Virus record (IMG/VR): IMGVR_UViG_3300048088_000336
Span: 1 to 64,000 of that record
Length of the DNA stretch: 64,000 nucleotides
Reading direction: 5' to 3' (one strand)
DNA from: a virus
How positions within the stretch are numbered: position 1 is the stretch's first letter; every line of letters begins with the position of its first letter. Of the stretch, positions 1-64,000 are shown piece after piece. The translations under genes were made by a program, and so were the position numbers. The notes beneath the pieces were generated by a model. That model was not told the origin of the DNA and searched no databases. It was given only the letters and a program-made list of their open reading frames with translations.

Positions 1-45
1 CTACTTCCGTGGCACATTGGCACCGATCTTGCCCCGGAGGTGTGC

Positions 46-1806
46 GTGGCCCGTCGTCGTCTTCTCCCGGCTCTACGCCAGGCGTTCACTAGCGCGTCGA
101 ACTCCGGGGACCTCGACACCCGCATCGTGTCCGGCCCGTCCGGGTATGTGGTGCCCGGTCAGCCCTACCCGGTGGACTGGTCCGTGGACCGGGCGGTGCG
201 TGAGGGCTACTCGTGGAACCCCTACATTTTCCGGTGCGTCGAGTTCGTCGCCGCCAACGAACGCGCCCGCCGCATGGTGCTCCGCGCTGATGACCCCGAC
301 ACCGGGCCCATCATCGAAGCCGACACACAATCCCGGGAGCAACGCCGGGTCCTGCGCGTCCTAAACCGTCGGGCGAATGAGTGGGAGATCGCCCAAGTGT
401 GGCGGCACCGATTGACCGCCCAGTTCATGCTGTCATCCCGTGGGGTGTTCGTTGAGGCTGTCCGTACCCGCTCCGGTGGTATCCACTCCGTTTACCTACT
501 GGACCCCGATCGGGTCCTGCCCGTCCCCGGTCGCCGAAAAAAAGACCCGAATGACCCGAATGAGCGCGGTGTCGTCGTACCCATCGAATCGTTTCGGGTG
601 GAGACCGCTGTAGCCAACGGCGCCCCCCACTGGGATTGGCGTCCCCCGTTCGACCCTGATGCCACCGCCGAAACCCAGCCATCGGGCATCGTGTGGTTGC
701 GTTCCCCGCACCCCACCATGTTCGAGCGGGGAATGAGCCCCGTGGAGGCGGCGGGACTGTCCGCTGACCTCGACAGATACGCCAGATTGTATAATCGGCG
801 TTTCATGATGGAAGACGGTCGCCCCGGTGGGGTCCTCGCCATCAAGGGCGACCTCGACCCTGCTTATGAGGAGATCCTCGCCAACCGGTTCCGGGGCGGA
901 CCGGATGTCGCGAACTCCCGCACCACCGTCATCCAAGCCGACGACATGGCTTGGACCGACACGTCAGGAACCCCGCGTGACACCCAGTGGGGTGACACGA
1001 TGGATCGGACGAAACGCGAGATCTGTGTCGCGTTCGGATTACCCGAATCGGTGGTGTCCGATTCGTCGGGGGAAACGTTCGACAACTCCGATGCTGATTA
1101 CGCGAAAGCGTGGGAGCATTGCATGTTGCCGCTTTTCCGGTTGCTTGACGGGCAATTGGATGTGATCTCCCCCGGTGGTTATGACGACGACACGTTCCTC
1201 AACCATGACGTGTCCGACGTGTGGGTGCTGGGGCGGCACAAACGCGCCGAGGAAGACCGCGCGGCCGCCGACCTGGACCGGGGCACCATCTCGATCGACG
1301 AGTACCGGGAGATTTGTGGCCGGGACCCGTGGAATGTGCCCGCGACCCGCGTCCTGTGGATCCCGGCCGCTCGGTTGGCTGTCGACGACGGGGAGGCCGC
1401 GCACGACGGGGACGCTCAGGCCGCGTCCACCGCACCGATCGGCAACGGCCAGTTGGGTGCGGCTGGAATGTCCGGGGGTGCTGGTGCGATGGGTGGTGCT
1501 GGGGTTCCCCCCGCGTTGCCGCCCGGGTTCGGGGTGGACCCCGATGCGGACCTCGACGGCGCCGGTCAGGGCACGGGCTCCGTTCCGATCCCCGGCGCAC
1601 CCGGCGTGCCAGTACCGGGGGCGGCCGTACCGGGACCCATGCCGCGCCCAGCGCGCCCCCCAGCGATCGGTGGTGGTGGCGGGTTCGGTCCGCCGAGCCA
1701 GCGTGCTGAAGCCCAGCAGGGCCGGATCGTGCCCGGTGGTGGTTTGACGCAGGTCAAGAGTGCGGAGGGTGAGCAGAGCGGGGGGCGACCTCCCGCTCGC
1801 CGCTGA
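46..1806 (+). CDS. Phage portal protein (HK97 family) with Pro/Gly-rich C-terminal extension
   Basis: NPYIFRCVEFVA, PGGVLAIKG, REICVAFGLP and GTISIDEYRE match portal motifs; GGAGG at 36-40 favours GTG 46 over 40. Confidence 0.9.
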   Translation: MARRRLLPALRQAFTSASNSGDLDTRIVSGPSGYVVPGQPYPVDWSVDRAVREGYSWNPYIFRCVEFVAANERARRMVLRADDPDTGPIIEADTQSREQRRVLRVLNRRANEWEIAQVWRHRLTAQFMLSSRGVFVEAVRTRSGGIHSVYLLDPDRVLPVPGRRKKDPNDPNERGVVVPIESFRVETAVANGAPHWDWRPPFDPDATAETQPSGIVWLRSPHPTMFERGMSPVEAAGLSADLDRYARLYNRRFMMEDGRPGGVLAIKGDLDPAYEEILANRFRGGPDVANSRTTVIQADDMAWTDTSGTPRDTQWGDTMDRTKREICVAFGLPESVVSDSSGETFDNSDADYAKAWEHCMLPLFRLLDGQLDVISPGGYDDDTFLNHDVSDVWVLGRHKRAEEDRAAADLDRGTISIDEYREICGRDPWNVPATRVLWIPAARLAVDDGEAAHDGDAQAASTAPIGNGQLGAAGMSGGAGAMGGAGVPPALPPGFGVDPDADLDGAGQGTGSVPIPGAPGVPVPGAAVPGPMPRPARPPAIGGGGGFGPPSQRAEAQQGRIVPGGGLTQVKSAEGEQSGGRPPARR

Positions 1807-3139
1807 CGAGCTTCCCGACCTGGATCCGGCGCAGCTCATGGTGTTCGAGGCACCCCCGGACCCGCCAGCGGGCCCGATCCGGGACGCACTCGCGGATGAC
1901 GGGTCGGCCCGGATCGACCGGGCGGTGGCCCTGATGGATGCGGCGATCAGCGGGTACAACGAACGCTTGGCCAGTGTCGTCGAGGCCCGGATGCGCAGCC
2001 CGAAGACCCGTAGGGGCACCCGCTTCTGGACCCAGGCATCACCCGATGGGGTGAAGTCCGTATTTTTCCGAGGGGTAACCGACTCTTCTGCACATATAAG
2101 CCCCGTAGGGGTCGAGCTAAAAACCCTCGACGCGTCCTACGTCCTCCCGGAGCGCACCGTCGACGAACTGGCTGACGTCGTCCGCCCCGTGTGCCTGCGC
2201 ATCGTCGCTGATGCCTCCGGCAGTGTCGCCAAGGCACTCAAACGCCCCAACACTGGTCTGGCGGCGTTCGACTGGTCCGACATTGCCGCCACTGTTGATG
2301 ACGCCGTGAAACGCATGCTGGAGGTCAACGAACGCCACGCCCGCGACATCAGGGGCGAGATCCTCCGCGCCGACTCCGACGCCGAGTCCCTGTCGGTGGC
2401 GATCGACCGGGTCACCGAAGCCACCCGGCGCGGTGGCCGATGGCTACTGCTGGCCGGGCGCACCCTGGCCACCGCGCTCGCCGGGGACGCCGCACTGGGT
2501 GCCGCCCGCGCTCTGGGGGTGACTCACACGCAGTGGTTGACCCGCCACGATGACCGGGTGCGGGAAACGCACCGGAAGGCTGATGGGCAGCAGCGGCCGG
2601 TGGGAACAAAGTTTCAAGTCGGCGCCTTTCGCCTGCGGTTCCCCGCCGACCCCGAAGTCCTCCCCGAGGGTGCGCGGGAGGTGTACGGATGCCGCTGCTC
2701 ACTACTGTTCGCCCCACCGTCCCCGCAGCGCGTCAAAGCGGTCGCGTTGGCCACCCGGGGCACCCCGACCGCCGCGAGGGGGCTACTCCGTGCCGCAGCA
2801 GGCGACGACAACCCAGCATTGGTGCTCGGAGCACCAGAACTGGGTGCAGGCATGTCCATTCCAGCAGTGCCAGTGCCCCACGATGTTGTTGGCTACCGGG
2901 CGCTCGGCGCGGCGATCCCGGTTGCGCCTGGTCAACAAATCTCGTGGCCGGGACCACTCGCGTTAGCTTTGGCGCCCCCGGTGGTGGCCGGTGCGGCCGT
3001 GCTGGCGGTGGTGATCCCAGCGGGCGCGATCGTGGGGGTTGCGGGTGGGGCGGCGGTACTAGCTGCGGGTGTGGTGCTGTCAGTAGCGTCGGTGAGCGCT
3101 GGTCAGGTGGTGGCTACACCGGTGGTTCCTGCCGCTTAG
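1760..3139 (+). CDS. Head morphogenesis protein (MuF/SPP1 gp7-like) with a degenerate ADP-ribosyltransferase-like C-terminus
   Basis: WLTRHDDRVRETH...FPADP...GCRC MuF signature directly after the portal; start uncertain. Confidence 0.85.
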   Translation: MRRVSRAGGDLPLAADELPDLDPAQLMVFEAPPDPPAGPIRDALADDGSARIDRAVALMDAAISGYNERLASVVEARMRSPKTRRGTRFWTQASPDGVKSVFFRGVTDSSAHISPVGVELKTLDASYVLPERTVDELADVVRPVCLRIVADASGSVAKALKRPNTGLAAFDWSDIAATVDDAVKRMLEVNERHARDIRGEILRADSDAESLSVAIDRVTEATRRGGRWLLLAGRTLATALAGDAALGAARALGVTHTQWLTRHDDRVRETHRKADGQQRPVGTKFQVGAFRLRFPADPEVLPEGAREVYGCRCSLLFAPPSPQRVKAVALATRGTPTAARGLLRAAAGDDNPALVLGAPELGAGMSIPAVPVPHDVVGYRALGAAIPVAPGQQISWPGPLALALAPPVVAGAAVLAVVIPAGAIVGVAGGAAVLAAGVVLSVASVSAGQVVATPVVPAA

Positions 3140-3608
3140 CCCTCAGACTGGCGCGGTGTTCCTGCGCCCGCTGTTCCGCGTCACGCTTCTGGGAGATCAG
3201 GCGGTTGTGGACATGGCTCATTCCGTAGAGGACGCGGGCGGCGATGGTTTCGACCGCCCCGTAGTCTCCGATGGAGCCGTCGAGTAGGTCGTTGATCGCG
3301 TAGGTGACGACGGTTGCCTGCACGATCGGTGCCCAGCGGGCGAGCAGGTCTAAGAACTCCGGCAGGGAGTCCACGCGCAGGATGGGCCAGACGTTGAAGT
3401 GGTCGTTGATGTCGATTAGGTAGGACTCGGTGCCGTCGGCGTGGCGTCTGCGCCAGGTTTTGAGCCACATGGGGCCGCTTACGCTGCCGATCTCGGTGTG
3501 CCCTTCCCAGCCTTGTGACTTGAGGTATTCATCCTGGTCGAGGTCGGTGTTGTCTGCCCAGTTCGCGCAGACGTCGTATGGCTCCCATTGGCCGTTGATC
3601 AGGCGCAT
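3114..3608 (-). CDS. Hypothetical protein
   Basis: Globular-looking 164 aa; SD GAGGGG and upstream TACACT/GTTCCG motif. Confidence 0.75.
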   Translation of the reverse strand: MRLINGQWEPYDVCANWADNTDLDQDEYLKSQGWEGHTEIGSVSGPMWLKTWRRRHADGTESYLIDINDHFNVWPILRVDSLPEFLDLLARWAPIVQATVVTYAINDLLDGSIGDYGAVETIAARVLYGMSHVHNRLISQKRDAEQRAQEHRASLRAKRQEPPV

Positions 3609-3711
3609 GGTCGGTCCCCTCGTGTGGTGTGGCCGGAACTGGTGGCGTCGAGTGTATGCCCGACTAGTCGTGTCGCCGGTGGTCGTGACCTGGGCCGGTT
3701 ACAGTGCGGCC

Positions 3712-3870
3712 ATGATCGGTCTCATCGTTGTCGCATTGGTGCTGTGGGTGATCCTGGGTGTGGTCGGTTTCGCCGTGCACGCCTTGATCTGGCTGGCTTA
3801 CGCGGCCATCGTGTTGTTCGTGGTCACTGCCATTTTCGGGGCGGTCACCCACGGCCGGTCCCGGCGGTAA
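3712..3870 (+). CDS. Small two-helix membrane protein, probably leaderless
   Basis: MIGLIVVALVLWVILGVVGFAVHALIWLAY...; TACAGT 6 nt before the ATG. Confidence 0.7.
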   Translation: MIGLIVVALVLWVILGVVGFAVHALIWLAYAAIVLFVVTAIFGAVTHGRSRR

Positions 3871-3952
3871 CGCAGCGAAACCCGGCCAGTGGTTCTGACC
3901 GGGCTCGCCTGCGAATGCAACCCCTTGAGGAAGGGACCTACAGGGGTGAAGA

Positions 3953-4264
3953 CTACTCCGTTGAGCTGATACCGGGCATGGTCGGCGGGTAGTCGTGGTG
4001 GGCGACGCTGGCGGCGACGGCCACGGCGAACGTGAGGGCCAGGGTGGTCGCGGCGAGCGCCAGGTAGCTCAGGATCAGTCCGGCGACGGCGAGCCCGTTT
4101 CCGCCTTCCCCGGTGGCGCGGATCTCTTTGCGGGCCAGGTGGCCGAGGACGATTCCGGCTGGCCAGAAAACGAACGCGAAGACCAGGGACAGGATCGCGA
4201 GGGTGTTGGTGCGAGGCGCCGGGGCCGGTAGCGGGGCCGGTGCGGTGGTGACGGGTGTGGTCAT
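3953..4264 (-). CDS. DUF4190-family membrane protein
   Basis: TNTLAILSLVFAF..PAGIVLGHLARKEI..GEGGNGLAVAGLILSY pattern. Confidence 0.85.
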   Translation of the reverse strand: MTTPVTTAPAPLPAPAPRTNTLAILSLVFAFVFWPAGIVLGHLARKEIRATGEGGNGLAVAGLILSYLALAATTLALTFAVAVAASVAHHDYPPTMPGISSTE

Positions 4265-4333
4265 TGGTGTGCCTTTCGGTCGGTCGGAACGGTTACGTCG
4301 ACTACATCGAACTGTTGGGCGTGCGCGTTACAG

Positions 4334-4375
4334 TTGTCTTCCTAGCGCGCACCCACTAGAGTTAGGGGTGTTCCG
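4334..4375 (+). promoter_or_regulatory. Sigma70-like promoter TTGTCT-N17-TAGAGT followed by N7-GTTCCG
   Basis: -35 at 4334-4339, -10 at 4357-4362, GTTCCG at 4370-4375, upstream of the DUF932 gene. Confidence 0.65.
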
Positions 4376-4397
4376 AGCCACCCGACAAGGGAGCCAC

Positions 4398-5348
4398 ATG
4401 ACCACAGCACTCGCCACCCGCCCCAGCGCCACCGCACTCCTCGGCGCCGACGTCCGACACACCACCAGCGCCGCCCAAGCACTCCAAGTCGCGGGCCTAT
4501 CCGGCCTCAACGTCGTCAAAGTCCCCGTCGTCACCGCCACCCACGGCGTCCTCGTCGAAAGCCGCTACGCCCTGGAAACCCACCAGCGCCCCCTGCCTGG
4601 GGTCACCGTCGGGGAAGACTTCGAGGTCGTCCAGTACGAGGAGAACGCCGACCTACTCGATGCGCTCGCCCGCCGCCTCGGCGCCAGCTTCGCCAACGCC
4701 GGGGCCCTCACCCTGTCCCGCGCGTTCGTCGCCCTAGAACTCCCCGAAGCCGTCATGGTCGGCCCCGACAAACTCATGATCACCGTCGCGGCGTTCATGG
4801 CCCACGGCAGCGCATCCAACTATCTCGTCCCCGGCGCCTGCCGCGTGATGTGCGCCAACCAACAAGACCAGATGCTCCGCGAAGGCCGCGACTACAAAAT
4901 CACCATCCGGCACACCGCCAGCGCGCACGAACGCACCGCCGCCGCCGAAGACACCCTCATGGCCACCGTCGCCAGCATGGATCACCTCGCCATCGAAGGC
5001 GAGATCATGCTCGACCAGCCCGTCACCGTCACCCAGTTCCGGGACATCGCCGACGCCCTCTACCCCCTGGGTGGGGACTCCAAATCAGCGCAAACCATCT
5101 ACGACCGGCGCATCGAAGTTCTCACCAGTATCTTCACCGGACCCACCAACACCAACATCGCCGGGACCGCGTGGGCCGCCTACCAAACCATCGCCGAGTA
5201 CGTGCAGTGGGCGATGAGTGTGCGCGGTGCCAGCGACACCGAACTCGACCACGCGCGGGCCCGCCGCGCGCTGACCTCCGGGACCGCGCACGCCACCCAG
5301 GTCAAAGCCTTCAACGTGATCCGTGACATGTTCGACCTGGCCCTCTAA
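4398..5348 (+). CDS. DUF932-family phage/plasmid protein
   Basis: SAAQALQVAGL, GEDFEVVQYEE, RVMCANQ, IRHTASA, GTAWAAYQTIAEY; SD AAGGGAG before ATG 4398. Confidence 0.8.
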   Translation: MTTALATRPSATALLGADVRHTTSAAQALQVAGLSGLNVVKVPVVTATHGVLVESRYALETHQRPLPGVTVGEDFEVVQYEENADLLDALARRLGASFANAGALTLSRAFVALELPEAVMVGPDKLMITVAAFMAHGSASNYLVPGACRVMCANQQDQMLREGRDYKITIRHTASAHERTAAAEDTLMATVASMDHLAIEGEIMLDQPVTVTQFRDIADALYPLGGDSKSAQTIYDRRIEVLTSIFTGPTNTNIAGTAWAAYQTIAEYVQWAMSVRGASDTELDHARARRALTSGTAHATQVKAFNVIRDMFDLAL

Positions 5349-5373
5349 CTCCACAGACTCCCAGGGCACGCTG

Positions 5374-5590
5374 CCGGTCGGCAGAGGGACCGCCGACCGG
5401 GGCCGCAAGCCCAATCGCCGGGTGGGAGCCGGTGTGAGACCTGGTGGGTACGGGACCCAGTGAGTACCAGGGGCAGCGCGCTTAGGTGCGGGGAAGGCAC
5501 CGACCGGCTGGGCGCGACCTTGATCAGTTGCCCCTGGTCACCAGGAAACGGGACGGTCCCCCTGCCTAGTGGCACTGGGCAGGGTGACCG
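5374..5590 (+). ncRNA. Candidate structured RNA in the 280-bp intergenic gap (strand uncertain)
   Basis: Nested stems 5374-82/5392-5400, 5440-46/5539-45, 5466-77/5527-38, 5477-85/5508-16 and 5554-70/5574-90. Confidence 0.35.
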
Positions 5591-5627
5591 CCCCCATCGT
5601 TCCGGCCACAATTTTCGAGGAGAGCCC

Positions 5628-5993
5628 ATGGCTAGGCGCAAGGCGGGGCACCGTCAGGTCACCCCCTTCTCCGACCTGCCCAACTGGTTGGCGATCAAAG
5701 TCACCGCCCAACGGCAAGGGTGGGCGGCGGGGCAACTCCGCTCCTGTGTCCACGATCCGAAACCTGGGCGCGCACCTGTGCACATGTGTGCATGGAAACC
5801 CGAACTGGTGACCTGCGCTGACTGCACGCACCTGTTCGTTGTCGTCGAATCCGGGGACCGCTGTGACTGCTGTGAGCGGGTCACCGCAGGCACCCCCGAG
5901 GATCACACCGAAGGGTTCCGCATGCGCGTCGCCGACGTCACGTACTGGGCTGTGGTGTGCCCGGTGTGCAAGAAGGACATGACCCGGGCCTAG
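5628..5993 (+). CDS. Cys-rich hypothetical protein, likely zinc-binding
   Basis: CADC, CDCC, CPVC; SD GAGGAG before ATG 5628. Confidence 0.75.
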   Translation: MARRKAGHRQVTPFSDLPNWLAIKVTAQRQGWAAGQLRSCVHDPKPGRAPVHMCAWKPELVTCADCTHLFVVVESGDRCDCCERVTAGTPEDHTEGFRMRVADVTYWAVVCPVCKKDMTRA

Positions 5994-6198
5994 AGCCGCG
6001 AAAGCCCCGCAGATGCGCTACGCGCACGGGGCGAGGCTTCCCGGGTTCCGGCCGCACCGAGGAGACGACACGGAGGTCTTACTGCCGCCATTGCTTACGA
6101 CAACCTCTACGCGTCAACCGATGTTGCGAGGCCGAGTGTAGCACTAGGGGTCCGACTGTTTCCAGATCGCGCGGCGTGCCCCCTGACCACCCCTGGCC

Positions 6199-6477
6199 GT
6201 GGCTGACACCATGCGTCGCGTGCAGCTCTGTATCGGTGACCGCGTCCACTATCGGTCACATGGCAGCCCGATCCTGATCGACGGCACCCAAATCCATGCC
6301 CCCAAGTGTCGTCCCGCTGACGTGATCGAACACCTGGGCGCCGAGGTGTGCATCCTGTTCGTCAAAAACCCGTCCGGGGTTTTCTTCGACGACTGCCGTC
6401 ATGACGAGACCCGTTGGCCTGATGCGCCCCCCGGTGAAGGCGGAACCTGGCACTACCCGTGTGACGTCAGCCCGTGA
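6199..6477 (+). CDS. Hypothetical phage protein
   Basis: IGDRVHYRSHGSP...CRPADV...GGTWHYP; GTGA overlap with the next gene. Confidence 0.75.
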   Translation: MADTMRRVQLCIGDRVHYRSHGSPILIDGTQIHAPKCRPADVIEHLGAEVCILFVKNPSGVFFDDCRHDETRWPDAPPGEGGTWHYPCDVSP

Positions 6478-6836
6478 CCGCCGAGTGCGCGCCCGGGTGC
6501 GGCGCCTGCTGCGAGACGGTGGTGATGGTCGTGCCCCCGGAGGACATGGAGGGACCGTCGGGGCCGTTCGCGCGGGAGCACTGGCACGTGTTCGAGAAGC
6601 TGGACAATCCCGAGTCGCCGACCGGGATCGAATACCACCTGCGGTGTGACCAGTTCGACCCGCATACTCGACGCTGTGGGGCGTACGCGGTGCGGCCACC
6701 GATCTGCGCGAACTACCCCCACTACGGGTCACCCATGAAGCCCGGCCACTCGAAGGCCGACGCGATCCCCCTGGTGTGCGCGTTCCAAGCTGATGTGCGC
6801 CGGGTTCTGCCCCTGGTGGCGATCAATGGCCGGTGA
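6474..6836 (+). CDS. YkgJ-family CxxCxxCC cysteine-cluster protein
   Basis: CAPGCGACC...C..FDPHTRRCGAYAVRPPICANYP. Confidence 0.85.
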   Translation: MTAECAPGCGACCETVVMVVPPEDMEGPSGPFAREHWHVFEKLDNPESPTGIEYHLRCDQFDPHTRRCGAYAVRPPICANYPHYGSPMKPGHSKADAIPLVCAFQADVRRVLPLVAINGR

Positions 6837-8724
6837 ACCCGAGGTGGTCGCTACTGAGGCGCCGTCACCGACGGATGACCCGGCCACCGGGCACACCGGG
6901 GGCATGCTGGCCCTGGTCCCCGACAATGTCGACGAACTCGCCGTCGAGGGTGGCCTGCCACCGGGGGAACTGCACCTGACGTTGATCTACCTGGGTGATG
7001 ATGTGACCACCTGGCCACCCGAGCAGACCGCGCACCTCAAAGCCCTGATCCAAGCCAGCGGACCGGGGTTGGATCCGGTATCGGCCCGCATCATGGGTCA
7101 CGCCCTGTTCAACCCCGATGGGGGTGCTGCCGGGGACAAGAATCCGTGCGTCGTCTACCTGGTGTCCGACACGCCCGACCTGGAACCCCTGCACAAATGG
7201 GCCACCTGGACGACGACGACGGGCGAGAATTACCCGACCCCGCCACCGCAGCACACCCCGTTCATTCCGCACATCACAGCGGGGGAGGACACCGGGGTCG
7301 ACGAGTTGTCCTACACCGGGCCGGTGCGGTTCTCGACACTGCGCCTGGCGTTGGGTGATGAGGTGACCGACGTCCCGTTGGGCGGCGGCGATCAGGAGGC
7401 TGACGTGCCCGGAGTTCAAGCGAAGTCGATCACGTTTACGCCCCCGAAAGCGGTCCGGGACGCCGCGTGGGACCTCGACGGGCCGGTCGCTGCTGATGTT
7501 GTCGAGGGCAAGGCCCTGGACGGTAATGGTTTGGCGTGGGTCGCGGCGCACTGTGGGCAGGCCGGTCGGGACTGGGCGCGGGACATGCTCGGTCGCGTCG
7601 AGGTCAAAGCCGACATGAACATGGGCCGGTACGCGGGCGGGGAGCACCCGAAGCTGGACAGTATCGAGGCCCTGCACAAGGCGGTGGAGGAGCACGGAAA
7701 CTGCCCCCCGGAGGACCGTCCGGCGCGGGTCCGCAAACTGCGGGCGCGGGCGAAGGAACTCGGTGCCAGCGCACACACCTACTCCCGGATCGACACCCTG
7801 GAGGGGGCGAGCACCGACGGGTCCGGGATCAAGGATGTCGACGACGGTGATGTGGAGTTCAAGTCGTGGGCGCCCGGCAACTCGGAACCTTCACCGATCC
7901 CGCACCTGGCCGCGTTGGGGCAGGCGATTACCGCGCATCCGAAGGTGCGGGACTCGCACAAGGCCAAGCACAAGAAGCATCTGGCTGCTGAGGCGCAGCG
8001 CCTGGGCGCGGGACCGGACGTGCACGCGAAGATCGGGTACCTGGAACCGCACTCGTTCTTCAATCAAACGAAATCCTTGGACGACTACGATGTCGAGTTC
8101 AAGGTCACGTCACCGGCGCCGGGGGCGTCGAGGTTGCGGGAGTACTGGGCGCGTAACCCGAAGGGCCGCGCGAAGTGGCGTCCCGGTAGTGGTGGGGATT
8201 TCAAGCGCCTGCGCCGTCATCTGGCGAAGTACGTGCACAATCCGAAGATCCTTAATGGGTTGACGGCGAACATTCACAAGATGGCCACCGGTGTGTGGCC
8301 TGGTAAAAACGCGCACACGATCCGGGAGAAGCCCGGTAAACCACTCACCTACGGAATCAAATCACTGGTCGCGTGGGAATCGGTGGAGCAGAAGACCGCC
8401 GCCACCGATGTGGACATGGCGGAGTTGTTCGCCGGGATCGAGGACTGGGGGCGCGAGTTCGTCACCGACGACGCGGAGGCCTACTTGGCCGCGCTGGCCG
8501 AAATCCAGGGCGACACCCCCGACGATGACATCGAAGCCCCCAGTGATGTGGAGCGCACCGCCGCGCTGGCCGCGCTCGGCGCGAAACTGGTTACCGACCC
8601 GGACCCGCAGGTTGAGGTGTCCGACAATGTCCAGGACACCGCACCGGACACCCCGGACATCGAACCGGGTGACCTGGCCAGCTTGTTCACTGATGCCCCC
8701 CCGGCTGTTGAGGCCCCAGCGTGA
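6826..8724 (+). CDS. Multi-domain head-associated protein: N-terminal 2H phosphoesterase (2'-5' RNA ligase/Acb1-like fold), small modules, acidic tail
   Basis: Two HxT motifs (LHLTL near 6973, PHITA near 7270); two similar helical modules; W..NPKGRAKWRPG..GDFKRL..HL..ATGVWPG module; GTGA overlap with the giant. Confidence 0.8.
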   Translation: MAGEPEVVATEAPSPTDDPATGHTGGMLALVPDNVDELAVEGGLPPGELHLTLIYLGDDVTTWPPEQTAHLKALIQASGPGLDPVSARIMGHALFNPDGGAAGDKNPCVVYLVSDTPDLEPLHKWATWTTTTGENYPTPPPQHTPFIPHITAGEDTGVDELSYTGPVRFSTLRLALGDEVTDVPLGGGDQEADVPGVQAKSITFTPPKAVRDAAWDLDGPVAADVVEGKALDGNGLAWVAAHCGQAGRDWARDMLGRVEVKADMNMGRYAGGEHPKLDSIEALHKAVEEHGNCPPEDRPARVRKLRARAKELGASAHTYSRIDTLEGASTDGSGIKDVDDGDVEFKSWAPGNSEPSPIPHLAALGQAITAHPKVRDSHKAKHKKHLAAEAQRLGAGPDVHAKIGYLEPHSFFNQTKSLDDYDVEFKVTSPAPGASRLREYWARNPKGRAKWRPGSGGDFKRLRRHLAKYVHNPKILNGLTANIHKMATGVWPGKNAHTIREKPGKPLTYGIKSLVAWESVEQKTAATDVDMAELFAGIEDWGREFVTDDAEAYLAALAEIQGDTPDDDIEAPSDVERTAALAALGAKLVTDPDPQVEVSDNVQDTAPDTPDIEPGDLASLFTDAPPAVEAPA

Positions 8725-11700
8725 CCACCACATTCCCTGATGACATCGAGGTGTCCGGGGACGTCCCGGACGATCTGACCGCGCTGGAATGGAAGTCCCT
8801 CCCGGCCGGTGAGACGTCGTCGCCGCTGACGGGGGTCATCGACCACAACGACGCGGACGGCACGATCACCGCACTGGTCGCGGTGACCGGGGTGAAGGAT
8901 TCGGTCGGGGACGTCATCGTGCCCGGCAGTGCCGATAAAGCGGTGAAGCGATTGAAGCCCAAGGGGGTGATGTCACACAACTGGGGGGATCGGGTATCGC
9001 GACTGATTTGGCATAAGGAACTGATGCCGGGTGACTCGATGTTGCCGAAGCAAACACCCCAGGGTGACCCGTGGCCCGCTAACGCGGGTGGTTTGCTGAT
9101 CAAAGCGAAGTACAATCTTGATAAGCAATCCGGTCGGGACGCTTACGCGGACGCGAAATTCTATGGGGCCGATGAGTGCTTCTCGATCGGCTACAAGGTG
9201 CGTCCGGGCGGTTCCCGGATGCGTGGCGCGACCCGGTATTTGCATGACTATGACCTGTACGAATGGTCACAGGTGCTTCACGGGGCTCACCCGTTGGCGA
9301 CTTTGACCGGCGTGAAATCCCTTGCAGACACTGTTGAAGCACCGTGGTACGATGGCACCCGTTCCGGTGACATCGAGGGGGATACCGCTTTGCCCGACGG
9401 TGTAGAAACCAAGGTCCGTGTCGTACGTGACGCGGACTTCTGGCACCTGCCCATCGGCACCCCCATCAAGCCCGGCATGGTCCCCCACGGCCTGAACCGG
9501 CCCCCCACCGAGCAGGAGATCCACGCCACCACCGCCGACGCCGGGGACGACAACGGTCTCCACGGGGCCCCCGACGCCGTCGCCACCCCCGGGATGCCCG
9601 GTGCGCCCGCCCCAGGCGGGCTCGGCATGCCCCCCATGCCGGACATGGCCCTGCCCATTCCCGGTCCGAAAGACGGGGACGCACCCACTGGTGACCCCGA
9701 TGCCGCTGTCGCGTTGTTGCGCACACGCGTGGGGGAGATCGAGAAACTCAACACTCCCGCCGCCCGGACCGCTAGCGCGGCACTGACTCCGTTCCTCGTT
9801 CCCGGTGCCCCGGTGCGCGCATCGGAGGATGGGCAGCTCGTCGCTGTGCACACCGGGGACGCGTGGCGGTTCGCTGACACCGCCAACGGTGGCGTCATGC
9901 AGGTCACCCTTCCGGGCACCCTGCCGCAACCCAACGTCGACATGGTGCTCCATGAGCTGGCCGGTGTCGGCATCCCGTGGGATTCGGTGGACGCACGGCG
10001 CAAGCGGTGGGAAAACCCTTCCCAGCTCCAAGCCGACAAGGCGACCGTGGCGGGCATTTTCGCTCGCGCGGGCACCCCGCCGACCACAACCCCGCCGGGC
10101 ATCGGTGGCGCTGGCATGGGCACCCCGCCACCGCCCGGCGTTCCGGGTGCGCCGGGGGCGGGACAGGGCGCTCCCGGCGCCCCACCCGCTACACCGGGGA
10201 TGCCGAACGCTTCTGTGGGTGCACCGCCGAGCATTCCCGCTACACCCGCACCGGCCCCCAACGTCCCCACAGCGCCCCCCACTCCGACTGTCCCAGCTAC
10301 GCCACCGGTGTCACCGAAGAAGTTCCCCAGGGGCTCAATCAAGGGCCACGGCATCGCCCCCGGTGACCGGATCCGGGTGCACGGGCACCCGAGGGGCACC
10401 CTGGAAGGCACGGTCGAGTCCGGCAAGAACGGGCACTCGATCGTTCACGATGACGGGTCGAAGACGTGGCTCGGTGGCACCGGGTCACGCCATCACGTGG
10501 AGAAGCTCGGCAAGGCCGCCGACCAGCCACCCAAACTCGCCACAGCATCGGCCGCGCCCCCAGCGTCGAAACCTGCACCGGAGCGCAAGCTGGCGTTCGC
10601 TCGATTCGACCGGATCGAGAACGTTCATGACCTCCCTGGCGCGATCCGAAGCGCGATCCTAAAACCGGACACCCTCGACAATCCGGCGCGCAGGCAAGCT
10701 CTCGCCGTCGCCCTGCACTCGTTGACAGAACCAACCGCCCCGAATAAACCCCCCGCCAAAGCTCACGTCCCTGACGATGTTGACCCCGCCGCGCTGGCCG
10801 ACGAATTAGACGGACTCGCCCAAGAGATCGAAGATCGCGGCAAGGGCCGCATAGCGATCACCCCCGCCCACCGAGGATCCGGCCGCACCGTCGTCGCCGA
10901 CCTGCGCGCGTTGGCTGCGGGGATCCGCACTCCCGCTGCGTCCGCCCCGGAGTCAGCGAAACCCCCTGCCCCAGTCGTCCCGGAGCCGTACAAGCCCACC
11001 GGCAACATCAACGCCCCCCATGAGCTGACCGACGAGCAGCTCGCCACTGAGGCCGCGCACGCCGCTACCCGGCACGCCCGTGCCCGTGCCAGTGGTGTCC
11101 CGAAAACGTCGGTGGAGCATCACGACTCGAAACTGGCGAACACCGTTTTCCAGGACGAGATCCGGCGTCGTGCTGTGGGTGGCGAGTCCGGGGTCAAACC
11201 CGCACCCAAACCCGGGCCCCCGGCCGCGCCGGAGACCCCAGCCGTCCCGGACAAGACCGGGGAAGTCCCCGAAGACGCACCCGATACCACGGTGCCCCTG
11301 CCGCAGGAGGCCGTGGATTCCGCTGACCGGATCCGTGCCGAGGCACTCGGCATCATCGACGGACCTGACGGGCAAGAGGAAGTCACTCCCGAGGTCGCCG
11401 ACCGGCAGGACCGCGTGGAGGGCTACCTCGTCGCCGGGGAAGCCGCCCTGGCCGATAAGACCGATGGGCAGCTCAGTGAAACCCGCAAAGACCTGACCGA
11501 CGAGCTGGCGCTTCAGGATGAGCTGAATCGCCGCGACACACAACGGCGCAAAGAGAGCGCCGCCGCCCGCAGTAGCCGATCCAGCAGTACGGCCGACCCC
11601 GTCAGGTCGGGCGACACCCCCGGAGCAACGGGCGACGGCACCCCCGAGGATACCGGCCCGAAACTACGTCCCGGTTTCGCTGGCGCCGCCGAGGACCTCG

Positions 11701-14700
11701 GCGACGCCCTGAACGCGAAACCCCGCGATGACGAGACGGTGAAAGCCGCCGCCGACCGGTTCGCGAAAATGTTGCGCCGTCACGGTGACTCAACCTCGTT
11801 CGACGCGGTCCGCACCGCCATCGGGGACGACATTCACGCCGCCATCGCGTCGGGTGACCTGAAGGCGGGGATGCTGTTCACCGCCGCTGGCGGTGTCCGG
11901 GAGCAGCGGCGGGTCGCCCGCAATGAGGGCGCGAAGAAGCGCCGGTTGGCGAAGCGCCTGGACCGGGATCGGATCAAGGCCCTGATCGGGTCAGTGGACG
12001 CGGAGGTCCGGGCCCGGAAGGATCGCGGCAGCGGTGCGGCGGCACCCAAGCCATCCCCGGCCCCGAGCGTCGCCGCATCGCCCAAAACGGGTCAGGGAAT
12101 CACCGCCACCGCCCAACACAACGCCGACGGCGGTGTCCACTACCTGGTTACGCACCCCGACGGGTCGTACACCACTGCCCGCTACAACTCCACCGGACCC
12201 CGCCGCACCCACGCGAGCACCGTGGACCGGGGGCCCGGCCTGAAACCGAACTCCGGTGGCCGCTACATCACGTCGATTCACTCCTCGGAGGAGTCCGCCG
12301 ACCAGTCGCACGACGCGTTCCCCAACGTCCCGCACATCGTCACCCCCATTGAGCACATCGGGGAGACCGGCAAGGCGGAGACTCCTGTCGTACCGGAAGC
12401 TTCCGGCCCGCGCGCCGATGCTGAGCAAGCCATCCGCGACGGTGACCGTATCGCCCTGGTCGATGCCCTTAAGGCGATGGGGGACACCGGGCCGCGTGAG
12501 ACCGCGATGCGCCTGCTGTCCCTGTCCGAAGACGACGCGATCACCGAACTCGATGACCATCCTGGGAAACGGGAAACAGCCAACCGCGCGGACCGCCATG
12601 CCGCCGCGCAGGTCGCTAACGCTGCCGGTGACTCCGCTGCCCTGACGGCCGCACTCACGGGGGAGCACCGCAAGCCTGACAATGCGCTGGATTCCAGGGA
12701 TGCGGCGGCAGCGCGGGAACGGGCCGCCGCTAAGCGCGCAGCGGTCAAGCCCGCCGTCGTCGTCGCTGACGGGCCGTCGAGGAGGGCGGAGTTCGACGCG
12801 TCCACCGCTGAAGACTTCCCCCCCAACACCCCGGTTCGACTGTTTCAAGACTGGGATCGAGAGCATGCCCGACCCGACCTCGCGAGCGACGTTACGGCGG
12901 TGCGCCGTGCCCGGAATGGCTACGTCACCGTGCGGGAATCGAAGGGCACGACAGTCGATGTTTTCCCGCGCCAGTTGGAGAAGCGCGATCAGGGTGCACA
13001 ATCGCCGCAGAAGGATGGAGGCGACGATGCCCAACGCGCTAGCGACACAAGCCGAAGCGTGGTACCAGAAGTACCAGCCGCAGACCTACGCGGGGATAGT
13101 AGACAAACCGAAGTTCTTCCAGGACCTGGCCGACCGAGCCCAGGAGCAGATCACCCAGGTCGCGGACCGGTTGGCGGGCCCGGACCAACCGGGGGAGACA
13201 TACCGGGACAAACTGGGGCGCCTGACAGCGGCACAACACGACGCGACGGAACTGGTGATGAGGGACTTCCTGGAAGCCCCACCGCCCCCGAACTGGACGG
13301 ACAGTCCCCTGCCGAGCCCGCCGAGCCCGGACCCGTCGATGCTTCCCGAGAAGACGGACCCGTGGGGGGACGCGATGGCGGACTTCGGGAACGCGAGCGC
13401 GGAACTGGATCAACAGAACCGGGTGACGAGGCAGCGGGAACTGCCGATACTGCCCCCGCGCCCGAGCCGGACAGTGCCGACGGCGTAACCGCCGAGCAGC
13501 CGGAGGCCGACACCGGGCAGGTAGATGCGATCCCCGACACCGGGGAGTCGTTTCACCCGTCGAGTGCTGATGATTTCGCGCCCGCCGGGAAGCGGGCGAA
13601 ACTGGATGCGAACCTCGCCGCCCTGCGGGTCCTGCGCCAGTTGCAGACCGAGCACCGCTCCGCCACCCCGGAGGAGCAGAGTGTCCTCGCCCGTTGGGCC
13701 GGGTGGGGTGGCCTGCCGGAAGTGTTCGACGACAAGAAGACCGCCTATGCGAAGGAACGCGACGAACTCCGTGGACTGCTGTCCGGTGGCGAGTGGAATG
13801 AGGCGAAACGCAACACCCTCAACGCGCACTACACATCGCCTGTCGTGGTGCAAGCACTGTGGAAGGCGATGGGTGATCTTGGATTCGACGGGGGGCGTGT
13901 ACTTGAGCCCGGTTCCGGGTCAGGCACCTTCATCGGCTACGCCCCCGAGGGCGCCGACATGGTCGGGGTCGAACTGGACTCGACGACCGCTGCGATCTCT
14001 CGTGCCCTCTACCCGCACGCGACGGTAAGGAACGAATCGTTCGCCGACACCCGGCTACCGGCCGGTAGCTTCGATGCGACCATCGGCAACGTGCCCTTCG
14101 GGGACTTCGCCCTGCGGGATCGGGTGCACAACCCCAACCGCGCCGAGTCGATCCACAACCACTTCATTCTCAAATCCCTCGCGTTGACCAAACCGGGTGG
14201 CATCGTCACTGTCCTGACCTCCCGGTACACCCTCGATGGCGAGAACCCCCGGGCCCGAAAGAAAATGGCGGAGATGGGGGACCTGCTCGGCGCGGTCCGC
14301 CTGCCCACCGGTAGCCACTCCAAAACCTCCGGTACCGACGTCATCGAAGACGCCCTGATCTTCCGGCGTCGTGAGCCGGGCGCGGATCCCCTCACCCCAC
14401 AAGACTGGATCAATTCCAGTAAACGCGACATTGACGGGATCGAGATCCCCGTCAACGACTACTTCACCGCGCACCCCGACCAGGTCCTCGGCGACGAGCA
14501 CGCCGAGAAGGGTCAGTACGGCAGCGGGTCCCTCATCGTGACCGGTGACAAGGCGATGCCGGAGCTGCCCGCCGCTCTGGCTCGAATCACCGACGGGGCG
14601 AACACCGCTGGCGCCACCGCTTCGGCGCGCATGGAAGGCCTCGCCGACTTCACCGCCCCCGACGACACCCGCCACGACGGGCACATCGCCGCCCACGACG

Positions 14701-17700
14701 ACGGCAGTTTCACCCAGGCCTCCCAAGGCGCGGCCGTACCGTTTGCGGTACCGGAGAAGCAGGCTGAGGAGTTGCGTGGCCTGATCGGCATGCGCGACAC
14801 CCTGTCGACCCTGCTCACCGCCGAATCCCAGTCCGTGTCCAACTCCCCGGAGATCCGGGAACTGCGCAAGACACTGAACGACCAGTACGACGCCTACGTC
14901 AAACGCTACGGGCCGATTAACCGCTACACCCTGACCAAGTCGGGGGCCCGCAACGCTCCCGGTCAGGGCGGGTTCCGGCGTGACCCCATGTCGGCGATCG
15001 TGCGGGCCCTGGAGATCTACAACCCGGAGACCGGCAAAGCTGTTAAGACCGACATCTTCACCAAACGGTCCGTGTCCCCCCGGGAGATCCCCACCCACGC
15101 CGACAACCCCGAGGACGCACTGGCGTTGTCCCTGGACACCTACGGGGAAGTCAACCTCGGTGAGATCGCGAAAATGTTGCACACCGATGAGGCCACCGCC
15201 CGCAGACGTCTCGGTGACCTCATCTTCGAGCAGCCACCGCTGACCGATGACGAACTCGACAAGTCGTGGACCGCGCACCAGGAAGACCACGGGGGTATCC
15301 CTGACCAGGACATCGCGGCTGGGACCGTGGACCTGTCCTCGGTCGGCGAGTCGGTCCGGGCTGAGGGCAATCTCGAACCGGCCGCCGCCTACCTGTCCGG
15401 CAACGTGCGCCGCAAACTGGCCGCCGCCGAAGCCGCCGCCGCGCACGATCCCCGGTTCCAAACCAACGTCGACGCGTTGAAGAAAGTCATCCCCGCTGAT
15501 CTGGGGGTCGATGAGGTCGACGGCCGGTTGGGTGCCGCGTGGATCCCCGCTGATGACGTCAAAACGTTCATGATCGACCTGTTGCACGGTGGCGACAACC
15601 GGTACAACCCCGTGCAGGTGTCCACCTCCGGGGGTGGGATCTGGACCGTCGTCGGGGGCGATCACGGCAACGTCGCCACCGAACAGTGGGGCACGAAACG
15701 GAAGTCCGCTGGTGAACTGATCGCCGCCATGCTGGAGCAGAAACCGATCCGTGTAGTGGACACGATCGACGGGAAGTCCTACCCGAACCTGGAGGAAACC
15801 CTCGCGGCGCAGGCGAAGGCCGACGAGATCTCCGAACGTTTCTCCGAATGGTTGTTCGAGGACTCCGCGCGCACCAAACGTCTCCTGGCCGCCTACAACA
15901 ATCAGTTCAACGCGGTCCGGTTGCGGTCCTACGATGGTGTGGATCGGGTGTTCCCGGGGATGACGTCGAGCGGGTGGAAACCCCGCGCGCATCAGGTGGC
16001 GGCCGTCAACCGGATCGTCTCGGAACCGTGTGCGCTGCTCGCCCACGTGGTGGGTGCGGGGAAGACCGCTGAGATGGCGATGGGTGCCGCCGAACTCAAA
16101 CGCCTGAGGATGGCGCGCAAACCCGCGATCGTGGTGCCGTCGCACATGCTGGAGCAGTTCACCCGCGAGTACCTCCAAATCTATCCGAGGGCGAAGATCC
16201 TGGCCGCTGGCACGGAGGACCTGGACGGGGATAAGCGCCGGGAGTTCGTGGCGCGCGCCGCTACGGGGCAGTGGGATTGCGTCATCCTCACCAAGGATGC
16301 GATGCAACTCATTCCCATGAGTCAAGACGCGCAGAAAGCCTACATTGATCGTGAAATGGCCACGATGCGCGCCCAGTTGGAGGCCGCGCAGGGCAGTGGT
16401 GGGGACGCCGCGCATCAAGCGACCGTGAAGAAAATGGAAAAGGCCGTCATCAAGGCTGAGGAGGCCCTGAAGGCGAAACTGGAGAAGACGAAAGACGCGG
16501 GGGTGTCTTTCGAGCAGACCGGCATCGACTACCTGTTCGTCGATGAGGCCCACCAGTACTCGAACCTGCGGACCGTGTCCAACATACAGGGCGCGGGGGC
16601 GTCCGGGTCGGGTATCGCCACCGACCTGCACATGAAGATCGAGCACCTGCGGGCCAACAATGAGTCGGGCCGGGTGGCGACGTTCGCTACCGGCACACCG
16701 ATTCGTAACACCGTGACACAGGCATACATTATGCAACGGTTCATGCGCCCCGACCTGCTGAAAGAAGCGGGGGTGCATTCGTTCGACCAGTGGGCCGCCA
16801 CGTTCGGGCAAACCGTTGACGAGATGGAACTCAAACCGGAGGGCACGGGGTTCCGGCAGACCACCCGGTTCGCGAAGTTCCGCAATGTGCCTGAACTGCT
16901 GCGCCTGTTTCAGATTTTCGCGGACGTCAAGACCGCTGAGGACCTCAACCTGCCCACCCCGGACCTGGCCGGTGGGTCGGTGGACAATGTGGTTGTCCCG
17001 AGCACCGATGAGCTGCGGGAGACCATGGCGGAGTTGGCGCACCGCGCCGACCAGTACCGGGCGGGGTCCCCGGAGAAGCGCACCAACGCGGCCGGTACCG
17101 GTGAAGTCGACGACATGATGCTGCTGATCAGCATGGATGGTCGCAAAGCCGCGATGCGCCAGTCGGACAAACTGGACATGGCGGCGGAGAAGATCGCGGA
17201 CATCTGGGGAAAGAACAAGAACAAGCCCATCCCGAAAGACTTGGATGACCCCACCGCTGGGGATGACCCCCCACCCGGTGGGATGCAAATCGTGTTCTGT
17301 GACATGTTCACCCCCAAGGGTGGCGCCAAGAGTGACGTCGAGCAGCGAACCGAGTACGACGACGGGGACAACTTCGACGCCTACGCTGCCTTGCGGGCGA
17401 AACTGGCGGACCGGGGCATGGATCCGAAACGGATCCGGTTCATGCACGAGGCCAAGAATGACCGTCAGAAGGCCGAACTGTTCGCCGCCGCACGCAATGG
17501 TGGCCTGGATGTTCTCGTCGGCTCCACGGAGAAGATGGGGGTCGGTACGAACGTCCAGAGACGCGCGGTGGCCCTGCACCATTTGGATGCCCCGTGGCGC
17601 CCCTCGGATCTTGAGCAGCGTGACGGCCGGATCATGCGCCAAGGCAATGCCAACGACGAGGTCTCAATCCACCGGTATGTCACCGAGGGCTCATTCGACG

Positions 17701-19781
17701 CCTACATGTGGCAGACCCTGGAACGCAAAAAGAAGTTCATCGACCAGATCATGGGCGGCAGCCTCGACCAGCGGGAGATCGAGGACGTTGGTGAGACGGC
17801 CCTGTCCTACGCTGAGGTCAAGGCGCTGGCGACAGGCAACCCCCTGCTGTTGCAGAAGGCCACCGTCGACACCGCGATCGGGAAACTGTCCCGCCTGGAG
17901 CGCACCCACAACCGCACCCAAACCAACCTCCGGCGTGACGTCGTCGCCTTCCGGGCCAACGCGGAAGCCTCCGACGCCTACGTCAAAAAAATGGACGCGG
18001 CCGTCAAAGCCCGCACTGACATCACGGGCGACAACTTCGCGATGACCGTGCACGGCACCACCACCCGCGACCGGGGTGAGGCCGCGTCCATGCTCAAAGC
18101 CGCTGTCGAGGACGTCATCCGCAACGACTACGGGTACGGGAAGCGGGCCAAGCCCGTCGCGGAGTTCGGTGGACACAAACTGATGGCCACCGTCGAGGAT
18201 CATTACGACCGCAATGGGGCCCGCCGCCGTGGCGTGACCTTGACCTGGGACGGGGTGCCCGGGGGTGCGAGTGGTGGTAACGCGACCGCCGCGTCGATCA
18301 GCTACCAGCAGCTCGCCAGTGGTGGCATCGGGCAGGGCACCCTGGCGACGCTAGCGCATTCCCTGCACTCCTTCGAGTCGCACCGCGACATCTCCGCTGA
18401 TCACGCCACCCGTTTGCGGTCCGAAGCGGATGTGATGGAAGCCCGGGTGGGCACCGAGTTCCCGCACGCGGGCGCACTGAAAACCGCCCGGGATGAGTCC
18501 GCCCGGCTGAAGGCCACAATGGAGGCATCCGGGATCCGGGAGGACGCCGGGCCCGGTGAGTCGGACGCGGCGAAGAACTTGGCCACCGCGCGGACGAAAG
18601 CCGCTGGGCAGGCCGCCCGCATGGGCCGCTCCGGTGGAAACGCGGCCACCACGCTCAAGAGGTTCGGGAACTCCACCGCCACCCCCGGCGCGGTGGCCTC
18701 CCCCAACGGCGCGGTCGGCGCGTACATGCACAACGGGGACTTCAAAGTGTTCCTGACCGATGACGGGGTCGATGTCCGGGACCTGGCCGGGATCTCCTCC
18801 GATGACCTCAAGGGTGTGGTCAAGGACCCGCAGGGGTTGGTGGATGACCTGGCGAAACTGGACCTTCCCTTCGATGAGGGCGCGCGCTCCCTGTATCGGC
18901 GTTGGAACGGGGACTACTCCTACAGCCCACCGGACTACTCGAAGTCCTACGAGGAACGGGAAGCGATCGCTCAAGCCAAACGGGACAAGCTCAAAGCTGG
19001 GGAGACGGCCGACAAGAACGCGATCAAGGCTGTGTTCGCGCGGCACCTCACGGACGCACCTGTTGAACCGGAACTGACCGGGGTCGACGCCGCGAAACGG
19101 GCCGCTGCCCGCGCGGCGGAAAACGACCGCATCGGGGACCTGGCGAAGAAGCGACTGAAGCGGTTCGCGAAAGCCAGTAAACGCATCCCCCACTACGCGT
19201 CCCCCGACGGGAAGATCGGGGCCGTCACCGACACCGATGGCGGGCTGGAGTTCTTCGCCACCGGCAACGGCATGCTGCTCAACGCCCCCGGTTCGGTGGG
19301 GCCCGTCGATGACCCGCAGGCCGTGGTCGATGAGATCGCCGCACTCGGTGTGCCCCTGGGTGATTCAGAAGTCCGGTATGAGCGGTGGGGGCGTGGGGAC
19401 GGGCAGCAAAATGAGGACGTGACCGCGATCCGGGGCATCCTCACCCGGCATGCTGACCTCATGGGTGAGAAGTCGGCGATCATCGGGGCGTGGGAGTTGC
19501 TGCGCGCGCAGCGCCTCGACATTGAAGTGAAGGCCCGCGCGGACCGGGCGGCTGGGGAGGTCACCCCCACCCCGGACCCGGAACTGGAACCGTTCACGGT
19601 GCTCGTCGCCGATGACGTTCGCTACACGATGGACGCATCCGGGACCCTGCAACGTCTCATGCCGTGCCCGGCGTGCGGTCAGGAGATGATGGTGCCCGCG
19701 TTCGGGGAGTCCGAGACACCACCGTGCCCCTCGTGCGGTGCGGTCCCCACTGTGGACAAGCGCCGGGCACCGGTGGGTTGA
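8721..19781 (+). CDS. 3686-aa giant: HK97-type prohead protease fused to a DarB-like N6-adenine methyltransferase, an SNF2/SF2 helicase and a C-terminal zinc ribbon
   Basis: Protease DSVGDVIVPG, SHNW, FSIGY, LYEWSQVLHGAHPLA (about 8850-9315); MTase ANLAAL..EQSVLARWAGWGG, VLEPGSGSG (13899), GNVPFG (14088); helicase AHVVGAGKT (16041), DEAH (16542), ATGTP, GVGTNVQ, QRDGRIMRQGN (17616); CPAC..CPSC at the end. Confidence 0.9.
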   Translation: MTTTFPDDIEVSGDVPDDLTALEWKSLPAGETSSPLTGVIDHNDADGTITALVAVTGVKDSVGDVIVPGSADKAVKRLKPKGVMSHNWGDRVSRLIWHKELMPGDSMLPKQTPQGDPWPANAGGLLIKAKYNLDKQSGRDAYADAKFYGADECFSIGYKVRPGGSRMRGATRYLHDYDLYEWSQVLHGAHPLATLTGVKSLADTVEAPWYDGTRSGDIEGDTALPDGVETKVRVVRDADFWHLPIGTPIKPGMVPHGLNRPPTEQEIHATTADAGDDNGLHGAPDAVATPGMPGAPAPGGLGMPPMPDMALPIPGPKDGDAPTGDPDAAVALLRTRVGEIEKLNTPAARTASAALTPFLVPGAPVRASEDGQLVAVHTGDAWRFADTANGGVMQVTLPGTLPQPNVDMVLHELAGVGIPWDSVDARRKRWENPSQLQADKATVAGIFARAGTPPTTTPPGIGGAGMGTPPPPGVPGAPGAGQGAPGAPPATPGMPNASVGAPPSIPATPAPAPNVPTAPPTPTVPATPPVSPKKFPRGSIKGHGIAPGDRIRVHGHPRGTLEGTVESGKNGHSIVHDDGSKTWLGGTGSRHHVEKLGKAADQPPKLATASAAPPASKPAPERKLAFARFDRIENVHDLPGAIRSAILKPDTLDNPARRQALAVALHSLTEPTAPNKPPAKAHVPDDVDPAALADELDGLAQEIEDRGKGRIAITPAHRGSGRTVVADLRALAAGIRTPAASAPESAKPPAPVVPEPYKPTGNINAPHELTDEQLATEAAHAATRHARARASGVPKTSVEHHDSKLANTVFQDEIRRRAVGGESGVKPAPKPGPPAAPETPAVPDKTGEVPEDAPDTTVPLPQEAVDSADRIRAEALGIIDGPDGQEEVTPEVADRQDRVEGYLVAGEAALADKTDGQLSETRKDLTDELALQDELNRRDTQRRKESAAARSSRSSSTADPVRSGDTPGATGDGTPEDTGPKLRPGFAGAAEDLGDALNAKPRDDETVKAAADRFAKMLRRHGDSTSFDAVRTAIGDDIHAAIASGDLKAGMLFTAAGGVREQRRVARNEGAKKRRLAKRLDRDRIKALIGSVDAEVRARKDRGSGAAAPKPSPAPSVAASPKTGQGITATAQHNADGGVHYLVTHPDGSYTTARYNSTGPRRTHASTVDRGPGLKPNSGGRYITSIHSSEESADQSHDAFPNVPHIVTPIEHIGETGKAETPVVPEASGPRADAEQAIRDGDRIALVDALKAMGDTGPRETAMRLLSLSEDDAITELDDHPGKRETANRADRHAAAQVANAAGDSAALTAALTGEHRKPDNALDSRDAAAARERAAAKRAAVKPAVVVADGPSRRAEFDASTAEDFPPNTPVRLFQDWDREHARPDLASDVTAVRRARNGYVTVRESKGTTVDVFPRQLEKRDQGAQSPQKDGGDDAQRASDTSRSVVPEVPAADLRGDSRQTEVLPGPGRPSPGADHPGRGPVGGPGPTGGDIPGQTGAPDSGTTRRDGTGDEGLPGSPTAPELDGQSPAEPAEPGPVDASREDGPVGGRDGGLRERERGTGSTEPGDEAAGTADTAPAPEPDSADGVTAEQPEADTGQVDAIPDTGESFHPSSADDFAPAGKRAKLDANLAALRVLRQLQTEHRSATPEEQSVLARWAGWGGLPEVFDDKKTAYAKERDELRGLLSGGEWNEAKRNTLNAHYTSPVVVQALWKAMGDLGFDGGRVLEPGSGSGTFIGYAPEGADMVGVELDSTTAAISRALYPHATVRNESFADTRLPAGSFDATIGNVPFGDFALRDRVHNPNRAESIHNHFILKSLALTKPGGIVTVLTSRYTLDGENPRARKKMAEMGDLLGAVRLPTGSHSKTSGTDVIEDALIFRRREPGADPLTPQDWINSSKRDIDGIEIPVNDYFTAHPDQVLGDEHAEKGQYGSGSLIVTGDKAMPELPAALARITDGANTAGATASARMEGLADFTAPDDTRHDGHIAAHDDGSFTQASQGAAVPFAVPEKQAEELRGLIGMRDTLSTLLTAESQSVSNSPEIRELRKTLNDQYDAYVKRYGPINRYTLTKSGARNAPGQGGFRRDPMSAIVRALEIYNPETGKAVKTDIFTKRSVSPREIPTHADNPEDALALSLDTYGEVNLGEIAKMLHTDEATARRRLGDLIFEQPPLTDDELDKSWTAHQEDHGGIPDQDIAAGTVDLSSVGESVRAEGNLEPAAAYLSGNVRRKLAAAEAAAAHDPRFQTNVDALKKVIPADLGVDEVDGRLGAAWIPADDVKTFMIDLLHGGDNRYNPVQVSTSGGGIWTVVGGDHGNVATEQWGTKRKSAGELIAAMLEQKPIRVVDTIDGKSYPNLEETLAAQAKADEISERFSEWLFEDSARTKRLLAAYNNQFNAVRLRSYDGVDRVFPGMTSSGWKPRAHQVAAVNRIVSEPCALLAHVVGAGKTAEMAMGAAELKRLRMARKPAIVVPSHMLEQFTREYLQIYPRAKILAAGTEDLDGDKRREFVARAATGQWDCVILTKDAMQLIPMSQDAQKAYIDREMATMRAQLEAAQGSGGDAAHQATVKKMEKAVIKAEEALKAKLEKTKDAGVSFEQTGIDYLFVDEAHQYSNLRTVSNIQGAGASGSGIATDLHMKIEHLRANNESGRVATFATGTPIRNTVTQAYIMQRFMRPDLLKEAGVHSFDQWAATFGQTVDEMELKPEGTGFRQTTRFAKFRNVPELLRLFQIFADVKTAEDLNLPTPDLAGGSVDNVVVPSTDELRETMAELAHRADQYRAGSPEKRTNAAGTGEVDDMMLLISMDGRKAAMRQSDKLDMAAEKIADIWGKNKNKPIPKDLDDPTAGDDPPPGGMQIVFCDMFTPKGGAKSDVEQRTEYDDGDNFDAYAALRAKLADRGMDPKRIRFMHEAKNDRQKAELFAAARNGGLDVLVGSTEKMGVGTNVQRRAVALHHLDAPWRPSDLEQRDGRIMRQGNANDEVSIHRYVTEGSFDAYMWQTLERKKKFIDQIMGGSLDQREIEDVGETALSYAEVKALATGNPLLLQKATVDTAIGKLSRLERTHNRTQTNLRRDVVAFRANAEASDAYVKKMDAAVKARTDITGDNFAMTVHGTTTRDRGEAASMLKAAVEDVIRNDYGYGKRAKPVAEFGGHKLMATVEDHYDRNGARRRGVTLTWDGVPGGASGGNATAASISYQQLASGGIGQGTLATLAHSLHSFESHRDISADHATRLRSEADVMEARVGTEFPHAGALKTARDESARLKATMEASGIREDAGPGESDAAKNLATARTKAAGQAARMGRSGGNAATTLKRFGNSTATPGAVASPNGAVGAYMHNGDFKVFLTDDGVDVRDLAGISSDDLKGVVKDPQGLVDDLAKLDLPFDEGARSLYRRWNGDYSYSPPDYSKSYEEREAIAQAKRDKLKAGETADKNAIKAVFARHLTDAPVEPELTGVDAAKRAAARAAENDRIGDLAKKRLKRFAKASKRIPHYASPDGKIGAVTDTDGGLEFFATGNGMLLNAPGSVGPVDDPQAVVDEIAALGVPLGDSEVRYERWGRGDGQQNEDVTAIRGILTRHADLMGEKSAIIGAWELLRAQRLDIEVKARADRAAGEVTPTPDPELEPFTVLVADDVRYTMDASGTLQRLMPCPACGQEMMVPAFGESETPPCPSCGAVPTVDKRRAPVG
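13027..13488 (+). CDS. Nested overlapping gene (+1 frame inside the giant), TnpV-like helical protein
   Basis: GGAGG 13017-21, 5 nt, then ATG 13027; 153 aa MPNALATQAEAWYQKYQPQTYAGIVDKPKFFQDLADRAQEQI..AGPDQPGETYRDKLGRLTAAQHDATELVMRDFL; the giant's frame is low-complexity over the same span. Confidence 0.75.
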   Translation: MPNALATQAEAWYQKYQPQTYAGIVDKPKFFQDLADRAQEQITQVADRLAGPDQPGETYRDKLGRLTAAQHDATELVMRDFLEAPPPPNWTDSPLPSPPSPDPSMLPEKTDPWGDAMADFGNASAELDQQNRVTRQRELPILPPRPSRTVPTA

Positions 19782-19787
19782 CGTAGA

Positions 19788-19844
19788 GACAGCCCCCGGA
19801 GGGGGGACACCGGGGGCTGTCGGGCTGGGGTTACTCGCCCCAGC
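19788..19844 (+). terminator. Double hairpin downstream of the giant (terminator or processing signal)
   Basis: GACAGCCCCCGG 19788-99 pairs with CCGGGGGCTGTC 19810-21; GCTGGGG 19824-30 pairs with CCCCAGC 19838-44. Confidence 0.55.
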
Positions 19845-20129
19845 GGGGGTGATTTCACTGTAGCGGCGTGTCGGGCTCGCGGCCAGTCGTGAACGAAAGA
19901 CGCCCCCAATGTGGATCGGGGGCGCTTCCGGCTGGACTCACTACTCCACCGACGGAGATAGTGGTTCCCACCGTACGCGGCGTGGCGCGCGCCCCGCCAG
20001 CCGAATCGGTGATCTACTCCGCTCCACGCGCCTGGTGCTGACCGGTGCGAGTCATTCCGGGCACGCTGCCGGGGGCCTCGCGCTGCCCAGCTCGTGCTCA
20101 CTCACACCGAGCACACAGGAGGGGCGGAA

Positions 20130-21485
20130 GTGCCCGACACACTGACCCACCACGACAAAGATTTGATTGATCGTGGGCGGGCTGAGGTCAAGAGCCTCAA
20201 CACCAAACTGGATGAGATCACCAAGTCTGGGTGGCTGGACGGCGACGGCAACATGCACGTCGAACCGGGTGCCCTCGCGGAGTTCAAGTCGACCCTGGCC
20301 GCCGCTGAGGAAGCGCACGGCATCGTCGCCGCCCTCGAACGCAAAGGCGCCCTCGATGCGTGGCTGGACGCCCCGGCGACGGATTCCCCGGCCGCGTTGG
20401 CCGCTGGGCAGGCCGGTGGCGGCAGTCAGCTCATGCGCCCAGCGGAGTACAAGTCTTTGGGGCAGCGGTTCATTGAGTCGACCGAGTTCAAGGGCCACCG
20501 TGACTCCGGGTTCATGGACTCCGCTTTCGTTGTCGAAGACCAGGAGATCACTTACGGGGCGCAGTTCAAGGACGTGCACTCCGGGTCGATCGGCACCGTC
20601 ACCCACCCCGGTTTCGGCACGGTTCAGCGCGCACCGATGGTGTCGGCGCCGATGCTCACCTGGCGGGTGCGTGATCTTTTCCCGCAGATGAACACCAACT
20701 CGGTGATGATTGAGTTCATTGAGGAGTTGGGGTTCGTCGACGCGGGCGACAATGCCGCCGCGATGGTGCCCGAACGTGAGGGCACACCACCTACGGACAC
20801 GTTCGGTCTGAAGCCGAAGTCAACGATTCACTTCAACATCAAGACCACGCCGATTCGGACCCTGGCGCACTGGGTTCCCGCGTCCCGCAACGTGCTCGAT
20901 GACGAACCGCAGTTGCGGGGAATCATCGACACGCGCCTGCTGTACGGCCTGCGCCTGGTCGAGGACCAGCAGTTGCTGCTGGGTGACGGCACTGGACAGA
21001 ACCTGCTCGGCATTTTCAACACGCCGGGTATCCAATTGTTCCCCTCCGGCACCTACCACGCGCCCACCAACGAAACGTATGTCGACGCCATTCGCCGGGG
21101 TGCGACTCGCGTCATGCTGGCACAATACGACCCGACCGGCGTAGTTGTTCATCCTTACGATTGGGAAAGGATGGAGCTGACCAAGGACACCCAGGGCCGG
21201 TACCTGGTTGCCGGGTCGGTCACTTCCGGTGCCGAGAAGCGTTTGTGGCAGATGCCCGTGGTCGCCACCCCCGCGTGCCCGGAGGGCACGGCCCTGATTG
21301 GTGCGTTCGGTTTGGGCGCGCAAGTTTTCGACCGGATGCAATCCAATATCCGCACCGCTGACCAGCACGCGGACTTCTTCATTCGTAACGCGATCGTGGT
21401 CCTGGCGGAGGAGCGGCTCGGTTTGGCCGTGTACCGGCCCGCGTCGATGGTGAAGGTCAACCTGGCCGCCGCGATCGCCGCCTGA
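20130..21485 (+). CDS. Major capsid protein (HK97 fold) with N-terminal scaffolding/delta region
   Basis: TLAHWVPASRNVLDD, EDQQLLLGDGTGQNLLGI, VVHPYDW..KDTQGRYL, FIRNAIVVLAEERLGLAVYRP; SD AGGAGG. Confidence 0.95.
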   Translation: MPDTLTHHDKDLIDRGRAEVKSLNTKLDEITKSGWLDGDGNMHVEPGALAEFKSTLAAAEEAHGIVAALERKGALDAWLDAPATDSPAALAAGQAGGGSQLMRPAEYKSLGQRFIESTEFKGHRDSGFMDSAFVVEDQEITYGAQFKDVHSGSIGTVTHPGFGTVQRAPMVSAPMLTWRVRDLFPQMNTNSVMIEFIEELGFVDAGDNAAAMVPEREGTPPTDTFGLKPKSTIHFNIKTTPIRTLAHWVPASRNVLDDEPQLRGIIDTRLLYGLRLVEDQQLLLGDGTGQNLLGIFNTPGIQLFPSGTYHAPTNETYVDAIRRGATRVMLAQYDPTGVVVHPYDWERMELTKDTQGRYLVAGSVTSGAEKRLWQMPVVATPACPEGTALIGAFGLGAQVFDRMQSNIRTADQHADFFIRNAIVVLAEERLGLAVYRPASMVKVNLAAAIAA

Positions 21486-21513
21486 TCGACTGAGCTGAGA
21501 GAGGAGTAGAGCA

Positions 21514-21996
21514 ATGGCTATTCTGTCCTCCGACGGCACCACAGTGCTGTCGAAGTCCGGGCTGTACGCCCTGACCACTGATGTTCCGGTTACGCAGTGC
21601 ACGGTCAACTCTGACGTGTACCAGTCCTACAACTACCCGCCCATCGAATACCAGGGCAACTACAAGAATTTCGATGGGGAGCGTCGCCTGCTGTTCAAGG
21701 CGGGGCAGGTCGTGAACAAGGCCGATATCGAGGCTTTGTTCCCGGTGGCGACGATCGCGTCGATCAGCCCGGCGACGGGTGCCGCCGCTGGCGGGACCCC
21801 GGTGACCATTAAGGGCACGAACCTCGATGGGGCGACGGCCGCCGCGCTGGGTGGCGTGGCTTTGACGTCGTTTGTGGTGGTGAACAACACCACGATCACG
21901 GGTGTGTCGGGTGCGCATTCGGCGGCGACGGTGAACGTGACGGTGACCGACGACAGCGGGACTTTGACGCTGACGAACGGCTATGTGTACGTGTAG
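21514..21996 (+). CDS. Head decoration-like protein with C-terminal IPT/TIG Ig-like domain
   Basis: ISPATGAAAGGTPVTIKGTNL...FVVVNNTTIT; SD AGGAG; directly after the capsid gene. Confidence 0.8.
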   Translation: MAILSSDGTTVLSKSGLYALTTDVPVTQCTVNSDVYQSYNYPPIEYQGNYKNFDGERRLLFKAGQVVNKADIEALFPVATIASISPATGAAAGGTPVTIKGTNLDGATAAALGGVALTSFVVVNNTTITGVSGAHSAATVNVTVTDDSGTLTLTNGYVYV

Positions 21997-22002
21997 TCGT
22001 GC

Positions 22003-22254
22003 ATGATCGGGGCGGGGTCGGCCGGTTCGACGGGTCGGCCCCGTTTCGTGCGCGTGCGGGATGCGTGGGCGAATCCGAAGACGTGGCGGAGGTTTCATTC
22101 CATAGCCACGGGTGTGTGGTTTTTGGCGATCGTTCCGACGGTGTTGTGGTGGCATGATTCAGTGCTGTGGGTGGCTTTGATCTCGTGTTACGCCAACGCG
22201 GTGGGGCATTTCGCGGCGTGGCAGGGTTCCCGCGCGGAGGACAACGCCAGTTAG
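22003..22254 (+). CDS. Small membrane protein
   Basis: Two hydrophobic segments (WFLAIVPTVLWW, LWVALISCYAN). Confidence 0.65.
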   Translation: MIGAGSAGSTGRPRFVRVRDAWANPKTWRRFHSIATGVWFLAIVPTVLWWHDSVLWVALISCYANAVGHFAAWQGSRAEDNAS

Positions 22255-22442
22255 TCGGACAGCATCCCGACGGTGAGCAGGGCGTCGATGAGGCGACCGA
22301 CCGCGCCGGGGTCGACGTAAACCTGCTCCCCTTCGGCGGCGAGGGCCCGCAGGTCGTCGCGGACCTCGTTCCAGGTGCGGCCGTAGGTGCCGTCGAGGCT
22401 CATGGCGATTTCGGCGGCGGCGGCCTCGACACTGTTGCTCAC
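22251..22442 (-). CDS. Hypothetical protein
   Basis: 63 aa, GTGA coupling with the DUF2786 gene. Confidence 0.6.
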   Translation of the reverse strand: MSNSVEAAAAEIAMSLDGTYGRTWNEVRDDLRALAAEGEQVYVDPGAVGRLIDALLTVGMLSD

Positions 22443-23197
22443 CGGATCGCCGTCCGGGATGCGGTGACGCGGGTTTGTCCGAGGTCGGCGCGCCGCCCGG
22501 CCGCCTGACCGGAGTAGTAGGCGTCGGGGTTGATCTGGTTTCGGGACTTCACTTTGGGCAGGTCACCGAAGAGTTCGTTGTAGGCGGCGTCGACTTTGGT
22601 TTTGCGGTCGAGGAGAACGAGTTCGGTGGAGCGGGTACCGGGTTCCCCGCTCGTGGTGGTGGCCTGCTGGGCTTTGTCTTGGGCTGCGGCGCGGGCTTCG
22701 ATGGCTTCCAGGCGGGCGCCGACGGCGTAGGCGAAGCCGTTGAACCAGGAGCGCCGGTAGACGGTGACGCTGGAGGTGAGGTCGCCGTAGATGTCGAGGG
22801 GGGGACGCTGGTGTTTGATCTGCCCGGCCGCCTGGAGGAGCAGGGACGTGTAGGTCACTTCGATGCGTTCGAGGTCGCTTTTGTGTCCGACGACGACGCA
22901 GTAGGCGACGGCGGAGGATCCGGGGGGTCCGTAGCGCACGGTGCGGCTACGGCAGGCCAGTGCGATCTGGACGAGGAGGCGGGTTTTCTCCGCCGTGTAG
23001 GTGCCCGTCATGTCGATGCGCATGGAGATGATCTCGTCGTTGATTTTTCCGGCGTCGGCGAGCTGGGCTTGCTCGATGCCGTGCTGGGCCATCAGGGCGT
23101 GCGCGCGTTCGGTGTAGGTCTCGGCTTCGGCTGGGAAGTCGGTGGACTCGGCTTTGGCGAGCAGCGCCCGGACTCGGTTGAGCAGTTTCTGATCCAT
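22439..23197 (-). CDS. DUF2786-family protein
   Basis: KLLNRVRALLAKAESTDFPAEAETYTERAHALMAQHGI; YTSLLLQA; RRSWFNGFA. Confidence 0.85.
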   Translation of the reverse strand: MDQKLLNRVRALLAKAESTDFPAEAETYTERAHALMAQHGIEQAQLADAGKINDEIISMRIDMTGTYTAEKTRLLVQIALACRSRTVRYGPPGSSAVAYCVVVGHKSDLERIEVTYTSLLLQAAGQIKHQRPPLDIYGDLTSSVTVYRRSWFNGFAYAVGARLEAIEARAAAQDKAQQATTTSGEPGTRSTELVLLDRKTKVDAAYNELFGDLPKVKSRNQINPDAYYSGQAAGRRADLGQTRVTASRTAIR

Positions 23198-23223
23198 GGA
23201 TGGGTCCCCCTCGCGGTGTCGTA

Positions 23224-23247
23224 CGGAACACCACGGAGCCTACCACA
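23224..23247 (-). promoter_or_regulatory. Extended -10 promoter TGTGG-TAGGCT-N7-GTTCCG
   Basis: Same architecture at 4357, 25796, 55886 and 62510. Confidence 0.6.
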
Positions 23248-24000
23248 CTAGGAGGCGCGTACCATGCCGGGTCGGGCCGTCACCCCGTTGTCCGCCAACA
23301 CATCCCCGGTGTCCGACAGCATCGGACCGACCGTGGCCGGTTCCTCGATGCTCACCGCCGCAGGCGCCACAGCACCCCCCGTGGTGGCCGGACGCAGGCG
23401 TAAGTGCTGGCCCACTGCGATGAGGTTCGGGTCGGCGACCGAGTCCCGATTCGCGTCGTACAGGGCCTGCCACCCGCCTGAGGTGTGCGCGGCATCAGCG
23501 ATGCTCGCCAGGGTGTCCCCGTCGGTCACGCTGTAGTCGGTCGCTGACGCGGGGATCTCCGGCGCGGCGTGACGGGGTGGTGCGCTGGCGGCCAGTGGGA
23601 TCGCTGGCACCGACGGGGCAGCATGACGCGGCGCCTTCACCGTCGTCGCGCTACCGCCGCGTTTGCCGCACACCGGCCACGCCCCGATGCCCTGCCCGGC
23701 GAGGACCTTTCGGGCGACGGTGATCTGCTGCTCCCGCGACGCGTTCTCCGGCATGCCCGCACCGCCGTAGCCGTGCCAGGTTTGCAGAGTGAACTGGAGC
23801 CCCCCGTGGAAGCCGTTACCGGTGTTGATCGCCCAGTTGCCGCCCGATTCGCATGCCGCGATGGCGTCCCAGTCGGGTTCGGCGGACGCGGGAGGGGCCA
23901 GTGCTGTGCTCACGGCCACAGCGGATCCCAGGATGTAACCGCCGCCGAGGACAACGCGGGGCAGGATGGGGCGTCTTGCTTCACGGTGTTTGCCGGACAT
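23248..24000 (-). CDS. rpf: Secreted resuscitation-promoting factor (Rpf transglycosylase + LysM)
   Basis: Signal-like N-terminus; WDAIAACESGGNWAINTGNGFHGGLQFT..TW..ASREQQI..QGIGAWPVC; LysM YSVTDGDTLASIA..WQALYDAN..PNLIAVGQHL. Confidence 0.92.
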   Translation of the reverse strand: MSGKHREARRPILPRVVLGGGYILGSAVAVSTALAPPASAEPDWDAIAACESGGNWAINTGNGFHGGLQFTLQTWHGYGGAGMPENASREQQITVARKVLAGQGIGAWPVCGKRGGSATTVKAPRHAAPSVPAIPLAASAPPRHAAPEIPASATDYSVTDGDTLASIADAAHTSGGWQALYDANRDSVADPNLIAVGQHLRLRPATTGGAVAPAAVSIEEPATVGPMLSDTGDVLADNGVTARPGMVRAS

Positions 24001-24220
24001 GGCGGGCAGTCCATGGCACAGACCGGCCGCAGCGAAACCCGTTACCGGCCCGTAATCGACGAGCGGGCATCCACACGCGGTGAGTGACACGCCATCGGCG
24101 ACACGCGGGCGAACCTGAGAGGGCCCTAAGAGCGTTACTGACGGTGCGCGCGCTGTAGTGTCCGCGTGCGCTCACCGGGGCGTCGAGTTCCGGCCCCGGC
24201 CATCTACCGAGGGGATTTCG

Positions 24221-24946
24221 ATGTACCGCAAGTCTCTGGCTGTAGCCGCCGCCGTCGGCGCGCTGGCCCTCCCGCTGGCCCTGGCCATTCCGGCCGCCGC
24301 CGACCCCACCACATGCGCCAACGCCGTCAACGGCACCAAGTCGTGCGACTACGACGGGCTGCGCGTCAACGTCCACGTCGGCAACCTGGGTACCGTCGGG
24401 GCCCGACTGGGCAACGGTGGCACCTGCGATTCGGACACGCTGTTGCTCGTGCAGGTCCGCGCTGATCAGCACGGTTCCCACCAGCGGGTGATCCGGGCGG
24501 AGTCCGCCTACGGCACCGCGCAGGCAGACCTCAAGGCCAAGCAGGACGCCTATAACGCTGCCGTGGCCGGACACAACGCGAACCCGCCCACCGCCACCCA
24601 GGCTGACGTTGACCGGGCGAAGAATGCGCGCGACGTTGCGCAGACCAACGCCGACGCCGCCCGTCGGGAGTTGCAGGAGGCGCGCGACGCCGACAGTGTC
24701 CTGCTCGCCCGGATCTCCCTGCTGGGTAGCCGGATCCACGGCACCGAGTGCACCACCCCCACACCGGTGCCACCCACCACGGACGTCCCCGTGCCCACAG
24801 ACACCCCGGCACCCCCGGTGATCGTGGGTGGGCCGACCATCGTCAACAACCCCCCGGCCGAGCAGTCCCAGGTGGGTCAAGCCCCGCAGGGGTTCGTTAG
24901 TGCTGGTGGTGGCGCTGACGCGGCAGCGGTCGAGTCTTTCAGTTGA
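24221..24946 (+). CDS. Secreted protein, putative class F sortase substrate
   Basis: Signal peptide ending IPAAA-D, coiled coil, Pro/Thr linker, C-terminal APQGFVSAGGG; overlaps the sortase start. Confidence 0.7.
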   Translation: MYRKSLAVAAAVGALALPLALAIPAAADPTTCANAVNGTKSCDYDGLRVNVHVGNLGTVGARLGNGGTCDSDTLLLVQVRADQHGSHQRVIRAESAYGTAQADLKAKQDAYNAAVAGHNANPPTATQADVDRAKNARDVAQTNADAARRELQEARDADSVLLARISLLGSRIHGTECTTPTPVPPTTDVPVPTDTPAPPVIVGGPTIVNNPPAEQSQVGQAPQGFVSAGGGADAAAVESFS

Positions 24947-25641
24947 GTCGTCTCGCGGCCGTCATGGTCGCGTTGTGTGCGCTGGTCGCCCTCGTCGCCG
25001 GTTGTAGCCCCGGTGGCGGGGGCGTTCCCGCGCATGGTCCGATCGTGGTGCGCAACCAGGCACCACCACCACCGATCCAACCGGCGAGCCTCGACATTCC
25101 GCAGATCAGTGTGCACTCCACTCTGATTCCGTTGGGTGTTGTCGCGGATGGCCCCGATAAGGGCGCGGTGGCGGAACCGGATGTCAACCATCCACAGCAG
25201 GCGGGCTACTACTGTGTGACCCCGCAACCCGCACCGGTGCCGCCTGTGTGCACGTGGGGTGTCGTCCCGGGCGCGCTGGGTCCGGCTGTGATCATCGGGC
25301 ATGTGGATGGGTCGATCCGCAACGGGGCGCATCAACAGGGTGTGTTCTTTCGCCTCCACGAGCTGCGCCCCGGTGACCAAGTCGACGTCACCCGATTGGA
25401 TGGCAGTGTCGTAGCGTTCGAGGTGTACCGCAGTGTGCAGGTGGATAAGCGCACCGGGTTCCCCACTCAGGACGTCTACGGCAACACCACCGCCCCAGAG
25501 TTGCGTTTGATCACGTGCACGGGGAAGTTTGTGGGCGGTCCGTTGGGATATAAGGACAACCTGATCGTTTTCGCCCGGCTGGCGGGGGTCACTGCGGCAC
25601 CGGTGGCCGCTCCGAACTCAGTACCGGTTCCCCGGGGTTGA
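24943..25641 (+). CDS. Class F sortase (predicted lipoprotein)
   Basis: Lipobox LVAGC; PGALGPAVIIGHVDG, FFRLHELRPGDQV, ELRLITCTG, YKDNLIVFA. Confidence 0.9.
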   Translation: MSRLAAVMVALCALVALVAGCSPGGGGVPAHGPIVVRNQAPPPPIQPASLDIPQISVHSTLIPLGVVADGPDKGAVAEPDVNHPQQAGYYCVTPQPAPVPPVCTWGVVPGALGPAVIIGHVDGSIRNGAHQQGVFFRLHELRPGDQVDVTRLDGSVVAFEVYRSVQVDKRTGFPTQDVYGNTTAPELRLITCTGKFVGGPLGYKDNLIVFARLAGVTAAPVAAPNSVPVPRG

Positions 25642-25790
25642 GTCCGTAGTCGCAGCGCAGCACGGCGAGTAGCTGCTCTGGGGTGAGTTCGACGCGGACT
25701 CGTCGCGGGGGCAGTGCGGCCATGGTGTGCCAGGCGTAGCTGTAGTCGTCCATGCGTACGCAGGGTAAGCCCCTCACGGCGACAGCGCAC

Positions 25791-25814
25791 TGTGGTATGG
25801 TTGGTGGCGTTCCG
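25791..25814 (+). promoter_or_regulatory. Extended -10 promoter TGTGG-TATGGT-N7-GTTCCG
   Basis: Recurrent motif upstream of the 25837 ORF, which has SD GAGGAGG. Confidence 0.6.
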
Positions 25815-25836
25815 GTCCCCTTGAGGAGGCGCCCCC

Positions 25837-26145
25837 ATGGACTACGTCAAAACCATGTTCGGTCAGAACGCCCAGCACGTTCCCGCCTGGCTCTACATCC
25901 AAGACGCGGGCCACGGCGTGGTGACCTTCGCCGGATCATCCATGTCATCACCGGCCGACCACCCGCTGCGCTACGCATCCCCGCGCACCCACCAGTTCAT
26001 CGTCGGCGAGATCATCGTCCGGCCACACCTCATCGTCGCCACCGACGCACTCCGAGGTAAAGGACTAGCCAATCTGATCACCATCGAACACGACATTGAC
26101 CGCATGCTCACCGACGGGGAGATCCTGCTCGGCCGCCGCCCATGA
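25837..26145 (+). CDS. Hypothetical protein
   Basis: Strong SD; ATGA overlap with the next gene. Confidence 0.7.
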   Translation: MDYVKTMFGQNAQHVPAWLYIQDAGHGVVTFAGSSMSSPADHPLRYASPRTHQFIVGEIIVRPHLIVATDALRGKGLANLITIEHDIDRMLTDGEILLGRRP

Positions 26146-27152
26146 TGTCGCCAGGCCACAGCCTGTCCGGCCCACCCGTGGCCTACTCCCTGTGCCTTCT
26201 CTACGAACTGTCCACAGGTGTGGAGCTGGCCTGGGGAATCCCGCACATCGCCGCGATCATCGTCGCCGGATGGTGCAACTGGCCCGACTGCGACACCCTG
26301 AAGTCCACCGTCTCCACCTCCCTGGGGATCATCACCCGCAGCCTGCACGAACTCGTCGTCATGCTCTGCGCCGTCATCTACTACGCCACCCGCTCCGAAA
26401 AAGACGACCCCAAAAAGCCCGTCATTCACCGGGGCGCCACCCACACGTGGCCCGGCGCTGTCTTCATGGGCCTGCTGGTCGCCGTGATCTGCCTCGCCTG
26501 GCCGATGTGGGGAACCATCGGTGTTCTCGGAATCTCCCTGCACTGGGCGATGCGCGGCCTCTACATCCCCAACTCCCCCGACAAGCCACTCGGTAAGACC
26601 GCCCTGGACGGGCACAGGCTGTTCGCCCGAATCGGCATCGTGGTCTACCACCGCATGGGTGTGGCCCTGAAACGCAATGCCGTGGAGATCCTGCGCATGC
26701 TGCCCATGCCCGGCAAGTACCTGCGGGCGTTCGGGCGCACCGGCACTTTCGCGATCTGCCTCGGTGTCGCGTTCATTCTGGTCCGGGCGACCCCCGCGCT
26801 GGACACCCCGTGGGCGGGCCTGCTCGGTGCCGCCGCCGCCGTCGGTGTCCTCACGCACATGGTCGGCGACAGCGTGACGGAGTGCGGCATCTGTTGGTTC
26901 TTCCCCTTCAGGCACCCCCGCACCGGGAAACGGTGGGAGTTCGTGCACCTGCCGAAGTGGTTGGCTTTCAAAACCGGCCGGGCGTTCGAGTACGGCATCG
27001 TCTACCCCCTGCTGATGCTCGCCGCGATGGTCGCCATGCCCGGTGGTTTCGCCCTGGTCTTGGAGGTTTACGCCGCGTGGCGCACCAACCATGTGCAGGC
27101 GACGGCGCTACGGTTCGCGCCATGGCTAACGGAACCTCAACTGACTCTCTAG
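26142..27152 (+). CDS. Membrane-bound metal-dependent hydrolase (YdjM/DUF457-like)
   Basis: GHSLSG, PDCD, HRGATHT, HMVGDSVT..G..FFP motifs with TM helices. Confidence 0.8.
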   Translation: MMSPGHSLSGPPVAYSLCLLYELSTGVELAWGIPHIAAIIVAGWCNWPDCDTLKSTVSTSLGIITRSLHELVVMLCAVIYYATRSEKDDPKKPVIHRGATHTWPGAVFMGLLVAVICLAWPMWGTIGVLGISLHWAMRGLYIPNSPDKPLGKTALDGHRLFARIGIVVYHRMGVALKRNAVEILRMLPMPGKYLRAFGRTGTFAICLGVAFILVRATPALDTPWAGLLGAAAAVGVLTHMVGDSVTECGICWFFPFRHPRTGKRWEFVHLPKWLAFKTGRAFEYGIVYPLLMLAAMVAMPGGFALVLEVYAAWRTNHVQATALRFAPWLTEPQLTL

Positions 27153-27601
27153 ACACCCCGGCTGAGGACACCCCGGCCGACAAGGACGCCGCCGCGTCGG
27201 TGAAGTCCCGCCGAGCGGGCAAGCGCCCGCAGGCAACCCTCGACAACGGTATCGACGACGAACCGGAAGCCGAGATCCGCTCCCATCCCCTGGAACTGGC
27301 CGCGCACCGGCCGTCCCCCGCGCACACCCTGACCGGGTCATGGATCGCCGGGCACATCACGTCCACCGACTACACGGTCGCGCGGGACCACGCCTACCTC
27401 ACCTGGTACCCGGAGGGCTGCCAGCAGACGTCGACGCGTCTGCTGTGGACGCGGGGGCAGCACGTGCTCCGGGAGTACTACGACCGCTTCGGCGGGGACA
27501 ACGCCCCCTCCGAGCCGCACCTCGCGGAAGCGGTCAACGAACCGGGCGGGGGACTGTTCGCGGAAGGCCGGGGCATGGCATCGGTGGGCATCGAAAGCTG
27601 A
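27122..27601 (+). CDS. Hypothetical virion-associated protein
   Basis: In-frame ATG 27122; TGATG coupling with the next gene; YLTWYPEGC..RLLWTRGQHV. Confidence 0.65.
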   Translation: MANGTSTDSLDTPAEDTPADKDAAASVKSRRAGKRPQATLDNGIDDEPEAEIRSHPLELAAHRPSPAHTLTGSWIAGHITSTDYTVARDHAYLTWYPEGCQQTSTRLLWTRGQHVLREYYDRFGGDNAPSEPHLAEAVNEPGGGLFAEGRGMASVGIES

Positions 27602-28218
27602 TGGCCCCGGTTGTCATCGTCGAGGAGGTTCGCCACTACCTGTCGAGCCCCCCGTGGAGCGGGTACCAGGAGGCGTCCTGTGCTCTGCTGATCGACCAGC
27701 GGCAGCGGGAGCTTCAGAACTACCTGTCGTGCCCGATCGACCCGATCGACTTCACTGAGAACGTCGAGGTCCTGGCGTCGGGTCTACTGGCCACGACCTA
27801 CCCGGTGTTCGCTGTGCTCGGCATCGACTCGGTGGTGGTGTCCCCGCAGGCTGTGTTCGGTGAGGCTCTCCCGGCCCCGTACACGTGGCGGGGGGAAGGG
27901 TGGGTGACCGCGCCGACCCCGACACCGGGCGGCCCGGCGAACACCAGCCGCCCCTACACGATCACCTCGGGGGACTGTTACGCGCTGCGGGTGCCGTTTC
28001 ATTACCTGGCCGGGTGGGGACCGCAACCCGACATCACTGGGGCGATCATCCAGAAGGTGGCGGCCGTGATGCTCAACCGCCACGATGACACGGTCACCGC
28101 GCGGGCCCTGGACGCGAAGCCGCCGCCACCGTTGAAGGAAACGTGGCTACCGGAGGAACTCAAAGCCCTGTCCTACCGTCGGATCCGGCGCGGTGGCACA
28201 GCCCGGAGCACGTGGTGA
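27601..28218 (+). CDS. Head-tail connector/adaptor protein
   Basis: Position; EEVRHYL..LQNYL..YLAGW..EELKAL pattern. Confidence 0.65.
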   Translation: MAPVVIVEEVRHYLSSPPWSGYQEASCALLIDQRQRELQNYLSCPIDPIDFTENVEVLASGLLATTYPVFAVLGIDSVVVSPQAVFGEALPAPYTWRGEGWVTAPTPTPGGPANTSRPYTITSGDCYALRVPFHYLAGWGPQPDITGAIIQKVAAVMLNRHDDTVTARALDAKPPPPLKETWLPEELKALSYRRIRRGGTARSTW

Positions 28219-28700
28219 TCCGCATCAGTGTCGAGGGTTTGACGGCGGTGAAGGACCACCTGGAGGACATGCGCCGCCGCGCCGAGGATGTGTCCCCGGC
28301 GTGGGAGGAGTTCCTGGAGTGGTGGGTGACGACCAACGTGGAGCAGTTCAGTTCACGCGGCGCCCGCTGGCGGACCCCGTGGAAGCCGCTGGCGCCGCGC
28401 ACGGTCGCAGAGAAGCGCCGCCAGGGGTACCTGTCGGAACCGTTGGTGCGCACCACCCGGTTGCGTAACGCGATGACCCGGCGCCCCCTGGAGGTGGAGC
28501 GGGTCACCGCCACTGATGTTGAGGCCGGGACGGACCTGTATTACGCGAAGTACCACCAGTCGGGCACGAGGTACATGCCCGCCAGGAAACTGATCAACGC
28601 TGATGCGGTGGCCCGGGAGGGTGCGGCCGGTGCGGCCGTACTGTCGTGGATAGTGGAGGGCGTCCCGAACACGGGTGGCGTGCGACGGTTGGAGCGCTGA
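28215..28700 (+). CDS. Virion morphogenesis/neck protein (Mu gpG-like)
   Basis: PWKPLAP.T..K..PLVRT.RL...GTDLYYAKYHQSGTRYMPARK. Confidence 0.8.
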   Translation: MIRISVEGLTAVKDHLEDMRRRAEDVSPAWEEFLEWWVTTNVEQFSSRGARWRTPWKPLAPRTVAEKRRQGYLSEPLVRTTRLRNAMTRRPLEVERVTATDVEAGTDLYYAKYHQSGTRYMPARKLINADAVAREGAAGAAVLSWIVEGVPNTGGVRRLER

Positions 28701-29026
28701 TGGACTGCCCATTTTGTGACCGGATCGCCAACCATGACGTTGACCCGTACTACTCCGATGACCGGGCGGTGACGTTCGCTCCCCTGGATCCGGTCACCAA
28801 AGGGCATCTTCTGGTGGTGTCCCGCACCCATATTCACAACGTGGGTGAGGATCCGATGACAGCGGGGCGGGTCATGGAGATGGCCGCCCGGATTGCCCGC
28901 ACCGTCGGCGACGCCAACATCATCACCTCGATCGGTCCGGCCGCCACCCAAACCGTGCGGCACCTGCACCTTCATGTGGTGCCCCGCCGCGCCGGTGACG
29001 GCCTGAAGCTGCCGTGGGCGCCGTGA
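28700..29026 (+). CDS. HIT (histidine triad) family hydrolase
   Basis: MDCPFCDRI, PVTKGHLLVV, QTVRHLHLHVVPR. Confidence 0.92.
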   Translation: MDCPFCDRIANHDVDPYYSDDRAVTFAPLDPVTKGHLLVVSRTHIHNVGEDPMTAGRVMEMAARIARTVGDANIITSIGPAATQTVRHLHLHVVPRRAGDGLKLPWAP

Positions 29027-29340
29027 TGTTGGATTCGATGCACCGCGCCCGCACGGGACGCCACCTCGGGCTGACCCTCTACGCGCAGCTCGGCACCTGT
29101 CCGGACGACTCCGATGTGTTCCTGGCCCTGTTCAACACTCGCGAACTGGCCCGCACCGCTGAGAACGCACTGAATGGATTGACCGTGGTCTCCCCACCCT
29201 GGTTGGCGATCGGCCGCCTGATCTACCCGGTGACCAACCCGGTGCTCGCCGGGGAGTTCATCGGGGTCGCGACCAGTGATGAGGTCGCCGAGCGGATCAC
29301 TGAGGCGGTCAGTCGCGGCTGGACGGTGGGTCATGGCTGA
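29026..29340 (+). CDS. Hypothetical protein with internal duplication
   Basis: GLTLYAQ..FLALFNTRELA and GRLIYP..FIGVATSDEVA halves. Confidence 0.65.
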   Translation: MLDSMHRARTGRHLGLTLYAQLGTCPDDSDVFLALFNTRELARTAENALNGLTVVSPPWLAIGRLIYPVTNPVLAGEFIGVATSDEVAERITEAVSRGWTVGHG

Positions 29341-29971
29341 GCACGGGGCGAAACCGGTCCGGGACAAGGTCACGGCCTTGCTGGCCGCTGACCTGCCGAA
29401 CCGGATCCCGATGGCCTGCAACTTGTGGGCCCTGGATAAGGCGGAGCTGCCCACCCCCGACATGATCCATTCGGGGGATGTGGCTGACGGGGTGTTGGAT
29501 CATCGGGGCGAGACGTGGATCGAGGTCATCACCCCGCGCCTGCTGCCCCGCACCCGCACCATGGGATTGAACCCCAACGGGTACATGACCCACCGGTACC
29601 GGTATTCGGCCCGCATCTACGTGTGGGTGATCTCCCCAGTGTGGGATGACGCCGTCGACATCTGCAACCGCACCGCCACCGTCACCCGCGACTCCCTGAT
29701 GGCCTACCCGACCCTGGCCCCACCCCCCGCCGTGGGCGACACCGGGTTCCTGGTCCGTTACGACACGATCGCCGAGGATTTCGGGGAACCGTTCCGTATC
29801 GGTGGCCGCAACGGTGGCTCCCCCCGGGTTCGGATGGGTGCCCTGCTCAATTACGAGATCGAACACGAGTACGCGGCCGGTGACCCGGACACCACCGCCG
29901 CGTGGGGCACATTCGACACTTACGACCTGCGGGTGACGCTGGTACCCGTGCTGACTCGCATCGGAGGATGA
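29333..29971 (+). CDS. Tail terminator/completion protein (putative)
   Basis: Position just before the sheath; about 212 aa. Confidence 0.55.
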   Translation: MAEHGAKPVRDKVTALLAADLPNRIPMACNLWALDKAELPTPDMIHSGDVADGVLDHRGETWIEVITPRLLPRTRTMGLNPNGYMTHRYRYSARIYVWVISPVWDDAVDICNRTATVTRDSLMAYPTLAPPPAVGDTGFLVRYDTIAEDFGEPFRIGGRNGGSPRVRMGALLNYEIEHEYAAGDPDTTAAWGTFDTYDLRVTLVPVLTRIGG

Positions 29972-29973
29972 CC

Positions 29974-30183
29974 ATGCCTGTTTTGATCAACACGGGTCGC
30001 GCGGGAGTCACCTATGACGACGCCGGGCACTCACTCGGCGGGGGTGAACGCATTCCCGTCACCGAGGTCGACTACACCGGGCAGGACGCCATCGACCGGG
30101 GAATCCTGCGGGTGGAAGACGACCCGCCCCCCGCTACGCCACGGGACCGCGACACCGAACCCGGCGCGTCGCAAGCGGAGTAA
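29974..30183 (+). CDS. Small hypothetical structural protein
   Basis: GGAGG 29963-67 then ATG 29974. Confidence 0.65.
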   Translation: MPVLINTGRAGVTYDDAGHSLGGGERIPVTEVDYTGQDAIDRGILRVEDDPPPATPRDRDTEPGASQAE

Positions 30184-30232
30184 CCCCGCGATCCTGCGAT
30201 GATCCGCCCGTGCCGATCCACGGGAGGGCCGC

Positions 30233-31696
30233 ATGGCTGTAGGTGTCACCGTTGCCCGCACCGCTGCGGCCGGATCGCTGTACCCCATTCCCGTTCCGAG
30301 CGCCTCCTATTTCGTGGTGGGCCTGGCCAACCGTGGCCCGTCGGTCGACGTCGTGCGCGTGACGTCGATGGCGCAGTTCGAGGCCGCGTTCGGTACCCGC
30401 CCCAGCTTCGGCAACCTCTACGACGACGTCTCCACGTTCTTCTCCGAAGGCGGCGGTGAGGCTTACGTCGCCCGCGTCGTCGGACCGGCCGCCACCCAAG
30501 GGTCCCTGGCGACCCCACTGGCGGACCGCGCCGGTACCCCGGTGAGCACCATGCAGGTCACCGCCAAAGGGCCGGGCGCGTGGTCCTCGGATGTCACTGT
30601 CTCGGTCATCGCCGGGACGGTCCCCAACACGTTCACCCTCTCGATCTCCTACCTGGGTGTCGAGGTGGAACGGTTCGCAAACCTGACCTCCCCGCAGGAC
30701 GCGGTCACCAAGACGGCCGGATCCGCGTGGGTGACTTTGACGGATCTCGCGTCGGTGACGACCGCGCCGAACAACAATCCCGCCGTGGTGGGCCCGGTGG
30801 CCCTGTCGGCCGGTGCCGATGACCGGGGGTCGGTGGACGCCGCCGCCATGGTCACCGCCTTGAACCGGTTCGGTGGCCAGTTCGGTGACGGGTGCGTCGC
30901 CATCCCCGGTGGGGGGGACGCCACGCACGCGGGACTGCTGACGCACGCCACCGCGAACAACCGGCTGGCGATCTGTGTGTCCGCGCGGGGCGCGTCAGCG
31001 ACCCAGTTGGCGACGTTGGCGGCCGGATACAACTCCGAGTACGGGGGGCTGTTCGGTCCATGGGTGCAAACCCGGGACGCGTTCGGTGGGACCCTGGTGA
31101 TCCCACCGGACGGTTACATCGCCGCCGTGCGGGCTCGCGCGCACCGCGATGTGGGCCCATGGCAGGCCCCAGCGGGGGAACGCGCCCGATCCTCAGTTGT
31201 CGTGGGTGTGGATCAGATTTTCGATTCCGCCACCGCCAACGCCCTGGAGGACGCGAAAGTCTCCCCGATCCTGCCCACCACGGGTGGGGTTCGGCTCTAC
31301 GGGTGGCGGTCCCTGTCGGCGGACACCGCGAACTGGCGGCTGCTCACCGGTGTGGACACGATCAACCGGATCGTGATCGCCGCCAGTCAGCAGCTTCAGC
31401 TCCTCCTGTTCGAGACGATCGACTCCAAGGGGCACCTGCTGTCCCGCGTGGAGGGCGCCCTGATCGGCATTGTGCAACCCATGGCCGACGCAGGCGGGCT
31501 GTACGCGTGGGTGGACGCGGACCCCAACGGGGGCAATCCCGTGCAGCAGGACCCCGGTTACGCGGTCACCACGGACCCGTCCCGGGAGGTGGCGTCAGCC
31601 AACATGGTTGTCGCCAACGTCGCGGTGCGCGTGTCCCCGACCGGTGCGCTGATCGCATTGACCGTGACCAAGGTCGGCGTCACCCGGCGATTCTGA
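30233..31696 (+). CDS. Contractile tail sheath protein
   Basis: YFVVGLANRGP..VTSMAQFEAAFG, FFSEGGGEAYVARV, PWQAPAG, VRLYGWRSL. Confidence 0.92.
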   Translation: MAVGVTVARTAAAGSLYPIPVPSASYFVVGLANRGPSVDVVRVTSMAQFEAAFGTRPSFGNLYDDVSTFFSEGGGEAYVARVVGPAATQGSLATPLADRAGTPVSTMQVTAKGPGAWSSDVTVSVIAGTVPNTFTLSISYLGVEVERFANLTSPQDAVTKTAGSAWVTLTDLASVTTAPNNNPAVVGPVALSAGADDRGSVDAAAMVTALNRFGGQFGDGCVAIPGGGDATHAGLLTHATANNRLAICVSARGASATQLATLAAGYNSEYGGLFGPWVQTRDAFGGTLVIPPDGYIAAVRARAHRDVGPWQAPAGERARSSVVVGVDQIFDSATANALEDAKVSPILPTTGGVRLYGWRSLSADTANWRLLTGVDTINRIVIAASQQLQLLLFETIDSKGHLLSRVEGALIGIVQPMADAGGLYAWVDADPNGGNPVQQDPGYAVTTDPSREVASANMVVANVAVRVSPTGALIALTVTKVGVTRRF

Positions 31697-31706
31697 GGAG
31701 TAGAGC

Positions 31707-32120
31707 ATGAAAGCTGCGGCACGCCAGTGGCTCGTCACGGTGGCCGCCCTGGGCAATCGGACGTTCGCCGAGAAGTCCGGTGGGGAGAAGAAGTCTGAGA
31801 CCACGAAGTGGCGTGATGGTGGCGCAGTGTTCTCCGATGTGATCACCGCGCCCCCGGAGATCTCCGATGTGGTGCTCACCAACGCTTATGACCCGGATGT
31901 CGACGCGGCCATGATCTCCACGCTGCTCACTCAGGTCGGGGTGCTCACCACCACGATTACTCAGGTTCCGCTTTACGGTGACATGACCCGCGTGCCTGGG
32001 GTGAAACCACTGGTGTACACGGGGGCAGTGCTCACGGCGGTGACGCCCCCGGACCCGAACTCGAACTCCGGTGACCCCGGCACCTACAAGCTGACGTTCT
32101 CCGTCAACGCGCTGACCTGA
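31707..32120 (+). CDS. Tail tube protein
   Basis: Follows the sheath; FAEKSGG..DVVLT..YD..LTFSV. Confidence 0.8.
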   Translation: MKAAARQWLVTVAALGNRTFAEKSGGEKKSETTKWRDGGAVFSDVITAPPEISDVVLTNAYDPDVDAAMISTLLTQVGVLTTTITQVPLYGDMTRVPGVKPLVYTGAVLTAVTPPDPNSNSGDPGTYKLTFSVNALT

Positions 32121-32205
32121 TCGTTTACGGGTGGTGCGGGCTGACCTCGATACTCACAGGGGTCGAGGTCGGCCCGGACTGCCCGTAACCCTGTGAGGAG
32201 TACCC

Positions 32206-32778
32206 GTGTCTGATCGCGTTCTCGACCCCGGTTTCGCCTACCACGACCGCACCCAGGACCCCGCGTCACCGCCCATAGTCGACACAGTCGACACCAACGG
32301 GCACGCCCCCCTGTCGAGCCTGGACGACCTGCGGTTGGCGCTGGAGCAGTCCGATGCGGTCGCCCAGCAGGAGTTCGAGGACTACATCCTGTTCGGGCCG
32401 GGCAAAGTGATCCGCTTAACGTGCTCCACGGACCTGGCCCAACACGACCTGAAGTCCGACCAGTTGGCCGCGATCCCCCGCGCCTACCGGCGCAAACGCA
32501 TGCCCGATGCCACGAAAATGAATGAGGCCGAGGCCCTGGGTCGGGTCATCGGGCGGCAAACTCTCGAGATCGCGCTGCGCCAAGCCGACGGCAGTTACCG
32601 GGCCATGCCGGGCACGTTCGCCGACGCCAACATTCTGACCGCGTTCGGTGCCGCTGAGGTTCATGTCGCGGTCGGTCGGGTGTTCGCCAACGACGCCTAC
32701 CTGATTCGTGCGGGTGAGGAACTGCTCGAAGCGTGCGGCTACGGGGAGACCAGGCCGGGTGACGGGGGCCCTACGTAA
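32206..32778 (+). CDS. Tail assembly chaperone
   Basis: Between tube and tape measure; SD GAGGAG; ends GAC GGG GGC CCT ACG TAA. Confidence 0.75.
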   Translation: MSDRVLDPGFAYHDRTQDPASPPIVDTVDTNGHAPLSSLDDLRLALEQSDAVAQQEFEDYILFGPGKVIRLTCSTDLAQHDLKSDQLAAIPRAYRRKRMPDATKMNEAEALGRVIGRQTLEIALRQADGSYRAMPGTFADANILTAFGAAEVHVAVGRVFANDAYLIRAGEELLEACGYGETRPGDGGPT

Positions 32779-33011
32779 CGCCGGGCCCGCGCGAGCTGCT
32801 GCGGGAGGCGACGATCGAGTGGCTGGCCGGTTTGGGTCCGGTGCAGGAGGCCGCGATGGTGGCCCGGTTGTTTCGGCAGGATCCGGCCGCGCTGCTCGAC
32901 GACGCCGGGGATGAGTGGCCGATGCTGGTGCGGGTCGCCGCTGCCCGCTATGTGGTGCGCTGCGAGGAGGCCGCCGCGAAACGGGAGCGGGAGTCAGCGA
33001 AGGGCCCCTAG
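32763..33011 (+). CDS. -1 frameshift extension of the tail assembly chaperone (gpGT-like)
   Basis: -1 frame opens after TGA 32760-62; G GGC CCT heptamer at 32766-72; reads ...RELLREATIEWLAGLGPVQEAAMVARLFRQDPAALL...KGP; absent from the ORF track. Confidence 0.7.
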   Translation, partial: RGPYVTPGPRELLREATIEWLAGLGPVQEAAMVARLFRQDPAALLDDAGDEWPMLVRVAAARYVVRCEEAAAKRERESAKGP

Positions 33012-33076
33012 CCGCGTGTCGTGCCCGCTGGGGGCCTCGGGCGCTGCCACGATCACCGGGACTCGGGAGGTGATCG

Positions 33077-35611
33077 GTGGCTGAGGATGACGTGCATATC
33101 CATGCGTCCATGGACCGTGACGTCGCCGAGGCCCTGCACGCCACTGCTGATGCCGCTGTGGAAGCCGACCGGGAGTTGGGCAAGGTCGGGCGTACCGGGG
33201 AGAAAGCCGGTGAAGAACTCGACGCGGGGATGGACAAGGCCAAGAACTCCACCCAGCGGACCCGCAATGCTCTAGGTCAGTTCGTGGCGGCGGCGAACGC
33301 GGCCGGGAATGCGGCGACGTCGTCGGGCGCGAAGGCGGGGGCCGCCAGTCTCGGGTACACGAAGCTCGGCAGCTCCGTGAAGGGCGCTACGCAGGCCATC
33401 AACTCGTCGAATACTGGTGGCAAGAAGCAGGTCACGACGCTGGAGTCGTGGGCGAAGTCCGCCGATAAGGCGAGCAAGGCCACGGGTGGCCTGAAGTCGA
33501 TGATGATGCTGATCAAGTGGGGAACGATCCTCACGGGTGGTCAGGCCGTCGTCGGCATGCTGGTGAGTTTGGGTGCGGGCGCGGTCATGGCTGTGGGGCA
33601 CATGGCGCCGTTGGTGGGGGTGCTGGGGGCGCTCGGTCCGGCTGGGTTCCTCGCGGCGGCCAGCCTCAGCCTATTCAAGATCATCGGGCCGGATGTGGGT
33701 GCGATCCTGCGCCCGTTGACCAACGACTTCAAAGCCATGCGCCTGGAGATCTCCCAGGCCCTGGTGCCCGGCCTGCAAACCTTCAACCGGGAGATCCACG
33801 ACCGGCTGATCCCCACCCTGCACACCGGCCTGGTGTCCCTGGGGACGTCCTTCGGCACCGCCGCCGCGCACGTCGGCGACATGGTCACCCAGGCCCGCAC
33901 CGTGAGCCAGATCGGGGTGCTGTTCCACGGCATGGACCCGATCATCCAACTTCTGGCCAACTCCCTCGGGCACGTGCTGGTCACCCTGATCGGGCTCGCG
34001 ACGGCCGCGCTGCCGATGACGACGTCGATGGCCCAGGGCCTCGACCGGGTGACCACGAAACTCGACGCGTGGGCCAAACGCATGGAGGACAGCGGCAAGG
34101 CCCAAGCGTTCATGTCGCGGGCCTGGAATCAGATGAAGAACGACGGGAAAATCCTGGAGGACTTCATCGTCGGGCTGTACCACATTTTCGCGATCGCGGG
34201 CGGGGTCGCCCGGGATCAGCTCGGCGGCGGCATGGAGTCGGCGGCGGCGAAGTTCCGGGCGTGGACAACATCAGCCGACGGTGCGAAGCGGATCACCCAG
34301 TTCTTCCTTGACGCCATGCCGATCTTGCGGGAGACGGGTCTGCTGCTGCTGGCGCTCCTGCACGGGATCAGCGGGATCGGCACCAACCCTCAGGTCGCCG
34401 CCCTGATCGCGCAGATCCGCACGGAGCTGCTCCCGGCCCTGGGGGCGCTGTTCCACAACCTGTCCGGCGCCAGTTCCGGCGGGTTCGGTTCGGCCCTGGT
34501 CACGGCGTTCACGCAGATCGCCCTGGCCTTGTCGAAGATCCCTCTGGGTGGCTTGACCGACATCATCAAGGCGATCGGTGCACTAGCGGCGGTGATCTTG
34601 TGGCTGGTGAGCAACGTGCCCGGACTGGGGCCCGCGATCGGGATCTTCCTGACTTTGTTCACGGTGTTCGGGGCGGGCGCGAAGGTCACCAGTGTGATCT
34701 TGAAGGCCTTCGACAAGGTTGAGAGCATCCTGAAGTTCGCCAAGGCGACCAGTGCTCTGGGGCTCGTCCTGAAATGGATTGCACCGATCCTCGACGGGGC
34801 CGCGTGGGCGATCAAGGGCGTGGGCACGGCGATCGCGTTCGCCTGGGACGCCAGTCCCATCGGGATGATCGTATTGGGCATCACCGCCCTAGTGTTGATC
34901 TTCATCTACCTGTGGAACAAGTACGCGTGGTTCCGTGACGGGGTCAAAGCCATCGGCGCGGCCGTCGTCGATGCGTTCATCTGGATGGCCAAGGCGGCTG
35001 CCGCCCCGTTCGTCGAACTCTGGAACCTGATCAAGGACACCTACAATCTGATCGCCAGAGGCTGGAACTCGATCCCCACGATCACCATCCCGTCCTGGAT
35101 CCCCCTGGTCGGCGGGACCGCGTTCACCCTGCCGAAAATGCCGCTGCTCGCTGAGGGTGGCGTCATCGAGCACAGCATGGCCATCGTGGGCGAGCAGGGC
35201 CCGGAAGCCCTCGTGCGGGGCGGGCAGTTCCTGGGCATGGTCGGCATGAACGGCCCGGAGCTGCGCACCGACCTGCCCCGGGGCGGATATGTGGTGCCCA
35301 ACCTGTCCACCCTGAACCGATTCCCGCTACTGGCCGACCGGCTCCCCTCTTCGGTCGCTGACGCGGTCGCCGGGGCCATGCCCGGTTACGGGGCGCTGCT
35401 GGCGCGCGGCAACGCCGCACCGGGTGGGGCGAACGTGTCGGTCAACGTCGACACCGGATCGGATGCGGTGGTCAACGCGATCCATGACCTGGCCGCCGCT
35501 GTCATGTCGAGCAACCGCAACCCCGTACCGCCCCCGATCGTGCCGAGGGACAACTCCCGGCTGGCCGCGATGTCGGAACGGTACAAGTACAGCTCCCCCA
35601 GGAGACCGTGA
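33077..35611 (+). CDS. Tape measure protein
   Basis: 844 aa, Ala/Gly-rich helical; ASPIGMIVLGITALV..YLWNK..FRD; LAEGG..VGEQGPE. Confidence 0.9.
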   Translation: MAEDDVHIHASMDRDVAEALHATADAAVEADRELGKVGRTGEKAGEELDAGMDKAKNSTQRTRNALGQFVAAANAAGNAATSSGAKAGAASLGYTKLGSSVKGATQAINSSNTGGKKQVTTLESWAKSADKASKATGGLKSMMMLIKWGTILTGGQAVVGMLVSLGAGAVMAVGHMAPLVGVLGALGPAGFLAAASLSLFKIIGPDVGAILRPLTNDFKAMRLEISQALVPGLQTFNREIHDRLIPTLHTGLVSLGTSFGTAAAHVGDMVTQARTVSQIGVLFHGMDPIIQLLANSLGHVLVTLIGLATAALPMTTSMAQGLDRVTTKLDAWAKRMEDSGKAQAFMSRAWNQMKNDGKILEDFIVGLYHIFAIAGGVARDQLGGGMESAAAKFRAWTTSADGAKRITQFFLDAMPILRETGLLLLALLHGISGIGTNPQVAALIAQIRTELLPALGALFHNLSGASSGGFGSALVTAFTQIALALSKIPLGGLTDIIKAIGALAAVILWLVSNVPGLGPAIGIFLTLFTVFGAGAKVTSVILKAFDKVESILKFAKATSALGLVLKWIAPILDGAAWAIKGVGTAIAFAWDASPIGMIVLGITALVLIFIYLWNKYAWFRDGVKAIGAAVVDAFIWMAKAAAAPFVELWNLIKDTYNLIARGWNSIPTITIPSWIPLVGGTAFTLPKMPLLAEGGVIEHSMAIVGEQGPEALVRGGQFLGMVGMNGPELRTDLPRGGYVVPNLSTLNRFPLLADRLPSSVADAVAGAMPGYGALLARGNAAPGGANVSVNVDTGSDAVVNAIHDLAAAVMSSNRNPVPPPIVPRDNSRLAAMSERYKYSSPRRP

Positions 35612-36312
35612 TGGCACTGGCTGTGATCCGGGACCCCGTGAGCGGGGTGAACTTCACCGGCGTGCCCGGACGGCGGGCCTATTTGATAACAGAGGACGGG
35701 GCCCTGTCGTTCTCTTTCGATTTCGCCCCCCCGGTAATCGAATACTCGGTGCTGGAGCAGGACTGGGTGCAGGTCGAACGGGTCGGGCTGGTCCCGTTGC
35801 TGGTGCGCAAAGCCGACAAACTGGAGACGATCAAGTTCTCGGTCAATCTGGGGGGCAAGGACGGGGACTTCTACGCCGATCAGGGCCCGCACATCGTGGC
35901 CCTGAAGGCGGTGGTGAAGTCCCGGGCGCGAGTGATGATGCGCTACTCCGATCATGAGGCCGGGCTGTGGCGGATCACGACCGCGTCGATCTCCTCGGTA
36001 CTGCGCGACCCGGACACCAACGGCATCATCCGGGCGACCGCTGACATCACCATGACCCAGGCCAGTGAGATCGCTCCCGGTGTCGGGCCGGTGTCGGCTC
36101 CTGCGGCACCGCAACCGGTCGCTCCCGCCGCAGCGGCGAGCACAGCCCCGGCACGGACGTACACGGTGGCGGCGGGGGACACGCTGTGGGGGATCGCGCA
36201 GAAGTTCTACAACAACGGCAACCGCTGGCCGGTCATTTTCGACGCGAACCGGGACAAGGTCGCCTCCCCGCAGACCCTGGCCATCGGCACACAGTTGATC
36301 ATCCCACCGTAG
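35611..36312 (+). CDS. Tail tube initiator/baseplate protein with C-terminal LysM
   Basis: YTVAAGDTLWGIAQKFYNNGNRWPVIFDAN; follows the tape measure. Confidence 0.85.
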   Translation: MALAVIRDPVSGVNFTGVPGRRAYLITEDGALSFSFDFAPPVIEYSVLEQDWVQVERVGLVPLLVRKADKLETIKFSVNLGGKDGDFYADQGPHIVALKAVVKSRARVMMRYSDHEAGLWRITTASISSVLRDPDTNGIIRATADITMTQASEIAPGVGPVSAPAAPQPVAPAAAASTAPARTYTVAAGDTLWGIAQKFYNNGNRWPVIFDANRDKVASPQTLAIGTQLIIPP

Positions 36313-36321
36313 GAGGTTGCC

Positions 36322-36504
36322 ATGCCCTGGTACAACGGTCTCGGCGCGCTGCTCGTCGGCATCATTCTCGTCGTCGTCAACTCGTACCTGCCGCCACCGC
36401 TATCCACCTTGTGCTACATCGTGGGGATCATCCTGGCGATCGTCGGGCTGATCCTGCTGGTGCTCGGTCTCATCCGGGGCCCCGGCCCGTTCACGCGAGT
36501 CTGA
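36322..36504 (+). CDS. Small two-TM membrane protein
   Basis: SD AGGAGG; hydrophobic 60 aa. Confidence 0.75.
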   Translation: MPWYNGLGALLVGIILVVVNSYLPPPLSTLCYIVGIILAIVGLILLVLGLIRGPGPFTRV

Positions 36505-36935
36505 CCGCCCCACTATAGAAAACGTCGAGGGCAGTTTGCGATGACGACCAGGCCTGCCGGTGCGCCGGGTGTCGGCATGCCACGAAGGCAGCGCTGCCGC
36601 TGGCTTCGGCGCGGATCCCCGCTTGCGTGGCGCGACGTGCAGCCACGCGAGCAGGGCATCCAAACCAACCTGGTTAGCCACAACGCGGCCGGGGAATCGC
36701 GGCGAAGCACTGCGGTTCAGGATCGACCGGCGCGTCGAGGCAGCCGAATGCTCCGGCGTGTTCGGCGAGGGCGAGATCATTCCATTCGCGGAGTGCCGCG
36801 TGGGCACGGGCGGGTGGGGACTGTTCACAGGGTGGATTCATCCACAAAGGCGACCATGCCCATAACAACGAAGGCAATCACCTACAGGTGTCCCATTTGT
36901 GGCACTCTGCGTGACCAGCGTGTCGTTGAGGTGAC

Positions 36936-38804
36936 GTGATGGCCGCAGGTCAGATCCATCTCACCGGACCCCAGGTCGCCGCGCTCGTCGCCGAGGTGAA
37001 CTTCCCCCCACAAGATCGCGTAACCATGGTGGCGATCGCTAAAGCCGAGTCCGGCTGGACCGTCGATGCGATCAACACCGCCAACTCCAACGGATCCGTC
37101 GACCGGGGCCTATTTCAGATCAACAGTGTGCACTCGCAATACAATGCACAACAGCTACTTTCCGACCCCCGCTACAACACCCAGGCCGCGAAAGACATCT
37201 ACGATTCCCAGGGCCTGCAAGCATGGTCGACCTACAACGCGGGCGCCCAAACCCCGTACATGGCTGAGTCCGCGCAAGCCGTCGCCAACGCCGGGGGGCT
37301 CACCGGACTGCCCCCGGTGGCCGGATCCGACCCGGCGAGCCAAACCGTGGTCTACGGGCCGCCCGGTGGGGAGGAAGTTCGGGCGGGTAAGGCGTTCCCG
37401 CTGGAGTTCAACACCCCCACCGCCGACGGGTCGATCGGGGTGCTGCGCATCATGGGCACTCAGATCGCCGACAGCATCGGCATGAAGATCATAAACGAGC
37501 CGACGTTCCGGGCCGCCATGGATCAAGTCCCGCACATCACCATGAGCGTCATCGACCCCGGCTTCACCCAATCGAGCGCGAAACTGTTCACTCCCGGCAA
37601 CCTCGTCACCTGGCGCGACGCCATCCTGCGCACCGACACCGTCGCCTACGTGCCCGGCGACCACGGGCAGGGAGAAGCCGACGTCACCGCCGAAGACGAC
37701 ATCGTCCACGCGCTGAAACAGCTACGCGGACCGCACACCGCATCCAACATCGACGCCGTCACCTGGCTGTTCCAAGAGATCTCCACCGTCGGCTACGACC
37801 CCACGAAGTTCCTCCTCGGCGAGTCCGTGCCCACCCAAACCACCATCGCCCGCGACGTGTGGGACCCGTCCATGGGTGTCGTCGCCGACACCGAGTTCCC
37901 CTCGGCGTGGACTACCGTCGTGCGCCTCGCCCGCGAACTCGGAAAATGGGTGTTCATCTCCGGGCGTCGCATCATCTTCGGCTCCGCCCAGTTCGCGATG
38001 GCGTGGGCCGCCGCCGCGCCCGTGCGCATCGGCTGGGTTGGCGCCCCCCCGGAGGAGATGTTCATCGACATCCCCACCACCGTGCGGGCCACCATCGCCG
38101 ACCGGGTACAAACCTTGCAGGTCAAAGGCCGGGTACCGCACGCCCGCGCCGCGCTGTTCCGCCCCGGTGTGCCCGTGGACTGCTACGGGGTCATGGGCGT
38201 CGACAACACCCCGTCGATCAACCCAGCGAACACGTTCGCCGCCCCCATCCGCATGATGGTCAGCGACATCGAGCACGTGCTCGCCACCGACACCGACGGC
38301 GCCGACGTCACCCTCATCGAACCCGTCAACCCCATCCCCCAGCCACCCGGTTCGACGAACAACCCCAACGCGCCGGGCGGGCCCGGTGGGGCGGTCGGGG
38401 TCACCGGTGGCGGGGCGGACGGGCAGATCGAGACGTTCGTCCGCAACGCGCTACAGGAGACCGGCAAAACCTACGTCTACGGCGCAACCCCGGCCGCATC
38501 AGACCCGGACCCGCGCGCCTTCGACTGCTCAAGCCTCGTGCAGTGGGCCGCGACCCGCGCGGGGATCCCCAACGTGCCCCGCACCTCGGAGCAGCAGATC
38601 GCCGCCTGCGACCTGATCAGCGTGCCGACCGCCATCAACACGAGAGGCGCGCTCCTGCACCAACCCGGGCACATCGCCATCTCACTGGGCAACGGCCGCA
38701 CCATTGAGGCCTCCCAGGACGGGGTGCCCGTCGGGCAGCTCAACGCCACCGGCCGCAGTTGGGATCAGGGCGGCAAACTGCGGGGCGCGAAGGGCTACCT
38801 GTGA
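36936..38804 (+). CDS. Baseplate hub with N-terminal lysozyme-like and C-terminal NlpC/P60 domains
   Basis: VAIAKAESG..N.NGSVDRGLFQINSVH; YVYGA..FDCSSLVQWA..PRTS..GHIAISLG. Confidence 0.88.
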   Translation: MMAAGQIHLTGPQVAALVAEVNFPPQDRVTMVAIAKAESGWTVDAINTANSNGSVDRGLFQINSVHSQYNAQQLLSDPRYNTQAAKDIYDSQGLQAWSTYNAGAQTPYMAESAQAVANAGGLTGLPPVAGSDPASQTVVYGPPGGEEVRAGKAFPLEFNTPTADGSIGVLRIMGTQIADSIGMKIINEPTFRAAMDQVPHITMSVIDPGFTQSSAKLFTPGNLVTWRDAILRTDTVAYVPGDHGQGEADVTAEDDIVHALKQLRGPHTASNIDAVTWLFQEISTVGYDPTKFLLGESVPTQTTIARDVWDPSMGVVADTEFPSAWTTVVRLARELGKWVFISGRRIIFGSAQFAMAWAAAAPVRIGWVGAPPEEMFIDIPTTVRATIADRVQTLQVKGRVPHARAALFRPGVPVDCYGVMGVDNTPSINPANTFAAPIRMMVSDIEHVLATDTDGADVTLIEPVNPIPQPPGSTNNPNAPGGPGGAVGVTGGGADGQIETFVRNALQETGKTYVYGATPAASDPDPRAFDCSSLVQWAATRAGIPNVPRTSEQQIAACDLISVPTAINTRGALLHQPGHIAISLGNGRTIEASQDGVPVGQLNATGRSWDQGGKLRGAKGYL

Positions 38805-39784
38805 GCATGCAACTGGCCGACTTCGGCACCACGCATCGGGCGATCGTCATCTCGACCACCGCTCAGGGTGTCATCGTGGAGATCCCCACCCTGGCACCGA
38901 ACGCCCCTTGGGGTCCGATCCCGACGTGCGTACCGAACCTCGCGGCGGGTGAGGCGGTGATCGTCACCCAGATCTCCACCTCCCGCGACACCATGATCGT
39001 GATTGGACGGTCGCCGGGCCGGGCCCCGACCATCGGGGAGATCCCCTCCCTGGCGACCACCCTGGCCGCGATCACCGGCGCGGCGACCGCTCTGACGACA
39101 CGGGTCGGCACCGATGAAGGACTGATCGTCGCTAGCGGGTCCGCGATCACCGCCCTCCAAAGTCGGGCGACCACCGATGAGGGCCTGATTAACGGCAACA
39201 CCTCGGCGATCACCGCGCTACAAAGCAGGGCGACCACCGACGAAGGACTCATCACCACCAACACCACCGCGATCGCCACCACCAACACGGCCGCCACCGC
39301 GTTGACCACACGGGTCACCACCCTGGAGGACACGACCCGCATCGGCGCCACCCGATACGTCTTCCAGGCCGCCGACATTCAGATCAACAACACCACCACC
39401 CCCCAAGCAACCAGCCTGACCCTGCCGGTGATCGCGGGCGCCACCTACGAATGGGAAGCGTTGCTCATCGTCGACTCGCTCCCGGCCGCCAACTGCAAAA
39501 TCACGTTCGTGGTGCCCACCGGCACCTCCAACCCGCGCGTCGCCCCCTGGTTCTCCGGCGACCCCGCAGGCAACGCCGCGATCTGGCACGACGTGTTCGA
39601 CGGGCCCTCCTACGTGATGGGCGCCAAAACCGGTGGCGGCATGATGAGTTCCCGACCCGCTGGCGGGGTCATCATCGGGGCCACAGCGGGCAGCTTCGCC
39701 ATCCAGTACGGGCAGAACGTCTCCGACGTATCCCTCGTGGTGTTCAAAGCCGGATCGAAGCTGAAGATGACTCGGGTGTCCTGA
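38801..39784 (+). CDS. Baseplate spike-like protein extended by a repeat stalk and C-terminal head
   Basis: OB-fold-like N-terminus (HRAIV..VEIPTL..WGP..GEAVIV); 21-aa repeats. Confidence 0.65.
   Translation: MSMQLADFGTTHRAIVISTTAQGVIVEIPTLAPNAPWGPIPTCVPNLAAGEAVIVTQISTSRDTMIVIGRSPGRAPTIGEIPSLATTLAAITGAATALTTRVGTDEGLIVASGSAITALQSRATTDEGLINGNTSAITALQSRATTDEGLITTNTTAIATTNTAATALTTRVTTLEDTTRIGATRYVFQAADIQINNTTTPQATSLTLPVIAGATYEWEALLIVDSLPAANCKITFVVPTGTSNPRVAPWFSGDPAGNAAIWHDVFDGPSYVMGAKTGGGMMSSRPAGGVIIGATAGSFAIQYGQNVSDVSLVVFKAGSKLKMTRVS
39098..39330 (+). repeat. About three 63-nt (21-aa) tandem repeats, xRATTDEGLIxxNTSAITALQ
   Basis: TDEGLI occurs three times at 21-aa spacing. Confidence 0.8.
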
Positions 39785-39832
39785 TCAGCGCGCCCCCCGG
39801 ATCGGCGCCGCGCGACATGCCAGGATGCCCGC

Positions 39833-40141
39833 GTGGCTGCCGTCTGGGATTTTCCCTTCACGCTAGGGCCGGGCGGGGCCGTAGCCGTGGTCGACCAGGA
39901 CTCCGACCGGGACATCGAGAATTTGATCGCCGCCGCCCTCTACACGCGCCCCGGTGAACGCATCCAAGCACCCACGTTCGGGATCTCCGACCCGGCGTTC
40001 GTCGGCTGGGAGGCCCCCTCATTGAACCGGCACCTGCTCGATTTCGGACCGCACGTCGACGTGACCTCCGTTGTCGTGGCCCGGCGTGAGGACGGCCGCG
40101 AAGAGGTCACCGTGTCCTGGCAGCGGAAAGAGTCCACGTGA
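39833..40141 (+). CDS. Baseplate wedge protein (gp25/gpW-like)
   Basis: FPFTL..V.VDQDS..TRPGER..P.FG. Confidence 0.8.
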   Translation: MAAVWDFPFTLGPGGAVAVVDQDSDRDIENLIAAALYTRPGERIQAPTFGISDPAFVGWEAPSLNRHLLDFGPHVDVTSVVVARREDGREEVTVSWQRKEST

Positions 40142-41847
40142 GCGCCCCCCTGATCCGGCCACCCGTCGACCTGGGTGCCTACGTCGACCTACGCATTTTC
40201 GACGTCCCCGACCAGGACCTGATCTCAGCGATGATCGCCTACTACGGGATCGTCAACCCCGGATGGGTGCCCCGGGAGGGCAACACCGAGGTCCTGCTCA
40301 TGGAAGCGATCGCCCTGGCGATCGCCGAGAACGTCGCCACGATCAACCGGCTCCCGGGCGCGGTCGTTGAAGCTGTCCTGCACCTCGCTGGAGTGGACCG
40401 CGACTTCGGTGCCCCCGCGATCGGCACCGCCACCATCAACCTCGCAGACGGCCTCGGGTACACCATCCCGACCGGTACCCGCTTCTACCTGCCGCTGGCT
40501 ACGGGCACGGTCGTGTTCCTGGCGCAAGCACCGGATACGCAGATCGCGGCCGGGGCGACCAGCGCCACGATCAACCTCATCTCCCAGATCAACACCGCCG
40601 CCGCCAACGGGGTCACCACCGGTACCCGTCTCGTGCTCGCCGACCAGTTGTCCATGGTGCAGACCGTTGTGTTGGCGTCGACAGTGTCGAGTGGTCGGGA
40701 CCCGGAAACCGACGCGGCGTGGCGCGACCGGGGTGTGGCCCGCCTGAAGCGACTTTCGGACGCTCTTGTGGTCCCAGCACAATTCAATGCGTTCATCGAC
40801 GAGGATGTGCGCATCGGGCGCGTGATGACCGTCGATTTGTGGGACGGGTCTGTGGGCTCACCACATACACCGGGCGCGGACCCCGGTCACATCACCTGCT
40901 GTGTGCTGGATCCGACAGGGCTCACGCTGGGCACCCCGGACCTCACCGACCTCCAGGCGCAGGCGCAGGCCAAAGCGGCCGCCATGCTGGCTGTGCACGT
41001 CATCAACGCCGCCTTGGACACCGCGAACATCGTGGTCACGTTCGTCACCGCAGCGGGCTACGTCGCGGCCACTGTGGCCGCCGCCATCATCACCACATTG
41101 CGCAACTACATCAATCCGCTGACCTGGGCGGCCGGGGCACCACTGCGGCACAACGAACTCGTCTCCGTCGCCGACCAGGTGCCCGGCGTGGACTACATCA
41201 CCCACGTGATGATCAACGGATCGACGTTGGACGTCACCGCGTCCTCCCCCCGGGCGCTGCCCCAGGCGGGCCTGCTCGACGTCGCCGACCCGTTCTCCGG
41301 TGGTGGCCTGGAGGATCACTTCAACTCCGACACCAGCACCATCAACACCGCCCTGTGGACCGTCGCGGGCGTGACCTCCATCGTCACCAACCGTCTGCGC
41401 ATCACCGGGCACAGCACCTACGCCGACTCCCTGACCTCGGTGGCCAAATACAACTTCACCGGCCGACGAGTCAGCGTCAAAATCCCCACCGTGCCCGCCG
41501 CCGCCTCCGGTGAGGCTTTGCTGCGCATGACCACCGACGCCAACAACTGGCTGTCCATCGGCAAATCCGGCACCAACCTGCTGATGCGCTCCCGCGTGGC
41601 CGGATCAAACTCCGACACCACTCTCACCTACGACGCGGTCGCTCACCTGTGGATGCGCATCGCTGAAGGACCAGCGGGCACCATCACCTGGCAAACCAGT
41701 CCCGACGGTTCTGTGTGGACAACCCGCCGCACCCTGGCCACCGGCCTGCCCCCGTACGTGAGCGTCAACGTGGTCCTCATCGCGGGACACACTGTGGGTG
41801 GCGACCCCGACCAGATCTCCGAGTTCGACGATTTGACGGTGATCTAG
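40138..41847 (+). CDS. Baseplate J-like wedge protein with extra C-terminal beta-sandwich
   Basis: PREGNTEVLLMEA, IPTGTRF, SGRDPETDAAWRDR, LVSVADQVPGVDY; about 180-aa extension. Confidence 0.85.
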   Translation: MSAPLIRPPVDLGAYVDLRIFDVPDQDLISAMIAYYGIVNPGWVPREGNTEVLLMEAIALAIAENVATINRLPGAVVEAVLHLAGVDRDFGAPAIGTATINLADGLGYTIPTGTRFYLPLATGTVVFLAQAPDTQIAAGATSATINLISQINTAAANGVTTGTRLVLADQLSMVQTVVLASTVSSGRDPETDAAWRDRGVARLKRLSDALVVPAQFNAFIDEDVRIGRVMTVDLWDGSVGSPHTPGADPGHITCCVLDPTGLTLGTPDLTDLQAQAQAKAAAMLAVHVINAALDTANIVVTFVTAAGYVAATVAAAIITTLRNYINPLTWAAGAPLRHNELVSVADQVPGVDYITHVMINGSTLDVTASSPRALPQAGLLDVADPFSGGGLEDHFNSDTSTINTALWTVAGVTSIVTNRLRITGHSTYADSLTSVAKYNFTGRRVSVKIPTVPAAASGEALLRMTTDANNWLSIGKSGTNLLMRSRVAGSNSDTTLTYDAVAHLWMRIAEGPAGTITWQTSPDGSVWTTRRTLATGLPPYVSVNVVLIAGHTVGGDPDQISEFDDLTVI

Positions 41848-42131
41848 TGGACCTCACTGGTGTGATGCACGTCTTAGACCGCAACGCGTGCCGCAGTTGC
41901 CGCCGCCCCATCATGCTGGTGAAGAACATCGGCTGGCTCCACGGGGAACTCCCGCAGTACGCGCACGAGGAACCCACATGCGCTAACGCCGTTCCCGTGG
42001 ATCCGCGCTGCCCAGAGTGCGACGTACTTCAGGCCGCCGCGCAAGTACCGGGCGGACTACGCATCTCCTGGCATTCCGTGGGGGGCGTGCGCTGCTCCGG
42101 TAGCTGGGCAATTGTGGCGAGACCACAATGA
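41847..42131 (+). CDS. Small Cys-rich hypothetical protein
   Basis: CRSCRRPI..GWLH..C..CPEC; overlaps both neighbours. Confidence 0.55.
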   Translation: MDLTGVMHVLDRNACRSCRRPIMLVKNIGWLHGELPQYAHEEPTCANAVPVDPRCPECDVLQAAAQVPGGLRISWHSVGGVRCSGSWAIVARPQ

Positions 42132-43327
42132 CCACCGCGATCCCAACCCTGCCGACCGCACCGACGGTCAACCATTTCGCGCAACGCATCTTCGATCGAC
42201 TCCCGGAGGCCTACCGCACGTTCGACGCCAACTCCGGTTACCCGTTCCTGCTCTACATCGACGCCGTCACCCAAGAGTTGGGGGCGATCGACGTCGTCAT
42301 CGACCGGATCACCGGGCAGCGCCCGGTCGGTCCGGCGACCCCCATTCCGTGGTCGTTGCACCCCTCGGCGTTGGCCGACTACAACGCCAACCGGGTCCTG
42401 CGGCTGTCCGAGCTGGCCGATCCCCTGGTGGCGGACGCGGCGTGGCTACCGTGGCTGGTGCAACTCGTCGGCGGGCACCTTGATCCGGCCGCGTCGGTGG
42501 CGGAGCAGCGGGACACGATCCGCTACGCCACCTCGGGGTGGCAGGCGGGCACGATCTCCAGCATCGAGTACGCCGCCCGCTCGGCTCTGACCGGTAGCCA
42601 GTACGCGAAGTGCATCCCGCACATGACCGACGGCGGCGCGGCCGGTGGCCCGTGGGATGTGGCGATCATGACCAGGTCGTCGGAAACCCCGGACCCCAGT
42701 GCGGTGATCGGCGCGATCCTGCGCAAGGGCGTGAAACCGGCCGGGGTGATCCTGCACCTGGTGCCGTTCGGGGCGTCGTGGGACATGCTGGAGTCCGCGC
42801 GGCCGATCTGGGACCTGTGGGAGACCGACACGGTCGGGCCGGTCACCTGGGACCGACTGGCGGACACGGGACTGTCCTACGCTGACGTGCCCGGCAACCT
42901 CGTGCCCAACGCCTCCTACGAGGTCAACGTCACCGGTTGGACAGCGGGGTCGAACACCACCGACACGTGGCTGGCTGGGGGTGTCGACGGGCTCGGACAG
43001 GCCACCGTGCACGCCACGGCGGCCGGACAAATCAAGATCACGTCCTCGACGTTCCCGGTTACCGCAGCCCTGGACTACCGCAGCTCGTGCGCCGTGAAAC
43101 CCGGCAATGCCCGCACCGCCCGGCAGATCCGCACCTGGTCAACCGGTGCCACGGCCACCAGCCCCGATTTCGTTCTCCCCGCTGGGGTGTGGACGCGGAT
43201 GCCGACGCACACTGTCACCGCGCCGACCGGGGCGACGACGGCGAGTGTCGCGTTGCAGGTCGACGGCATGGGCGTAGGGGAAACCCTGGCGTTGGACGCG
43301 TGGGATGCGCGGCAGTACCACGGTTAA
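42128..43327 (+). CDS. Baseplate gpI-like tail protein with carbohydrate-binding-like C-terminus
   Basis: LPEAYR..D, DAAWLPWLVQLVG, KPAGVIL; NLVPNASYE..GW domain. Confidence 0.8.
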   Translation: MTTAIPTLPTAPTVNHFAQRIFDRLPEAYRTFDANSGYPFLLYIDAVTQELGAIDVVIDRITGQRPVGPATPIPWSLHPSALADYNANRVLRLSELADPLVADAAWLPWLVQLVGGHLDPAASVAEQRDTIRYATSGWQAGTISSIEYAARSALTGSQYAKCIPHMTDGGAAGGPWDVAIMTRSSETPDPSAVIGAILRKGVKPAGVILHLVPFGASWDMLESARPIWDLWETDTVGPVTWDRLADTGLSYADVPGNLVPNASYEVNVTGWTAGSNTTDTWLAGGVDGLGQATVHATAAGQIKITSSTFPVTAALDYRSSCAVKPGNARTARQIRTWSTGATATSPDFVLPAGVWTRMPTHTVTAPTGATTASVALQVDGMGVGETLALDAWDARQYHG

Positions 43328-43355
43328 GTCGGGGTGCCCCGATAGACTTCCCACT

Positions 43356-43500
43356 GGTGGCCGCAGGGGTGTCAAGGCCGTTGCCCGCAAGCTTCGGACG
43401 ACTCCATATGCGGTTAAGGTTCGCTCGGTCGGGCTTTTGGTGGCGGGCAGTTCCTCCCGGCTGCAATGAGCGCTCCTGCACGAGCCTGCGGCCACCTCCA
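43356..43500 (+). ncRNA. Candidate 145-nt small RNA with a 12-bp terminal helix and 3' UCCA
   Basis: TAGACT -10 at 43343-48; GGTGGCCGCAGG 43356-67 pairs with CCTGCGGCCACC 43485-96, then TCCA; inner stem 43381-88/43443-50. Confidence 0.5.
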
Positions 43501-43547
43501 GCGTGTCACTGCCGGTACAGCGCCCCCGGGCCTGCCACGATCACGCG

Positions 43548-45317
43548 GTGACGGTGACCCGCACACCCCGCCTGGGTGTAGAGCAGTGGAGTTCCGGCAG
43601 CGACTCGCCGTCGCGCACCGGGTTCAATCAAGACCTGCTGAACCTTGAGTCGAAGACCGCGATCGACCAGCGCACCCCGGCCGCCGCACTACCCACCGCC
43701 GCCACCACCCTGCCGGTAGGCGGGACGACACCACTAGTGGCGGCGGAGTTCTTCCAACGCACCCTGGATCTCGGTTCCGGTGCCACTGCTTACGCCCTGT
43801 ACCGCACCGACTCAGGCGGCACCTGGCACGCGCAAGCGTGGGTACCGGAGCGGCTGCTGGTCCGACCACCAGACACCGTGCCAGCAGTCACCGCTGAAGC
43901 ACTGCGGGTGGAGCACACCGGGGTCTCCAACGGGCCCGGCCTGTCGGTGTCCTGGGATGGCGCGGCGACACTGCGCAAGCAACTGATCCTCGGTGGTTCC
44001 GCCGACGGCACGGTCGGGCGACTTTCAATTGGTGGGCTGGATTCAATGCCCGCCGCTGTTCGGGCCCGCATCACCCCGGTGGGTTCTGAACGAGGCCTGG
44101 AGATCAAAGCCGGGGACGTCAACGTCACCGAACTACTCCGGTTGATCGAGTTCGGTGGGTCGACGGTGCTCACCGTCACCGGCGCCGGGCAGATGTCCAG
44201 CACTCAGGGTGCCGCGTTCGGTGGTACACCTCCGGCAGCGTCAGCGGCGCTGGCCGCGTCCCCCAACGCAACCGGAGCGATCAACACCGGGATCCTCGGT
44301 TACGGGCAGGAGACCGCGCCAACGCGGGTGATCTGGCAGGTAAACCGTTTCCAGCCGGGCAGCTCCGACGTCAACCCGATCTTCTCCGTGGCACCGAACG
44401 CCATCGTGATCGGCCGGGTCTCCTCGGACTGGACCGGGGAACTGGATCTCGGCGCCGCCCTAACCAAACTTTCCACGCCGCGTCTCGCATGGTTCCCCAC
44501 AGCCGCATCCCAGTCCGGGAGCACCCCGTTCAACCCGTTCCCCGGTATGACCGGGTTCGTCGGCATCGACGCCACCAACGGACTCAGCTCCACGATCAGC
44601 GCACTGCTCAACAACTACGGGGACCCCACCCGTGACGCCGCCCGGCTCTACTCCTACCCGTCGTCGACCGCGACCTGGACGGGGGACATTCAGCGCGGCT
44701 ACCAGGCTGAGATCATCTCCGGGGCCCCGGATGTGGCCCTGGTATCCCGCATCGACCCCCAAGGCCGGTCACTGGCCAACGCCCCGTGGCGCGGTTCCGG
44801 TGGCAAACCGGTCCAGTTGCGGGACCTGCGCCAAGGTGTGGTGCACGCCAGTAAAAAGATTTGGGTAGTCCCCGGGGACTACCCCGACGGGCAGTTCATC
44901 GCGTCGAACGGATCATTCACCTACGACTGGCCCACAATGACCGTGCGCTCGGCGTCGGTCACCCAGTTGGAAGTGGAGATGCGCCTGGAGGCTTTGTTCT
45001 TCAAACAGAACTCCGGCGCCAACCCCGACCGGCAGGTCCTGCAAATCCGGTGGTTCTATTCGATCGCCGGTGGGTCGTTCGTTTCAGCCGACCCCGACTA
45101 CCAGGAGGCAGCCGCTACCACAGTGGACTCCCCGTGGCCGCAGGCACCGGGGGTGCAAAACATTTGGACGGTGATCGTTCCGGTCACTGCGGCGGCCGGG
45201 ACCACGTTCCGTATGCGCATGCAAGCACTGTTGTACGCCTACGCCAGTGACGGGCGGTTGCGCCGGGCGGACCTGCGGGTGAGGGAATCCATTGTCGAGA
45301 CATATACGGCGGCCTGA
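43548..45317 (+). CDS. Tail fibre/minor tail protein
   Basis: TRTPRLGVEQWSSGSD.PSR..FN N-terminus; beta-rich; follows the baseplate genes. Confidence 0.75.
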   Translation: MTVTRTPRLGVEQWSSGSDSPSRTGFNQDLLNLESKTAIDQRTPAAALPTAATTLPVGGTTPLVAAEFFQRTLDLGSGATAYALYRTDSGGTWHAQAWVPERLLVRPPDTVPAVTAEALRVEHTGVSNGPGLSVSWDGAATLRKQLILGGSADGTVGRLSIGGLDSMPAAVRARITPVGSERGLEIKAGDVNVTELLRLIEFGGSTVLTVTGAGQMSSTQGAAFGGTPPAASAALAASPNATGAINTGILGYGQETAPTRVIWQVNRFQPGSSDVNPIFSVAPNAIVIGRVSSDWTGELDLGAALTKLSTPRLAWFPTAASQSGSTPFNPFPGMTGFVGIDATNGLSSTISALLNNYGDPTRDAARLYSYPSSTATWTGDIQRGYQAEIISGAPDVALVSRIDPQGRSLANAPWRGSGGKPVQLRDLRQGVVHASKKIWVVPGDYPDGQFIASNGSFTYDWPTMTVRSASVTQLEVEMRLEALFFKQNSGANPDRQVLQIRWFYSIAGGSFVSADPDYQEAAATTVDSPWPQAPGVQNIWTVIVPVTAAAGTTFRMRMQALLYAYASDGRLRRADLRVRESIVETYTAA

Positions 45318-45554
45318 ATGAACTACACGCATTTGACGGAGAAGGATTTCGCTGGGCTGCGCGCCGAGCGGATCACGGTACTTGAGGGGGAGCATTACCG
45401 GGCGACGCTGCGCCTGCGGGAGTGCACTGGGGTTGCCGAGTTGGAGGCGATCGGCGCCCAGTTGGAGGAGATTGAGCGGCGCATCGCCGTGCACGGTGAC
45501 GGCATGCCCGCGACGGAGGTCGACCCCGTGAACGAGGCCGCAGGCGCCCCGTGA
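45318..45554 (+). CDS. Hypothetical protein
   Basis: Abuts the fibre gene; 78 aa, helical. Confidence 0.65.
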   Translation: MNYTHLTEKDFAGLRAERITVLEGEHYRATLRLRECTGVAELEAIGAQLEEIERRIAVHGDGMPATEVDPVNEAAGAP

Positions 45555-45757
45555 TCTCGCCGCGACTGGCCAACGTTGTGATCATTATCGTCACGATTGT
45601 GTGGGTGACGTCGTTCGCCGTGTCCTTATTCTCCCTGACCTACAAACCGGACCCGCAAATCAACGTCATCTTCATGGCGATCACTGGCGGAGCGATGGCG
45701 TTGAAAGCCAAGCGCGGTGAAGGCGGACCTCCCAGCCCGCCGAGGCAGGCGCCGTGA
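45551..45757 (+). CDS. Small membrane protein
   Basis: Two TM segments; GTGA overlaps. Confidence 0.7.
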   Translation: MISPRLANVVIIIVTIVWVTSFAVSLFSLTYKPDPQINVIFMAITGGAMALKAKRGEGGPPSPPRQAP

Positions 45758-46362
45758 ACATTTTCTACGTCATCAACTCACTGGTGTGGTCACTGGTGGG
45801 CGGGCTGGCCGGATTCAAATACGGGCAGCTCTACCGAGACAATGTTGAGATTAAGAGGCGACTGAGCATGGTCGAAAGCGAACTCCCCGACACCCCCGAC
45901 GCCCCGGCGCCCGTCGCCCCGGTGAGGCCGCCCCGCTGGAAAGTTCTGCTGCACGAGCCCAGTTCCCGCCAGCTCGTCGGTGTCGTCGTCATCATCATGG
46001 CCGTGCTCACCGTGATCAGTGGCGCCTTCTACTCGCACCAACGCAACGCTGAAAGTAACTGCCAAACCGCGTACTTCAACGCCTACACCGAGGCCCTGCG
46101 CTCCCGCGATGACCTGGCCACCCGCTCCCGCGCCGGACTGGAGGCATACATCGCCGCCAGCAACGACCTGTGGCTCGGTTTCCTGAAGAACGCCCCCGTC
46201 GCCGGGGGCCAGTCCACTGACGCGCAGCGCGCCGCGAGCATCGCCATCCTCAACGACTACCTGGCGAAGTCCCGTGCCTCCATCGCCGACCTGCAAGAAG
46301 TGGACAGGGCCAAGCAGGTGTTCCCGATCCCCGCCAACACCTGCCCCGGTGCCCCCTCGTGA
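45754..46362 (+). CDS. Membrane protein (lysis cassette region)
   Basis: Two TM segments plus Cys-flanked helical ectodomain. Confidence 0.7.
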   Translation: MNIFYVINSLVWSLVGGLAGFKYGQLYRDNVEIKRRLSMVESELPDTPDAPAPVAPVRPPRWKVLLHEPSSRQLVGVVVIIMAVLTVISGAFYSHQRNAESNCQTAYFNAYTEALRSRDDLATRSRAGLEAYIAASNDLWLGFLKNAPVAGGQSTDAQRAASIAILNDYLAKSRASIADLQEVDRAKQVFPIPANTCPGAPS

Positions 46363-46967
46363 CGCGGGCCTTGCGCCCTGCCCCGCGTCGCAGCCCGTGG
46401 CGGTGGCTCACCCAGGACCGCCCCGCCCAAATCGCCGCCCTGGTCATGCTGGTCGCGGGAGCGGCGGTCACGATCGTGGACATGGGGGATCGGGACGCTC
46501 AAACCAGCGCGGCCAACGATCGGGTTACTCAGGTCTCCGCCGAACGTGACGTCTCCGTGGCCCGGTCACTGTCCCTGGCGGAGCAGGTCAAAGCCGCCTG
46601 CGCTGGTAGTGGCGCGATCGAACTCGGTGACGCGTGTCATTCAGCGGAGGTTGTTGTCGCCCAACCGATCCCCGGCCCGCGCGGCATCCCCGGCGCTCCC
46701 GGTGTGAGTGGCCCGCAGGGGCCACCCGGCGCGACAGGACCGACCGGGCCGACGGGGCCACCCGGTAAGGACGGCACCCCCGGAACCGATGGACGCAACG
46801 GCGCCCCCCCAGCGGGGTGGGTCATCGCCAACGCCGACGGATCAACCACCACCTGCGCTCGTGCCCGCGCCTTCGATCCGACCAACCCGCGCTACGCGTG
46901 CACCGCGCGCGGCCTGCCCGTCGCCCCCCGGGAGCAACCGGGCCCCCGAGTGGAACCGACACGATAG
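46359..46967 (+). CDS. Membrane-anchored protein with collagen-like GXY repeats
   Basis: One TM segment, [36 protein letters not shown]. Confidence 0.75.
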
Positions 46968-46979
46968 GAGGCCCTGGCC

Positions 46980-47333
46980 TTGTTAGGTTTCTGTCTGCCC
47001 CTGTACTGCAACCCTCAAGGCCCTAGCCTGCCGTTCGGCACCTGGTATTTGGCGATCTACGACACGGTGCGGGTGGGGTGTGTGGTCGCCGCCCTGATCC
47101 TCATCGGCCGGATCGGGGTCGCGTGGCGCCGGTCATACCGTCACGGTGGGCAGCGGGACCGGTACCTGGCGCTGGCACTGTTCGCGTTCATTGTCGCCGC
47201 TACGGAGATCTCCCACATGGGTGACATCGCCTCCTACCGGTTGGTGGTCACAGCGGTCGCACTGGGGTTCGCGCAGCGCGGCTTGCGCCGGTTCCCGGGG
47301 GAGACCTTGTCGGTGCCAAAGGGGTCGGCCTGA
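46980..47333 (+). CDS. Membrane protein
   Basis: SD AGGAGG; three hydrophobic segments. Confidence 0.65.
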   Translation: MLGFCLPLYCNPQGPSLPFGTWYLAIYDTVRVGCVVAALILIGRIGVAWRRSYRHGGQRDRYLALALFAFIVAATEISHMGDIASYRLVVTAVALGFAQRGLRRFPGETLSVPKGSA

Positions 47334-47381
47334 TCGGCGCGTCTACCAGGCATCGGGGCGGGCACGCCCGATGATGACGGC

Positions 47382-47795
47382 GTGACCGAAGACCGCCCGC
47401 TTGACGACACCACTGCCGGGTACGGGCGGCATGAGGCGGCGGCTACAGGTTCGTCGCTCATGCGGCTTATCCAGCGGATCCAGACGCAACACCAGATGAT
47501 CGGAGATCTCGTGGCTACCGAGGCAGAGCAGATTCAACGCCTGAAGGACGATGTGGGCGGCTACGTGAGCGCCATGCGCACGAAGGTGCAGTCCCTTCAG
47601 GATCAGATCACGAACCTGGGTGGGCAGGTGTCGTCGGCGGCGGCCGATCAGATGGGCCGCGACGCCCAGGACCTGTCGGACAGCCTGGACACCTTGGAGC
47701 AGGCGTTCGCTCAGGACGTTCCCCCGGCCGCCCCGGCAACCCCGGCCGACCCGGGCACGGGCGGGACGACGGACCCAAACGCCCCACCGGCATGA
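47382..47795 (+). CDS. Coiled-coil hypothetical protein
   Basis: Heptad pattern; start uncertain. Confidence 0.6.
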   Translation: MTEDRPLDDTTAGYGRHEAAATGSSLMRLIQRIQTQHQMIGDLVATEAEQIQRLKDDVGGYVSAMRTKVQSLQDQITNLGGQVSSAAADQMGRDAQDLSDSLDTLEQAFAQDVPPAAPATPADPGTGGTTDPNAPPA

Positions 47796-47938
47796 TCAAG
47801 AAGCTTCTTGAGCTGGCGGCAGTGAAGAAGCTGCTCGACTGGTGGCGCAACCGCCACCAAGGCAAGGCCGGTAACTAGACGTCGAGCCGGGGAGGGTGGC
47901 CGTCCCTCCCCGGCCCGACACCCCCATCGGGAGGACTC

Positions 47939-48904
47939 GTGGCGCACCCATACCTGGGCGACGTGCTGTGGTCCGACGTGTCCGAGTTCCAAACCGAGGT
48001 CACCGACCTCTACCCGTTCAACGCCCTGTGCATCCGCTCCAACGACGGCACTCACCGTGACCGGAATTTCATGGCCAACTACGCGTGGTCATTGCGGGCA
48101 CTGGCCGCCAAACGCCTCAAACTGTTGATCGTCTACGCGGTGTACCGGGACAACTGGCAACAGACCGTGGCCACTATGCAATCCATGGTCGGCACCCCGC
48201 ACCGGCGCATGGCTGTGATGATCGACGTCGAATCGTGGGGCGGGCAGATCACCGGGAACCACTCCCCGGGAATCAACGCCATGCACACCGCCCTATCCCA
48301 GTGGCTCGGCAGCTACAAGCGGGTCATCGGCTACGGCAACACCGGGGACCTCAACGCCCTGTGGCCGGTCAAACCCGTCGGGGTGCGCATCATCGAAGCC
48401 GCCTACGGATCCAACCCCGACTACCCCGGCAAGATCGGCCACCAGTTCACCGACGGGCAAACCAAGGACCGCATCGACGTGCCCCCGTTCGGATACGCGG
48501 ACGCTGACTCCGCCGACGGCTACGACATCGACGCCCTGTGCGCCGCCCTGGGTATCGCCCCCGACCCCGCGCCCGCCCTAGGAGACCCCGACATGCCCGC
48601 CAACGAATGGCAAACCACCCCGGTGGCCACCCAGCACGCCGTGTGCTTCCCCGTGGGAGAGAAGGTGTCCTCCCTGATCACCCAAGGCTGGTTGTCGATC
48701 TTCCCGGCGCAGGACGCGGACGTGCACGTGGAGCTTTACGGCGGTGGCCTCAAACTCGCCGAGTTCACCGAGAAGGCCCCCCAGCGGGACCGATGGTGGA
48801 AAGAACTGCCCGACGGCACCGAGGGCGCCCTGGTGACCATCGCGACCCGCACCAACAGTGTCGCGGGCTGGTGTTTGGAACTGAAACCGAAAGCGAGTGT
48901 CTGA
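47939..48904 (+). CDS. Endolysin, GH25-like muramidase
   Basis: DVSEFQ, IRSNDGT..D..F..NY, MIDVESWGG, HQFTDG; SD GGAGG; followed by the holin. Confidence 0.8.
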   Translation: MAHPYLGDVLWSDVSEFQTEVTDLYPFNALCIRSNDGTHRDRNFMANYAWSLRALAAKRLKLLIVYAVYRDNWQQTVATMQSMVGTPHRRMAVMIDVESWGGQITGNHSPGINAMHTALSQWLGSYKRVIGYGNTGDLNALWPVKPVGVRIIEAAYGSNPDYPGKIGHQFTDGQTKDRIDVPPFGYADADSADGYDIDALCAALGIAPDPAPALGDPDMPANEWQTTPVATQHAVCFPVGEKVSSLITQGWLSIFPAQDADVHVELYGGGLKLAEFTEKAPQRDRWWKELPDGTEGALVTIATRTNSVAGWCLELKPKASV

Positions 48905-49446
48905 TGGGTAAGTGGATCGGCCGTGAGGCCGCGCAGTGGCCGCACCTGGTCGGCATGCTGGCGGTCCTGTTCACGCCCCTGTTGCACCTGACCACCGACC
49001 AGTCCGGTGCGCTGATCGCGGTGATTGTCGGTGTCACCGGTGGGGCGACAGCGGTCAGTGTCGGTGGGGAGAAGGCCGCCCCCCTGGTGGCCGGGCTGAT
49101 GAAGGCCGTGCTGGCGGTCGCTCTGGCGATCCACCTGGACTTCTCACCGGGCGCGCAGGCCGCCGTGATGGTGTTCGTGGAGGCCATTGTCGGCTGGTAC
49201 CTGCGCACCCAGGTCGTCGCGCCGGTGCCACCGATCCCCGTCGTCGCGCCTCCCGTGGTGACACCCCCGGTGGTGGCCGCGCCGGTGACGGTGACCCCCA
49301 CCCCGGACCCGCTGCCGGTGACGGTGGTCGCCGAGGCCGTCCATGGTGCCCATGAGGCGCCTGTCGCGACAGGGCCGGTGCCTGCGGTCGGCTACCTCGA
49401 CGACGCGCCGTTGGGGCCACCTCAGGGGGGCCCGCTCGCGCCGTGA
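48904..49446 (+). CDS. Holin
   Basis: GRE..W, four TM segments, LRTQV.AP end; TGATG coupling with the lysin. Confidence 0.75.
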   Translation: MGKWIGREAAQWPHLVGMLAVLFTPLLHLTTDQSGALIAVIVGVTGGATAVSVGGEKAAPLVAGLMKAVLAVALAIHLDFSPGAQAAVMVFVEAIVGWYLRTQVVAPVPPIPVVAPPVVTPPVVAAPVTVTPTPDPLPVTVVAEAVHGAHEAPVATGPVPAVGYLDDAPLGPPQGGPLAP

Positions 49447-49799
49447 GGAAACGGATCCAGCAGGGCACGTCCCGGGTGGTGTCAGCTCGCGACATTGTCG
49501 ACGACAATGACGCACCGCTGGTTGTCGAGGGGTGGCACGTGCACGGGGTGGCGCGGGCGAACCACTCCGAGGGGGCCCTGCTGGCGGAATGGTCGGACAC
49601 CCCCACTGGCGGGCAGGGGAGGGCAACGGCGGCGGGACGCACGGTGTCGCTGTTCATCACCCCGGAGATGTCGTCCGCGTGGGTGTGTGACCGGGTCGCG
49701 ATCCAAGCGAAGATCATCAATCCGGGCGACCCGGATGACCAGACCGAACGCATCATCGACGAAACCTACGACTTCGACCTGGAGGCAGTGTTCACGTGA
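49443..49799 (+). CDS. Hypothetical beta-sandwich virion protein
   Basis: IQQGT..VSLFITPEMSSAW pattern; GTGA coupling. Confidence 0.6.
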   Translation: MRKRIQQGTSRVVSARDIVDDNDAPLVVEGWHVHGVARANHSEGALLAEWSDTPTGGQGRATAAGRTVSLFITPEMSSAWVCDRVAIQAKIINPGDPDDQTERIIDETYDFDLEAVFT

Positions 49800-50113
49800 C
49801 CGCCCCAACCCTGCACCGCGACTGGGTGTGCGCCAAAGGCTGCGGCTCGGCCGCCCGCACGGTCGATGACAAACTCCCGCACCACCGGTGCAAGCGCATG
49901 GCCGGACTGATGGTGCCCCTGATCATCGCCGGAACCAAAGCGAAGGTCGAAACAGTGCAGCGCGGCGACTACGTCGGCAACGACCTCGTACAACGCGATG
50001 CCGACGGCAAAGTGTGGATGTCCACCGTGGTCACCCGAGATGAGGGTCAGGACTGCACGGTCTACGCCCCTTGTGCGACAGCGACCGTAGACAGAGGGGA
50101 AGTGCAAGGGTGA
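49796..50113 (+). CDS. Hypothetical protein (C..C, HHRC)
   Basis: GTGA-coupled ORF. Confidence 0.65.
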   Translation: MTAPTLHRDWVCAKGCGSAARTVDDKLPHHRCKRMAGLMVPLIIAGTKAKVETVQRGDYVGNDLVQRDADGKVWMSTVVTRDEGQDCTVYAPCATATVDRGEVQG

Positions 50114-50433
50114 CCGACCACGAGCGGGAGCAGGCGCGGCGCGAGGCCGTAGCCGCCGTCCCGGTGCACGAGCGGCAAGTCGAGGCCGCGCAACAGCGCG
50201 TCGACGGGGCCACCGCGAAGATCGCGAAGTTCAACGAGCACGTCGAGGGCTTAACGGCTGACCTGACAGCGGCGCAAGAGAACCTCGCTACCGAGCAGGC
50301 GGACCTCCAGGCAGTGCGGGAACGCGCGGCGGAGGTTCTCGCCGAGGGTCCGGTCGCGATCAGCGGAATCGAAGTTCGGGCGGTCGCCGGGGTCGCTGGT
50401 GCCGTGGCTGAGGGCAAGGGTGGCGGTAACTGA
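50110..50433 (+). CDS. Coiled-coil hypothetical protein
   Basis: GTGA and TGATG coupling on both sides. Confidence 0.6.
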   Translation: MTDHEREQARREAVAAVPVHERQVEAAQQRVDGATAKIAKFNEHVEGLTADLTAAQENLATEQADLQAVRERAAEVLAEGPVAISGIEVRAVAGVAGAVAEGKGGGN

Positions 50434-50927
50434 TGGCATGGTCCGCGAGCAAGATTTTCCGGGCCTACCTGGCCGACGTGCTGGACAACACGACCGCCCT
50501 CGATTTGGGTTCGGACGCGTTCAAAGCCGCCCTCTACGACAACTCGATCACCCCCGATGAGAACGTCACCTCCGCGAACTCCGCCTACGGTGGCGCCGGT
50601 GTGTGGACCGCCACCGGCAGCGGCAGCGGCACCGCCCAGGTGTACCAGGCCGGGCAGTGGGCGCAGGCCGGTGTCGCACTGGGCAGCCCGGTCATCAACT
50701 CCGGCACGTCAGATGTGGTGTTCTTCGACGCCAACGACACCGCATCCGGGGCCGCCGCAACACTGAGCAACATTTTCGGTGCCCTGGTTTATGACACGAC
50801 CGTGACCACACCCGTCACCCAGCAGGGGATTTGTTTCAACTACTTCGGTGGCACCAACGCCGTCACCAACGGCACCTTCACCTCCGTATGGAATGCCCTG
50901 GGGCTCATGCGGATCACCATCACCTGA
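50433..50927 (+). CDS. Minor tail/fibre-associated structural protein
   Basis: DLGSDAFKAALY..VVFFDAND..GALVYD..YFGG..TNGTFT..WNALG. Confidence 0.7.
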   Translation: MAWSASKIFRAYLADVLDNTTALDLGSDAFKAALYDNSITPDENVTSANSAYGGAGVWTATGSGSGTAQVYQAGQWAQAGVALGSPVINSGTSDVVFFDANDTASGAAATLSNIFGALVYDTTVTTPVTQQGICFNYFGGTNAVTNGTFTSVWNALGLMRITIT

Positions 50928-50965
50928 TCCGAACAAACAAGGGGTAGACGGGCGGGAGGCTGACG

Positions 50966-53900
50966 GTGGCTACCCGCCTGTACTTCAATAACACCGCAGC
51001 CCCTTACACCCCGACCACCATTCGGGGCACGTGGAGCGCCACTGGTAGTGCCGTCGCGAAACTCCTCGGCGCAGCGCACGATGCTGGTGCGCCGACCACC
51101 ATCGGGATCGCCGAAACAAACACATCAGCCACTTTCAACGTGCTGTGGGGACGGTGGATCTCCGCGCCCGCAGCGATCAGCGGGAACCTCTCCGGTGTTG
51201 TTTCCTGGGCGGTAGGCGTCAAAGAGTCGAGCGCCAGCGCACTCGACGTCCTACGGGTACACATCTATGTCACCACGGGCAGCAGTGACACCCCGCGCGG
51301 CACCCTGCTCACCAACTACACCGACACCGTCAGGTTCACCACCACCGCTGCCGGTATTTCATCGCTCGACGTAGCGATCAGCACCGTCGCGGTACAGGCC
51401 GGGGACCGCGTTGTCGTCGAAATCGGCTACGAAGCACAGAACACTTCAGCGACGTCATTCACCGGCACCATGAATTACGGCGGCAACCAGTTCTTCCGGG
51501 ACCTGGTTGCCGCCCAGTCCTCAGGAAGTCACGGCACCGACCCGGCCACCCGCTACGGATGGGTCCAATTCTCCGACCCGAACAGCGTCCTGGTCGCCGC
51601 CCCCACGGGCGCTGCGAACCGTTGCCCCAACCCGGCCGCAAAAACTTACCAGGACTTCTGGTCAACCGCCGCCAACACCACGGTCACACAGCCCGCCGAG
51701 ACCGGATTCAGTCGCACCACCGGATTGCACGTCGTCATTGGTACGGCAGGCGACCCGTCTATTCAACCCGCTGTGGTTCCGGCCGCCGCAGGGGAAACTT
51801 GGTCAACCTATTTCGAGGCGAAAGGGTCGGTCACCGCAGGGAACACCACAACATGCTGGCTGAACTTCCTTGACGCCCGAGGCAACTTCCTCACCCCCAA
51901 CCCTTCCCAAAACGTCACCCTATCCACCACCGCGCAAGCAATCACGTTCTCCAACTACACAGCCCCCACCAACACAGCCTATGTTGGCGTATCCCTTGAG
52001 GGCACCGCAGCGATTGGTGACACCTTCGACGTCACTTGCGTCCGCTACGACATCGCCGCCTCGATCGCCGCCTACGCCGACGGTGACACCACCGGCTGGT
52101 CGTGGGATAACGCCCTCACCGACGGCGACTCCCCCTCGCGGGCCCTGCCCGCCACCAATGCCAACGCCGGGAACGCCGCCGCCACGGCAACCGCCCAGAC
52201 TCCCAGTCCGGCAGTCGCCCCCGTTCCCACCGCGAGCACCGCGAACGCTGCTGCCCAGAACCCTGGCGGCGCGGCTTCCACTGGCGCGGGCGTGGGCGCC
52301 GGGAGCGCGGCAGCGAAATCCCCGAACCCCAGCGTCGCCCCCACGGGCGGGGCCGGGGCCGCCAGCGCGGCGGCGCAAGCACCCAGCGTGTCCGTGTTCG
52401 CCAACGCCGGATGCGCTGGCGCGACAGCCTCCGCCCAGAGCGCAACCGGCACAGTCGCCCCCACTGCCGGGGCCGGGGCCGCCAACGCGGTCGCGCAAGC
52501 CCTCAGTAGCACTGGCGCCGCCACCCCCACTGCTGCGGCAGCGACTGGCACCGCACCCACCCCGGCCGCGAACATCGCCGCGCCCGCTGGCGCTGCGACG
52601 GCCACCGCTGTCGGACAGTCCGCCACCACCCAGATCTCCCCCACTCCCACGGCGGCCGCCGCGACTGGTACGGCGCAGCAACCGGGTGGAACCGGCAGCT
52701 CCACCTCCACCGCCGCGACCGCCAGCGCAGCCGCGCAAACACCCACCCCTGCGGTAACGGCGCCCGCAGGAGCCGCCACCAGCACCGGTACCGCCCCGAC
52801 TCCCGCCGTCGCCGTGGCCCCCACCGCCACCGTCAGCACAGCCACCGGCGTGGCGCAGGGCGCGAACTCCACTGGCGCGACCACCGCCCAGGCCGCTACC
52901 GCCAGTGCGGCGGGACAGTCCTCAGCCGGAAGTGTCGCCGCGCCAGCGGGGGCCGCCACAGCGACCGCCGCCGCGCTGAACTCGGTCGGGGTTGTCGCCG
53001 TCAGCGCGGTGGCCGGGGTAGCTGGTGCGGGCGCGGCGGCGGGCAATGCCAGTACCACAGCCGCTGCTGGCGCCGGGTCGGCCAGTGCGACCGCGAGCGC
53101 ACCAACGCCGCGTGCGAATGTCGCCCCCACCGCCAGCGCGGCGACCGCCAGCGGAGCGGGCCTCAACGCGGTCGGGGTTGTCGCGGTGTCCGGGTTCGCT
53201 GGTGCCGCTGGGGCGACCGCTGCCGCGCAACCGCCCGGTGGGACGGTCACCGCGACGACGAGTGCGGCGGCAGGTACCGCGACGGCGCCCGCACCCACAC
53301 CGTCGATCGCCCCCACCGCCAGTACAGCCACCGGCAGCGGGGCAGGTTTGAACGCGGCCGGGGTCGTCGCGGTAGCCGCGCCCGCCGGTGCCGCTGGGGC
53401 GACCGCGTCCGCACTGAGCCCAGCACCGTCCATAGCGTCCACTGCGGGGCCCGCGTCGGCGACGGGTGCCGCTCTGACGGCCGCCGCGTCCAGCTCACCC
53501 ACGGCCACTGTGGCGGCAGCGACCGGGCGCGCCGAGGATCCGACCGCCACGATCACTGCTCACCCCGGTGCGGGTACGGCCACCGCCACCGCGTCGAATC
53601 CGGGCCCACTGGTCGCCCCGGTAGCCGGGACCGCATCTGCTACGGGTGAGGCGTTCGACCCACTCACCTCGACCGCGACGGTGACGTTCGCGGTCGCCGG
53701 ATGCGCGGGCGCCACCGCCAGTGCCGCCAACCCTGGTACGACCGTGACCAGTCTCGCCGGGACCGCTGCGGGCACCGGGACGGCGCCAACACCAGGTGGC
53801 GCGGTCAGTACACCGGCCGGGGCGGGAGCAGCCGTCGGTGCCGCCCTGGCGCCTACTGGAAGGGTCGGGGCGCAAGCCGGGGCAGCCACAGTCAACGCGA

Positions 53901-54487
53901 CAGGGAACACGCCCAGCGGAGACAGTGGAGCGCACTCCGGGGTTGCCAGTGCGACCGGCGCCGCACCCACCCCGACCCCACGCGTGCAGGCCGGGGCGAA
54001 TACTTCTGCCGCGACCGGGACCGCCGAACAACCGGCACCCGCCGTGGCCCCCCGTGCGGGTACGGCAACAGCCAGCGCGACGGCGCGCGATGGGGCACCA
54101 ACCTCACTGACGAACGCTCTCGCCGGGGTGGCGGGGTCGACCGCTACCGCGCAGCCGCCCGTCTCGGCCGTACGGGCACACGCGGATCTCGCGGCGGCAA
54201 TCGCCGCCGCACTAGCCGGTGCAGGCAGTGTGGGAGCTAATGCGGCGACCGCGTCCGCCCTGGCGGCGGCATTGGATGCGGTCGCGAAACTCAGTGTCGC
54301 CTGGCCGCCCCGCGCGGGCACGATCACGATCACTGGGGTGGCCCGTGGGGTGGTGACGGTGGCGGCGTTGGCCGCCGCTACCGTGACGGTGGAGACCGTC
54401 GGGGGCGGAAACATCGACATGATCGAAGTGGCCAGCGGTGACGAGCACGTCACCAGAGTGGCCAGCGGCGCGGGGACGCTGAACTGA
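50966..54487 (+). CDS. 1173-aa fibre-like protein: N-terminal beta domains plus long Ala/Thr/Pro repeat stalk
   Basis: SD GGAGG; NRCPNP carbohydrate-binding-like domain; many AGAATATAxAxxP units. Confidence 0.75.
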   Translation: MATRLYFNNTAAPYTPTTIRGTWSATGSAVAKLLGAAHDAGAPTTIGIAETNTSATFNVLWGRWISAPAAISGNLSGVVSWAVGVKESSASALDVLRVHIYVTTGSSDTPRGTLLTNYTDTVRFTTTAAGISSLDVAISTVAVQAGDRVVVEIGYEAQNTSATSFTGTMNYGGNQFFRDLVAAQSSGSHGTDPATRYGWVQFSDPNSVLVAAPTGAANRCPNPAAKTYQDFWSTAANTTVTQPAETGFSRTTGLHVVIGTAGDPSIQPAVVPAAAGETWSTYFEAKGSVTAGNTTTCWLNFLDARGNFLTPNPSQNVTLSTTAQAITFSNYTAPTNTAYVGVSLEGTAAIGDTFDVTCVRYDIAASIAAYADGDTTGWSWDNALTDGDSPSRALPATNANAGNAAATATAQTPSPAVAPVPTASTANAAAQNPGGAASTGAGVGAGSAAAKSPNPSVAPTGGAGAASAAAQAPSVSVFANAGCAGATASAQSATGTVAPTAGAGAANAVAQALSSTGAATPTAAAATGTAPTPAANIAAPAGAATATAVGQSATTQISPTPTAAAATGTAQQPGGTGSSTSTAATASAAAQTPTPAVTAPAGAATSTGTAPTPAVAVAPTATVSTATGVAQGANSTGATTAQAATASAAGQSSAGSVAAPAGAATATAAALNSVGVVAVSAVAGVAGAGAAAGNASTTAAAGAGSASATASAPTPRANVAPTASAATASGAGLNAVGVVAVSGFAGAAGATAAAQPPGGTVTATTSAAAGTATAPAPTPSIAPTASTATGSGAGLNAAGVVAVAAPAGAAGATASALSPAPSIASTAGPASATGAALTAAASSSPTATVAAATGRAEDPTATITAHPGAGTATATASNPGPLVAPVAGTASATGEAFDPLTSTATVTFAVAGCAGATASAANPGTTVTSLAGTAAGTGTAPTPGGAVSTPAGAGAAVGAALAPTGRVGAQAGAATVNATGNTPSGDSGAHSGVASATGAAPTPTPRVQAGANTSAATGTAEQPAPAVAPRAGTATASATARDGAPTSLTNALAGVAGSTATAQPPVSAVRAHADLAAAIAAALAGAGSVGANAATASALAAALDAVAKLSVAWPPRAGTITITGVARGVVTVAALAAATVTVETVGGGNIDMIEVASGDEHVTRVASGAGTLN
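52150..54300 (+). repeat. Degenerate Ala/Thr-rich protein repeats of about 22 aa
   Basis: Recurrent (A/T)xAATAT(G/A)xAxxP motif. Confidence 0.7.
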
Positions 54488-54495
54488 GGTGGGGC

Positions 54496-54825
54496 ATGGG
54501 GGGTAAACACCGTCTCGGCGACCCCCCGCCACCGCACAAAATCCCTCGACTGGTGTGCATCTACTTCGGTGAACCGTGCGGGGAACCGTCAGCGATCCGG
54601 GACTGCCGCACCTGCGGTCGGCAACTCTGCGTCGCCATGCTCATGCTGCCCCTGGTTGAGGCCGGGGAACTCGCCCCCACCTGCCGGGCCTGCAACGGGG
54701 ACCGCCCCGTCACCATGCACCCCCTGGAGGAGGAATGGTTAACGGAGCGGGGACTCGCCGAGGAGGGCTGGGAGGAGATCAAGGCGATCAACGACAGCCT
54801 GAAAGCGCCGGAGATCAACCCGTGA
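54496..54825 (+). CDS. Cys-rich hypothetical protein
   Basis: CRTC, CRAC; last + strand gene, convergent with the - arm. Confidence 0.6.
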   Translation: MGGKHRLGDPPPPHKIPRLVCIYFGEPCGEPSAIRDCRTCGRQLCVAMLMLPLVEAGELAPTCRACNGDRPVTMHPLEEEWLTERGLAEEGWEEIKAINDSLKAPEINP

Positions 54826-55414
54826 CGTGCGTGATGACCTTGCCGGGGTCGTTGAGGTTCACCTCAGGGTGATCGGCCAACCAGGCGGCGCGAACATCAG
54901 TGGCGTAGGCCTTGAACGCCTCCCACGAGTACAGGACGCGCGGGGTCGGCGAGTTCACCTTCATAATCGCGACCGGGTCCGGGAAACCGGGACCCACCTT
55001 CCACCGGTGCAAAGTCCCCAGGGGGACCTCGGACAGGCGCTGGAGTCCGCGCAGGGAAGTGACCTGACGGCGGACCGCTTCCTCAGCGTCGATCAACGGC
55101 AGGTGGCGTAGTTCCTGGTTGACGTCGAACCGGGCGGCGCTGCGCTCGAAGTAGTCGGCGACCTGCTCCGGGGACCAGTAAGGGGTACCGGCGTGGTCGT
55201 AGGCGGGGCGGGCGATCTGCCGCAGCACACTGCGGTCCCCGTGCGCGTCGGACAGCATCGCGGTCGTGATGTAGCGCGGCTTCAGCCCGGTTTGGTCGGC
55301 GACTTCCTGCAAGGTCAGGGCGTCGTCGGGGACGGGGCCGGTGACGGTGGCGGCGTGCTGGCGCCACCGGGGAAGGCGCGCGTCGGGAGTGTTGTCGACC
55401 ACGGCGGCAGTCAT
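54815..55414 (-). CDS. DNA-binding protein with two HTH-like segments
   Basis: LTLQEVADQTGLKPRYI; SLRGLQRLSEVPLGTLHRWK..FPDP. Confidence 0.7.
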   Translation of the reverse strand: MTAAVVDNTPDARLPRWRQHAATVTGPVPDDALTLQEVADQTGLKPRYITTAMLSDAHGDRSVLRQIARPAYDHAGTPYWSPEQVADYFERSAARFDVNQELRHLPLIDAEEAVRRQVTSLRGLQRLSEVPLGTLHRWKVGPGFPDPVAIMKVNSPTPRVLYSWEAFKAYATDVRAAWLADHPEVNLNDPGKVITHVTG

Positions 55415-55848
55415 CCTTTTGCCTCTCGGATGCGGTGGGATTCGTTGGCGGCAGCAAGCCCGGTGAGGAACACGTGCCAGGCTCCGTCGGCGCGCAACAT
55501 TCCTGTGGTCACTTCAGTATCCCCGGCGTCATCGAGGCGCAGGGAGATCTCCACCATGCCGACGTCGACGACGTCGCCGTAACTCATCACCTTGTCCGAA
55601 GCAGTGATCCGCACAGACGCCGACGGCAGATCCACGGTGTCGCGGCGGGCGTAGAGCAGGGGATACCACGCGTGCGGGGCGATGACATGATCATATGCGG
55701 GCACGATCAGGGCGTCGGAGTTGGCGGCGGCGAGCACCGCGTCCACCAGGTCACTGATCGAGAAGATGGGCCTGTCACTGCCGTCGATCGTGGGTGCCTC
55801 GTCGAGCACTTTTCGGGCCGCCTCGATGGCGGCGGGTTTATCGAACAT
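55411..55848 (-). CDS. Hypothetical protein
   Basis: SD GAGGGGAG; promoter motif upstream. Confidence 0.7.
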   Translation of the reverse strand: MFDKPAAIEAARKVLDEAPTIDGSDRPIFSISDLVDAVLAAANSDALIVPAYDHVIAPHAWYPLLYARRDTVDLPSASVRITASDKVMSYGDVVDVGMVEISLRLDDAGDTEVTTGMLRADGAWHVFLTGLAAANESHRIREAKG

Positions 55849-55867
55849 GAGGTCTCCCCTCGGTAGT

Positions 55868-55891
55868 CGGAACGCTTAACACTCTACCAGG
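55868..55891 (-). promoter_or_regulatory. Extended -10 promoter CCTGG-TAGAGT-N7-GTTCCG
   Basis: Recurrent motif. Confidence 0.6.
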
Positions 55892-55926
55892 TAGCGCCAA
55901 CCGCGCCCGACCACCGAAGGGCAACC

Positions 55927-56670
55927 TCAGGAACCGTGAACGCTGACCAGTCCGAACGATCTCACCGGCTTGGGCGCCAACCGGCGCGCGGTGCGGGACA
56001 GCGGCGACGCCTTGAGTTCCGTAGCCCTCCACGCCTCGTGCTTCTCCCCGAACTGCTGGGACACCGCCCCGTCCTTCATCACGATCAGATACCCGCCCGG
56101 GGTCATCGAAAACGGTGCCGTCAACTTCCCCAGGAAGTCGAACGGGCCCACTGTGGCGGCCGGGTCGAACCAGCGGGGCAGCACGAAGTTGCTCACCTGC
56201 ACCTGGATCCCGGACACCGGCACCGCGTAGGAGTCGGACTCGACCGGGTCACCTACTTCCTTGGCGATCGAGTGCACTCCGTCGACGTCGGAGTAGTCGT
56301 TGCAGAACGGGTCGACGAACGTCTCCAGCACCTCATGGGAGAGCACACTGGCCACTGACAGGGGCGCCGTGAGGGCGTTGCCGCCGTGAGTGAGCACGGG
56401 GCGGACGAACACTCGGCCGTAGATGATGTCGCCCCGGGCGATGTCGTGCCATCCCAGTGCCCCGGCCTGATCGGAGTCGTCGAAAACACCGATCACCCAG
56501 GAGCCGGGAGGGGCGGACGCCTCGGTCGGGGAATAGACGACACCAATCGGATTTTTACCCCATGCCGGTGACGCTTGGTAGCGCAATTGCCACGCTACGG
56601 CGCGGACCGCTAATTGAACATCCGGTGTCGACATCAAAGTGCTTCGATTCACTACCGTAATCAGGGTCAA
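55927..56670 (-). CDS. Zincin-like metallopeptidase-family protein (HExxE variant)
   Basis: GALGWH, SHEVLE..DP..N, EVGDPVE, VSNFVLPRWF; SD AGGAG before TTG 56670. Confidence 0.65.
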   Translation of the reverse strand: MTLITVVNRSTLMSTPDVQLAVRAVAWQLRYQASPAWGKNPIGVVYSPTEASAPPGSWVIGVFDDSDQAGALGWHDIARGDIIYGRVFVRPVLTHGGNALTAPLSVASVLSHEVLETFVDPFCNDYSDVDGVHSIAKEVGDPVESDSYAVPVSGIQVQVSNFVLPRWFDPAATVGPFDFLGKLTAPFSMTPGGYLIVMKDGAVSQQFGEKHEAWRATELKASPLSRTARRLAPKPVRSFGLVSVHGS

Positions 56671-56827
56671 CGCGGTACTCCTATTCGAGTGGACGAGCAC
56701 GCATCTGCACGTGCGCCGATCCCGCACGGGACTCTGGCCGGTGCCGCGCGGGGCTGCCGGTGCACGTGGTGCAAGGTAGCCGCCGACGGCACCAACACCG
56801 ACGGGACACCCGGGGACAAACCGGTCG

Positions 56828-58366
56828 TCAGGCAATCACCCGCGCGGGGTTCGGACCCTTCATGGCTAGCGCAGGCATTAGCCCTACCGCCGCCCACACC
56901 GCCGCGTCCAACTCGTTCGGCGACGTCTCATCCCCCGGAACCCAGGACGTGAACCCGTCCTCCACCCCCGGAATCCCCCCCACCAAGTGCGCCCGGAGCT
57001 GCTCGAACATGCCCGCCACCGGTTCCGCGCGGGTGCGCTTGCCGACACTGGCGTGCACCTTCTTGATCCGGGGCGTGCGCGCCTCGATCTCGGCCGCGAC
57101 CATCCGCAACATGGTTGTGCACAGGTCCCCGCCCTGGTTGGTTTCGATGACGATCGCATCGGCCGCCCAATCGTCGGCGACCTCGATCGCCCGGCGCGCC
57201 CACCGGCGCGGGGTACCACGCATCGTGGAGTCCTGAAAGAAGTACAGGTGCGGGCCCTCCACCAGGGCTTTGCTGCCCAACCAGCCGCGCATCGGCGCGG
57301 GACCGAGCCCGGCGACGACAATGCCGCACGCGTCGGAGGACTCCCCAGCGGTGACGCACGGGTCGACGCCGACGACGACACGGCGCAGGATCGGAACATG
57401 GTCACCGTCGAGGATGCGGGTGGCCTCGATCAACGCCTGGGTGACCAGCGCCCCCTCGACCTCGTCGAGCATCTCCCCGTCGAGTTCCTGCCGCCCGACG
57501 GTGGTGCCCTTGTACCGCAGTTCCATCTCTTTGAGGAATGCGGCGGAGAGGTTCGCTCGGTTCTCGAACGTCGACCCCGTGGTGATCGCGACAGCGGAGT
57601 CTTTGCGTTTCGCCCGGTCCAGTAGCTCCCGCAGGACGATCGCCGACCGGCGCGGCGTCGTCGTGATGATCATGCGGGGGTGTTTGCCGATTCGCAGTGC
57701 GGGAATCAGCGACTTGTCCCACAGTTCCTTCTGCTCCGGCCCGAATGAGGCGAGTTCATCGCACCACGCGCCGGACAGGTTGTAGCCACGCAACCGGTCC
57801 GGCGCGTCCGCACTGGCCAACACGATGCGGGACCCGTTGGTCAAATGAATGACGTAGTCGGACTTGTTGTAGGACTTCAGTTGCGGACCGAGCGCGGTGA
57901 TCAAACCCGAGGGGCCCTCGGTGCAGATCTTGCGAGCGTCCCCGAACGTCGGGGCGATCACCGCATAGTCGCCCCGGGTGGTCGCCGCCCACTCGGCGAG
58001 CATGTTGGAGCCGACGAACGTCTTGCCGAACCCCCGCCCGGCCATGATGATCCAATACAGCCATTCGTCGCCCTTCGGGGGAAGCTGCGACGGGCGCGCC
58101 GTCTTACGCCACGGGCGCGCCGGAAGCGGTTCGATCTCCCGCAGCGCGTACAGGCTCGGATGGGCTTCTTCCACCCACGTAGGGACCTCATCGAGGCCCA
58201 TCGCGCCCCAGTCGACACCGCGCCCGATCATCGGTGGGGCCAACACGTCAGCGGCCGTGGGTGCCGCTGGAATGGATTTGATCAGTGCCGTGGCGGCGGC
58301 GAAGATCTCCGCGTCAGCGTCAGCGGCGCCCATGCGGGAATAGGCGCCACGTTGGATGGTCGGCAC
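56828..58366 (-). CDS. Terminase large subunit
   Basis: AGRGFGKT, LRGYN..AWCDE, TTTP, GRQEL.GE, VVGVDP, SPNELDA. Confidence 0.95.
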   Translation of the reverse strand: MPTIQRGAYSRMGAADADAEIFAAATALIKSIPAAPTAADVLAPPMIGRGVDWGAMGLDEVPTWVEEAHPSLYALREIEPLPARPWRKTARPSQLPPKGDEWLYWIIMAGRGFGKTFVGSNMLAEWAATTRGDYAVIAPTFGDARKICTEGPSGLITALGPQLKSYNKSDYVIHLTNGSRIVLASADAPDRLRGYNLSGAWCDELASFGPEQKELWDKSLIPALRIGKHPRMIITTTPRRSAIVLRELLDRAKRKDSAVAITTGSTFENRANLSAAFLKEMELRYKGTTVGRQELDGEMLDEVEGALVTQALIEATRILDGDHVPILRRVVVGVDPCVTAGESSDACGIVVAGLGPAPMRGWLGSKALVEGPHLYFFQDSTMRGTPRRWARRAIEVADDWAADAIVIETNQGGDLCTTMLRMVAAEIEARTPRIKKVHASVGKRTRAEPVAGMFEQLRAHLVGGIPGVEDGFTSWVPGDETSPNELDAAVWAAVGLMPALAMKGPNPARVIA

Positions 58367-58375
58367 GACCGCAGG

Positions 58376-58648
58376 TTAGGCGGGGTGCGACTCCAGAGCG
58401 TCGTGACACGCGTCGAGGAGGTCCAACGTCGCGCGACCAACCCCCGGATGCTGCCAGGTGCCGAACGCTTCCGGCGTGATGTCCAGAGGGCTACCCAGGA
58501 CCGCTTCATAAAATCGGAACGCTGCGCAGTACAACGCCGCGCCCTGGCGGGTAATCGGAAACAACTCCGGCTTTATCGCGAGCACGGCCGGATCGACCTG
58601 AATCTCTCTGGTGACAAACGTTGTCGCAGTGCTGTCACCATGGGTCAT
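58376..58648 (-). CDS. Hypothetical protein
   Basis: 90 aa between VRR-NUC and terminase. Confidence 0.6.
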   Translation of the reverse strand: MTHGDSTATTFVTREIQVDPAVLAIKPELFPITRQGAALYCAAFRFYEAVLGSPLDITPEAFGTWQHPGVGRATLDLLDACHDALESHPA

Positions 58649-59078
58649 CAGATGATCTCCCGTCGCCTGGGTGGTTCAGTGGGTTGACCCACAGGGGGTC
58701 GTCGAGGTGGTCGAGGAGTTCTTCGAGGTGAGCGACCGACAACACCCACCCGACCAGCGCCCCGGCTTGAGCCCAGCGGCGCATCTCCCCGACTTGCGCT
58801 GGTGTCGGAACGTTACCGTCCCGCTTGATCTCCAGCGCGAGGAACCTGCCTTTGAGGCAGGCCAGCACGTCGGGGGTGCCGCGTGTGGACAGCCCGGTCT
58901 GGTGTTTGACGATGGCTTTGCCGCCCAGAACCTCGATGTGCTTGATCACCGAGTCCTTCACGGCCGTCTCTGAGACGGGGCGGGCCTTGCGCCGTTTGGA
59001 CTTCGGGGTCGCCCCCCGGGGCGCGTCGAGGTGCGGGTCGATGGTGAACCCACCCGAGCCGAAAACGATTCCGGTCAC
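58635..59078 (-). CDS. VRR-NUC (PD-(D/E)xK) nuclease
   Basis: SETAV, GTPDVL..GRFLALEIK..PTPAQ. Confidence 0.88.
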   Translation of the reverse strand: MTGIVFGSGGFTIDPHLDAPRGATPKSKRRKARPVSETAVKDSVIKHIEVLGGKAIVKHQTGLSTRGTPDVLACLKGRFLALEIKRDGNVPTPAQVGEMRRWAQAGALVGWVLSVAHLEELLDHLDDPLWVNPLNHPGDGRSSDDPW

Positions 59079-59236
59079 GATGCCTCCTGGTGTGAGTTAT
59101 GACGTGCACGTGCATCCGAGGTTGCACGACGCACCCGGACGACCAGGGTCAGGGCACAGAAGTACAGGTGATTCGGGCCGATGTAGCACCCGATCCACCA
59201 GTCGGCGAAGTCGAAGTAGATCTTGACTCGGCTCAT
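59075..59236 (-). CDS. Small hypothetical protein
   Basis: MSRVKIYFDFADWWIGCY; coupled at both ends. Confidence 0.6.
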   Translation of the reverse strand: MSRVKIYFDFADWWIGCYIGPNHLYFCALTLVVRVRRATSDARARHNSHQEAS

Positions 59237-61011
59237 CGGACCTGCATTGTCTTCGGGCACAGCTCGGCGCGGGGCACGCTGTTGCGGTTCAGGGGGGCTA
59301 GCACCACGCACGACGTGTAAGTACGTGTAAGACCCACGTAGAACTGCCTGATGATGTGATCCCGTGCCCGGCCGCCGCGCGCCCATTCCGCGTACCCAGC
59401 GGGGGACAGGTCCGGGGACAGATACACCACGCCCCCCCGTGCGGGGGTGCCGTCAGCCAGCTCGGCGTGACCCACCTGACCGCCCTTCACGGAGTGAATG
59501 GTGCCGACCGTGCACAACGGCGGGTCGACCAACGCGGCCGGACCGAACCCGCGCACCACCCGCTCCGGGTAGCGAAGCGAATCCGCTTTCGACGGCAGCA
59601 CCGCCGACATGAACCACGACAGGTCCGGCCCCAACGCGAGATCCAGATCCTCATCGGACAGGGTGAACAGTCCCTCGACCTGCGCGACATCCAAGGTGGA
59701 CGCGGGCAGCATCTTCAGGGCCGCTTTCGCCCCACGCGCCAGTCCGGCCTCTTTCACCGACACCAGGTCCGCCCACGCCCGCACGTCGTCCCCCGTCCAC
59801 AGGCGCGACCGGTCCCCCAACGCCCGCTCATCCATGATCAGATACCGGTAGAGGCGCTCCGCTGCGGTCATGCCGTTGGCGGAGCGCAGCGGATTCCACC
59901 GGCCCTCCAATGGCCGGTAGCGGTTGGCGAACGGCACCCCCATCCCCTTCAGGTGCTTGCACAAGGGACGCAGCATGTACTCGCACGACGCGAGGACCAT
60001 CACCTCCCGCCCGGCGCGGACGTCTTTAGCGATCTGCTCGGCGGTGGCCTCATCAAAAATGGTGGCACTGACGGTGTAGATCTGCCCGTCCTCGTCGCGG
60101 GGCCGGTAATCCTTATCCTGGCGGTAAGAGCAGGTTTCGATCCAGGTCTGGGCCACCATGTGAACCGATGCGGGGATCCGCCACGACTGCTCCAGGGGCA
60201 CGTCGACGACGTCGACACCGAGCTGCGGGCCACCGTCGAGGCCGGTACCCAGCGCGAGGATCGGCTCACAGTTCCCACCGCGCCAATTCATGATCGCCTG
60301 GTCGTCGTCGAGGGCGAAGATGGTCCGATCGGCGTAGACACCCCAGGCGAGCACGAGCGCGATCTCCAACGGCGTCATGTCCTGCGCCTCATCAGCGATC
60401 AACACCCGGGGGGAGCCCGGCGCCGGTTCCCCGTTCAAAGCCCGCTCCAACGCGACACGGATCATGTCGGTGAAGTCGATGACGTCGGCGGCTTTCTTCC
60501 ACTCCTCCCACGCGGCGGCGAACCGGCGAACCGCGTTGGGCATGTCGGCGGTCGGCACGAACTGAGACCGAGCCAGGTCGTACTGGGCGAGCAGCCCGTC
60601 ACCACCACCGTCACCGCCCGGCCCGTCAGGGGCAGTGATGTCCGGGCCGGAGCTGCGGGAGTTGGGGGTGACATACCACTCGCGGATGGCGCGGCTATTC
60701 CAGTCGGCGATCACTTTCGATGCGGTGGCGACCTCGAACATGTTGCCCACCACCCGGTAGGCCATAGAGTGCAGGGTGCCCACCTGGTGATCGGGCAGGG
60801 GCAGACCCATAGCGGCCAGCGATTTGGCGGCGGTGACGGTGAAGCTGGTCGCCAGTACCGCATCGGGCCCGAGGTCGAGCACGATCTCTTTAATGATCTC
60901 TTTCAGGCGGGTGGACTTCCCGGTACCGGGCGGACCGAAGATCCGCTCGACGCGTCCACTGCCCAGCAGGTGGACAGTGGACGCGGTCAAGCCGTCGAGG
61001 GGGGAGGTCAC
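59233..61011 (-). CDS. UvrD/Rep-like SF1 helicase
   Basis: GPPGTGKST, GTLHS, DEAQD, QSWRIP, GTIHSVKGGQ, YVGLTR. Confidence 0.9.
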   Translation of the reverse strand: MTSPLDGLTASTVHLLGSGRVERIFGPPGTGKSTRLKEIIKEIVLDLGPDAVLATSFTVTAAKSLAAMGLPLPDHQVGTLHSMAYRVVGNMFEVATASKVIADWNSRAIREWYVTPNSRSSGPDITAPDGPGGDGGGDGLLAQYDLARSQFVPTADMPNAVRRFAAAWEEWKKAADVIDFTDMIRVALERALNGEPAPGSPRVLIADEAQDMTPLEIALVLAWGVYADRTIFALDDDQAIMNWRGGNCEPILALGTGLDGGPQLGVDVVDVPLEQSWRIPASVHMVAQTWIETCSYRQDKDYRPRDEDGQIYTVSATIFDEATAEQIAKDVRAGREVMVLASCEYMLRPLCKHLKGMGVPFANRYRPLEGRWNPLRSANGMTAAERLYRYLIMDERALGDRSRLWTGDDVRAWADLVSVKEAGLARGAKAALKMLPASTLDVAQVEGLFTLSDEDLDLALGPDLSWFMSAVLPSKADSLRYPERVVRGFGPAALVDPPLCTVGTIHSVKGGQVGHAELADGTPARGGVVYLSPDLSPAGYAEWARGGRARDHIIRQFYVGLTRTYTSCVVLAPLNRNSVPRAELCPKTMQVR

Positions 61012-62459
61012 AGCGGAACGTCCGTCAGGGGACCGGGGTCGATGCGCAGCTTCGCCCGCGTGGTGCACACGTAGGCGAGCATCGCCGCTTCCCGCGTGAA
61101 CAACGGCCGTGGATCGTCCTCGGACTCGGAGTCCCGAGGAGCGAAGTCGGCCCCGATGACCACCGAATCCCACTCCCGGCCCTTGGACTTGTGCCCCGTG
61201 GAGATCGTGACATCAGCCTTGGACTCGTCAGCGGTCAACCGGTTACCCAGAGACAGGATCTCCTCCGGGCCGTAAAGCTCCACCATGGCCACCAGCACCC
61301 GGTAGGACTCCCCATCAGGGTCGTTGGCGACGAAGTTGAGGAACTCATCCCAGGAACGGAACGAGGCGAGGTCCGGGTGGTTCGCTCGGCGCCCAGCCCG
61401 CAGGTTGATCGCGGCGCGCGCCAACCGGAGCACGTCACCGATACCGCCGCAGACAGCGACCTTGCGACCGGCCGCGAGTTCCCGCAGGGCAGCGTCCACG
61501 ATCCCGATGTTGGTCCGGCACAGGATCGCGTCCGGTGCGGTGACCTCACCGATGCTGGAGTCCAGTTTGTCGTAGCCCTCGACCCGCATCTCGGCGTCAA
61601 GGAAGTCCAGCCACAGGTTGGCTTGCGCGGCGATCGCGGGCCCGAACCGGAACGATTTGGTGAGACCGAGACGCTGCCAGTCCCAGCGGGCCATGGCGTT
61701 GGCGGCACCGCGCCACCCGTAGATCTCCTGGCAGGGGTCGCCGACGGCGATGAGTTGCGCGTGGGTTTGCCGCTCGAACACGTCGGCCATGGCCCGATTA
61801 GCGTCCTGCGCCTCATCCAGGAAGATCACCTTGAATTTGCGCAGGGACGGCTTGGATAGCTGCCACAGTTTGAGGTAGATGTCTGGGTTGAACGTGAGTT
61901 TGCCGTCGACAGCCGACAGGTCCGCCCACACGCGCCGGGCCAGAGTGATGACCTCGTCAGCCAGTAGGTACGTCTCCTGGGCGGGCAGCCCGGCAGGGAG
62001 CGTGACGTGGCAGCGGGCGATCTCGAAGTCGGCGGAAGTGATGAACCGGCCGATGGTGCGGGCAACCAGCTCGGCGAGTTCTTTGCCCTCCAGGACGGGG
62101 CTGTCGGTCGCGAAAGTCCAGTCGAAAGGCCGGTAGAGGTTGCAGAATGCTTGGACGTCCTTCACGGGCAGGGCACCCATGCGCGCGTTGCGGACCCGGT
62201 TGCCGTACTTGCCGACGGTGCCACCCCAGGCCAGGGAGTGCGCGGTGCGGCATTCGACGTTTTTGGTGAACGATCCCTGTGCGTCGACCTGGATGGCCTT
62301 GTTGTAGGCGACATACAGCATGGGGATAGTGGGCCGGTCGGCGCCGAGGAGGCGCAGGGTGGAGGTCTTGCCGGATCCTGCGACGGCGATGACGACGAGG
62401 TTGGCGTCCGTGCGGGCGGCGGTGAGGATCGCGACCTGCTGGGCGGTGGGGTCGAACAT
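61008..62459 (-). CDS. Second UvrD-like SF1 helicase
   Basis: AVAGSGKT, TAHSLA, DEAQD, VGDPCQEIYGWRGA, SFRFG, STGHKSKGREWD, YVCTTRA. Confidence 0.92.
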   Translation of the reverse strand: MFDPTAQQVAILTAARTDANLVVIAVAGSGKTSTLRLLGADRPTIPMLYVAYNKAIQVDAQGSFTKNVECRTAHSLAWGGTVGKYGNRVRNARMGALPVKDVQAFCNLYRPFDWTFATDSPVLEGKELAELVARTIGRFITSADFEIARCHVTLPAGLPAQETYLLADEVITLARRVWADLSAVDGKLTFNPDIYLKLWQLSKPSLRKFKVIFLDEAQDANRAMADVFERQTHAQLIAVGDPCQEIYGWRGAANAMARWDWQRLGLTKSFRFGPAIAAQANLWLDFLDAEMRVEGYDKLDSSIGEVTAPDAILCRTNIGIVDAALRELAAGRKVAVCGGIGDVLRLARAAINLRAGRRANHPDLASFRSWDEFLNFVANDPDGESYRVLVAMVELYGPEEILSLGNRLTADESKADVTISTGHKSKGREWDSVVIGADFAPRDSESEDDPRPLFTREAAMLAYVCTTRAKLRIDPGPLTDVPL

Positions 62460-62491
62460 GGTGTGATCTCCTGCTCAGTGAGTGCGGTTAC

Positions 62492-62515
62492 CGGAACAAC
62501 GCCAACCCTACCACA
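62492..62515 (-). promoter_or_regulatory. Extended -10 promoter TGTGG-TAGGGT-N7-GTTCCG
   Basis: Recurrent motif upstream of the helicase pair. Confidence 0.6.
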
Positions 62516-62756
62516 CAACCTCTTGGGCGTTGCGGGCGCGCAGCATGTCGGCGAACTCCCGCCAGTTCCGCCGCTCGTAGAACCCGCCCAGCAGTACGAA
62601 TCGGACACCGTGCGGGACACCGCGCAGTTGCGTCGGTTCCCCCACTATGATCACCTGATCTGAGCGCAGCCCCGACTCCCACCGTGCCCAGCCCAACGCA
62701 TGCCGGTAGTCGAACCCGATCACCGCGATCCGCTCACCCGGCGCCAGCTCGATCAC
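62508..62756 (-). CDS. Hypothetical protein
   Basis: GTGA-coupled, globular-looking. Confidence 0.6.
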   Translation of the reverse strand: MIELAPGERIAVIGFDYRHALGWARWESGLRSDQVIIVGEPTQLRGVPHGVRFVLLGGFYERRNWREFADMLRARNAQEVVW

Positions 62757-63043
62757 GAACGCGGCACCGGCGCGAACTCGCACCCCACGTGGTACTCGCC
62801 AGCAGCAGCGTGCGACCGACACCCCACACCCTTCGCGGTGCACGCCTTACAGATCCCCCACCGCACTGGGATCGGGTTCACCGCGTCGCGTGACCAGCCC
62901 CAGATCGAGCTGATGTGCCCGTTCGGATCCTCCCGCCACTCATGGCCACCGGAGTACACCCCGCACGACGGACACGGCAGCCAGAAGTACCCGCCCTGCC
63001 ACGCCCAATACCGGTGCACCCACCGGGGCAGTCTCAGTCTCAC
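62753..63043 (-). CDS. Zinc-binding hypothetical protein
   Basis: GYFWLPCPSCG..GGHE..CKAC. Confidence 0.7.
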   Translation of the reverse strand: MRLRLPRWVHRYWAWQGGYFWLPCPSCGVYSGGHEWREDPNGHISSIWGWSRDAVNPIPVRWGICKACTAKGVGCRSHAAAGEYHVGCEFAPVPRS

Positions 63044-63255
63044 GCGGACTCCTCTGGAGTGTTCCCGGCCGTCACAGGGTCGACCGGGGCATCCTGGGCG
63101 CCTACCGGTGTAGGGCCCTCAACATTGTCGGCGTACCACTGCGGGAACACCGCAGCGAGCCAGTCATAGATGGGTGTCGCCACAAAACCATTCGAGTCGT
63201 GCACCTGCTCGGACACCTCGGCGTCAGGGTGCGTGGCTGGGTCAGGGTTGGTCAT
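63040..63255 (-). CDS. Hypothetical protein
   Basis: SD GAGGAGG; coupled. Confidence 0.6.
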   Translation of the reverse strand: MTNPDPATHPDAEVSEQVHDSNGFVATPIYDWLAAVFPQWYADNVEGPTPVGAQDAPVDPVTAGNTPEESA

Positions 63256-63478
63256 CGGTCCTCCTCGACAACGCCCCCGACTGGTTGGTCATCACAGCCC
63301 ACAGCAGGGCCAGCAGCACACTGACCCGGCACTCCCGGCACCAATCCGGGTGGTGAATCCTCCCGTCCGGGCCCGACCATGTGACGTGCTGGGTTTCCAT
63401 GTTCTCAATGAGTCGGTTCAGTACCTCGATGTGTTCATCACGCTCAGCGAGCAACCGTCGGGTCGCCAGTTCATCCAC
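63242..63478 (-). CDS. Hypothetical protein
   Basis: Overlapping operon member. Confidence 0.55.
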   Translation of the reverse strand: MDELATRRLLAERDEHIEVLNRLIENMETQHVTWSGPDGRIHHPDWCRECRVSVLLALLWAVMTNQSGALSRRTDDQP

Positions 63479-63920
63479 GCCGGGCCGCCATTGCCAGCGC
63501 GGCGACCAGCAGGCACCCGTGGTGCAGGGCCTGATCGGCTAAGTACATGCCTTGGGGGAACGGGAACTTCACCGACCCACGGCGCGCGGCGAACGTGAGA
63601 TCCGCGAACCCCGGTGACCCCGTGGCATCCAGGACGGCCGCGACTGGCCAACGCCGGTCGATGAACGCGTGCGACGCGGCCGAGAGCACCGTGCCTGCCA
63701 GCAGTGACCACCGGTTGCAGCGCAGCCCGGTAGCGGCCAGCACAGAACTGACGGCGACGGCTTGCGCAGCCTGGTAGGTGGCGATGTGACCGGCCATCGC
63801 GGACCAGTCTTTCGTTTTCCGGTTCGCCTGATGATCAGTTTGAGCAACGTGATCACCCACGTTGTGGGCCGACCACAAAGTCGGCAGGATCACCGCGAAC
63901 GCCAGGGGGTCAACTCTCAT
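63471..63920 (-). CDS. DUF3307-like membrane protein
   Basis: AHNVGDHVAQT, GH, SHAFIDRRWPV, DQALHH. Confidence 0.8.
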   Translation of the reverse strand: MRVDPLAFAVILPTLWSAHNVGDHVAQTDHQANRKTKDWSAMAGHIATYQAAQAVAVSSVLAATGLRCNRWSLLAGTVLSAASHAFIDRRWPVAAVLDATGSPGFADLTFAARRGSVKFPFPQGMYLADQALHHGCLLVAALAMAARRG

Positions 63921-64000
63921 ATCGGTTCCTTCCGTTTCGGTACGAAAACAAGATCACAGATCGCGCTGGAGTCCCGGCGCACCATCACCGCGTCACCATC

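Follow-up and report, generated by a model that had tools for sequence, protein, structure and literature searches.

The hydrophobic-Glu-x-Lys/Ser motif that recurs in the head module of a soil-type actinobacterial phage most likely marks protease cut sites. The full pattern, a hydrophobic residue (Φ), Glu or Gln, any residue and Lys, followed by Ser, Ala, Thr or Val and often by Leu or Trp, appears to mark the substrates of a Lys-specific prohead protease of HK97/S78 type that the phage itself encodes, and we give this reading, together with the maturation scheme set out below, a probability of roughly 0.6. It draws on sequence statistics, conservation and one structure prediction (that of the 2H-phosphoesterase protein). 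Herein, the window denotes the whole stretch of DNA analysed, 64,000 nucleotides of a 79-kb viral record. Its relevant features are listed below.

1..1806, + strand: portal protein, 5'-open at the contig start (PF04860, E = 2.5e-32)
1760..3139, + strand: MuF-like head protein, whose ORF overlaps that of the portal in a different frame (matches PF04233 and several PHROG families of head morphogenesis)
6793..8724, + strand: 2H-phosphoesterase "polyvalent" protein, 643 aa (AF2 model, LigT/2H and Acb1 fold match)
7390-7428: 2H linker 1, aa 200-212 (AF2 pLDDT < 50)
7603-7644: 2H linker 2, aa 271-284 (AF2 pLDDT < 50)
7810-7863: 2H linker 3, aa 340-357 (AF2 pLDDT < 50)
8047-8118: 2H linker 4, aa 419-442 (AF2 pLDDT < 50)
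8329-8418: 2H linker 5, aa 513-542 (AF2 pLDDT < 50)
8721..19781, + strand: giant ORF, 3,686 aa (protease, DarB-like and Zn-ribbon matches)
8796..9317, + strand: predicted HK97-family prohead protease domain, giant aa 26-199 (phrog_80, TIGR01543, gp4 alignment)
20094..20570, + strand: N-terminal scaffold (delta) domain of the major capsid protein, aa 1-159 (Lys motif sites)
20571..21485, + strand: mature HK97-fold major capsid protein domain (PF05065, TIGR01554, identity to HK97 gp5)

All 18 Lys motifs that the first-pass annotation had reported were found in frame, with their Lys codons exactly where it had placed them, and three of the same form had been overlooked, namely AEFK65-S (nt 20286) and TEFK133-G (nt 20490) in the capsid protein and VEGK240-A (nt 7510) in the 2H protein. 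We defined a strict motif, [AVILMT][EQ]xK, and derived its expected number from within-protein shuffles. Using this approach, the 67 non-head proteins of the 79-kb record contain 13 strict motifs against 12.8 expected, which is chance, and the motif lies clearly above chance in only two regions, the scaffold domain of the capsid protein and the last two-thirds of the 2H protein. The anticipated enrichment of head over non-head proteins holds for capsid aa 1-162 and 2H aa 206-643, and fails for the giant's interior and for the portal and MuF proteins individually. The surrounding sequence had also been called otherwise Lys-poor, which is wrong for the whole proteins: the 2H protein (33 Lys, 5.2%) and the giant (174 Lys, 4.7%) are among the most Lys-rich of the record.

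The capsid protein matches PF05065 (E = 6e-40) and TIGR01554 (E = 6e-34), is 38% identical to HK97 gp5 134-378, and carries an N-terminal extension of ~160 aa with the candidate sites AEVK33-S, AEFK65-S, AEYK120-SLG, TEFK133-G and AQFK159-D (Lys codons of K33, K120 and K159, the three annotated earlier, at 20190, 20451 and 20568). Residues 1-162 hold six strict motifs vs 0.40 expected (shuffles, P < 5e-4), a ~15-fold excess, and the mature part (aa 163-463) holds none; E or Q occupies P3 at six of the nine Lys of the scaffold domain (Fisher p = 4e-5). The sites are kept in relatives (L003-L008), and the same excess of K-S and ExK is seen in the delta domains of Cantare and DalanDe, even though these cannot be aligned with that of the window. 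HK97 gp5 is cut at K103-S104, and four of the 13 Lys in its delta domain are followed by Ser, as opposed to none of ten in its mature part. Removal of the window's extension is predicted, with K120-SLG and K159 at HK97-equivalent spacing. Among the candidates for the final maturation site (K120, K133 and K159), sequence likeness favours K120-SLG (K120-SLGQ resembles FNK103-SLGS of HK97), whereas HK97 spacing, by which K159 corresponds to K103, favours K159.

The predicted protease itself forms the N-terminal part of the giant. The assignment of aa 26-199 to the HK97-family (S78-like) prohead proteases is supported by a match to phrog_80 "head maturation protease" (E = 3.2e-17; E = 7.4e-19 in a record-wide search), the sole phrog_80-type match in the record, by BLASTP against HK97 gp4 (E = 3e-4), and by a TIGR01543 match that remains below the cut-off (E = 2.5e-7, 30.9 bits vs 59); Pfam Peptidase_S78 (PF04586) gave no match across the whole record. 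Alignment with gp4 points to His86 and Ser155, the invariant Ser of CFSIGY, as the putative catalytic pair: MSH86N aligns with FFNH65, and CFSIGY is the counterpart of GMS114VGF, the Ser column being slightly offset in the automatic alignment, while F154, S155, I156, G157 and Y158 are invariant across six relatives. The gene order is portal, protease, capsid: the giant, which ends at 19781, stands directly upstream of the capsid gene, which begins at 20094, and the same order is found in DalanDe, Cantare and L003-L009.

The protease domain is flanked by LEWK25-S (nt 8793) and TGVK199-S (nt 9315), with VETK231-V (nt 9411) beyond, and giant aa 1-260 contain two strict motifs vs 0.29 expected (shuffles, P = 0.04). 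K25 falls on gp4 K6 and K199-S on gp4 K159-S; across the protease family, the K199-aligned residue is Lys in 140 of the 145 representatives alignable there, and most of the 58 aligned at the N-terminal edge have Φ-E-aromatic-K there, 4-7 residues from the start in stand-alone proteases. Since K25 and K199 are conserved even in the stand-alone proteases, they could be structural residues instead of cut sites. An AF2 prediction of giant aa 1-340 from a 6-sequence alignment reached a mean pLDDT of 41.6, too low to place K25, K199 and K231, and a profile of this alignment retrieved nothing meaningful from PDB sequences.

In the 2H protein, a 2H domain (aa ~29-199), whose fold resembles LigT/2H enzymes and phage Acb1 in structure comparison, is followed by five mostly helical modules, an architecture that places it among the polyvalent proteins (at least two different enzymatic or effector domains in one chain, encoded in a virion or transfer module; definition from PMC5512222). 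In the AF2 model, all seven previously cited sites, VQAK211 (Lys codon at nt 7423), VEVK272 (7606), VEFK357 (7861), NQTK427 (8071), VEFK437 (8101), YGIK523 (8359) and VEQK534 (8392), lie in five internal segments of pLDDT < 50 between confidently folded modules, and motif sites are present in all five inter-module linkers. Residues 206-643 contain six strict motifs vs 0.98 expected (shuffles, P < 5e-4; ~6-fold), of which about five are independent, because two belong to tandem paralogous modules (aa 273-357 and 358-437) that both end in DxDVEFK. Across 51 non-redundant homologues we counted 143 motif copies vs 41.5 ± 6 in shuffles, although the homologues are related and their counts not fully independent. 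Among 30 homologues (46-72% identity), no exchange of E or K occurs at 272 or 437, both residues are kept in 29 at 534 and K523-S in 28, and conservation within the linkers is higher at motif positions than elsewhere (0.70 vs 0.48, p = 0.009). The residue after Lys varies (Arg at 272 in the majority of homologues, V/I/L at 437), which implies a loose P1' preference. VEGK240-A is invariant, but inside a folded module. In one relative (P0042), the protease, the 2H domain and one module are fused in a single chain, and DGVEVK500-V occupies the position of the window's DVEFK437-V.

Behind its protease domain, the giant consists of a ~1,300-aa unassigned region whose low-complexity linkers are free of Lys, then a DarB-like methyltransferase-helicase (aa ~1517-3290, nt ~13269-18590) and a C-terminal tail. 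The DarB-like region matches phrog_10089 "DarB-like antirestriction" (E = 4e-123, 4e-162 and 6e-139), and Pfam matches comprise ResIII, SNF2, Helicase_C and an Eco57I-like MTase; with protease, MTase, helicase and Zn-ribbon in one chain, the giant also qualifies as a polyvalent protein. The single ORF is kept in relatives (3,581 aa stop-to-stop in L025, 3,661 aa in L027). Motif sites stand at every inter-module linker of the 2H protein but not of the giant, where the interior (aa 261-3400) has six strict motifs vs 4.9 expected and the C-terminal part (aa 3401-3686) two vs 0.58, neither significant, and Lys is entirely absent from the two longest low-complexity linkers (aa 449-521 and 1433-1608). 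In the tail, the Φ-E-Φ-K of IEVK3604-A (nt 19530) is conserved within a low-identity region, ahead of a conserved Zn-ribbon (CPxCG...CPSCG; aa ~3640-3686, nt ~19638-19778). MGEK3584-S (nt 19470) was rejected as a site, because it sits in a window-specific insertion absent from relatives and is itself unconserved.

These data bear on the original proposal that head-internal polyproteins are cut into separate effectors. A protease-cut cargo retains support from the prohead protease domain in the giant and from a motif that is enriched, conserved and located in linkers of the capsid scaffold and the 2H protein, and the linker placement survives for all seven 2H sites; the terminal sites of the giant, MGEK3584-S excepted, flank the protease domain and stand ahead of the Zn-ribbon. 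The giant does not look like such a polyprotein, its interior being unenriched and the interior copies falling in conserved, presumably folded DarB-like regions; it is probably set free as one piece and not chopped into many effectors. Its fusion to a prohead protease and its location in the head module suggest that the DarB-like part is packaged in the virion, where it would serve to protect the incoming DNA from restriction. The label "effectors" does not suit the 2H pieces either, which are helical modules without assignable function.

Nor does the motif extend to all head proteins, as had been claimed, because the portal and MuF proteins carry single matches at chance frequency, though these are kept in relatives: the portal, MuF and DUF932 proteins have one strict motif each vs ~0.2-0.27 expected (individually not significant). 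In the portal protein, TQVK586-S (Lys codon 1756) lies 15 aa before the end of a Gly/Pro-rich, disordered C-terminal tail, and QVK-S is kept inside this indel-rich tail in L024, L025 and L027. The MuF candidates are DGVK99-S (nt 2054) and VELK121-T (nt 2120); GVE-x-K121-[TA]-L-D is kept even in a relative of 32% identity (L009), which lacks the K99 segment. The protease might also trim MuF at K121 and the portal tail at K586, although both cuts are weakly supported. TQVK398-A of the DUF932 protein was discarded as a site, because the region around it is helical and conserved and L024 has Arg in place of the Lys.

The protease clade comprises 1,637 representatives at E <= 1e-3 in the sequence collection searched. 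We examined the regions C-terminal to the protease domain in 150 representatives of at most 50% mutual identity, in which Φ[EQ]xK is enriched 2.25-fold (z = 17) and [EQ]xKS 4.9-fold (z = 23), the latter rising to 6.9-fold in the first 250 aa after the domain; farther than 250 aa, the motif is still enriched 1.7-fold (z = 6.2). Arg controls showed no enrichment (ratios of 0.98 for Φ[EQ]xR and 1.07 for RS), nor did reversed-charge controls. The family preferences, E at P3, S at P1' and W/F/L at P2', agree with the window's sites, and the protease is N-terminal in 20 of the 25 representatives of at least 1,000 aa. On this evidence, sequences attached to proteases of this type bear the motif as a Lys-specific signature throughout the family.

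In the maturation scheme that we propose, the capsid protein with its ~160-aa scaffold domain would build a prohead enclosing the protease-DarB giant, the 2H protein and MuF, and the protease would then cleave exposed sites inside it. The scaffold domain would be chopped at K33, K65 and K120, perhaps also at K133 and K159; a cut at K199, at K231 or at both would separate the protease from its cargo; and the C-terminal Zn-ribbon tail of the giant would be trimmed at K3604. The 2H protein would be cut at its five linkers, yielding a free 2H phosphoesterase and four or five small helical modules, while the ~3,370-aa DarB-like cargo would remain whole and presumably be ejected with the DNA, like P1 DarB. 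We infer every cleavage event, as well as encapsidation and ejection, from the patterns described above.

Ordinary HK97-type biology could account for part of the pattern if only the scaffold and the protease tail were cut, and the conserved E-x-K motifs in the 2H linkers served another purpose, for instance as capsid-targeting peptides docking to the interior of the capsid, to the scaffold or to the portal, the 2H protein being packaged uncut. This would fit an enrichment that is highest within delta domains and within the 250 aa that follow the protease, both classical self or scaffold substrates, as well as the P1' residues at 2H 272 and 437 (R or V/I/L and not the family-preferred S), and it has a precedent in P1 DarB, whose short N-terminal targeting peptide has no known cleavage (PMC9024508). 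We nevertheless consider it unlikely, because the 2H linkers share the Lys-specific pattern (E at P3, K at P1, often S at P1' and L/W at P2') exactly at module boundaries, the pattern recurs between protease, 2H domain and module in the fused P0042, enrichment persists beyond 250 aa, and the tandem duplication of the 2H module brought its terminal DxDVEFK along.

The pattern could also be a by-product of loose definition, composition and shared ancestry, with Lys in amphipathic strand or helix contexts and no common function. The originally listed motifs do mix variants (TQVK, DGVK, YGIK, MGEK, NQTK), motif counts in the giant's interior, portal, MuF and DUF932 do not differ from chance, K3584 is unconserved, VEGK240 lies inside a folded domain, and conservation among close relatives (57-88% identity) is uninformative. 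Composition-controlled shuffles nonetheless leave P < 5e-4 in two regions, with non-head proteins exactly as expected; the Arg-for-Lys and reversed-charge controls are flat in the 150-protein family, unalignable delta domains repeat the signal, and motif residues outconserve their linker neighbours, so that we hold a by-product to be improbable. HK97-fold capsids use Lys in cross-links, for example the K169-N356 shell cross-links of HK97, and a motif that specifically demands Lys and not Arg might serve other covalent chemistry, such as isopeptide cross-links among internal proteins or to the capsid. This we regard as very improbable, since the motif clusters in the scaffold domain, a part that the HK97 family removes, and is missing from the mature capsid domain; no partner Asn/Asp motif was found, and S78 cleavage after Lys is a direct precedent. 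Cleavage by the phage's own prohead protease remains our preferred reading.

A broader and more tentative reading, to which we give less than even odds, is that a large HK97-type protease clade uses a Φ-E-x-K / S-Φ "cleavage code", written into linkers, for loading and release of cargo inside the capsid. Cargo such as DarB-like giants, 2H phosphoesterases and small helical cassettes might then be loaded by fusion or association, modules with terminal cut sites might be shuffleable cassettes, and exposed linkers that must survive might be kept Lys-free; the 2H tandem duplication and the differing module orders in P0042 and phrog_21406 are cited as signs of shuffling. If the motif does mark genuine sites of cleavage, mature virion contents would be predictable from sequence for a large, mostly uncultured actinobacterial phage group, including which anti-defence enzymes enter with the DNA and in what form. 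Consensus-site processing of head-internal proteins would be extended from the T4/phiKZ protease family to HK97/S78, and a simple design rule for the loading and release of foreign proteins in HK97-type capsids would suggest itself: fuse the cargo to the protease domain and insert Φ-E-x-K-S-L.

Cultured relatives of the phage include the Gordonia phages DalanDe and GMA6 and the Brevibacterium phage Cantare; a literature search turned up neither proteomics nor N-terminal data on any near relative, Cantare and the Bendigovirus group included. To our knowledge, only capsid, portal and self-cleavage are documented in the HK97/S78 family. The S78 proteases of HK97 and T5 cut after Lys (PMC13517437), and nothing direct was found in the literature on T5 pb11. 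With HK97 gp4/gp5 and T5 pb11 (MEROPS S78) the window shares the gene order of portal followed by protease-capsid, and with HK97 an HK97-fold capsid protein with N-terminal scaffold domain, K-S-L-G at a candidate maturation site, and several K-S pairs in both the scaffold domain and the C-terminal region of the protease. The HK97 protease is, however, a ~225-aa stand-alone protein, whereas that of the window takes up the N-terminal 200 aa of a chain of 3,686 aa, and the putative substrates in the window include a separate multi-module 2H protein. HK97's own sites lack the E at P3, so that the E/Q added at P3 by the specificity proposed here would be a new rule.

The prohead proteases of T4 (gp21) and phiKZ/SPN3US cut internal and ejection proteins at L/I-x-E and S/A/G-x-E, respectively. 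As proposed for the window, a short consensus marks many head and internal proteins, and propeptides and targeting sequences are removed while cargo is kept; these enzymes are S77-type and cut after Glu, whereas the window's is HK97/S78-type and, judging from its candidate sites, would cut after Lys. P1 DarB, which giant aa ~1517-3290 resemble through their match to DarB-like antirestriction proteins, is a 250-kDa methyltransferase-helicase present at ~40 copies per virion and encoded beside portal and protease genes (PMC9024508). It is loaded by a 30-aa N-terminal targeting peptide and helper proteins without protease fusion, whereas loading in the window would rely on such a fusion, and cleavage of the P1 capsid protein follows a Glu (E120-S121) and not a Lys, as proposed for the window. 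Polyvalent proteins of phages and conjugative elements combine DarB-like helicase-methylase, 2H, MuF and peptidase domains in virion modules, and were proposed to be packaged and sometimes proteolytically processed, with assemblin-like prohead peptidase domains noted among them (Iyer, Burroughs, Anand, de Souza and Aravind 2017, PMC5512222). The window's giant and 2H protein are likewise multi-domain, encoded in the virion module and built from the same kinds of domains; in that survey the assemblin-like peptidase was "always at the C termini" and no cleavage motif was given, whereas here the predicted protease is N-terminal and a linker motif is defined.

The IMG/VR record is 79,462 bp long with an estimated completeness of 66%, and the window, its first 64 kb, has a G+C content of ~67%. 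The head module occupies the + strand from 1 to ~21.5 kb and encodes:

Head module, + strand: portal protein (PF04860)
Head module, + strand: MuF-like protein
4113-5348, + strand: DUF932/TIGR03299 protein, labelled ‘phage/plasmid-like protein’
6793-8724, + strand: 643-aa protein with an N-terminal 2H phosphoesterase domain (the 2H protein)
8721-19781, + strand: giant ORF of 3,686 aa (the giant)
Head module, + strand: HK97-fold major capsid protein of 463 aa, with Pfam and TIGRFAM matches spanning only aa 240-456

The capsid proteins of the closest cultured relatives, which are actinobacterial myoviruses, are 46-50% identical to that of the window. These phages, Brevibacterium phage Cantare on the one hand and GMA6 and DalanDe of the Gordonia Bendigovirus group on the other, share its gene order: portal(-MuF), a 2H ‘RNA ligase’, a number of large ORFs, a ‘capsid maturation protease’ of 417 aa (Cantare) or 1,633 aa (DalanDe), and finally the capsid gene. 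Giant ORFs immediately 5' of the capsid gene are also found in closer uncultured relatives (loci L003-L009 and L024-L027). The end of the portal ORF (1806) and the start of the MuF ORF (1760) overlap by ~46 nt in different frames (window 1748-1806), an arrangement shared with L024; portal and MuF form a single fused gene in Cantare and DalanDe, and a programmed frameshift giving a portal-MuF fusion product is conceivable. DUF932/TIGR03299 proteins typically occur where conjugative elements have their leading regions; here the family member lies between the MuF and 2H genes, a position in the head module that suggests another delivered protein. The codon-usage model gave no confident gene in the ~1.1 kb at 5349-6470, where candidate ORFs at 5460-5993 and 5957-6277 have Arg/Cys/Pro-rich translations conserved only in parts among relatives. 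Just 5' of the 2H gene is a 120-aa Cys-rich ORF (6474-6836) with a CxxCxxCC-like start, 77% identical in L024 and without a PHROG match.

The first-pass annotation had proposed that recurrent Lys motifs at domain boundaries are protease cut sites that turn head polyproteins into effectors. All 18 of its motifs (18/18) were found in frame at their Lys codons, together with three further copies of the same form: AEFK65-S and TEFK133-G in the capsid protein and VEGK240-A in the 2H protein (sites are named by motif, Lys residue number and next residue). The description of the surroundings as ‘otherwise Lys-poor sequence’ fails for the whole proteins, since Lys makes up 5.2% of the 2H protein (33 residues) and 4.7% of the giant (174), versus roughly 2-3% in most other proteins. 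We distilled the heterogeneous list into a strict pattern, [AVILMT]-[EQ]-x-K, and used within-protein shuffles as the null. The pattern occurred six times in capsid aa 1-162 (0.40 expected, P<5e-4), six times in aa 206-643 of the 2H protein (0.98 expected, P<5e-4) and twice in giant aa 1-260 (0.29 expected, P=0.04), while giant aa 261-3400 held six copies (4.9 expected), giant aa 3401-3686 two (0.58 expected), and the portal, MuF and DUF932 proteins one apiece (~0.2-0.27 expected). No copy was found in the mature capsid domain or the 2H domain, and the 67 non-head proteins of the record had 13 against 12.8 expected. Per-Lys Fisher tests gave the same picture; the signal is therefore real but restricted to the capsid scaffold domain, the C-terminal two-thirds of the 2H protein and, weakly, the giant N-terminus. 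Portal, MuF, DUF932 and the giant interior are at chance level. Overall, the original observation is partly confirmed and its interpretation partly supported.

For the 2H protein, AlphaFold2 with 30 homologues gave a model of mean pLDDT 71 that has confident folded blocks at aa ~29-199 (the 2H fold), 213-270, 285-339, 358-418 and 443-512; a further block, at 543-598, is weaker. Between the blocks are segments with pLDDT<50 at aa 200-212, 271-284, 340-357, 419-442 and 513-542. As had been claimed, the cited sites of this protein lie in linkers, with 7/7 inside those five segments; VEGK240 is outside them. Conservation differed between sites. Among 30 homologues with 46-72% identity, E-x-K was invariant at sites 272 and 437, and 29/30 had it at 534; K523-S was found in 28/30, K427 in 23/30 and K211 in just 15/30. 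Site 357 lies within an insertion and its motif was kept in 7/7 homologues having that insertion. Within the linkers, P1 and P3 exceeded the adjacent positions in conservation (0.70 vs 0.48, p=0.009), and 51 non-redundant homologues held 143 strict motifs versus 41.5±6 in shuffles. VEFK357 and VEFK437 are the ends of tandem paralogous ~80-aa helical modules (aa 273-437, window 7609-8103; 31% identity, E=6e-8), both ending in DxDVEFK, and so count as one event; the second copy is present in just 7-8 of the 30 homologues. The 2H block (window 6877-7389) matches LigT-type 2',3'/2',5' phosphoesterases and the phage anti-CBASS nuclease Acb1 (Foldseek E of 1e-5 to 6e-4 for the model), and it could plausibly act as a phosphodiesterase on cyclic nucleotides or RNA ends that is delivered in the virion. 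Calling the remaining modules ‘effectors’ is unsupported because they have no recognizable function beyond a single match, to a PHROG of 82 positions that itself lacks an assigned function.

A candidate protease resides in the giant itself, whose aa 40-206 match PHROG 80 ‘head maturation protease’ (E=3e-17), the only match of its kind in the whole record. The TIGR01543 (HK97-family prohead protease) match, at E=2.5e-7, was under its curated cut-off, and Pfam S78 had zero matches in the record. In an alignment with the HK97 protease gp4 and those of Cantare, DalanDe, L008 and L009, His86 aligned to gp4 His65, the invariant CFSIGY Ser to the GMSVGF Ser, LEWK25-S to IVK6-T, and TGVK199-S to AMK159-S, where the catalytic domain ends. 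Across 150 protease representatives with at most 50% mutual identity, the K199-equivalent was Lys in 140 of the 145 alignable there, most commonly followed by Ser, and [LIVM]-E-[YHFW]-K stood at the K25-equivalent in most of the 58 aligned that far. Both residues are also conserved in stand-alone proteases (the N-terminal copy of Cantare is at residues 4-7) and may be structural residues of the protease domain.

The same family provided an independent replication in the 73,928 aa C-terminal to its protease domains. There, phi[EQ]xK (phi, hydrophobic residue) was enriched 2.25-fold (z=17), K-S 1.7-fold (z=10.6) and [EQ]xKS 4.9-fold (z=23), the last rising to 6.9-fold within 250 aa of the protease domain; farther away, phi[EQ]xK kept a 1.7-fold enrichment (z=6.2). 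The Arg controls (phi[EQ]xR 0.98, RS 1.07) and the one with reversed charge (0.82) were flat. Preferences around the Lys were E at P3 (2.0x), S at P1' (2.2x), W/F/L at P2' (2.7x, 2.1x, 1.8x) and hydrophobic residues at P2/P4, in agreement with the window sites VEFK-SW, LEWK-SL, AEVK-SL, AEYK-SL and TGVK-SL. One representative of 800 aa (P0042) has in a single chain the protease (aa 3-192), a 2H domain fused to it (217-383) and a module (497-638) homologous to the window's fourth, and its DGVEVK500-V is the exact counterpart of DVEFK437-V. Fusions of 2H domains to portal/MuF have been noted in a published survey (PMC5512222).

In the capsid proteins of L003-L008, AEVK33-S, AEFK65, AEYK120-SLGQRF and xQFK159-D are kept. 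Although not alignable to that of the window, the N-terminal scaffold (delta) domains of Cantare and DalanDe have an excess of K-S and [EQ]xK over each phage's own tail proteins (p from 0.02 to 2e-6), and in the HK97 capsid protein gp5 K-S occurs at 4/13 Lys of the delta domain and 0/10 of the mature part. Among relatives, portal QVK586-S is retained within an indel-rich Gly/Pro tail and MuF GVE-x-K121 even at 32% identity, with the K99 segment deleted; this conservation is only suggestive of cut sites because motif counts in both proteins are at chance level. In T5, the phage's protease trims the portal as well.

Several observations argue against the giant as a chain of separable effectors. 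Besides being at chance level in number, the motif copies of its interior fall in DarB-like regions that are well conserved (local identity 0.66-0.97 to relatives), MGEK3584-S is inside an insertion missing from relatives, and the two longest low-complexity linkers (aa 449-521 and 1433-1608) have no Lys. The absence of Lys from these Gly/Pro/Asp/Ala-rich linkers (window 10065-10283 and 13017-13544) could reflect protease-site avoidance or merely linker composition; one Lys-free run in the giant is 192 aa long. Giant aa ~1517-3290 match ‘DarB-like antirestriction’ proteins (E down to 1e-162), with methyltransferase and SF2 helicase Pfam matches, and a conserved Zn-ribbon (CPxCG...CPSCG) makes up the last ~50 aa (aa ~3640-3686, window 19638-19778). 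N-terminal to it are a conserved phi-E-phi-K (IEVK3604-A) and an acidic linker that varies. The ribbon may be a capsid- or DNA-anchoring element; a similar one in L009 is N-terminal to its protease domain.

According to PMC13517437, which cites Duda 2013 and Zivanovic 2014, cleavage by the S78 proteases of HK97 and T5 occurs after Lys. We give a probability of about 0.6 to the most likely reading, in which the motif marks the substrates of the Lys-specific prohead protease domain in the giant itself. We infer all cleavage, packaging and ejection steps here: scaffold-domain sites would let the delta domain be digested and removed, as in HK97; the giant would be encapsidated via its covalent fusion to the protease; cuts at K199/K231 and K3604 would split the protease and Zn-ribbon tail from a ~3,370-aa DarB-like cargo, which would stay whole, like P1 DarB; and cuts at the five 2H-protein linkers would set free the 2H phosphoesterase along with small helical pieces.

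In T4 and phiKZ/SPN3US, head-internal proteins are processed at consensus motifs by another protease family that cuts after Glu, whereas the window's candidate is probably Lys-specific. The P1 virion carries DarB at about 40 copies, loaded by an N-terminal targeting peptide, and the P1 capsid protein is cut after Glu120 (PMC9024508). Under the name ‘polyvalent proteins’, Iyer et al. 2017 treated proteins that have DarB-like, 2H, MuF and peptidase domains, and noted assemblin-like peptidases ‘always at the C termini’, presumably for virion processing (PMC5512222). In the window's family, the protease is N-terminal in 111 of 150 representatives (20 of the 25 with at least 1,000 aa). New here are a defined Lys-specific linker motif for an HK97-type protease clade and its use in delimiting the modules of a separate head protein.

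Follow-up and report, generated by a model that had tools for sequence, protein, structure and literature searches.

Organization of the locus

We analyzed a window of 64,000 nucleotides (positions 1 to 64,000 of IMG/VR record IMGVR_UViG_3300048088_000336), the source of which is an uncultured soil phage of actinobacteria. The features that we located are listed in Table 1. The portal gene is followed by a MuF-like gene, a DUF932 gene and a 2H-phosphoesterase-like gene, and then by a single unbroken open reading frame (ORF) that encodes a protein of 3,686 aa (about 390 kDa; hereafter, the giant). Translation starts at a GTG codon with GAGG 8 nt upstream, and within the sequence GTGA this start overlaps the stop codon of the ORF before it. 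A gap of about 300 nt separates the hairpin region behind the giant from the capsid gene. An earlier note on this DNA had described one uninterrupted 11-kb ORF in the protease slot before the capsid gene, encoding an HK97-type protease with its His and Ser motifs, long Pro/Ala linkers, a DarB-like pairing of an adenine methyltransferase (VLEPGSG, NVPF) with a complete SNF2-like helicase, and a terminal zinc ribbon. The ORF and the gene order bear this description out, and each of these elements was recovered in the present analysis.

Table 1. Features of the giant ORF and its surroundings (nucleotide positions in the window; residues are those of the giant)
Feature	Position (nt)	Strand	Residues or motif	Basis or remark
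Portal gene	40-1806			first in gene order before the giant
MuF-like gene	1760-3139			after portal
DUF932 gene	4113-5348			upstream of the giant
2H-phosphoesterase-like gene	6793-8724			directly before the giant
Giant ORF	8721..19781	+		protease, chassis domains, DarB-like methylase-helicase, zinc-ribbon tail
HK97/assemblin-type prohead serine protease domain	8838..9338	+	40-206	phrog_80, AF2 fold
Protease catalytic residues	8976-8978; 9183-9185	+	His86; Ser155	
Candidate self-cleavage site	9402..9413	+	V-E-T-K, 228-231	conserved E-x-K in large relatives
Conserved tag VRVVRDADFWHLPIGTPIKPGM..	9414..9491	+	232-257	tblastn; also found ahead of effector modules in other head proteins of actinophages
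Unnamed module of about 95 aa, copy 1	9810..10049	+	364-443	HMM from C-terminal copies, E 1.5e-10
Helical middle domain	11241..12023	+	841-1101	conservation profile; 60% identity to P0027 residues 777-1034
Low-complexity Gly/Pro/Arg/Asp stretch	12990..13490	+	1424-1590	giant frame read across +1-frame gene
TnpV-like gene, nested in +1 frame	13027..13488	+	153 aa	homologues, GGAGG before the ATG
N6-adenine DNA methyltransferase domain	13536..14582	+	1606-1954	phrog_1685, phrog_37568, P1 DarB
Methylase motifs I and IV (NVPF)	13899-13931; 14085-14102	+	VLEPGSGSGTF, 1727-1737; GNVPFG, 1789-1794	
SWI2/SNF2-type helicase region	15366..18608	+	2216-3296	phrog_10089, Pfam, P1 DarB
Helicase motifs GAGKT, DEAH and VI	16053-16067; 16542-16553; 17616-17645	+	GAGKT, 2445; DEAH, 2608; QRDGRIMRQG, 2966	
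Module copies 2 and 3	18648..19433	+	3310-3413; 3476-3571	HMM E 7e-26, 1.6e-31
C-terminal tail	19461..19778	+		G-E-K3584 at 19461-19475; I-E-V-K3604 at 19521-19532
Zinc ribbon CPAC..CPSC	19665-19736	+	CPAC, 3649; CPSC, 3669	after acidic disordered linker
G+C-rich hairpin	19790..19818	+		immediately 3' of the giant's stop; seen directly in sequence
HK97-type major capsid protein with N-terminal delta region	20130..21485 (start 20094/20130)	+		Pfam Phage_capsid
Ends of capsid [E/Q]-x-K motifs	20451-20453; 20568-20570	+	AEYK/SLG; QFK/DV	

The same architecture was found in 17 other giants (3,067-4,625 aa) from JGI, Logan and NCBI assemblies of independent metagenomes. These carry an N-terminal protease 56-85% identical to that of the window together with the methylase-helicase, and the N-termini coincide across all relatives. 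The gene context of the relatives was drawn from IMG/VR loci and from two complete, terminally repeated genomes of 121.5 and 120.2 kb, in which an open frame of 3,660 or 3,580 aa lies directly upstream of an 87%-identical capsid gene. The earlier note had considered an assembly error joining two genes; we found instead that 18 independent assemblies, two of them complete genomes, keep one frame. The giant ORF is one real gene and not an assembly artefact.

The N-terminal domain is a prohead protease

The profile phrog_80 ('head maturation protease') matched aa 40-206 with an E-value of 1.3e-17, and the protease is 44-50% identical to annotated capsid maturation proteases of Gordonia and Brevibacterium phages. 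H86 (in SHNW) and S155 (in FSIGY) were invariant among 22 sequences. In the AF2 model, the protease core was predicted with a pLDDT of 84-95 and matched T4 gp21 (5jbl_A; Z 10.6, rmsd 2.7 over 126 residues), with herpesvirus assemblins next (Z 6-9). A PDB sequence search with the protease region returned no match. The Pfam S78 model does not reach the protease sequence of the giant; it passes the cut-off in relatives that are 40-47% identical (P0019, P0020, P0022 and DalanDe gp27). The identity of the protease rests on the profile match, the annotated homologues, the invariant His/Ser pair and the predicted fold.

This domain was the only prohead protease match in the contig and in the two complete relatives, and no S78, ClpP, S49 or S77 match was found elsewhere in these sequences. 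The fused protease, which the earlier note had called essential, is the sole one detectable there. The protease lies at the N-terminus of 66 of 67 family members, with 134-4,421 aa behind it, and the cargos include Zeta toxin, AAA_33, 2H/LigT, NUDIX and ADP-ribosyltransferase domains.

A chassis carries a DarB-like cassette

Several unrelated enzymatic domains (protease, methylase and helicase) lie in one ORF within the head module. One frame joins the only recognizable prohead protease, a chassis (tag, 95-aa module, helical middle domain and zinc-ribbon tail) and a DarB-like cassette. Module copies 2 and 3 are well folded in the AF2 model. A Foldseek search with the model of aa 2890-3686 yielded long-helix look-alikes only, and no known fold for the 95-aa module or the tail; the module was not detectable in GMA6 gp19, DalanDe gp27 or Gilgamesh gp52. 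P0027, a relative of 1,634 aa, possesses the same protease, module, middle domain and zinc-ribbon tail with no methylase-helicase, indicating that the DarB core is a cassette. The C-terminal tail is common to the giant and P0027, and all four Cys residues of the zinc ribbon are invariant among the relatives. Pro/Ala-rich linkers are present in the giant. Pfam detected nothing in aa 301-1600, and in the tail only sub-threshold zinc-ribbon or Lar-like matches. PF28553-PF28555 are listed among precomputed domains.

The helicase region matched phrog_10089 ('DarB-like antirestriction') with an E-value of 0 and the Pfam models ResIII, Helicase_C and SNF2-rel_dom. When residues 1606-3296 were compared directly with P1 DarB using BLASTP, three collinear segments were aligned (E 1e-21, 2e-14 and 8e-15): residues 45-274 of P1 DarB align to the methylase domain (E 1e-21), and residues 784-1201 and 1461-1562 to the helicase region. 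Methylase motifs I and IV and helicase motifs I, II and VI are all intact. No in-frame start codon was found near the beginning of the methylase, so that independent production of a DarB-like protein by internal initiation at that point is unlikely. GMA6, DalanDe and Gilgamesh do not possess a DarB-like gene. Gilgamesh gp48 (4,624 aa) was considered as a relative of the giant and rejected as unrelated.

Candidate cleavage sites in the giant and the capsid protein

The capsid protein matched Pfam Phage_capsid (E 6e-40) and HK97 gp5 (E 3e-50). HK97 gp5 is cleaved after Lys103, and the N-terminus of its mature chain aligns with K147/D148 of the capsid protein of the window. The two [E/Q]-x-K motifs of the capsid protein, which end at K108 and K147, are conserved in 50/52 and 52/52 homologues, respectively; at the first site, the E-x-K is absent in the closest cultured relatives (GMA6 and DalanDe). 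These two conserved motifs fit a protease of that specificity.

A motif of the same type ends at K231 of the giant; every large relative conserves it, irrespective of the cargo carried. The linker just behind the protease domain (aa 197-230) is predicted to be disordered (pLDDT <50). The site that the earlier note had placed at 9411 stands as a candidate for self-cleavage. Of the two sites that it had placed near the C-terminus, the one at 19530 (K3604) was supported, reading [E/Q]-x-K in about 15 of 18 relatives, and the one at 19470 (K3584) was not in this phage, in which it is a degenerate G-E-K; only the relatives fit the motif there. The giant contains 14 copies of [E/Q]-x-K compared with 15 expected from shuffles, no depletion of the motif was found inside the cargo, and six conserved copies fall within the folded helicase. 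The motif is short and occurs at the chance rate, and thus only positional conservation counts; by itself it predicts little.

A conserved tag follows K231

The junction E-T-K231 is followed by a tag of 25 aa (VRVVRD..W.LPIGTPI; consensus V[RK]xV[RK]D..[YFW]WGxPxGTPI) that is conserved in all large relatives regardless of the cargo or the C-terminus. In the window it is single-copy and carried by the giant only. The site and the tag together also occur at residues 25-50 of two stand-alone proteins of the cultured Gordonia phage GMA6, gp13 (ADP-ribosyltransferase) and gp14 (HNH protein), which are tagged without being fused to the protease. tblastn detected the tag further in VIP2-like (ART) toxins of Gordonia and, at an internal position, in the MuF/protease fusion protein of the mycobacteriophage Argie. 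The AF2 model gave the tag a pLDDT of 74-80, compared with values below 40 for the linker before it, which suggests that the tag packs on the protease domain.

Proposed packaging and release of the cargo

We propose, with a probability of about 0.62, that the giant is a phage-type polyvalent protein with the phage's own capsid-maturation protease as its first domain, and that its DarB-like cargo is packaged, cut free and injected. The giant would enter the procapsid together with the capsid protein, relying for this on the protease region, the conserved tag after K231 and/or the C-terminal tail. After closure of the shell, the protease would cut behind [E/Q]-x-K in the delta region of the capsid protein (K/SLG and K/DV) and in the giant itself at K231 and K3604, in relatives also at K3584. 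Within the head, these cuts would release a methylase-helicase fragment of about 370 kDa. By homology with P1 DarB, the fragment would exit together with the DNA and shield it in cis against restriction in the next host. The likely purpose is to incorporate an anti-restriction enzyme into the head, release it by cleavage and deliver it to the host along with the DNA. Packaging into the virion is suggested by the fusion to the protease and the gene position, and injection by the likeness to P1 DarB. If each protease molecule carries 390 kDa, the copy number per head would be constrained, and the need to reach enough protease activity with such a carrier counts against this explanation.

The earlier note had argued that fusion to the protease guarantees encapsidation without loading proteins. 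This claim is weakened by GMA6 gp13 and gp14, in which the tag heads unfused proteins, suggesting that loading or cutting may be governed by the tag and not by fusion alone. Covalent attachment to the protease may thus not be what loads the cargo. A competing reading, to which we give somewhat less than even odds, is that the tag is the loading and processing signal and that fusion is not needed for encapsidation. A cargo would then consist of a short leader, an E-x-K cut site and a tag for docking to the protease or to the inside of the capsid; in the giant, the leader would be replaced by the protease, perhaps tying the amount of cargo to the amount of protease. The tagged Argie protein and VIP2-like toxins, the conservation of the tag in every large relative and the predicted packing on the protease domain point in the same direction. 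However, the giant alone bears the tag in the window, and the tag follows the presumed cut, whereas the targeting peptide of T4 is removed. This reading overlaps our main explanation and does not exclude it.

It is improbable that the methylase-helicase acts in the producing cell or in the head without being delivered, for instance by methylating DNA during packaging. A methylase tethered to the head would meet every genome at packaging, and it is from P1 DarB that injection is deduced. However, methylation requires S-adenosylmethionine and the helicase requires ATP, both of which are scarce in a closed head; P1 DarB works in cis on entering DNA (PMC5512222); and the conserved cut motifs that flank the cargo suggest release.

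We consider it very improbable that the N-terminal domain processes only the polyprotein, with the capsid protein left uncut or cut by a host or unrecognized enzyme. Processing roles have been proposed for peptidases in polyvalent proteins (Iyer et al., 2017), and some phages mature without cleavage. However, the gene occupies the protease slot ahead of the capsid gene, its nearest homologues are ordinary maturation proteases of cultured phages, the search of complete genomes found no other protease, and a delta-like region with two [E/Q]-x-K motifs of the invariant type forms the N-terminal part of the capsid protein.

Comparison with known systems

P1 DarB, a head protein of 250 kDa, occurs at about 40 copies and has a targeting signal at its N-terminus (PMC9024508); it shields incoming DNA from type I restriction in cis (PMC9024508; PMC5512222). 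The P1 Dar system (Hdf, DarA, DdrA, DdrB and Ulx) resembles the giant in that an N6-adenine methylase is followed by a SWI2/SNF2-type helicase, and in both phages the gene adjoins head genes. In contrast to the giant, P1 DarB is a protein of its own, and its loading relies on an N-terminal signal of 30 residues together with five helper proteins; in the giant, about 1,600 residues that include the maturation protease precede the methylase, and identity to P1 DarB is only 24-37%. No homologue of P1 DarA was detectable in the three genomes examined, which is a weak negative result. If our main explanation is true, covalent attachment plus a short tag would accomplish the loading of a DarB-like protein, a task for which P1 requires five helper proteins. 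It would be a compact, sequence-defined route for bringing very large enzymes into a capsid and then releasing them.

The polyvalent proteins described by Iyer, Burroughs, Anand, de Souza and Aravind (2017; PMC5512222) are similar to the giant in their many unrelated domains and their location among head genes. The methylase-SNF2 dyad is their commonest shared module, and fusion of assemblin-like peptidases to a few of them, thought to process the protein in assembly, was already noted by these authors (PMC5512222). Unlike in that description, the protease of the giant's family is N-terminal in all but one of the members, as stated above, and is the only maturation protease of the phage. TnpV, nested genes and the tag are not mentioned there (PMC5512222).

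The protease of HK97, gp4, shares the fold class and the His/Ser pair with that of the giant, and the capsid protein of the window is a strong homologue of gp5 with a delta-like region. Targeting of gp4 into proheads depends on its C-terminal tail. This protease has about 225 residues and digests itself away, in contrast to the protease of the giant, behind which come 3,468 residues of presumably retained domains. If our main explanation is true, a 390-kDa protein can serve as the maturation protease throughout a phage clade, which raises questions of copy number and activation.

In T4 IPIII and in MuF- and portal-fused effectors, a head component or a short peptide carries the effector and the head protease trims it (PMC9024508; PMC5512222). 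The 'capsid maturation protease and MuF-like fusion protein' of Argie bears the same tag as the giant. Unlike in capsid-targeting-peptide systems, the carrier in the giant is the protease itself, and the tag lies after, not before, the presumed cut. We found no description of a protease-DarB fusion, of the tag or of Bendigovirus biology in the literature. Among cultured relatives, Gordonia phage GMA6 and its genus bear the tag on small toxins.

A TnpV-like gene is nested in the cassette

The nested gene is preceded by GGAGG 6 nt before its ATG, and its TAA stop lies 45 nt before the methylase homology begins. Its product had 384 homologues at E<=1e-3, mostly proteins of 90-200 aa aligned from the N-terminus. 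Pfam gave no match for the nested protein of the window; one homologue matched TnpV (PF14198) at an E-value of 4.4e-4, below the cut-off. In tblastn searches, actinobacterial plasmid genes that NCBI names 'TnpV protein' matched the nested gene (E down to 5e-11), and the cultured-phage collection contained no match.

The codon-position GC of the giant is normal for coding along the whole ORF except for nt 12921-13520. Over the low-complexity stretch, GC3 falls to 0.52-0.60 and GC1 rises to 0.78-0.84, as in the relatives, and substitutions by codon position are 0.37/0.25/0.31 compared with 0.15/0.12/0.46 in controls. The G+C content is 67%, and spurious long ORFs occur, such as 14055-17642 on the minus strand. 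Only two soil/rhizosphere runs contained 7-9% of the sampled words, and none of the runs listed was an RNA data set; the matching contigs in these two runs were short (151-323 nt) and scattered, and none bridged the ORF. Although these observations could be read as signs of an assembly or frameshift error joining genes, or of a frame open by chance at high G+C, such an artefact is extremely improbable, since one frame is kept in 18 assemblies at 56-85% identity, including the two complete genomes, GC3 periodicity backs the giant frame outside nt 12921-13520, and a Micromonospora plasmid gene also keeps an open frame across the nested gene.

The same nesting was found in DarB-like genes of two actinobacterial plasmids. 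The plasmid genes carry the counterpart at the same place, and thus the nested TnpV-like gene belongs to the cassette. We tentatively suggest, as an idea about as likely to fail as to hold or somewhat more so, that a large clade of soil actinophages may use a general modular loader, in which a maturation protease at the N-terminus (or a short leader in its place), a cut site of the [E/Q]-x-K type and a docking tag of 25 residues would load, trim and later inject any enzyme cassette placed behind them, and that the DarB-like cassette may move between phages and conjugative plasmids as a unit with its overlapping TnpV-like gene. Conserved at the same place in phage and plasmid DarB-like genes, the nested gene offers a clear candidate for an overlapping gene pair of long standing in mobile elements of high G+C content.

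The giant reading frame is continuous

The source contig is linear and 79,462 bp long (about 66% complete, 67% G+C; IMG/VR). The giant ORF (see table) begins at a GTG, with GAGG ahead of it, that overlaps the upstream ORF's stop codon; the N-terminus M/V-TTT is common to all of its relatives. Portal, MuF-like, DUF932 and 2H-phosphoesterase-like genes are its neighbours, and an HK97-type capsid gene lies downstream. In many Streptomyces prophages, a 2H-phosphoesterase/LigT-like domain is fused to the protease. Some 300 nt lacking any obvious gene separate the hairpin behind the giant from the capsid gene, an arrangement that suggests different expression levels for the two genes. At the start of the capsid ORF (20094-20130), the public gene call begins 12 codons past the first GTG (451 vs 463 aa).

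Coordinates of the features discussed
Feature	Position	Strand	Remarks
ORF adjoining the giant upstream, 643 aa	6793-8724		2H-phosphoesterase/LigT-like domain; translationally coupled to the giant
Giant ORF	8721-19781	+	stop-free over 3,686 codons
TnpV-like ORF, 153 aa	13027-13488	+ (+1 frame of the giant)	strong ribosome-binding site; just before the methylase
G+C-rich inverted repeat/hairpin, AGCCCCCGG..CCGGGGGCT	19790-19818		directly 3' of the giant's stop codon
Gordonia phage GMA6 gp13 and gp14 loci	5278-6393 and 6390-9419		leader of about 25 aa, then E-x-K, then the giant's tag

The earlier note had described one uninterrupted ORF joining a protease to a methylase-helicase, and this was confirmed. 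When only the first 260 residues served as the query against proteins of 2,027-6,451 aa, a further 17 giants came up in JGI, Logan and one NCBI Pseudonocardiaceae MAG; they are 56-85% identical and all have the same methylase-helicase domains. Two of them are encoded in complete, terminally repeated genomes (121.5 and 120.2 kb), each with a single protease match, within an open frame of 3,660 or 3,580 aa immediately 5' of an 87%-identical capsid gene. Further, GC3 in the giant's frame was 0.68-0.89, far exceeding GC1 across most of its length, one stretch (12921-13520) excepted. With the 17 giants, the two complete genomes and this GC3 signal, an artefact is very unlikely. Public reads yielded scattered short contigs only. 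One low-depth rhizosphere metagenome contig had one base inserted and, six bases away, one base deleted (14901-14907), with the frame kept.

Protease and DarB-like core

Both domain assignments made earlier held. Residues 40-206 of the giant matched PHROG 80 (head maturation protease; E 1.3e-17), and the protease was 44-50% identical to annotated maturation proteases of Gordonia (Bendigovirus) and Brevibacterium phages. The Pfam S78 model gave no match to the giant's own protease sequence and scored above cut-off in relatives that share 40-47% identity with it. His86 and Ser155 were invariant. When the AF2 model of this region (core pLDDT 84-95) was compared with known structures, T4 gp21 ranked first (Z 10.6, rmsd 2.7, 126 residues), followed by herpesvirus assemblins. 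No further S78, ClpP, S49 or S77 match was found in the contig of the window or in the two complete relatives.

The methylase-helicase matched PHROG 10089 (DarB-like antirestriction) with an E of 0. By tblastn, 142 phage records, many named DarB-like, showed about 31-36% identity across >90% of 1,660 residues. P1 DarB aligned in three collinear segments, and motifs were intact in both the methylase (I and IV) and the helicase (I, II and VI). In the segment 18501-19778, the terminal zinc ribbon matched the Pfam model of Lar, a restriction-alleviation protein, below threshold (E 0.025, 15 bits vs a cut-off of 28.6), which probably reflects mere generic zinc-ribbon likeness.

A cassette in a protease chassis

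A 1,634-aa relative (P0027; 65% identity) on a 66-kb Logan contig comprises the protease, the tag (a conserved peptide discussed below), module 1, a helical middle domain 60% identical to giant residues 841-1101 and the C-terminal zinc-ribbon tail, and the methylase-helicase is missing. Since these chassis parts occur without it, the DarB-like core is a cassette within a long protease chassis. The giant also contains three copies of an unnamed 95-aa module, one following the protease and two following the helicase.

Across the family, 134-4,421 residues follow the protease; among the cargos are Zeta toxin, AAA_33, 2H/LigT, NUDIX and an ADP-ribosyltransferase. Iyer et al. (2017; PMC5512222) mention polyvalent proteins with assemblin-like peptidases and place these "always at the C termini"; here, in contrast, the peptidase was N-terminal in 66 of 67 proteins. 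The giant represents a new form of phage-type polyvalent protein.

In the exceptional stretch, the GC3 signal was lost in the giant's frame and gained in the +1 frame, and relatives repeated this shift. The product of the nested TnpV-like ORF there looks like an ordinary protein and is conserved in relatives; most of its 384 homologues are 90-200 aa and align from the N-terminus. Because the +1 frame carries this gene, the Gly/Pro/Arg-rich "linker" at residues 1424-1590 is a second reading of it. Stand-alone copies, named TnpV at NCBI, occur on actinobacterial plasmids. A Micromonospora plasmid has a 2,502-aa DarB-like gene that shares 43% identity with the giant, and the same ORF is nested in it at +1, ahead of the methylase. 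In Paenarthrobacter aurescens pTC2, the ORF and a DarB-like gene overlap along that gene's first 150 codons.

Candidate cut sites and the tag

The capsid protein is strongly homologous to HK97 gp5 and carries the motifs [E/Q]-x-K↓S-L-G and [E/Q]-x-K↓D, with both key positions conserved in 50/52 and 52/52 homologues, respectively; the second lies at the position that corresponds to the N-terminus of mature HK97 gp5. In the giant, [E/Q]-x-K occurs at the chance rate, and therefore only conserved positions count as evidence. Of the release sites proposed in the earlier note, two stand as conserved candidates: E-T-K231 (nt 9411), in a disordered linker just past the protease and conserved across cargo classes, and E-V-K3604 (nt 19530), conserved in most relatives. 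The third, K3584 (nt 19470), fits the motif in relatives only. The broader interpretation, a head-packaged methylase-helicase cargo, is partly supported: its domain calls hold, and its functional steps are all ones that we infer.

Directly C-terminal to K231 is the tag of about 25 aa, VRVVRDADFWHLPIGTPIKPGM. The same candidate cut site and tag occur at residues 25-50 of two unfused head-module proteins of the cultured Gordonia phage GMA6, gp13 (ADP-ribosyltransferase) and gp14 (HNH protein). Related Gordonia phages have it in their VIP2-like toxins, and mycobacteriophage Argie has it within its MuF/protease fusion protein. The tag is therefore a common mark of head-module cargo and may be the real docking or recognition element, for which gp13 and gp14 offer a ready-made experimental system.

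Streptomyces phage Gilgamesh gp52 (9016-10941), annotated "hydrolase", is homologous to the giant's protease and continues with an L-E-Y-K motif and a NUDIX box, so that a cultured phage, too, has a protease-NUDIX fusion.

What the first reader, a model, noticed from the sequence alone, without database searches (positions are those of the whole stretch)
13017..13488. Fully nested TnpV-like gene in the +1 frame of the giant, just before the methyltransferase
A strong SD and ATG at 13027 open a 153-aa ORF with ordinary helical protein composition. The giant's own frame across the same bases reads as Gly/Pro/Arg/Asp filler, the usual signature of reading through another gene. The protein resembles TnpV-like proteins, which I recall lying next to methylase-helicase genes on mobile elements. 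Inference: a two-gene cassette was captured, both frames were kept open, and the small partner is still made separately, perhaps as a regulator or chaperone of the DarB-like enzyme.
Basis: partly seen in the sequence, partly recalled or inferred. Interest (0 to 1): 0.8.

Follow-up and report, generated by a model that had tools for sequence, protein, structure and literature searches.

The report
TnpV-like gene nested inside giant gene
A complete small gene for a helical TnpV-like protein sits one base out of frame inside the floppy linker of this actinophage's 3,686-codon head-protease/DarB-like antirestriction gene; about a hundred related phage, plasmid and chromosomal elements keep the same two-frame layout, which no paper I found describes.

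Summary
The ORF at 13027-13488 (153 aa; GGAGG at 13017-13021) lies in the +1 frame of the giant ORF 8721-19781.

- **Codon signal.** Across the overlap, GC3 moves from the giant frame (0.40-0.58) to the +1 frame (0.83-0.87).
- **The small protein.** Residues 3-87 match TnpV proteins of actinobacterial plasmids (E down to 7e-12). The domain folds as a confident helical bundle (pLDDT 90.8).
- **The giant's reading.** It is 90% G/P/D/A/R/T/E/S/Q: a linker between the head-protease end and the MTase-helicase.
- **Both frames are selected.** The giant frame is stop-free over tnpV in all 25 diverged lineages with usable codon tables (joint chance about 1e-21). It is open in 76 of 79 genome loci and in three related phages. 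Substitutions follow the TnpV frame.
- **Recoding.** No conserved slippery site or homopolymer run supports it.

In plasmids the giant already starts upstream of tnpV, with its own ribosome-binding site and a conserved N-terminal peptide. The phage replaced that peptide with a head-protease module.

TnpV's function is unknown, and translation was not tested. This scan had already noted the same nested gene in other genomes. No paper I found describes it.

The parts
13017..13021 (+). Shine-Dalgarno-like GGAGG, 5 nt upstream of the tnpV-like ATG
   Evidence: Read directly from the sequence. Purine-rich SD-like motifs also sit before the ATG in L010, L011 and L012 and in the sampled plasmid loci.
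13027..13488 (+). Nested tnpV-like gene, 153 aa (P0001), in frame +1 of the giant; the stop is TAA at 13486-13488
   Evidence: GC3 is 0.83 in this frame. Full-length homologues P0004-P0006 are 54-62% identical over 93-96% of the length. The nearest ESM Atlas clusters are named 'TnpV protein family'.
13027..13281 (+). TnpV-like helical N-domain, residues 1-85
   Evidence: tblastn to plasmid TnpV genes covers residues 3-87 with E down to 7e-12. AlphaFold2 with 28 sequences gives mean pLDDT 90.8 and pTM 0.74, with helices 4-16, 18-23, 27-50 and 59-83. A profile search finds 1,371 clusters, and the top 150 are all stand-alone proteins of 90-303 aa.
13282..13485 (+). Phage-clade-specific Pro-rich tail of the TnpV-like protein (PPNW.DS..P.P.TPDPSM.P ... 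ELDQQ.R ... P.LP.RP), with one predicted helix at residues 112-137
   Evidence: Conserved in P0004-P0006, L010 and L011 but absent from the plasmid homologues. Model confidence is low. Substitutions in this part show no clear frame preference.
8721..19781 (+). Giant ORF (3,686 aa): head-maturation-protease end, about 1,200 aa of unknown function, the linker, then the DarB-like MTase plus SNF2-type helicase and C-terminal domains
   Evidence: phrog_80 head maturation protease matches aa 40-206 at E 1.3e-17. phrog_10089 DarB-like antirestriction matches at E 0, with MTase-family matches from about aa 1606. The portal gene lies upstream and the major capsid gene at 20094-21485 downstream.
13026..13490 (+). 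Giant-frame linker (aa 1436-1590) written over tnpV
   Evidence: Composition is 90% G/P/D/A/R/T/E/S/Q and GC3 about 0.50. There is no stop, although about 3 are expected. The region holds no SD-preceded start codon in the giant frame.
13515..18608 (+). Conserved DarB-like core of the giant, beginning with GQVDAIP...FHPSSADDFAPAGKRAKLDANLAALRVL 27 nt after the tnpV stop
   Evidence: No start codon separates the tnpV stop from this block, so the core can only be reached by reading through the overlap.

Best explanation
This is a true same-strand gene-within-a-gene.

**The giant.** One mRNA region is read in two frames. Ribosomes that start at the head of the giant gene read 13026-13490 in frame 0. 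That produces a 155-residue disordered Gly/Pro/Asp/Arg spacer joining the head-protease and unknown N-terminal modules to the DarB-like MTase-helicase.

**The small gene.** Other ribosomes start at the internal GGAGG-N5-ATG (13017/13027) and make a separate 153-aa protein. Its first 85 residues form a TnpV-family helical bundle.

**Which frame came first.** TnpV is the older, strongly constrained frame. The giant's reading is a tolerated overprint, kept only free of stops.

**History.** The nested pair is ancestral to a large set of DarB-like polyvalent genes of plasmids, conjugative elements and phages. This phage clade inherited it and put a capsid-targeting protease module in place of the short N-terminal peptide that the plasmids carry.

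**Function (inferred, not shown).** TnpV is a small partner of the adjacent MTase-helicase module, made in cis from the same message. The basis is that its position directly 5' of the MTase domain never varies.
For: **The TnpV frame is a real gene**
- GC3 is 0.83-0.94 in four phages, and 0.90 pooled over the 72 genome-contig loci used.
- It is homologous to plasmid TnpV proteins, which in turn hit Pfam PF14198.
- The fold is confident.
- The SD and ATG are conserved.
- Over 152 pairs, substitution rates by codon position p1/p2/p3 are 0.10/0.07/0.23.
- Amino-acid identity is higher in the TnpV frame than in the giant frame.

**The giant frame is read through**
- No stop lies anywhere in 8721-19781.
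- Conserved giant-frame protein runs right up to the tnpV ATG in L010, L011 and L012, and resumes 27-117 nt after the tnpV stop.
- No usable internal start exists.
- The giant frame is open across tnpV in 76 of 79 genome loci, while the third frame is closed.
- It is open in all 25 lineages (at most 60% identical) that have usable codon tables; the product of the chance probabilities is 1e-21.
- T-ending codons make up 1-3% of the phage tnpV genes, against 8-10% in the rest of the giant.
- Plasmid giants carry their own SD and ATG and a conserved N-terminal peptide upstream of tnpV. Giant-frame codon-position GC goes from 0.75/0.56/0.77 upstream to 0.90/0.69/0.41 in the overlap and 0.77/0.57/0.82 after it.

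**The same layout elsewhere**
- It occurs in mid- and low-GC DNA: Klebsiella phage SopranoGao, Vibrio phage VvAW1, and a 39% GC contig deposited as an unverified Listeria phage, whose nested ORF scores 29 bits on Pfam TnpV.
- The related phages L010 and L011 have the same protease ... tnpV ... DarB-like architecture.
Against: - There is no direct evidence of translation for either frame. No RNA run holds the sequence, and no Ribo-seq or proteomics is available.
- P0001 itself scores on no TnpV model. Family membership rests on transitive homology.
- Permuting synonymous codons within the gene does not by itself show stop avoidance (P = 0.63, 0.10 and 0.45). The signal lies in the overall depletion of T-ending codons and in the number of independent lineages.
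- In very GC-rich plasmids the chance of an open frame is high for any single locus (up to 0.76).
- TnpV function is unknown. Fold searches give only generic helical matches (best Z 5.5).
- From my own recollection, not tested here: TnpV also occurs on Tn4451-type elements without a DarB-like gene. That would weaken the idea of an obligate partner.
Confidence: 0.8

Rival explanations
1. The giant ORF is an artefact of GC-rich sequence. The real genes would be an upstream head protein, tnpV, and a separate MTase-helicase. Frame 0 would stay open across tnpV only because its first codon position coincides with tnpV's GC-rich third position.
For: - The geometry does disfavour stops. For single, very GC-rich plasmid loci the chance of an open frame is 0.4-0.76.
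- RefSeq often annotates tnpV and a shortened helicase as separate genes.
- The within-gene permutation test is not significant.
Against: - The upstream protein has no stop codon and the MTase-helicase has no start codon near the conserved block.
- All 25 diverged lineages tested are open, with a joint probability of 1e-21.
- The giant frame was open upstream of the MTase match in all three mid- or low-GC loci examined, including the 39% GC contig; whether it runs on through the helicase there was not checked.
- Conserved giant-frame coding flanks the overlap on both sides, and the frame relation is kept in 76 of 79 loci.
Confidence: 0.05
2. tnpV is a decaying relic in the phage. The giant's linker would simply have been built from a former tnpV gene that is no longer expressed, so the +1 ORF survives by inertia.
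For: - The C-terminal tail shows flat substitution rates over the three codon positions (0.34/0.37/0.34).
- No expression data exist.
Against: - The ORF, its SD-ATG and its stop are intact in the window, L010 and L011, and L012 is intact as far as its contig runs; these are 45-71% identical. Three more metagenomic homologues are also intact.
- In the N-domain, third codon positions change more than the first two (about 0.47 against 0.28-0.33), and amino-acid identity is higher in the TnpV frame.
- GC3 is 0.83-0.94 in the TnpV frame.
- A relic would accumulate stops and frameshifts.
Confidence: 0.07
3. Recoding rather than two products. A programmed frameshift or transcriptional slippage would join TnpV in frame to the upstream module or to the MTase-helicase, so that TnpV is a domain of the giant.
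For: - The frame relation is constant (tnpV always +1 of the giant), as it would be for a -1 frameshift cassette.
- A G GGC CCG heptamer is present in the window at +149.
Against: - 53 of 79 loci, including L010 and L011, have no X XXY YYZ heptamer in the tnpV frame.
- The heptamers that do occur follow from the AGPD codons and are not known efficient shift sites.
- Homopolymer runs are essentially absent.
- A frameshift would not need the giant frame to be open from upstream of the tnpV ATG, yet it is.
- None of the top 150 family representatives is an in-frame fusion longer than 303 aa.
Confidence: 0.05

Closest known systems
TnpV of Tn4451/Tn4453-type transposons (Pfam PF14198) and the PGAP-annotated 'TnpV protein' of actinobacterial plasmids
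   Same: - A small protein with an all-helical N-domain of about 85 residues.
- It shares the conserved pattern P..Y...FF..LGEQA..I..L...LAGPD.PGE.YL.K.GRLN.A...AEE.V.
- The plasmid members sit directly 5' of a methylase-helicase gene.
   Different: - P0001 does not reach the Pfam or NCBIfam models itself.
- It carries a phage-clade-specific Pro-rich tail of 68 residues.
- It is wholly nested inside another gene rather than free-standing.
Embedded same-strand overlapping genes of phages and bacteria (lambda Rz1 inside Rz, phiX174 genes, comS inside srfA); cited from general knowledge
   Same: A complete small gene with its own ribosome-binding site, in the +1 frame and entirely inside a larger gene on the same strand, with both frames maintained.
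   Different: - Here the inner gene is the old, folded, widely distributed one. The outer gene's reading is the young, disordered overprint.
- The pair is conserved across phages, plasmids and chromosomal elements of several phyla.
P1 DarB and DarB-like polyvalent proteins (Iyer et al. 2017, PMC5512222)
   Same: The giant carries the MTase plus SF2/SNF2 helicase dyad (phrog_10089, E 0). It lies in a head module, which fits delivery by the virion.
   Different: - P1 darB has no nested ORF, and its neighbour Ulx is not TnpV-like.
- The polyvalent-protein paper mentions neither TnpV, overlap nor frameshift.
- This giant is fused to a head maturation protease.

Membership tests
TnpV (Pfam PF14198) | A match to the family HMM at or above the gathering score of 27 bits | tested here: not met
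   P0001 has no TnpV hit at E up to 10 in Pfam and none in NCBIfam. Its plasmid homologues score 13.6-28.4 bits, with only the L006 protein above the cut-off. The nested ORF of the unverified Listeria-phage contig scores 29 bits.
TnpV (Pfam PF14198) | Significant sequence homology to recognised TnpV proteins | tested here: met
   tblastn E is 7e-12 to 1e-5 against 40 plasmids, many annotated TnpV, over residues 3-87. The top ESM Atlas clusters are named 'TnpV protein family', score 0.91. hhalign of the actinobacterial profile against the nested TnpV of the 39% GC contig gives E 2e-4 but a probability of only 47%.
TnpV (Pfam PF14198) | A small, stand-alone, all-helical protein of about 100-190 aa | tested here: met
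   153 aa, with helices 4-16, 18-23, 27-50 and 59-83 at pLDDT 90.8. The top 150 family representatives are 90-303 aa.
Same-strand embedded (overprinted) gene pair | Both reading frames open over the whole inner gene, beyond chance, in diverged relatives | tested here: met
   76 of 79 loci are open, and all 25 lineages tested are open, with a joint P of 1e-21.
Same-strand embedded (overprinted) gene pair | Purifying selection on the inner gene's protein | tested here: met
   Position-specific substitution rates are 0.10/0.07/0.23. Amino-acid identity in the TnpV frame exceeds that in the giant frame.
Same-strand embedded (overprinted) gene pair | The inner gene has its own translation start | tested here: met
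   GGAGG-N5-ATG in the window, with SD-like motifs and an ATG conserved in the relatives. This is sequence evidence only.
Same-strand embedded (overprinted) gene pair | Both proteins are actually made | not testable with these tools
   No RNA holder was listed. Ribo-seq or mass spectrometry is needed.
Programmed -1 ribosomal frameshift cassette | A conserved slippery heptamer at a fixed position in the upstream frame | tested here: not met
   53 of 79 loci have no heptamer, and no position is conserved across lineages.
DarB-like polyvalent antirestriction protein (the host gene) | An N6-adenine MTase domain fused to an SF2/SNF2 helicase | tested here: met
   phrog_10089 at E 0 and phrog_11801 at 3.9e-189. 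Pfam gives weak ResIII, Helicase_C and SNF2-rel_dom hits, and Eco57I below its cut-off.

The most novel reading that the evidence does not exclude
tnpV nested in the +1 frame just before the MTase domain is an ancient, obligatory feature of a large class of DarB-like polyvalent antirestriction genes in phages, plasmids and conjugative elements of several phyla. In this reading, TnpV is a so-far unrecognised small subunit that the methylase-helicase needs for folding, delivery or activity. It would be made in cis from the giant's own message, so that its dose is coupled to the giant's translation.
Probability: 0.35. Interest if true: 0.85.

Novelty: new variant of a known kind. Interest (0 to 1): 0.72.

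Why it matters
- **A rare kind of conservation.** Long same-strand overlapping genes that stay conserved across phyla are very rare in bacteria and their mobile elements. Here a folded family protein sits inside the linker of one of the largest antirestriction proteins, in about a hundred elements.
- **Annotation.** Pipelines handle the pair inconsistently. Either tnpV is missing, or the giant is truncated and loses its N-terminal peptide or delivery module.
- **How polyvalent proteins can grow.** A new N-terminal module can be joined to the enzyme by reading straight through a gene that has to stay in place.
- **A candidate partner.** It points to an unstudied candidate partner of DarB-like enzymes, which can be tested in cultured plasmids and phages.

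Tried and rejected
- **Family scans of P0001.** Pfam, NCBIfam and PHROGs gave no family hit.
- **tblastn of P0001 against the phage collection.** No match.
- **Frameshift or slippage signals.** No conserved heptamer or homopolymer run.
- **Fold searches of both models.** Foldseek against the PDB and VIA-align wide gave only generic helical matches (best Z 5.5), so there is no functional lead.
- **Ulx of P1 as a TnpV counterpart.** No Pfam hit, and hhalign probability 0.8%. P1 darB has no nested ORF.
- **Internal sigma-70-type promoter or terminator in 12400-13700.** None found; the scan is poorly suited to actinobacteria.
- **SD-sequestering hairpin.** Weak in the window and L012 (z -1.3 to -2.0), absent in L010, L011 and the plasmids. 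Not supported as a general feature.
- **Within-gene synonymous permutation.** Not significant.
Full report
**1. What is in the window**

The window comes from a 79-kb IMG/VR virus record. The finding lies in a head module:
- portal gene (40-1806);
- a MuF-like head-morphogenesis gene (1760-3139);
- a protein with 2H/RNA-ligase-like matches (6793-8724);
- the giant ORF 8721-19781;
- the major capsid gene (20094-21485; Phage_capsid E 5.9e-40).

The giant (3,686 aa) begins with a head-maturation-protease domain (phrog_80, aa 40-206, E 1.3e-17). From about aa 1606 onward it is a DarB-like MTase plus helicase (phrog_10089, E 0).

- GGAGG at 13017-13021, ATG at 13027, TAA at 13486-13488, 153 codons, frame +1 of the giant.
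- The giant's own reading of these bases (aa 1436-1590) is 19% Gly, 15.5% Pro, 11% Asp, 10% Ala and 8% Arg. It has 9% hydrophobic residues and no K, N, F, M, Y, W or C.

**2. Which frame carries the coding signal**

GC3 in the giant frame is 0.75-0.92 on both sides of the overlap. It falls to 0.40-0.58 between 12960 and 13500, while the +1 frame rises to 0.83-0.87. Three related phage contigs show the same pattern: TnpV-frame GC3 of 0.88-0.94 against 0.37-0.50 in the giant frame.

**3. Homology of the +1 product**

- Direct scans of P0001 against Pfam, NCBIfam and PHROGs find nothing.
- tblastn finds 40 actinobacterial plasmids (E down to 7e-12, residues 3-87). Many hits are annotated 'TnpV protein', and each lies directly 5' of a methylase/helicase gene.
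- Those plasmid proteins hit Pfam TnpV (PF14198) at 13.6-28.4 bits against a cut-off of 27.
- Three full-length metagenomic homologues (54-62% identity) conserve all 153 residues, including the Pro-rich tail.
- A profile of the N-domain finds 1,371 clusters at 50% identity. The best 150 are all small stand-alone proteins of 90-303 aa, with no in-frame fusion to a giant.
- With 28 aligned sequences, AlphaFold2 folds residues 1-90 as a helical bundle at mean pLDDT 90.8 and pTM 0.74.
- Fold searches give no informative relative.
- ESM Atlas places P0001 next to 'TnpV protein family' clusters.

The +1 ORF therefore encodes a real, folded, TnpV-like protein. Strict Pfam membership is not met for this sequence itself.

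**4. Is the giant frame really read through?**

In the phage clade:
- The related phages L010 (55%), L011 (45%) and L012 (71%, cut by the contig end) have the same layout: tnpV with an SD and ATG, in frame +1 of a giant ORF.
- L010 and L011 also start with the protease domain and, in L011, continue into the DarB-like core.
- In L010, L011 and L012 the giant frame encodes a conserved helical domain (NHMRAARAAAD.GDFDTAHGHLDKAQ.LNPER..LW.KARGII.EQ) right up to the tnpV ATG.
- The conserved block GQVDAIP...DLAPAGKRAKL.AN resumes 27-117 nt after the tnpV stop.
- No stop ends the upstream part. In the window and L010 no SD-preceded start codon serves the downstream part; L011 has one GTG with a weak GAGG motif 75 nt after its tnpV stop, 42 nt before the conserved block.

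Stop-avoidance statistics:
- Resampling synonymous tnpV codons with each locus's own codon usage predicts 2.4-3.5 stops in the giant frame of the phages. P(open) is 0.022-0.067, and none is observed.
- T-ending codons make up 1-3% of the phage tnpV genes, against 8-10% in the rest of the giant.

**5. The arrangement is family-wide and older than the phage**

A scan of species-representative genomes with the plasmid TnpV domain returned 79 loci across Actinomycetota, plus one from a Dehalococcoidia MAG.
- In 76 of them the frame -1 to tnpV is open from upstream of the tnpV ATG, through all of tnpV. In most it continues into an ORF of more than 1,000 aa. The third frame closes at once.
- Among lineages that are at most 60% identical and have usable codon tables, all 25 are open. 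The product of the individual chance probabilities is 1e-21.
- In most of the plasmid and chromosomal loci outside the Micromonospora group, a giant-frame ATG/GTG/TTG preceded by GGAGG or GGGAG lies roughly 25-70 codons upstream of tnpV. It opens a conserved peptide: M-A-(R/K)-rich ... QLSF(E/D)xLW ... PE(E/D)xR(D/N).
- GC by giant-frame codon position runs 0.75/0.56/0.77 in that leader and 0.90/0.69/0.41 across tnpV, which is the TnpV-frame signature. It is 0.77/0.57/0.82 just after the tnpV stop and 0.73/0.50/0.87 further on.

So the MTase-helicase gene of these elements starts before tnpV and runs through it. The phage did not create the overlap. It swapped the short leader for about 1,435 aa of head-associated sequence. 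Micromonospora plasmids carry a different extension of about 420 aa.

**6. The layout is not limited to GC-rich DNA**

I checked three DarB-like genes from the phage collection. Each has a complete +1 ORF of 108-114 aa ending just before the MTase domain:
- Klebsiella phage SopranoGao, GC 58%;
- Vibrio phage VvAW1, GC 50%;
- a contig deposited as an unverified Listeria phage, GC 39%.

All three products resemble TnpV by eye. The product from the 39% GC contig scores 29 bits on Pfam TnpV and the Klebsiella one 17.7 bits; the Vibrio one has no Pfam hit.

The archetype, P1 darB, has no such ORF. Its neighbour Ulx is not detectably related to TnpV.

**7. How strongly each frame is constrained**

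- Over 152 locus pairs, differences per site in the tnpV frame are 0.10, 0.07 and 0.23 for codon positions 1, 2 and 3. This is the pattern of purifying selection on TnpV.
- TnpV's third positions, which are the giant's first positions, change at about 0.8 times the rate of third positions in the non-overlapping part of the giant.
- In the phage comparisons, amino-acid identity is higher in the TnpV frame than in the giant frame: 0.52-0.69 against 0.36-0.58 in the N-domain.

The giant's reading is thus a weakly constrained spacer, kept mainly free of stops. This is the reverse of the usual overprinting picture only in that the outer, larger gene supplies the young, disordered frame.

**8. Alternatives**

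- **Recoding.** There is no conserved slippery heptamer or homopolymer run, and the giant frame is open from upstream of the tnpV ATG.
- **Relic ORF.** The ORF, its SD-ATG and its substitution pattern are intact at 45-71% identity.
- **GC artefact.** The number of independent lineages, the three mid- and low-GC examples, and the missing stop and start codons all argue against it.
- **SD-sequestering hairpin.** One forms between the conserved block GGTGCACAATCGCC and the SD/ATG in the window and in L012. It is weak (z -1.3 to -2.0) and absent elsewhere.

**9. What remains unknown**

- Translation of either frame is untested. No RNA run holds the sequence.
- TnpV has no known function. The invariant position directly 5' of the MTase module, in elements that otherwise shuffle their domains freely, is the only argument for a functional partnership. 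That is an inference.

**10. Prior knowledge**

- Full-text searches found no paper that links TnpV or DarB-like genes with an overlapping or nested gene.
- The survey of polyvalent proteins (PMC5512222) mentions neither TnpV nor overlap.
- Earlier notes of this scan describe the same nested tnpV in other genomes: Bacillota conjugative elements, proteobacterial phages and an actinobacterial plasmid.
- My analysis reached the same conclusion independently. I tested part of those claims here.

Noticed in passing
L032-L100, 25-60 codons upstream of each tnpV ATG (for example L050:4925-5000 and L093:4871-5000): The plasmid and chromosomal giants begin with a conserved peptide: M-A-(R/K)-rich ... 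(D/G)QLSF(E/D)xLW ... PE(E/D)xR(D/N). From memory it resembles a beta-clamp-binding motif (QL[SD]LF or QLxLxL). The phage giants lack it.
   Followed up: no
NZ_CP108881.1 (L001), CP000476.1 pTC2 (L003), and the RefSeq plasmids L004-L007: Annotation of the pair is inconsistent. Some records call one long 'helicase' across an unannotated tnpV. Others call tnpV and start the helicase downstream, which drops the conserved N-terminal peptide and linker.
   Followed up: partly
L103:2139-2465, L105:2040-2369, L104:555-899: Klebsiella phage SopranoGao, Vibrio phage VvAW1 and a 39% GC contig deposited as an unverified Listeria phage each carry an unannotated TnpV-like ORF. It lies in the +1 frame of their DarB-like gene, just before the MTase domain.
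   Followed up: partly
L106 (phage P1): 9995-10435 and 10469-17236, minus strand: P1 darB starts directly with the MTase region and has no nested ORF. Ulx, encoded just downstream, shows no similarity to the TnpV-like profile.
   Followed up: yes
window 12993-13032; L012:7962-8000: The nucleotide block GGTGCACAATCGCC, shared by the window and L012 just upstream of tnpV, can pair with the SD/ATG region. The hairpin is weak (z -1.3 to -2.0) and is not seen in L010, L011 or the plasmids.
   Followed up: partly
L096:1-2602; L001:7743-8994; L006:5677-6982: Other lineages carry different long N-terminal extensions fused through tnpV. The Micromonospora plasmids have about 420 aa. A Micromonosporaceae MAG contig has more than 730 aa, including a GGEGGGQWVD motif.
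   Followed up: no
L079, L087, L099; also L051, L062, L076, L084, L100 and L002: In three loci the giant frame is interrupted inside tnpV. In several others the giant ORF is cut short soon after tnpV. These are probably decaying copies in which tnpV outlives the helicase.
   Followed up: no
window 6793-8724: The gene before the giant hits both a 'head maturation protease' PHROG (E 6e-32) and an 'RNA ligase' PHROG (E 9e-30) over the same residues 14-209.
   Followed up: no
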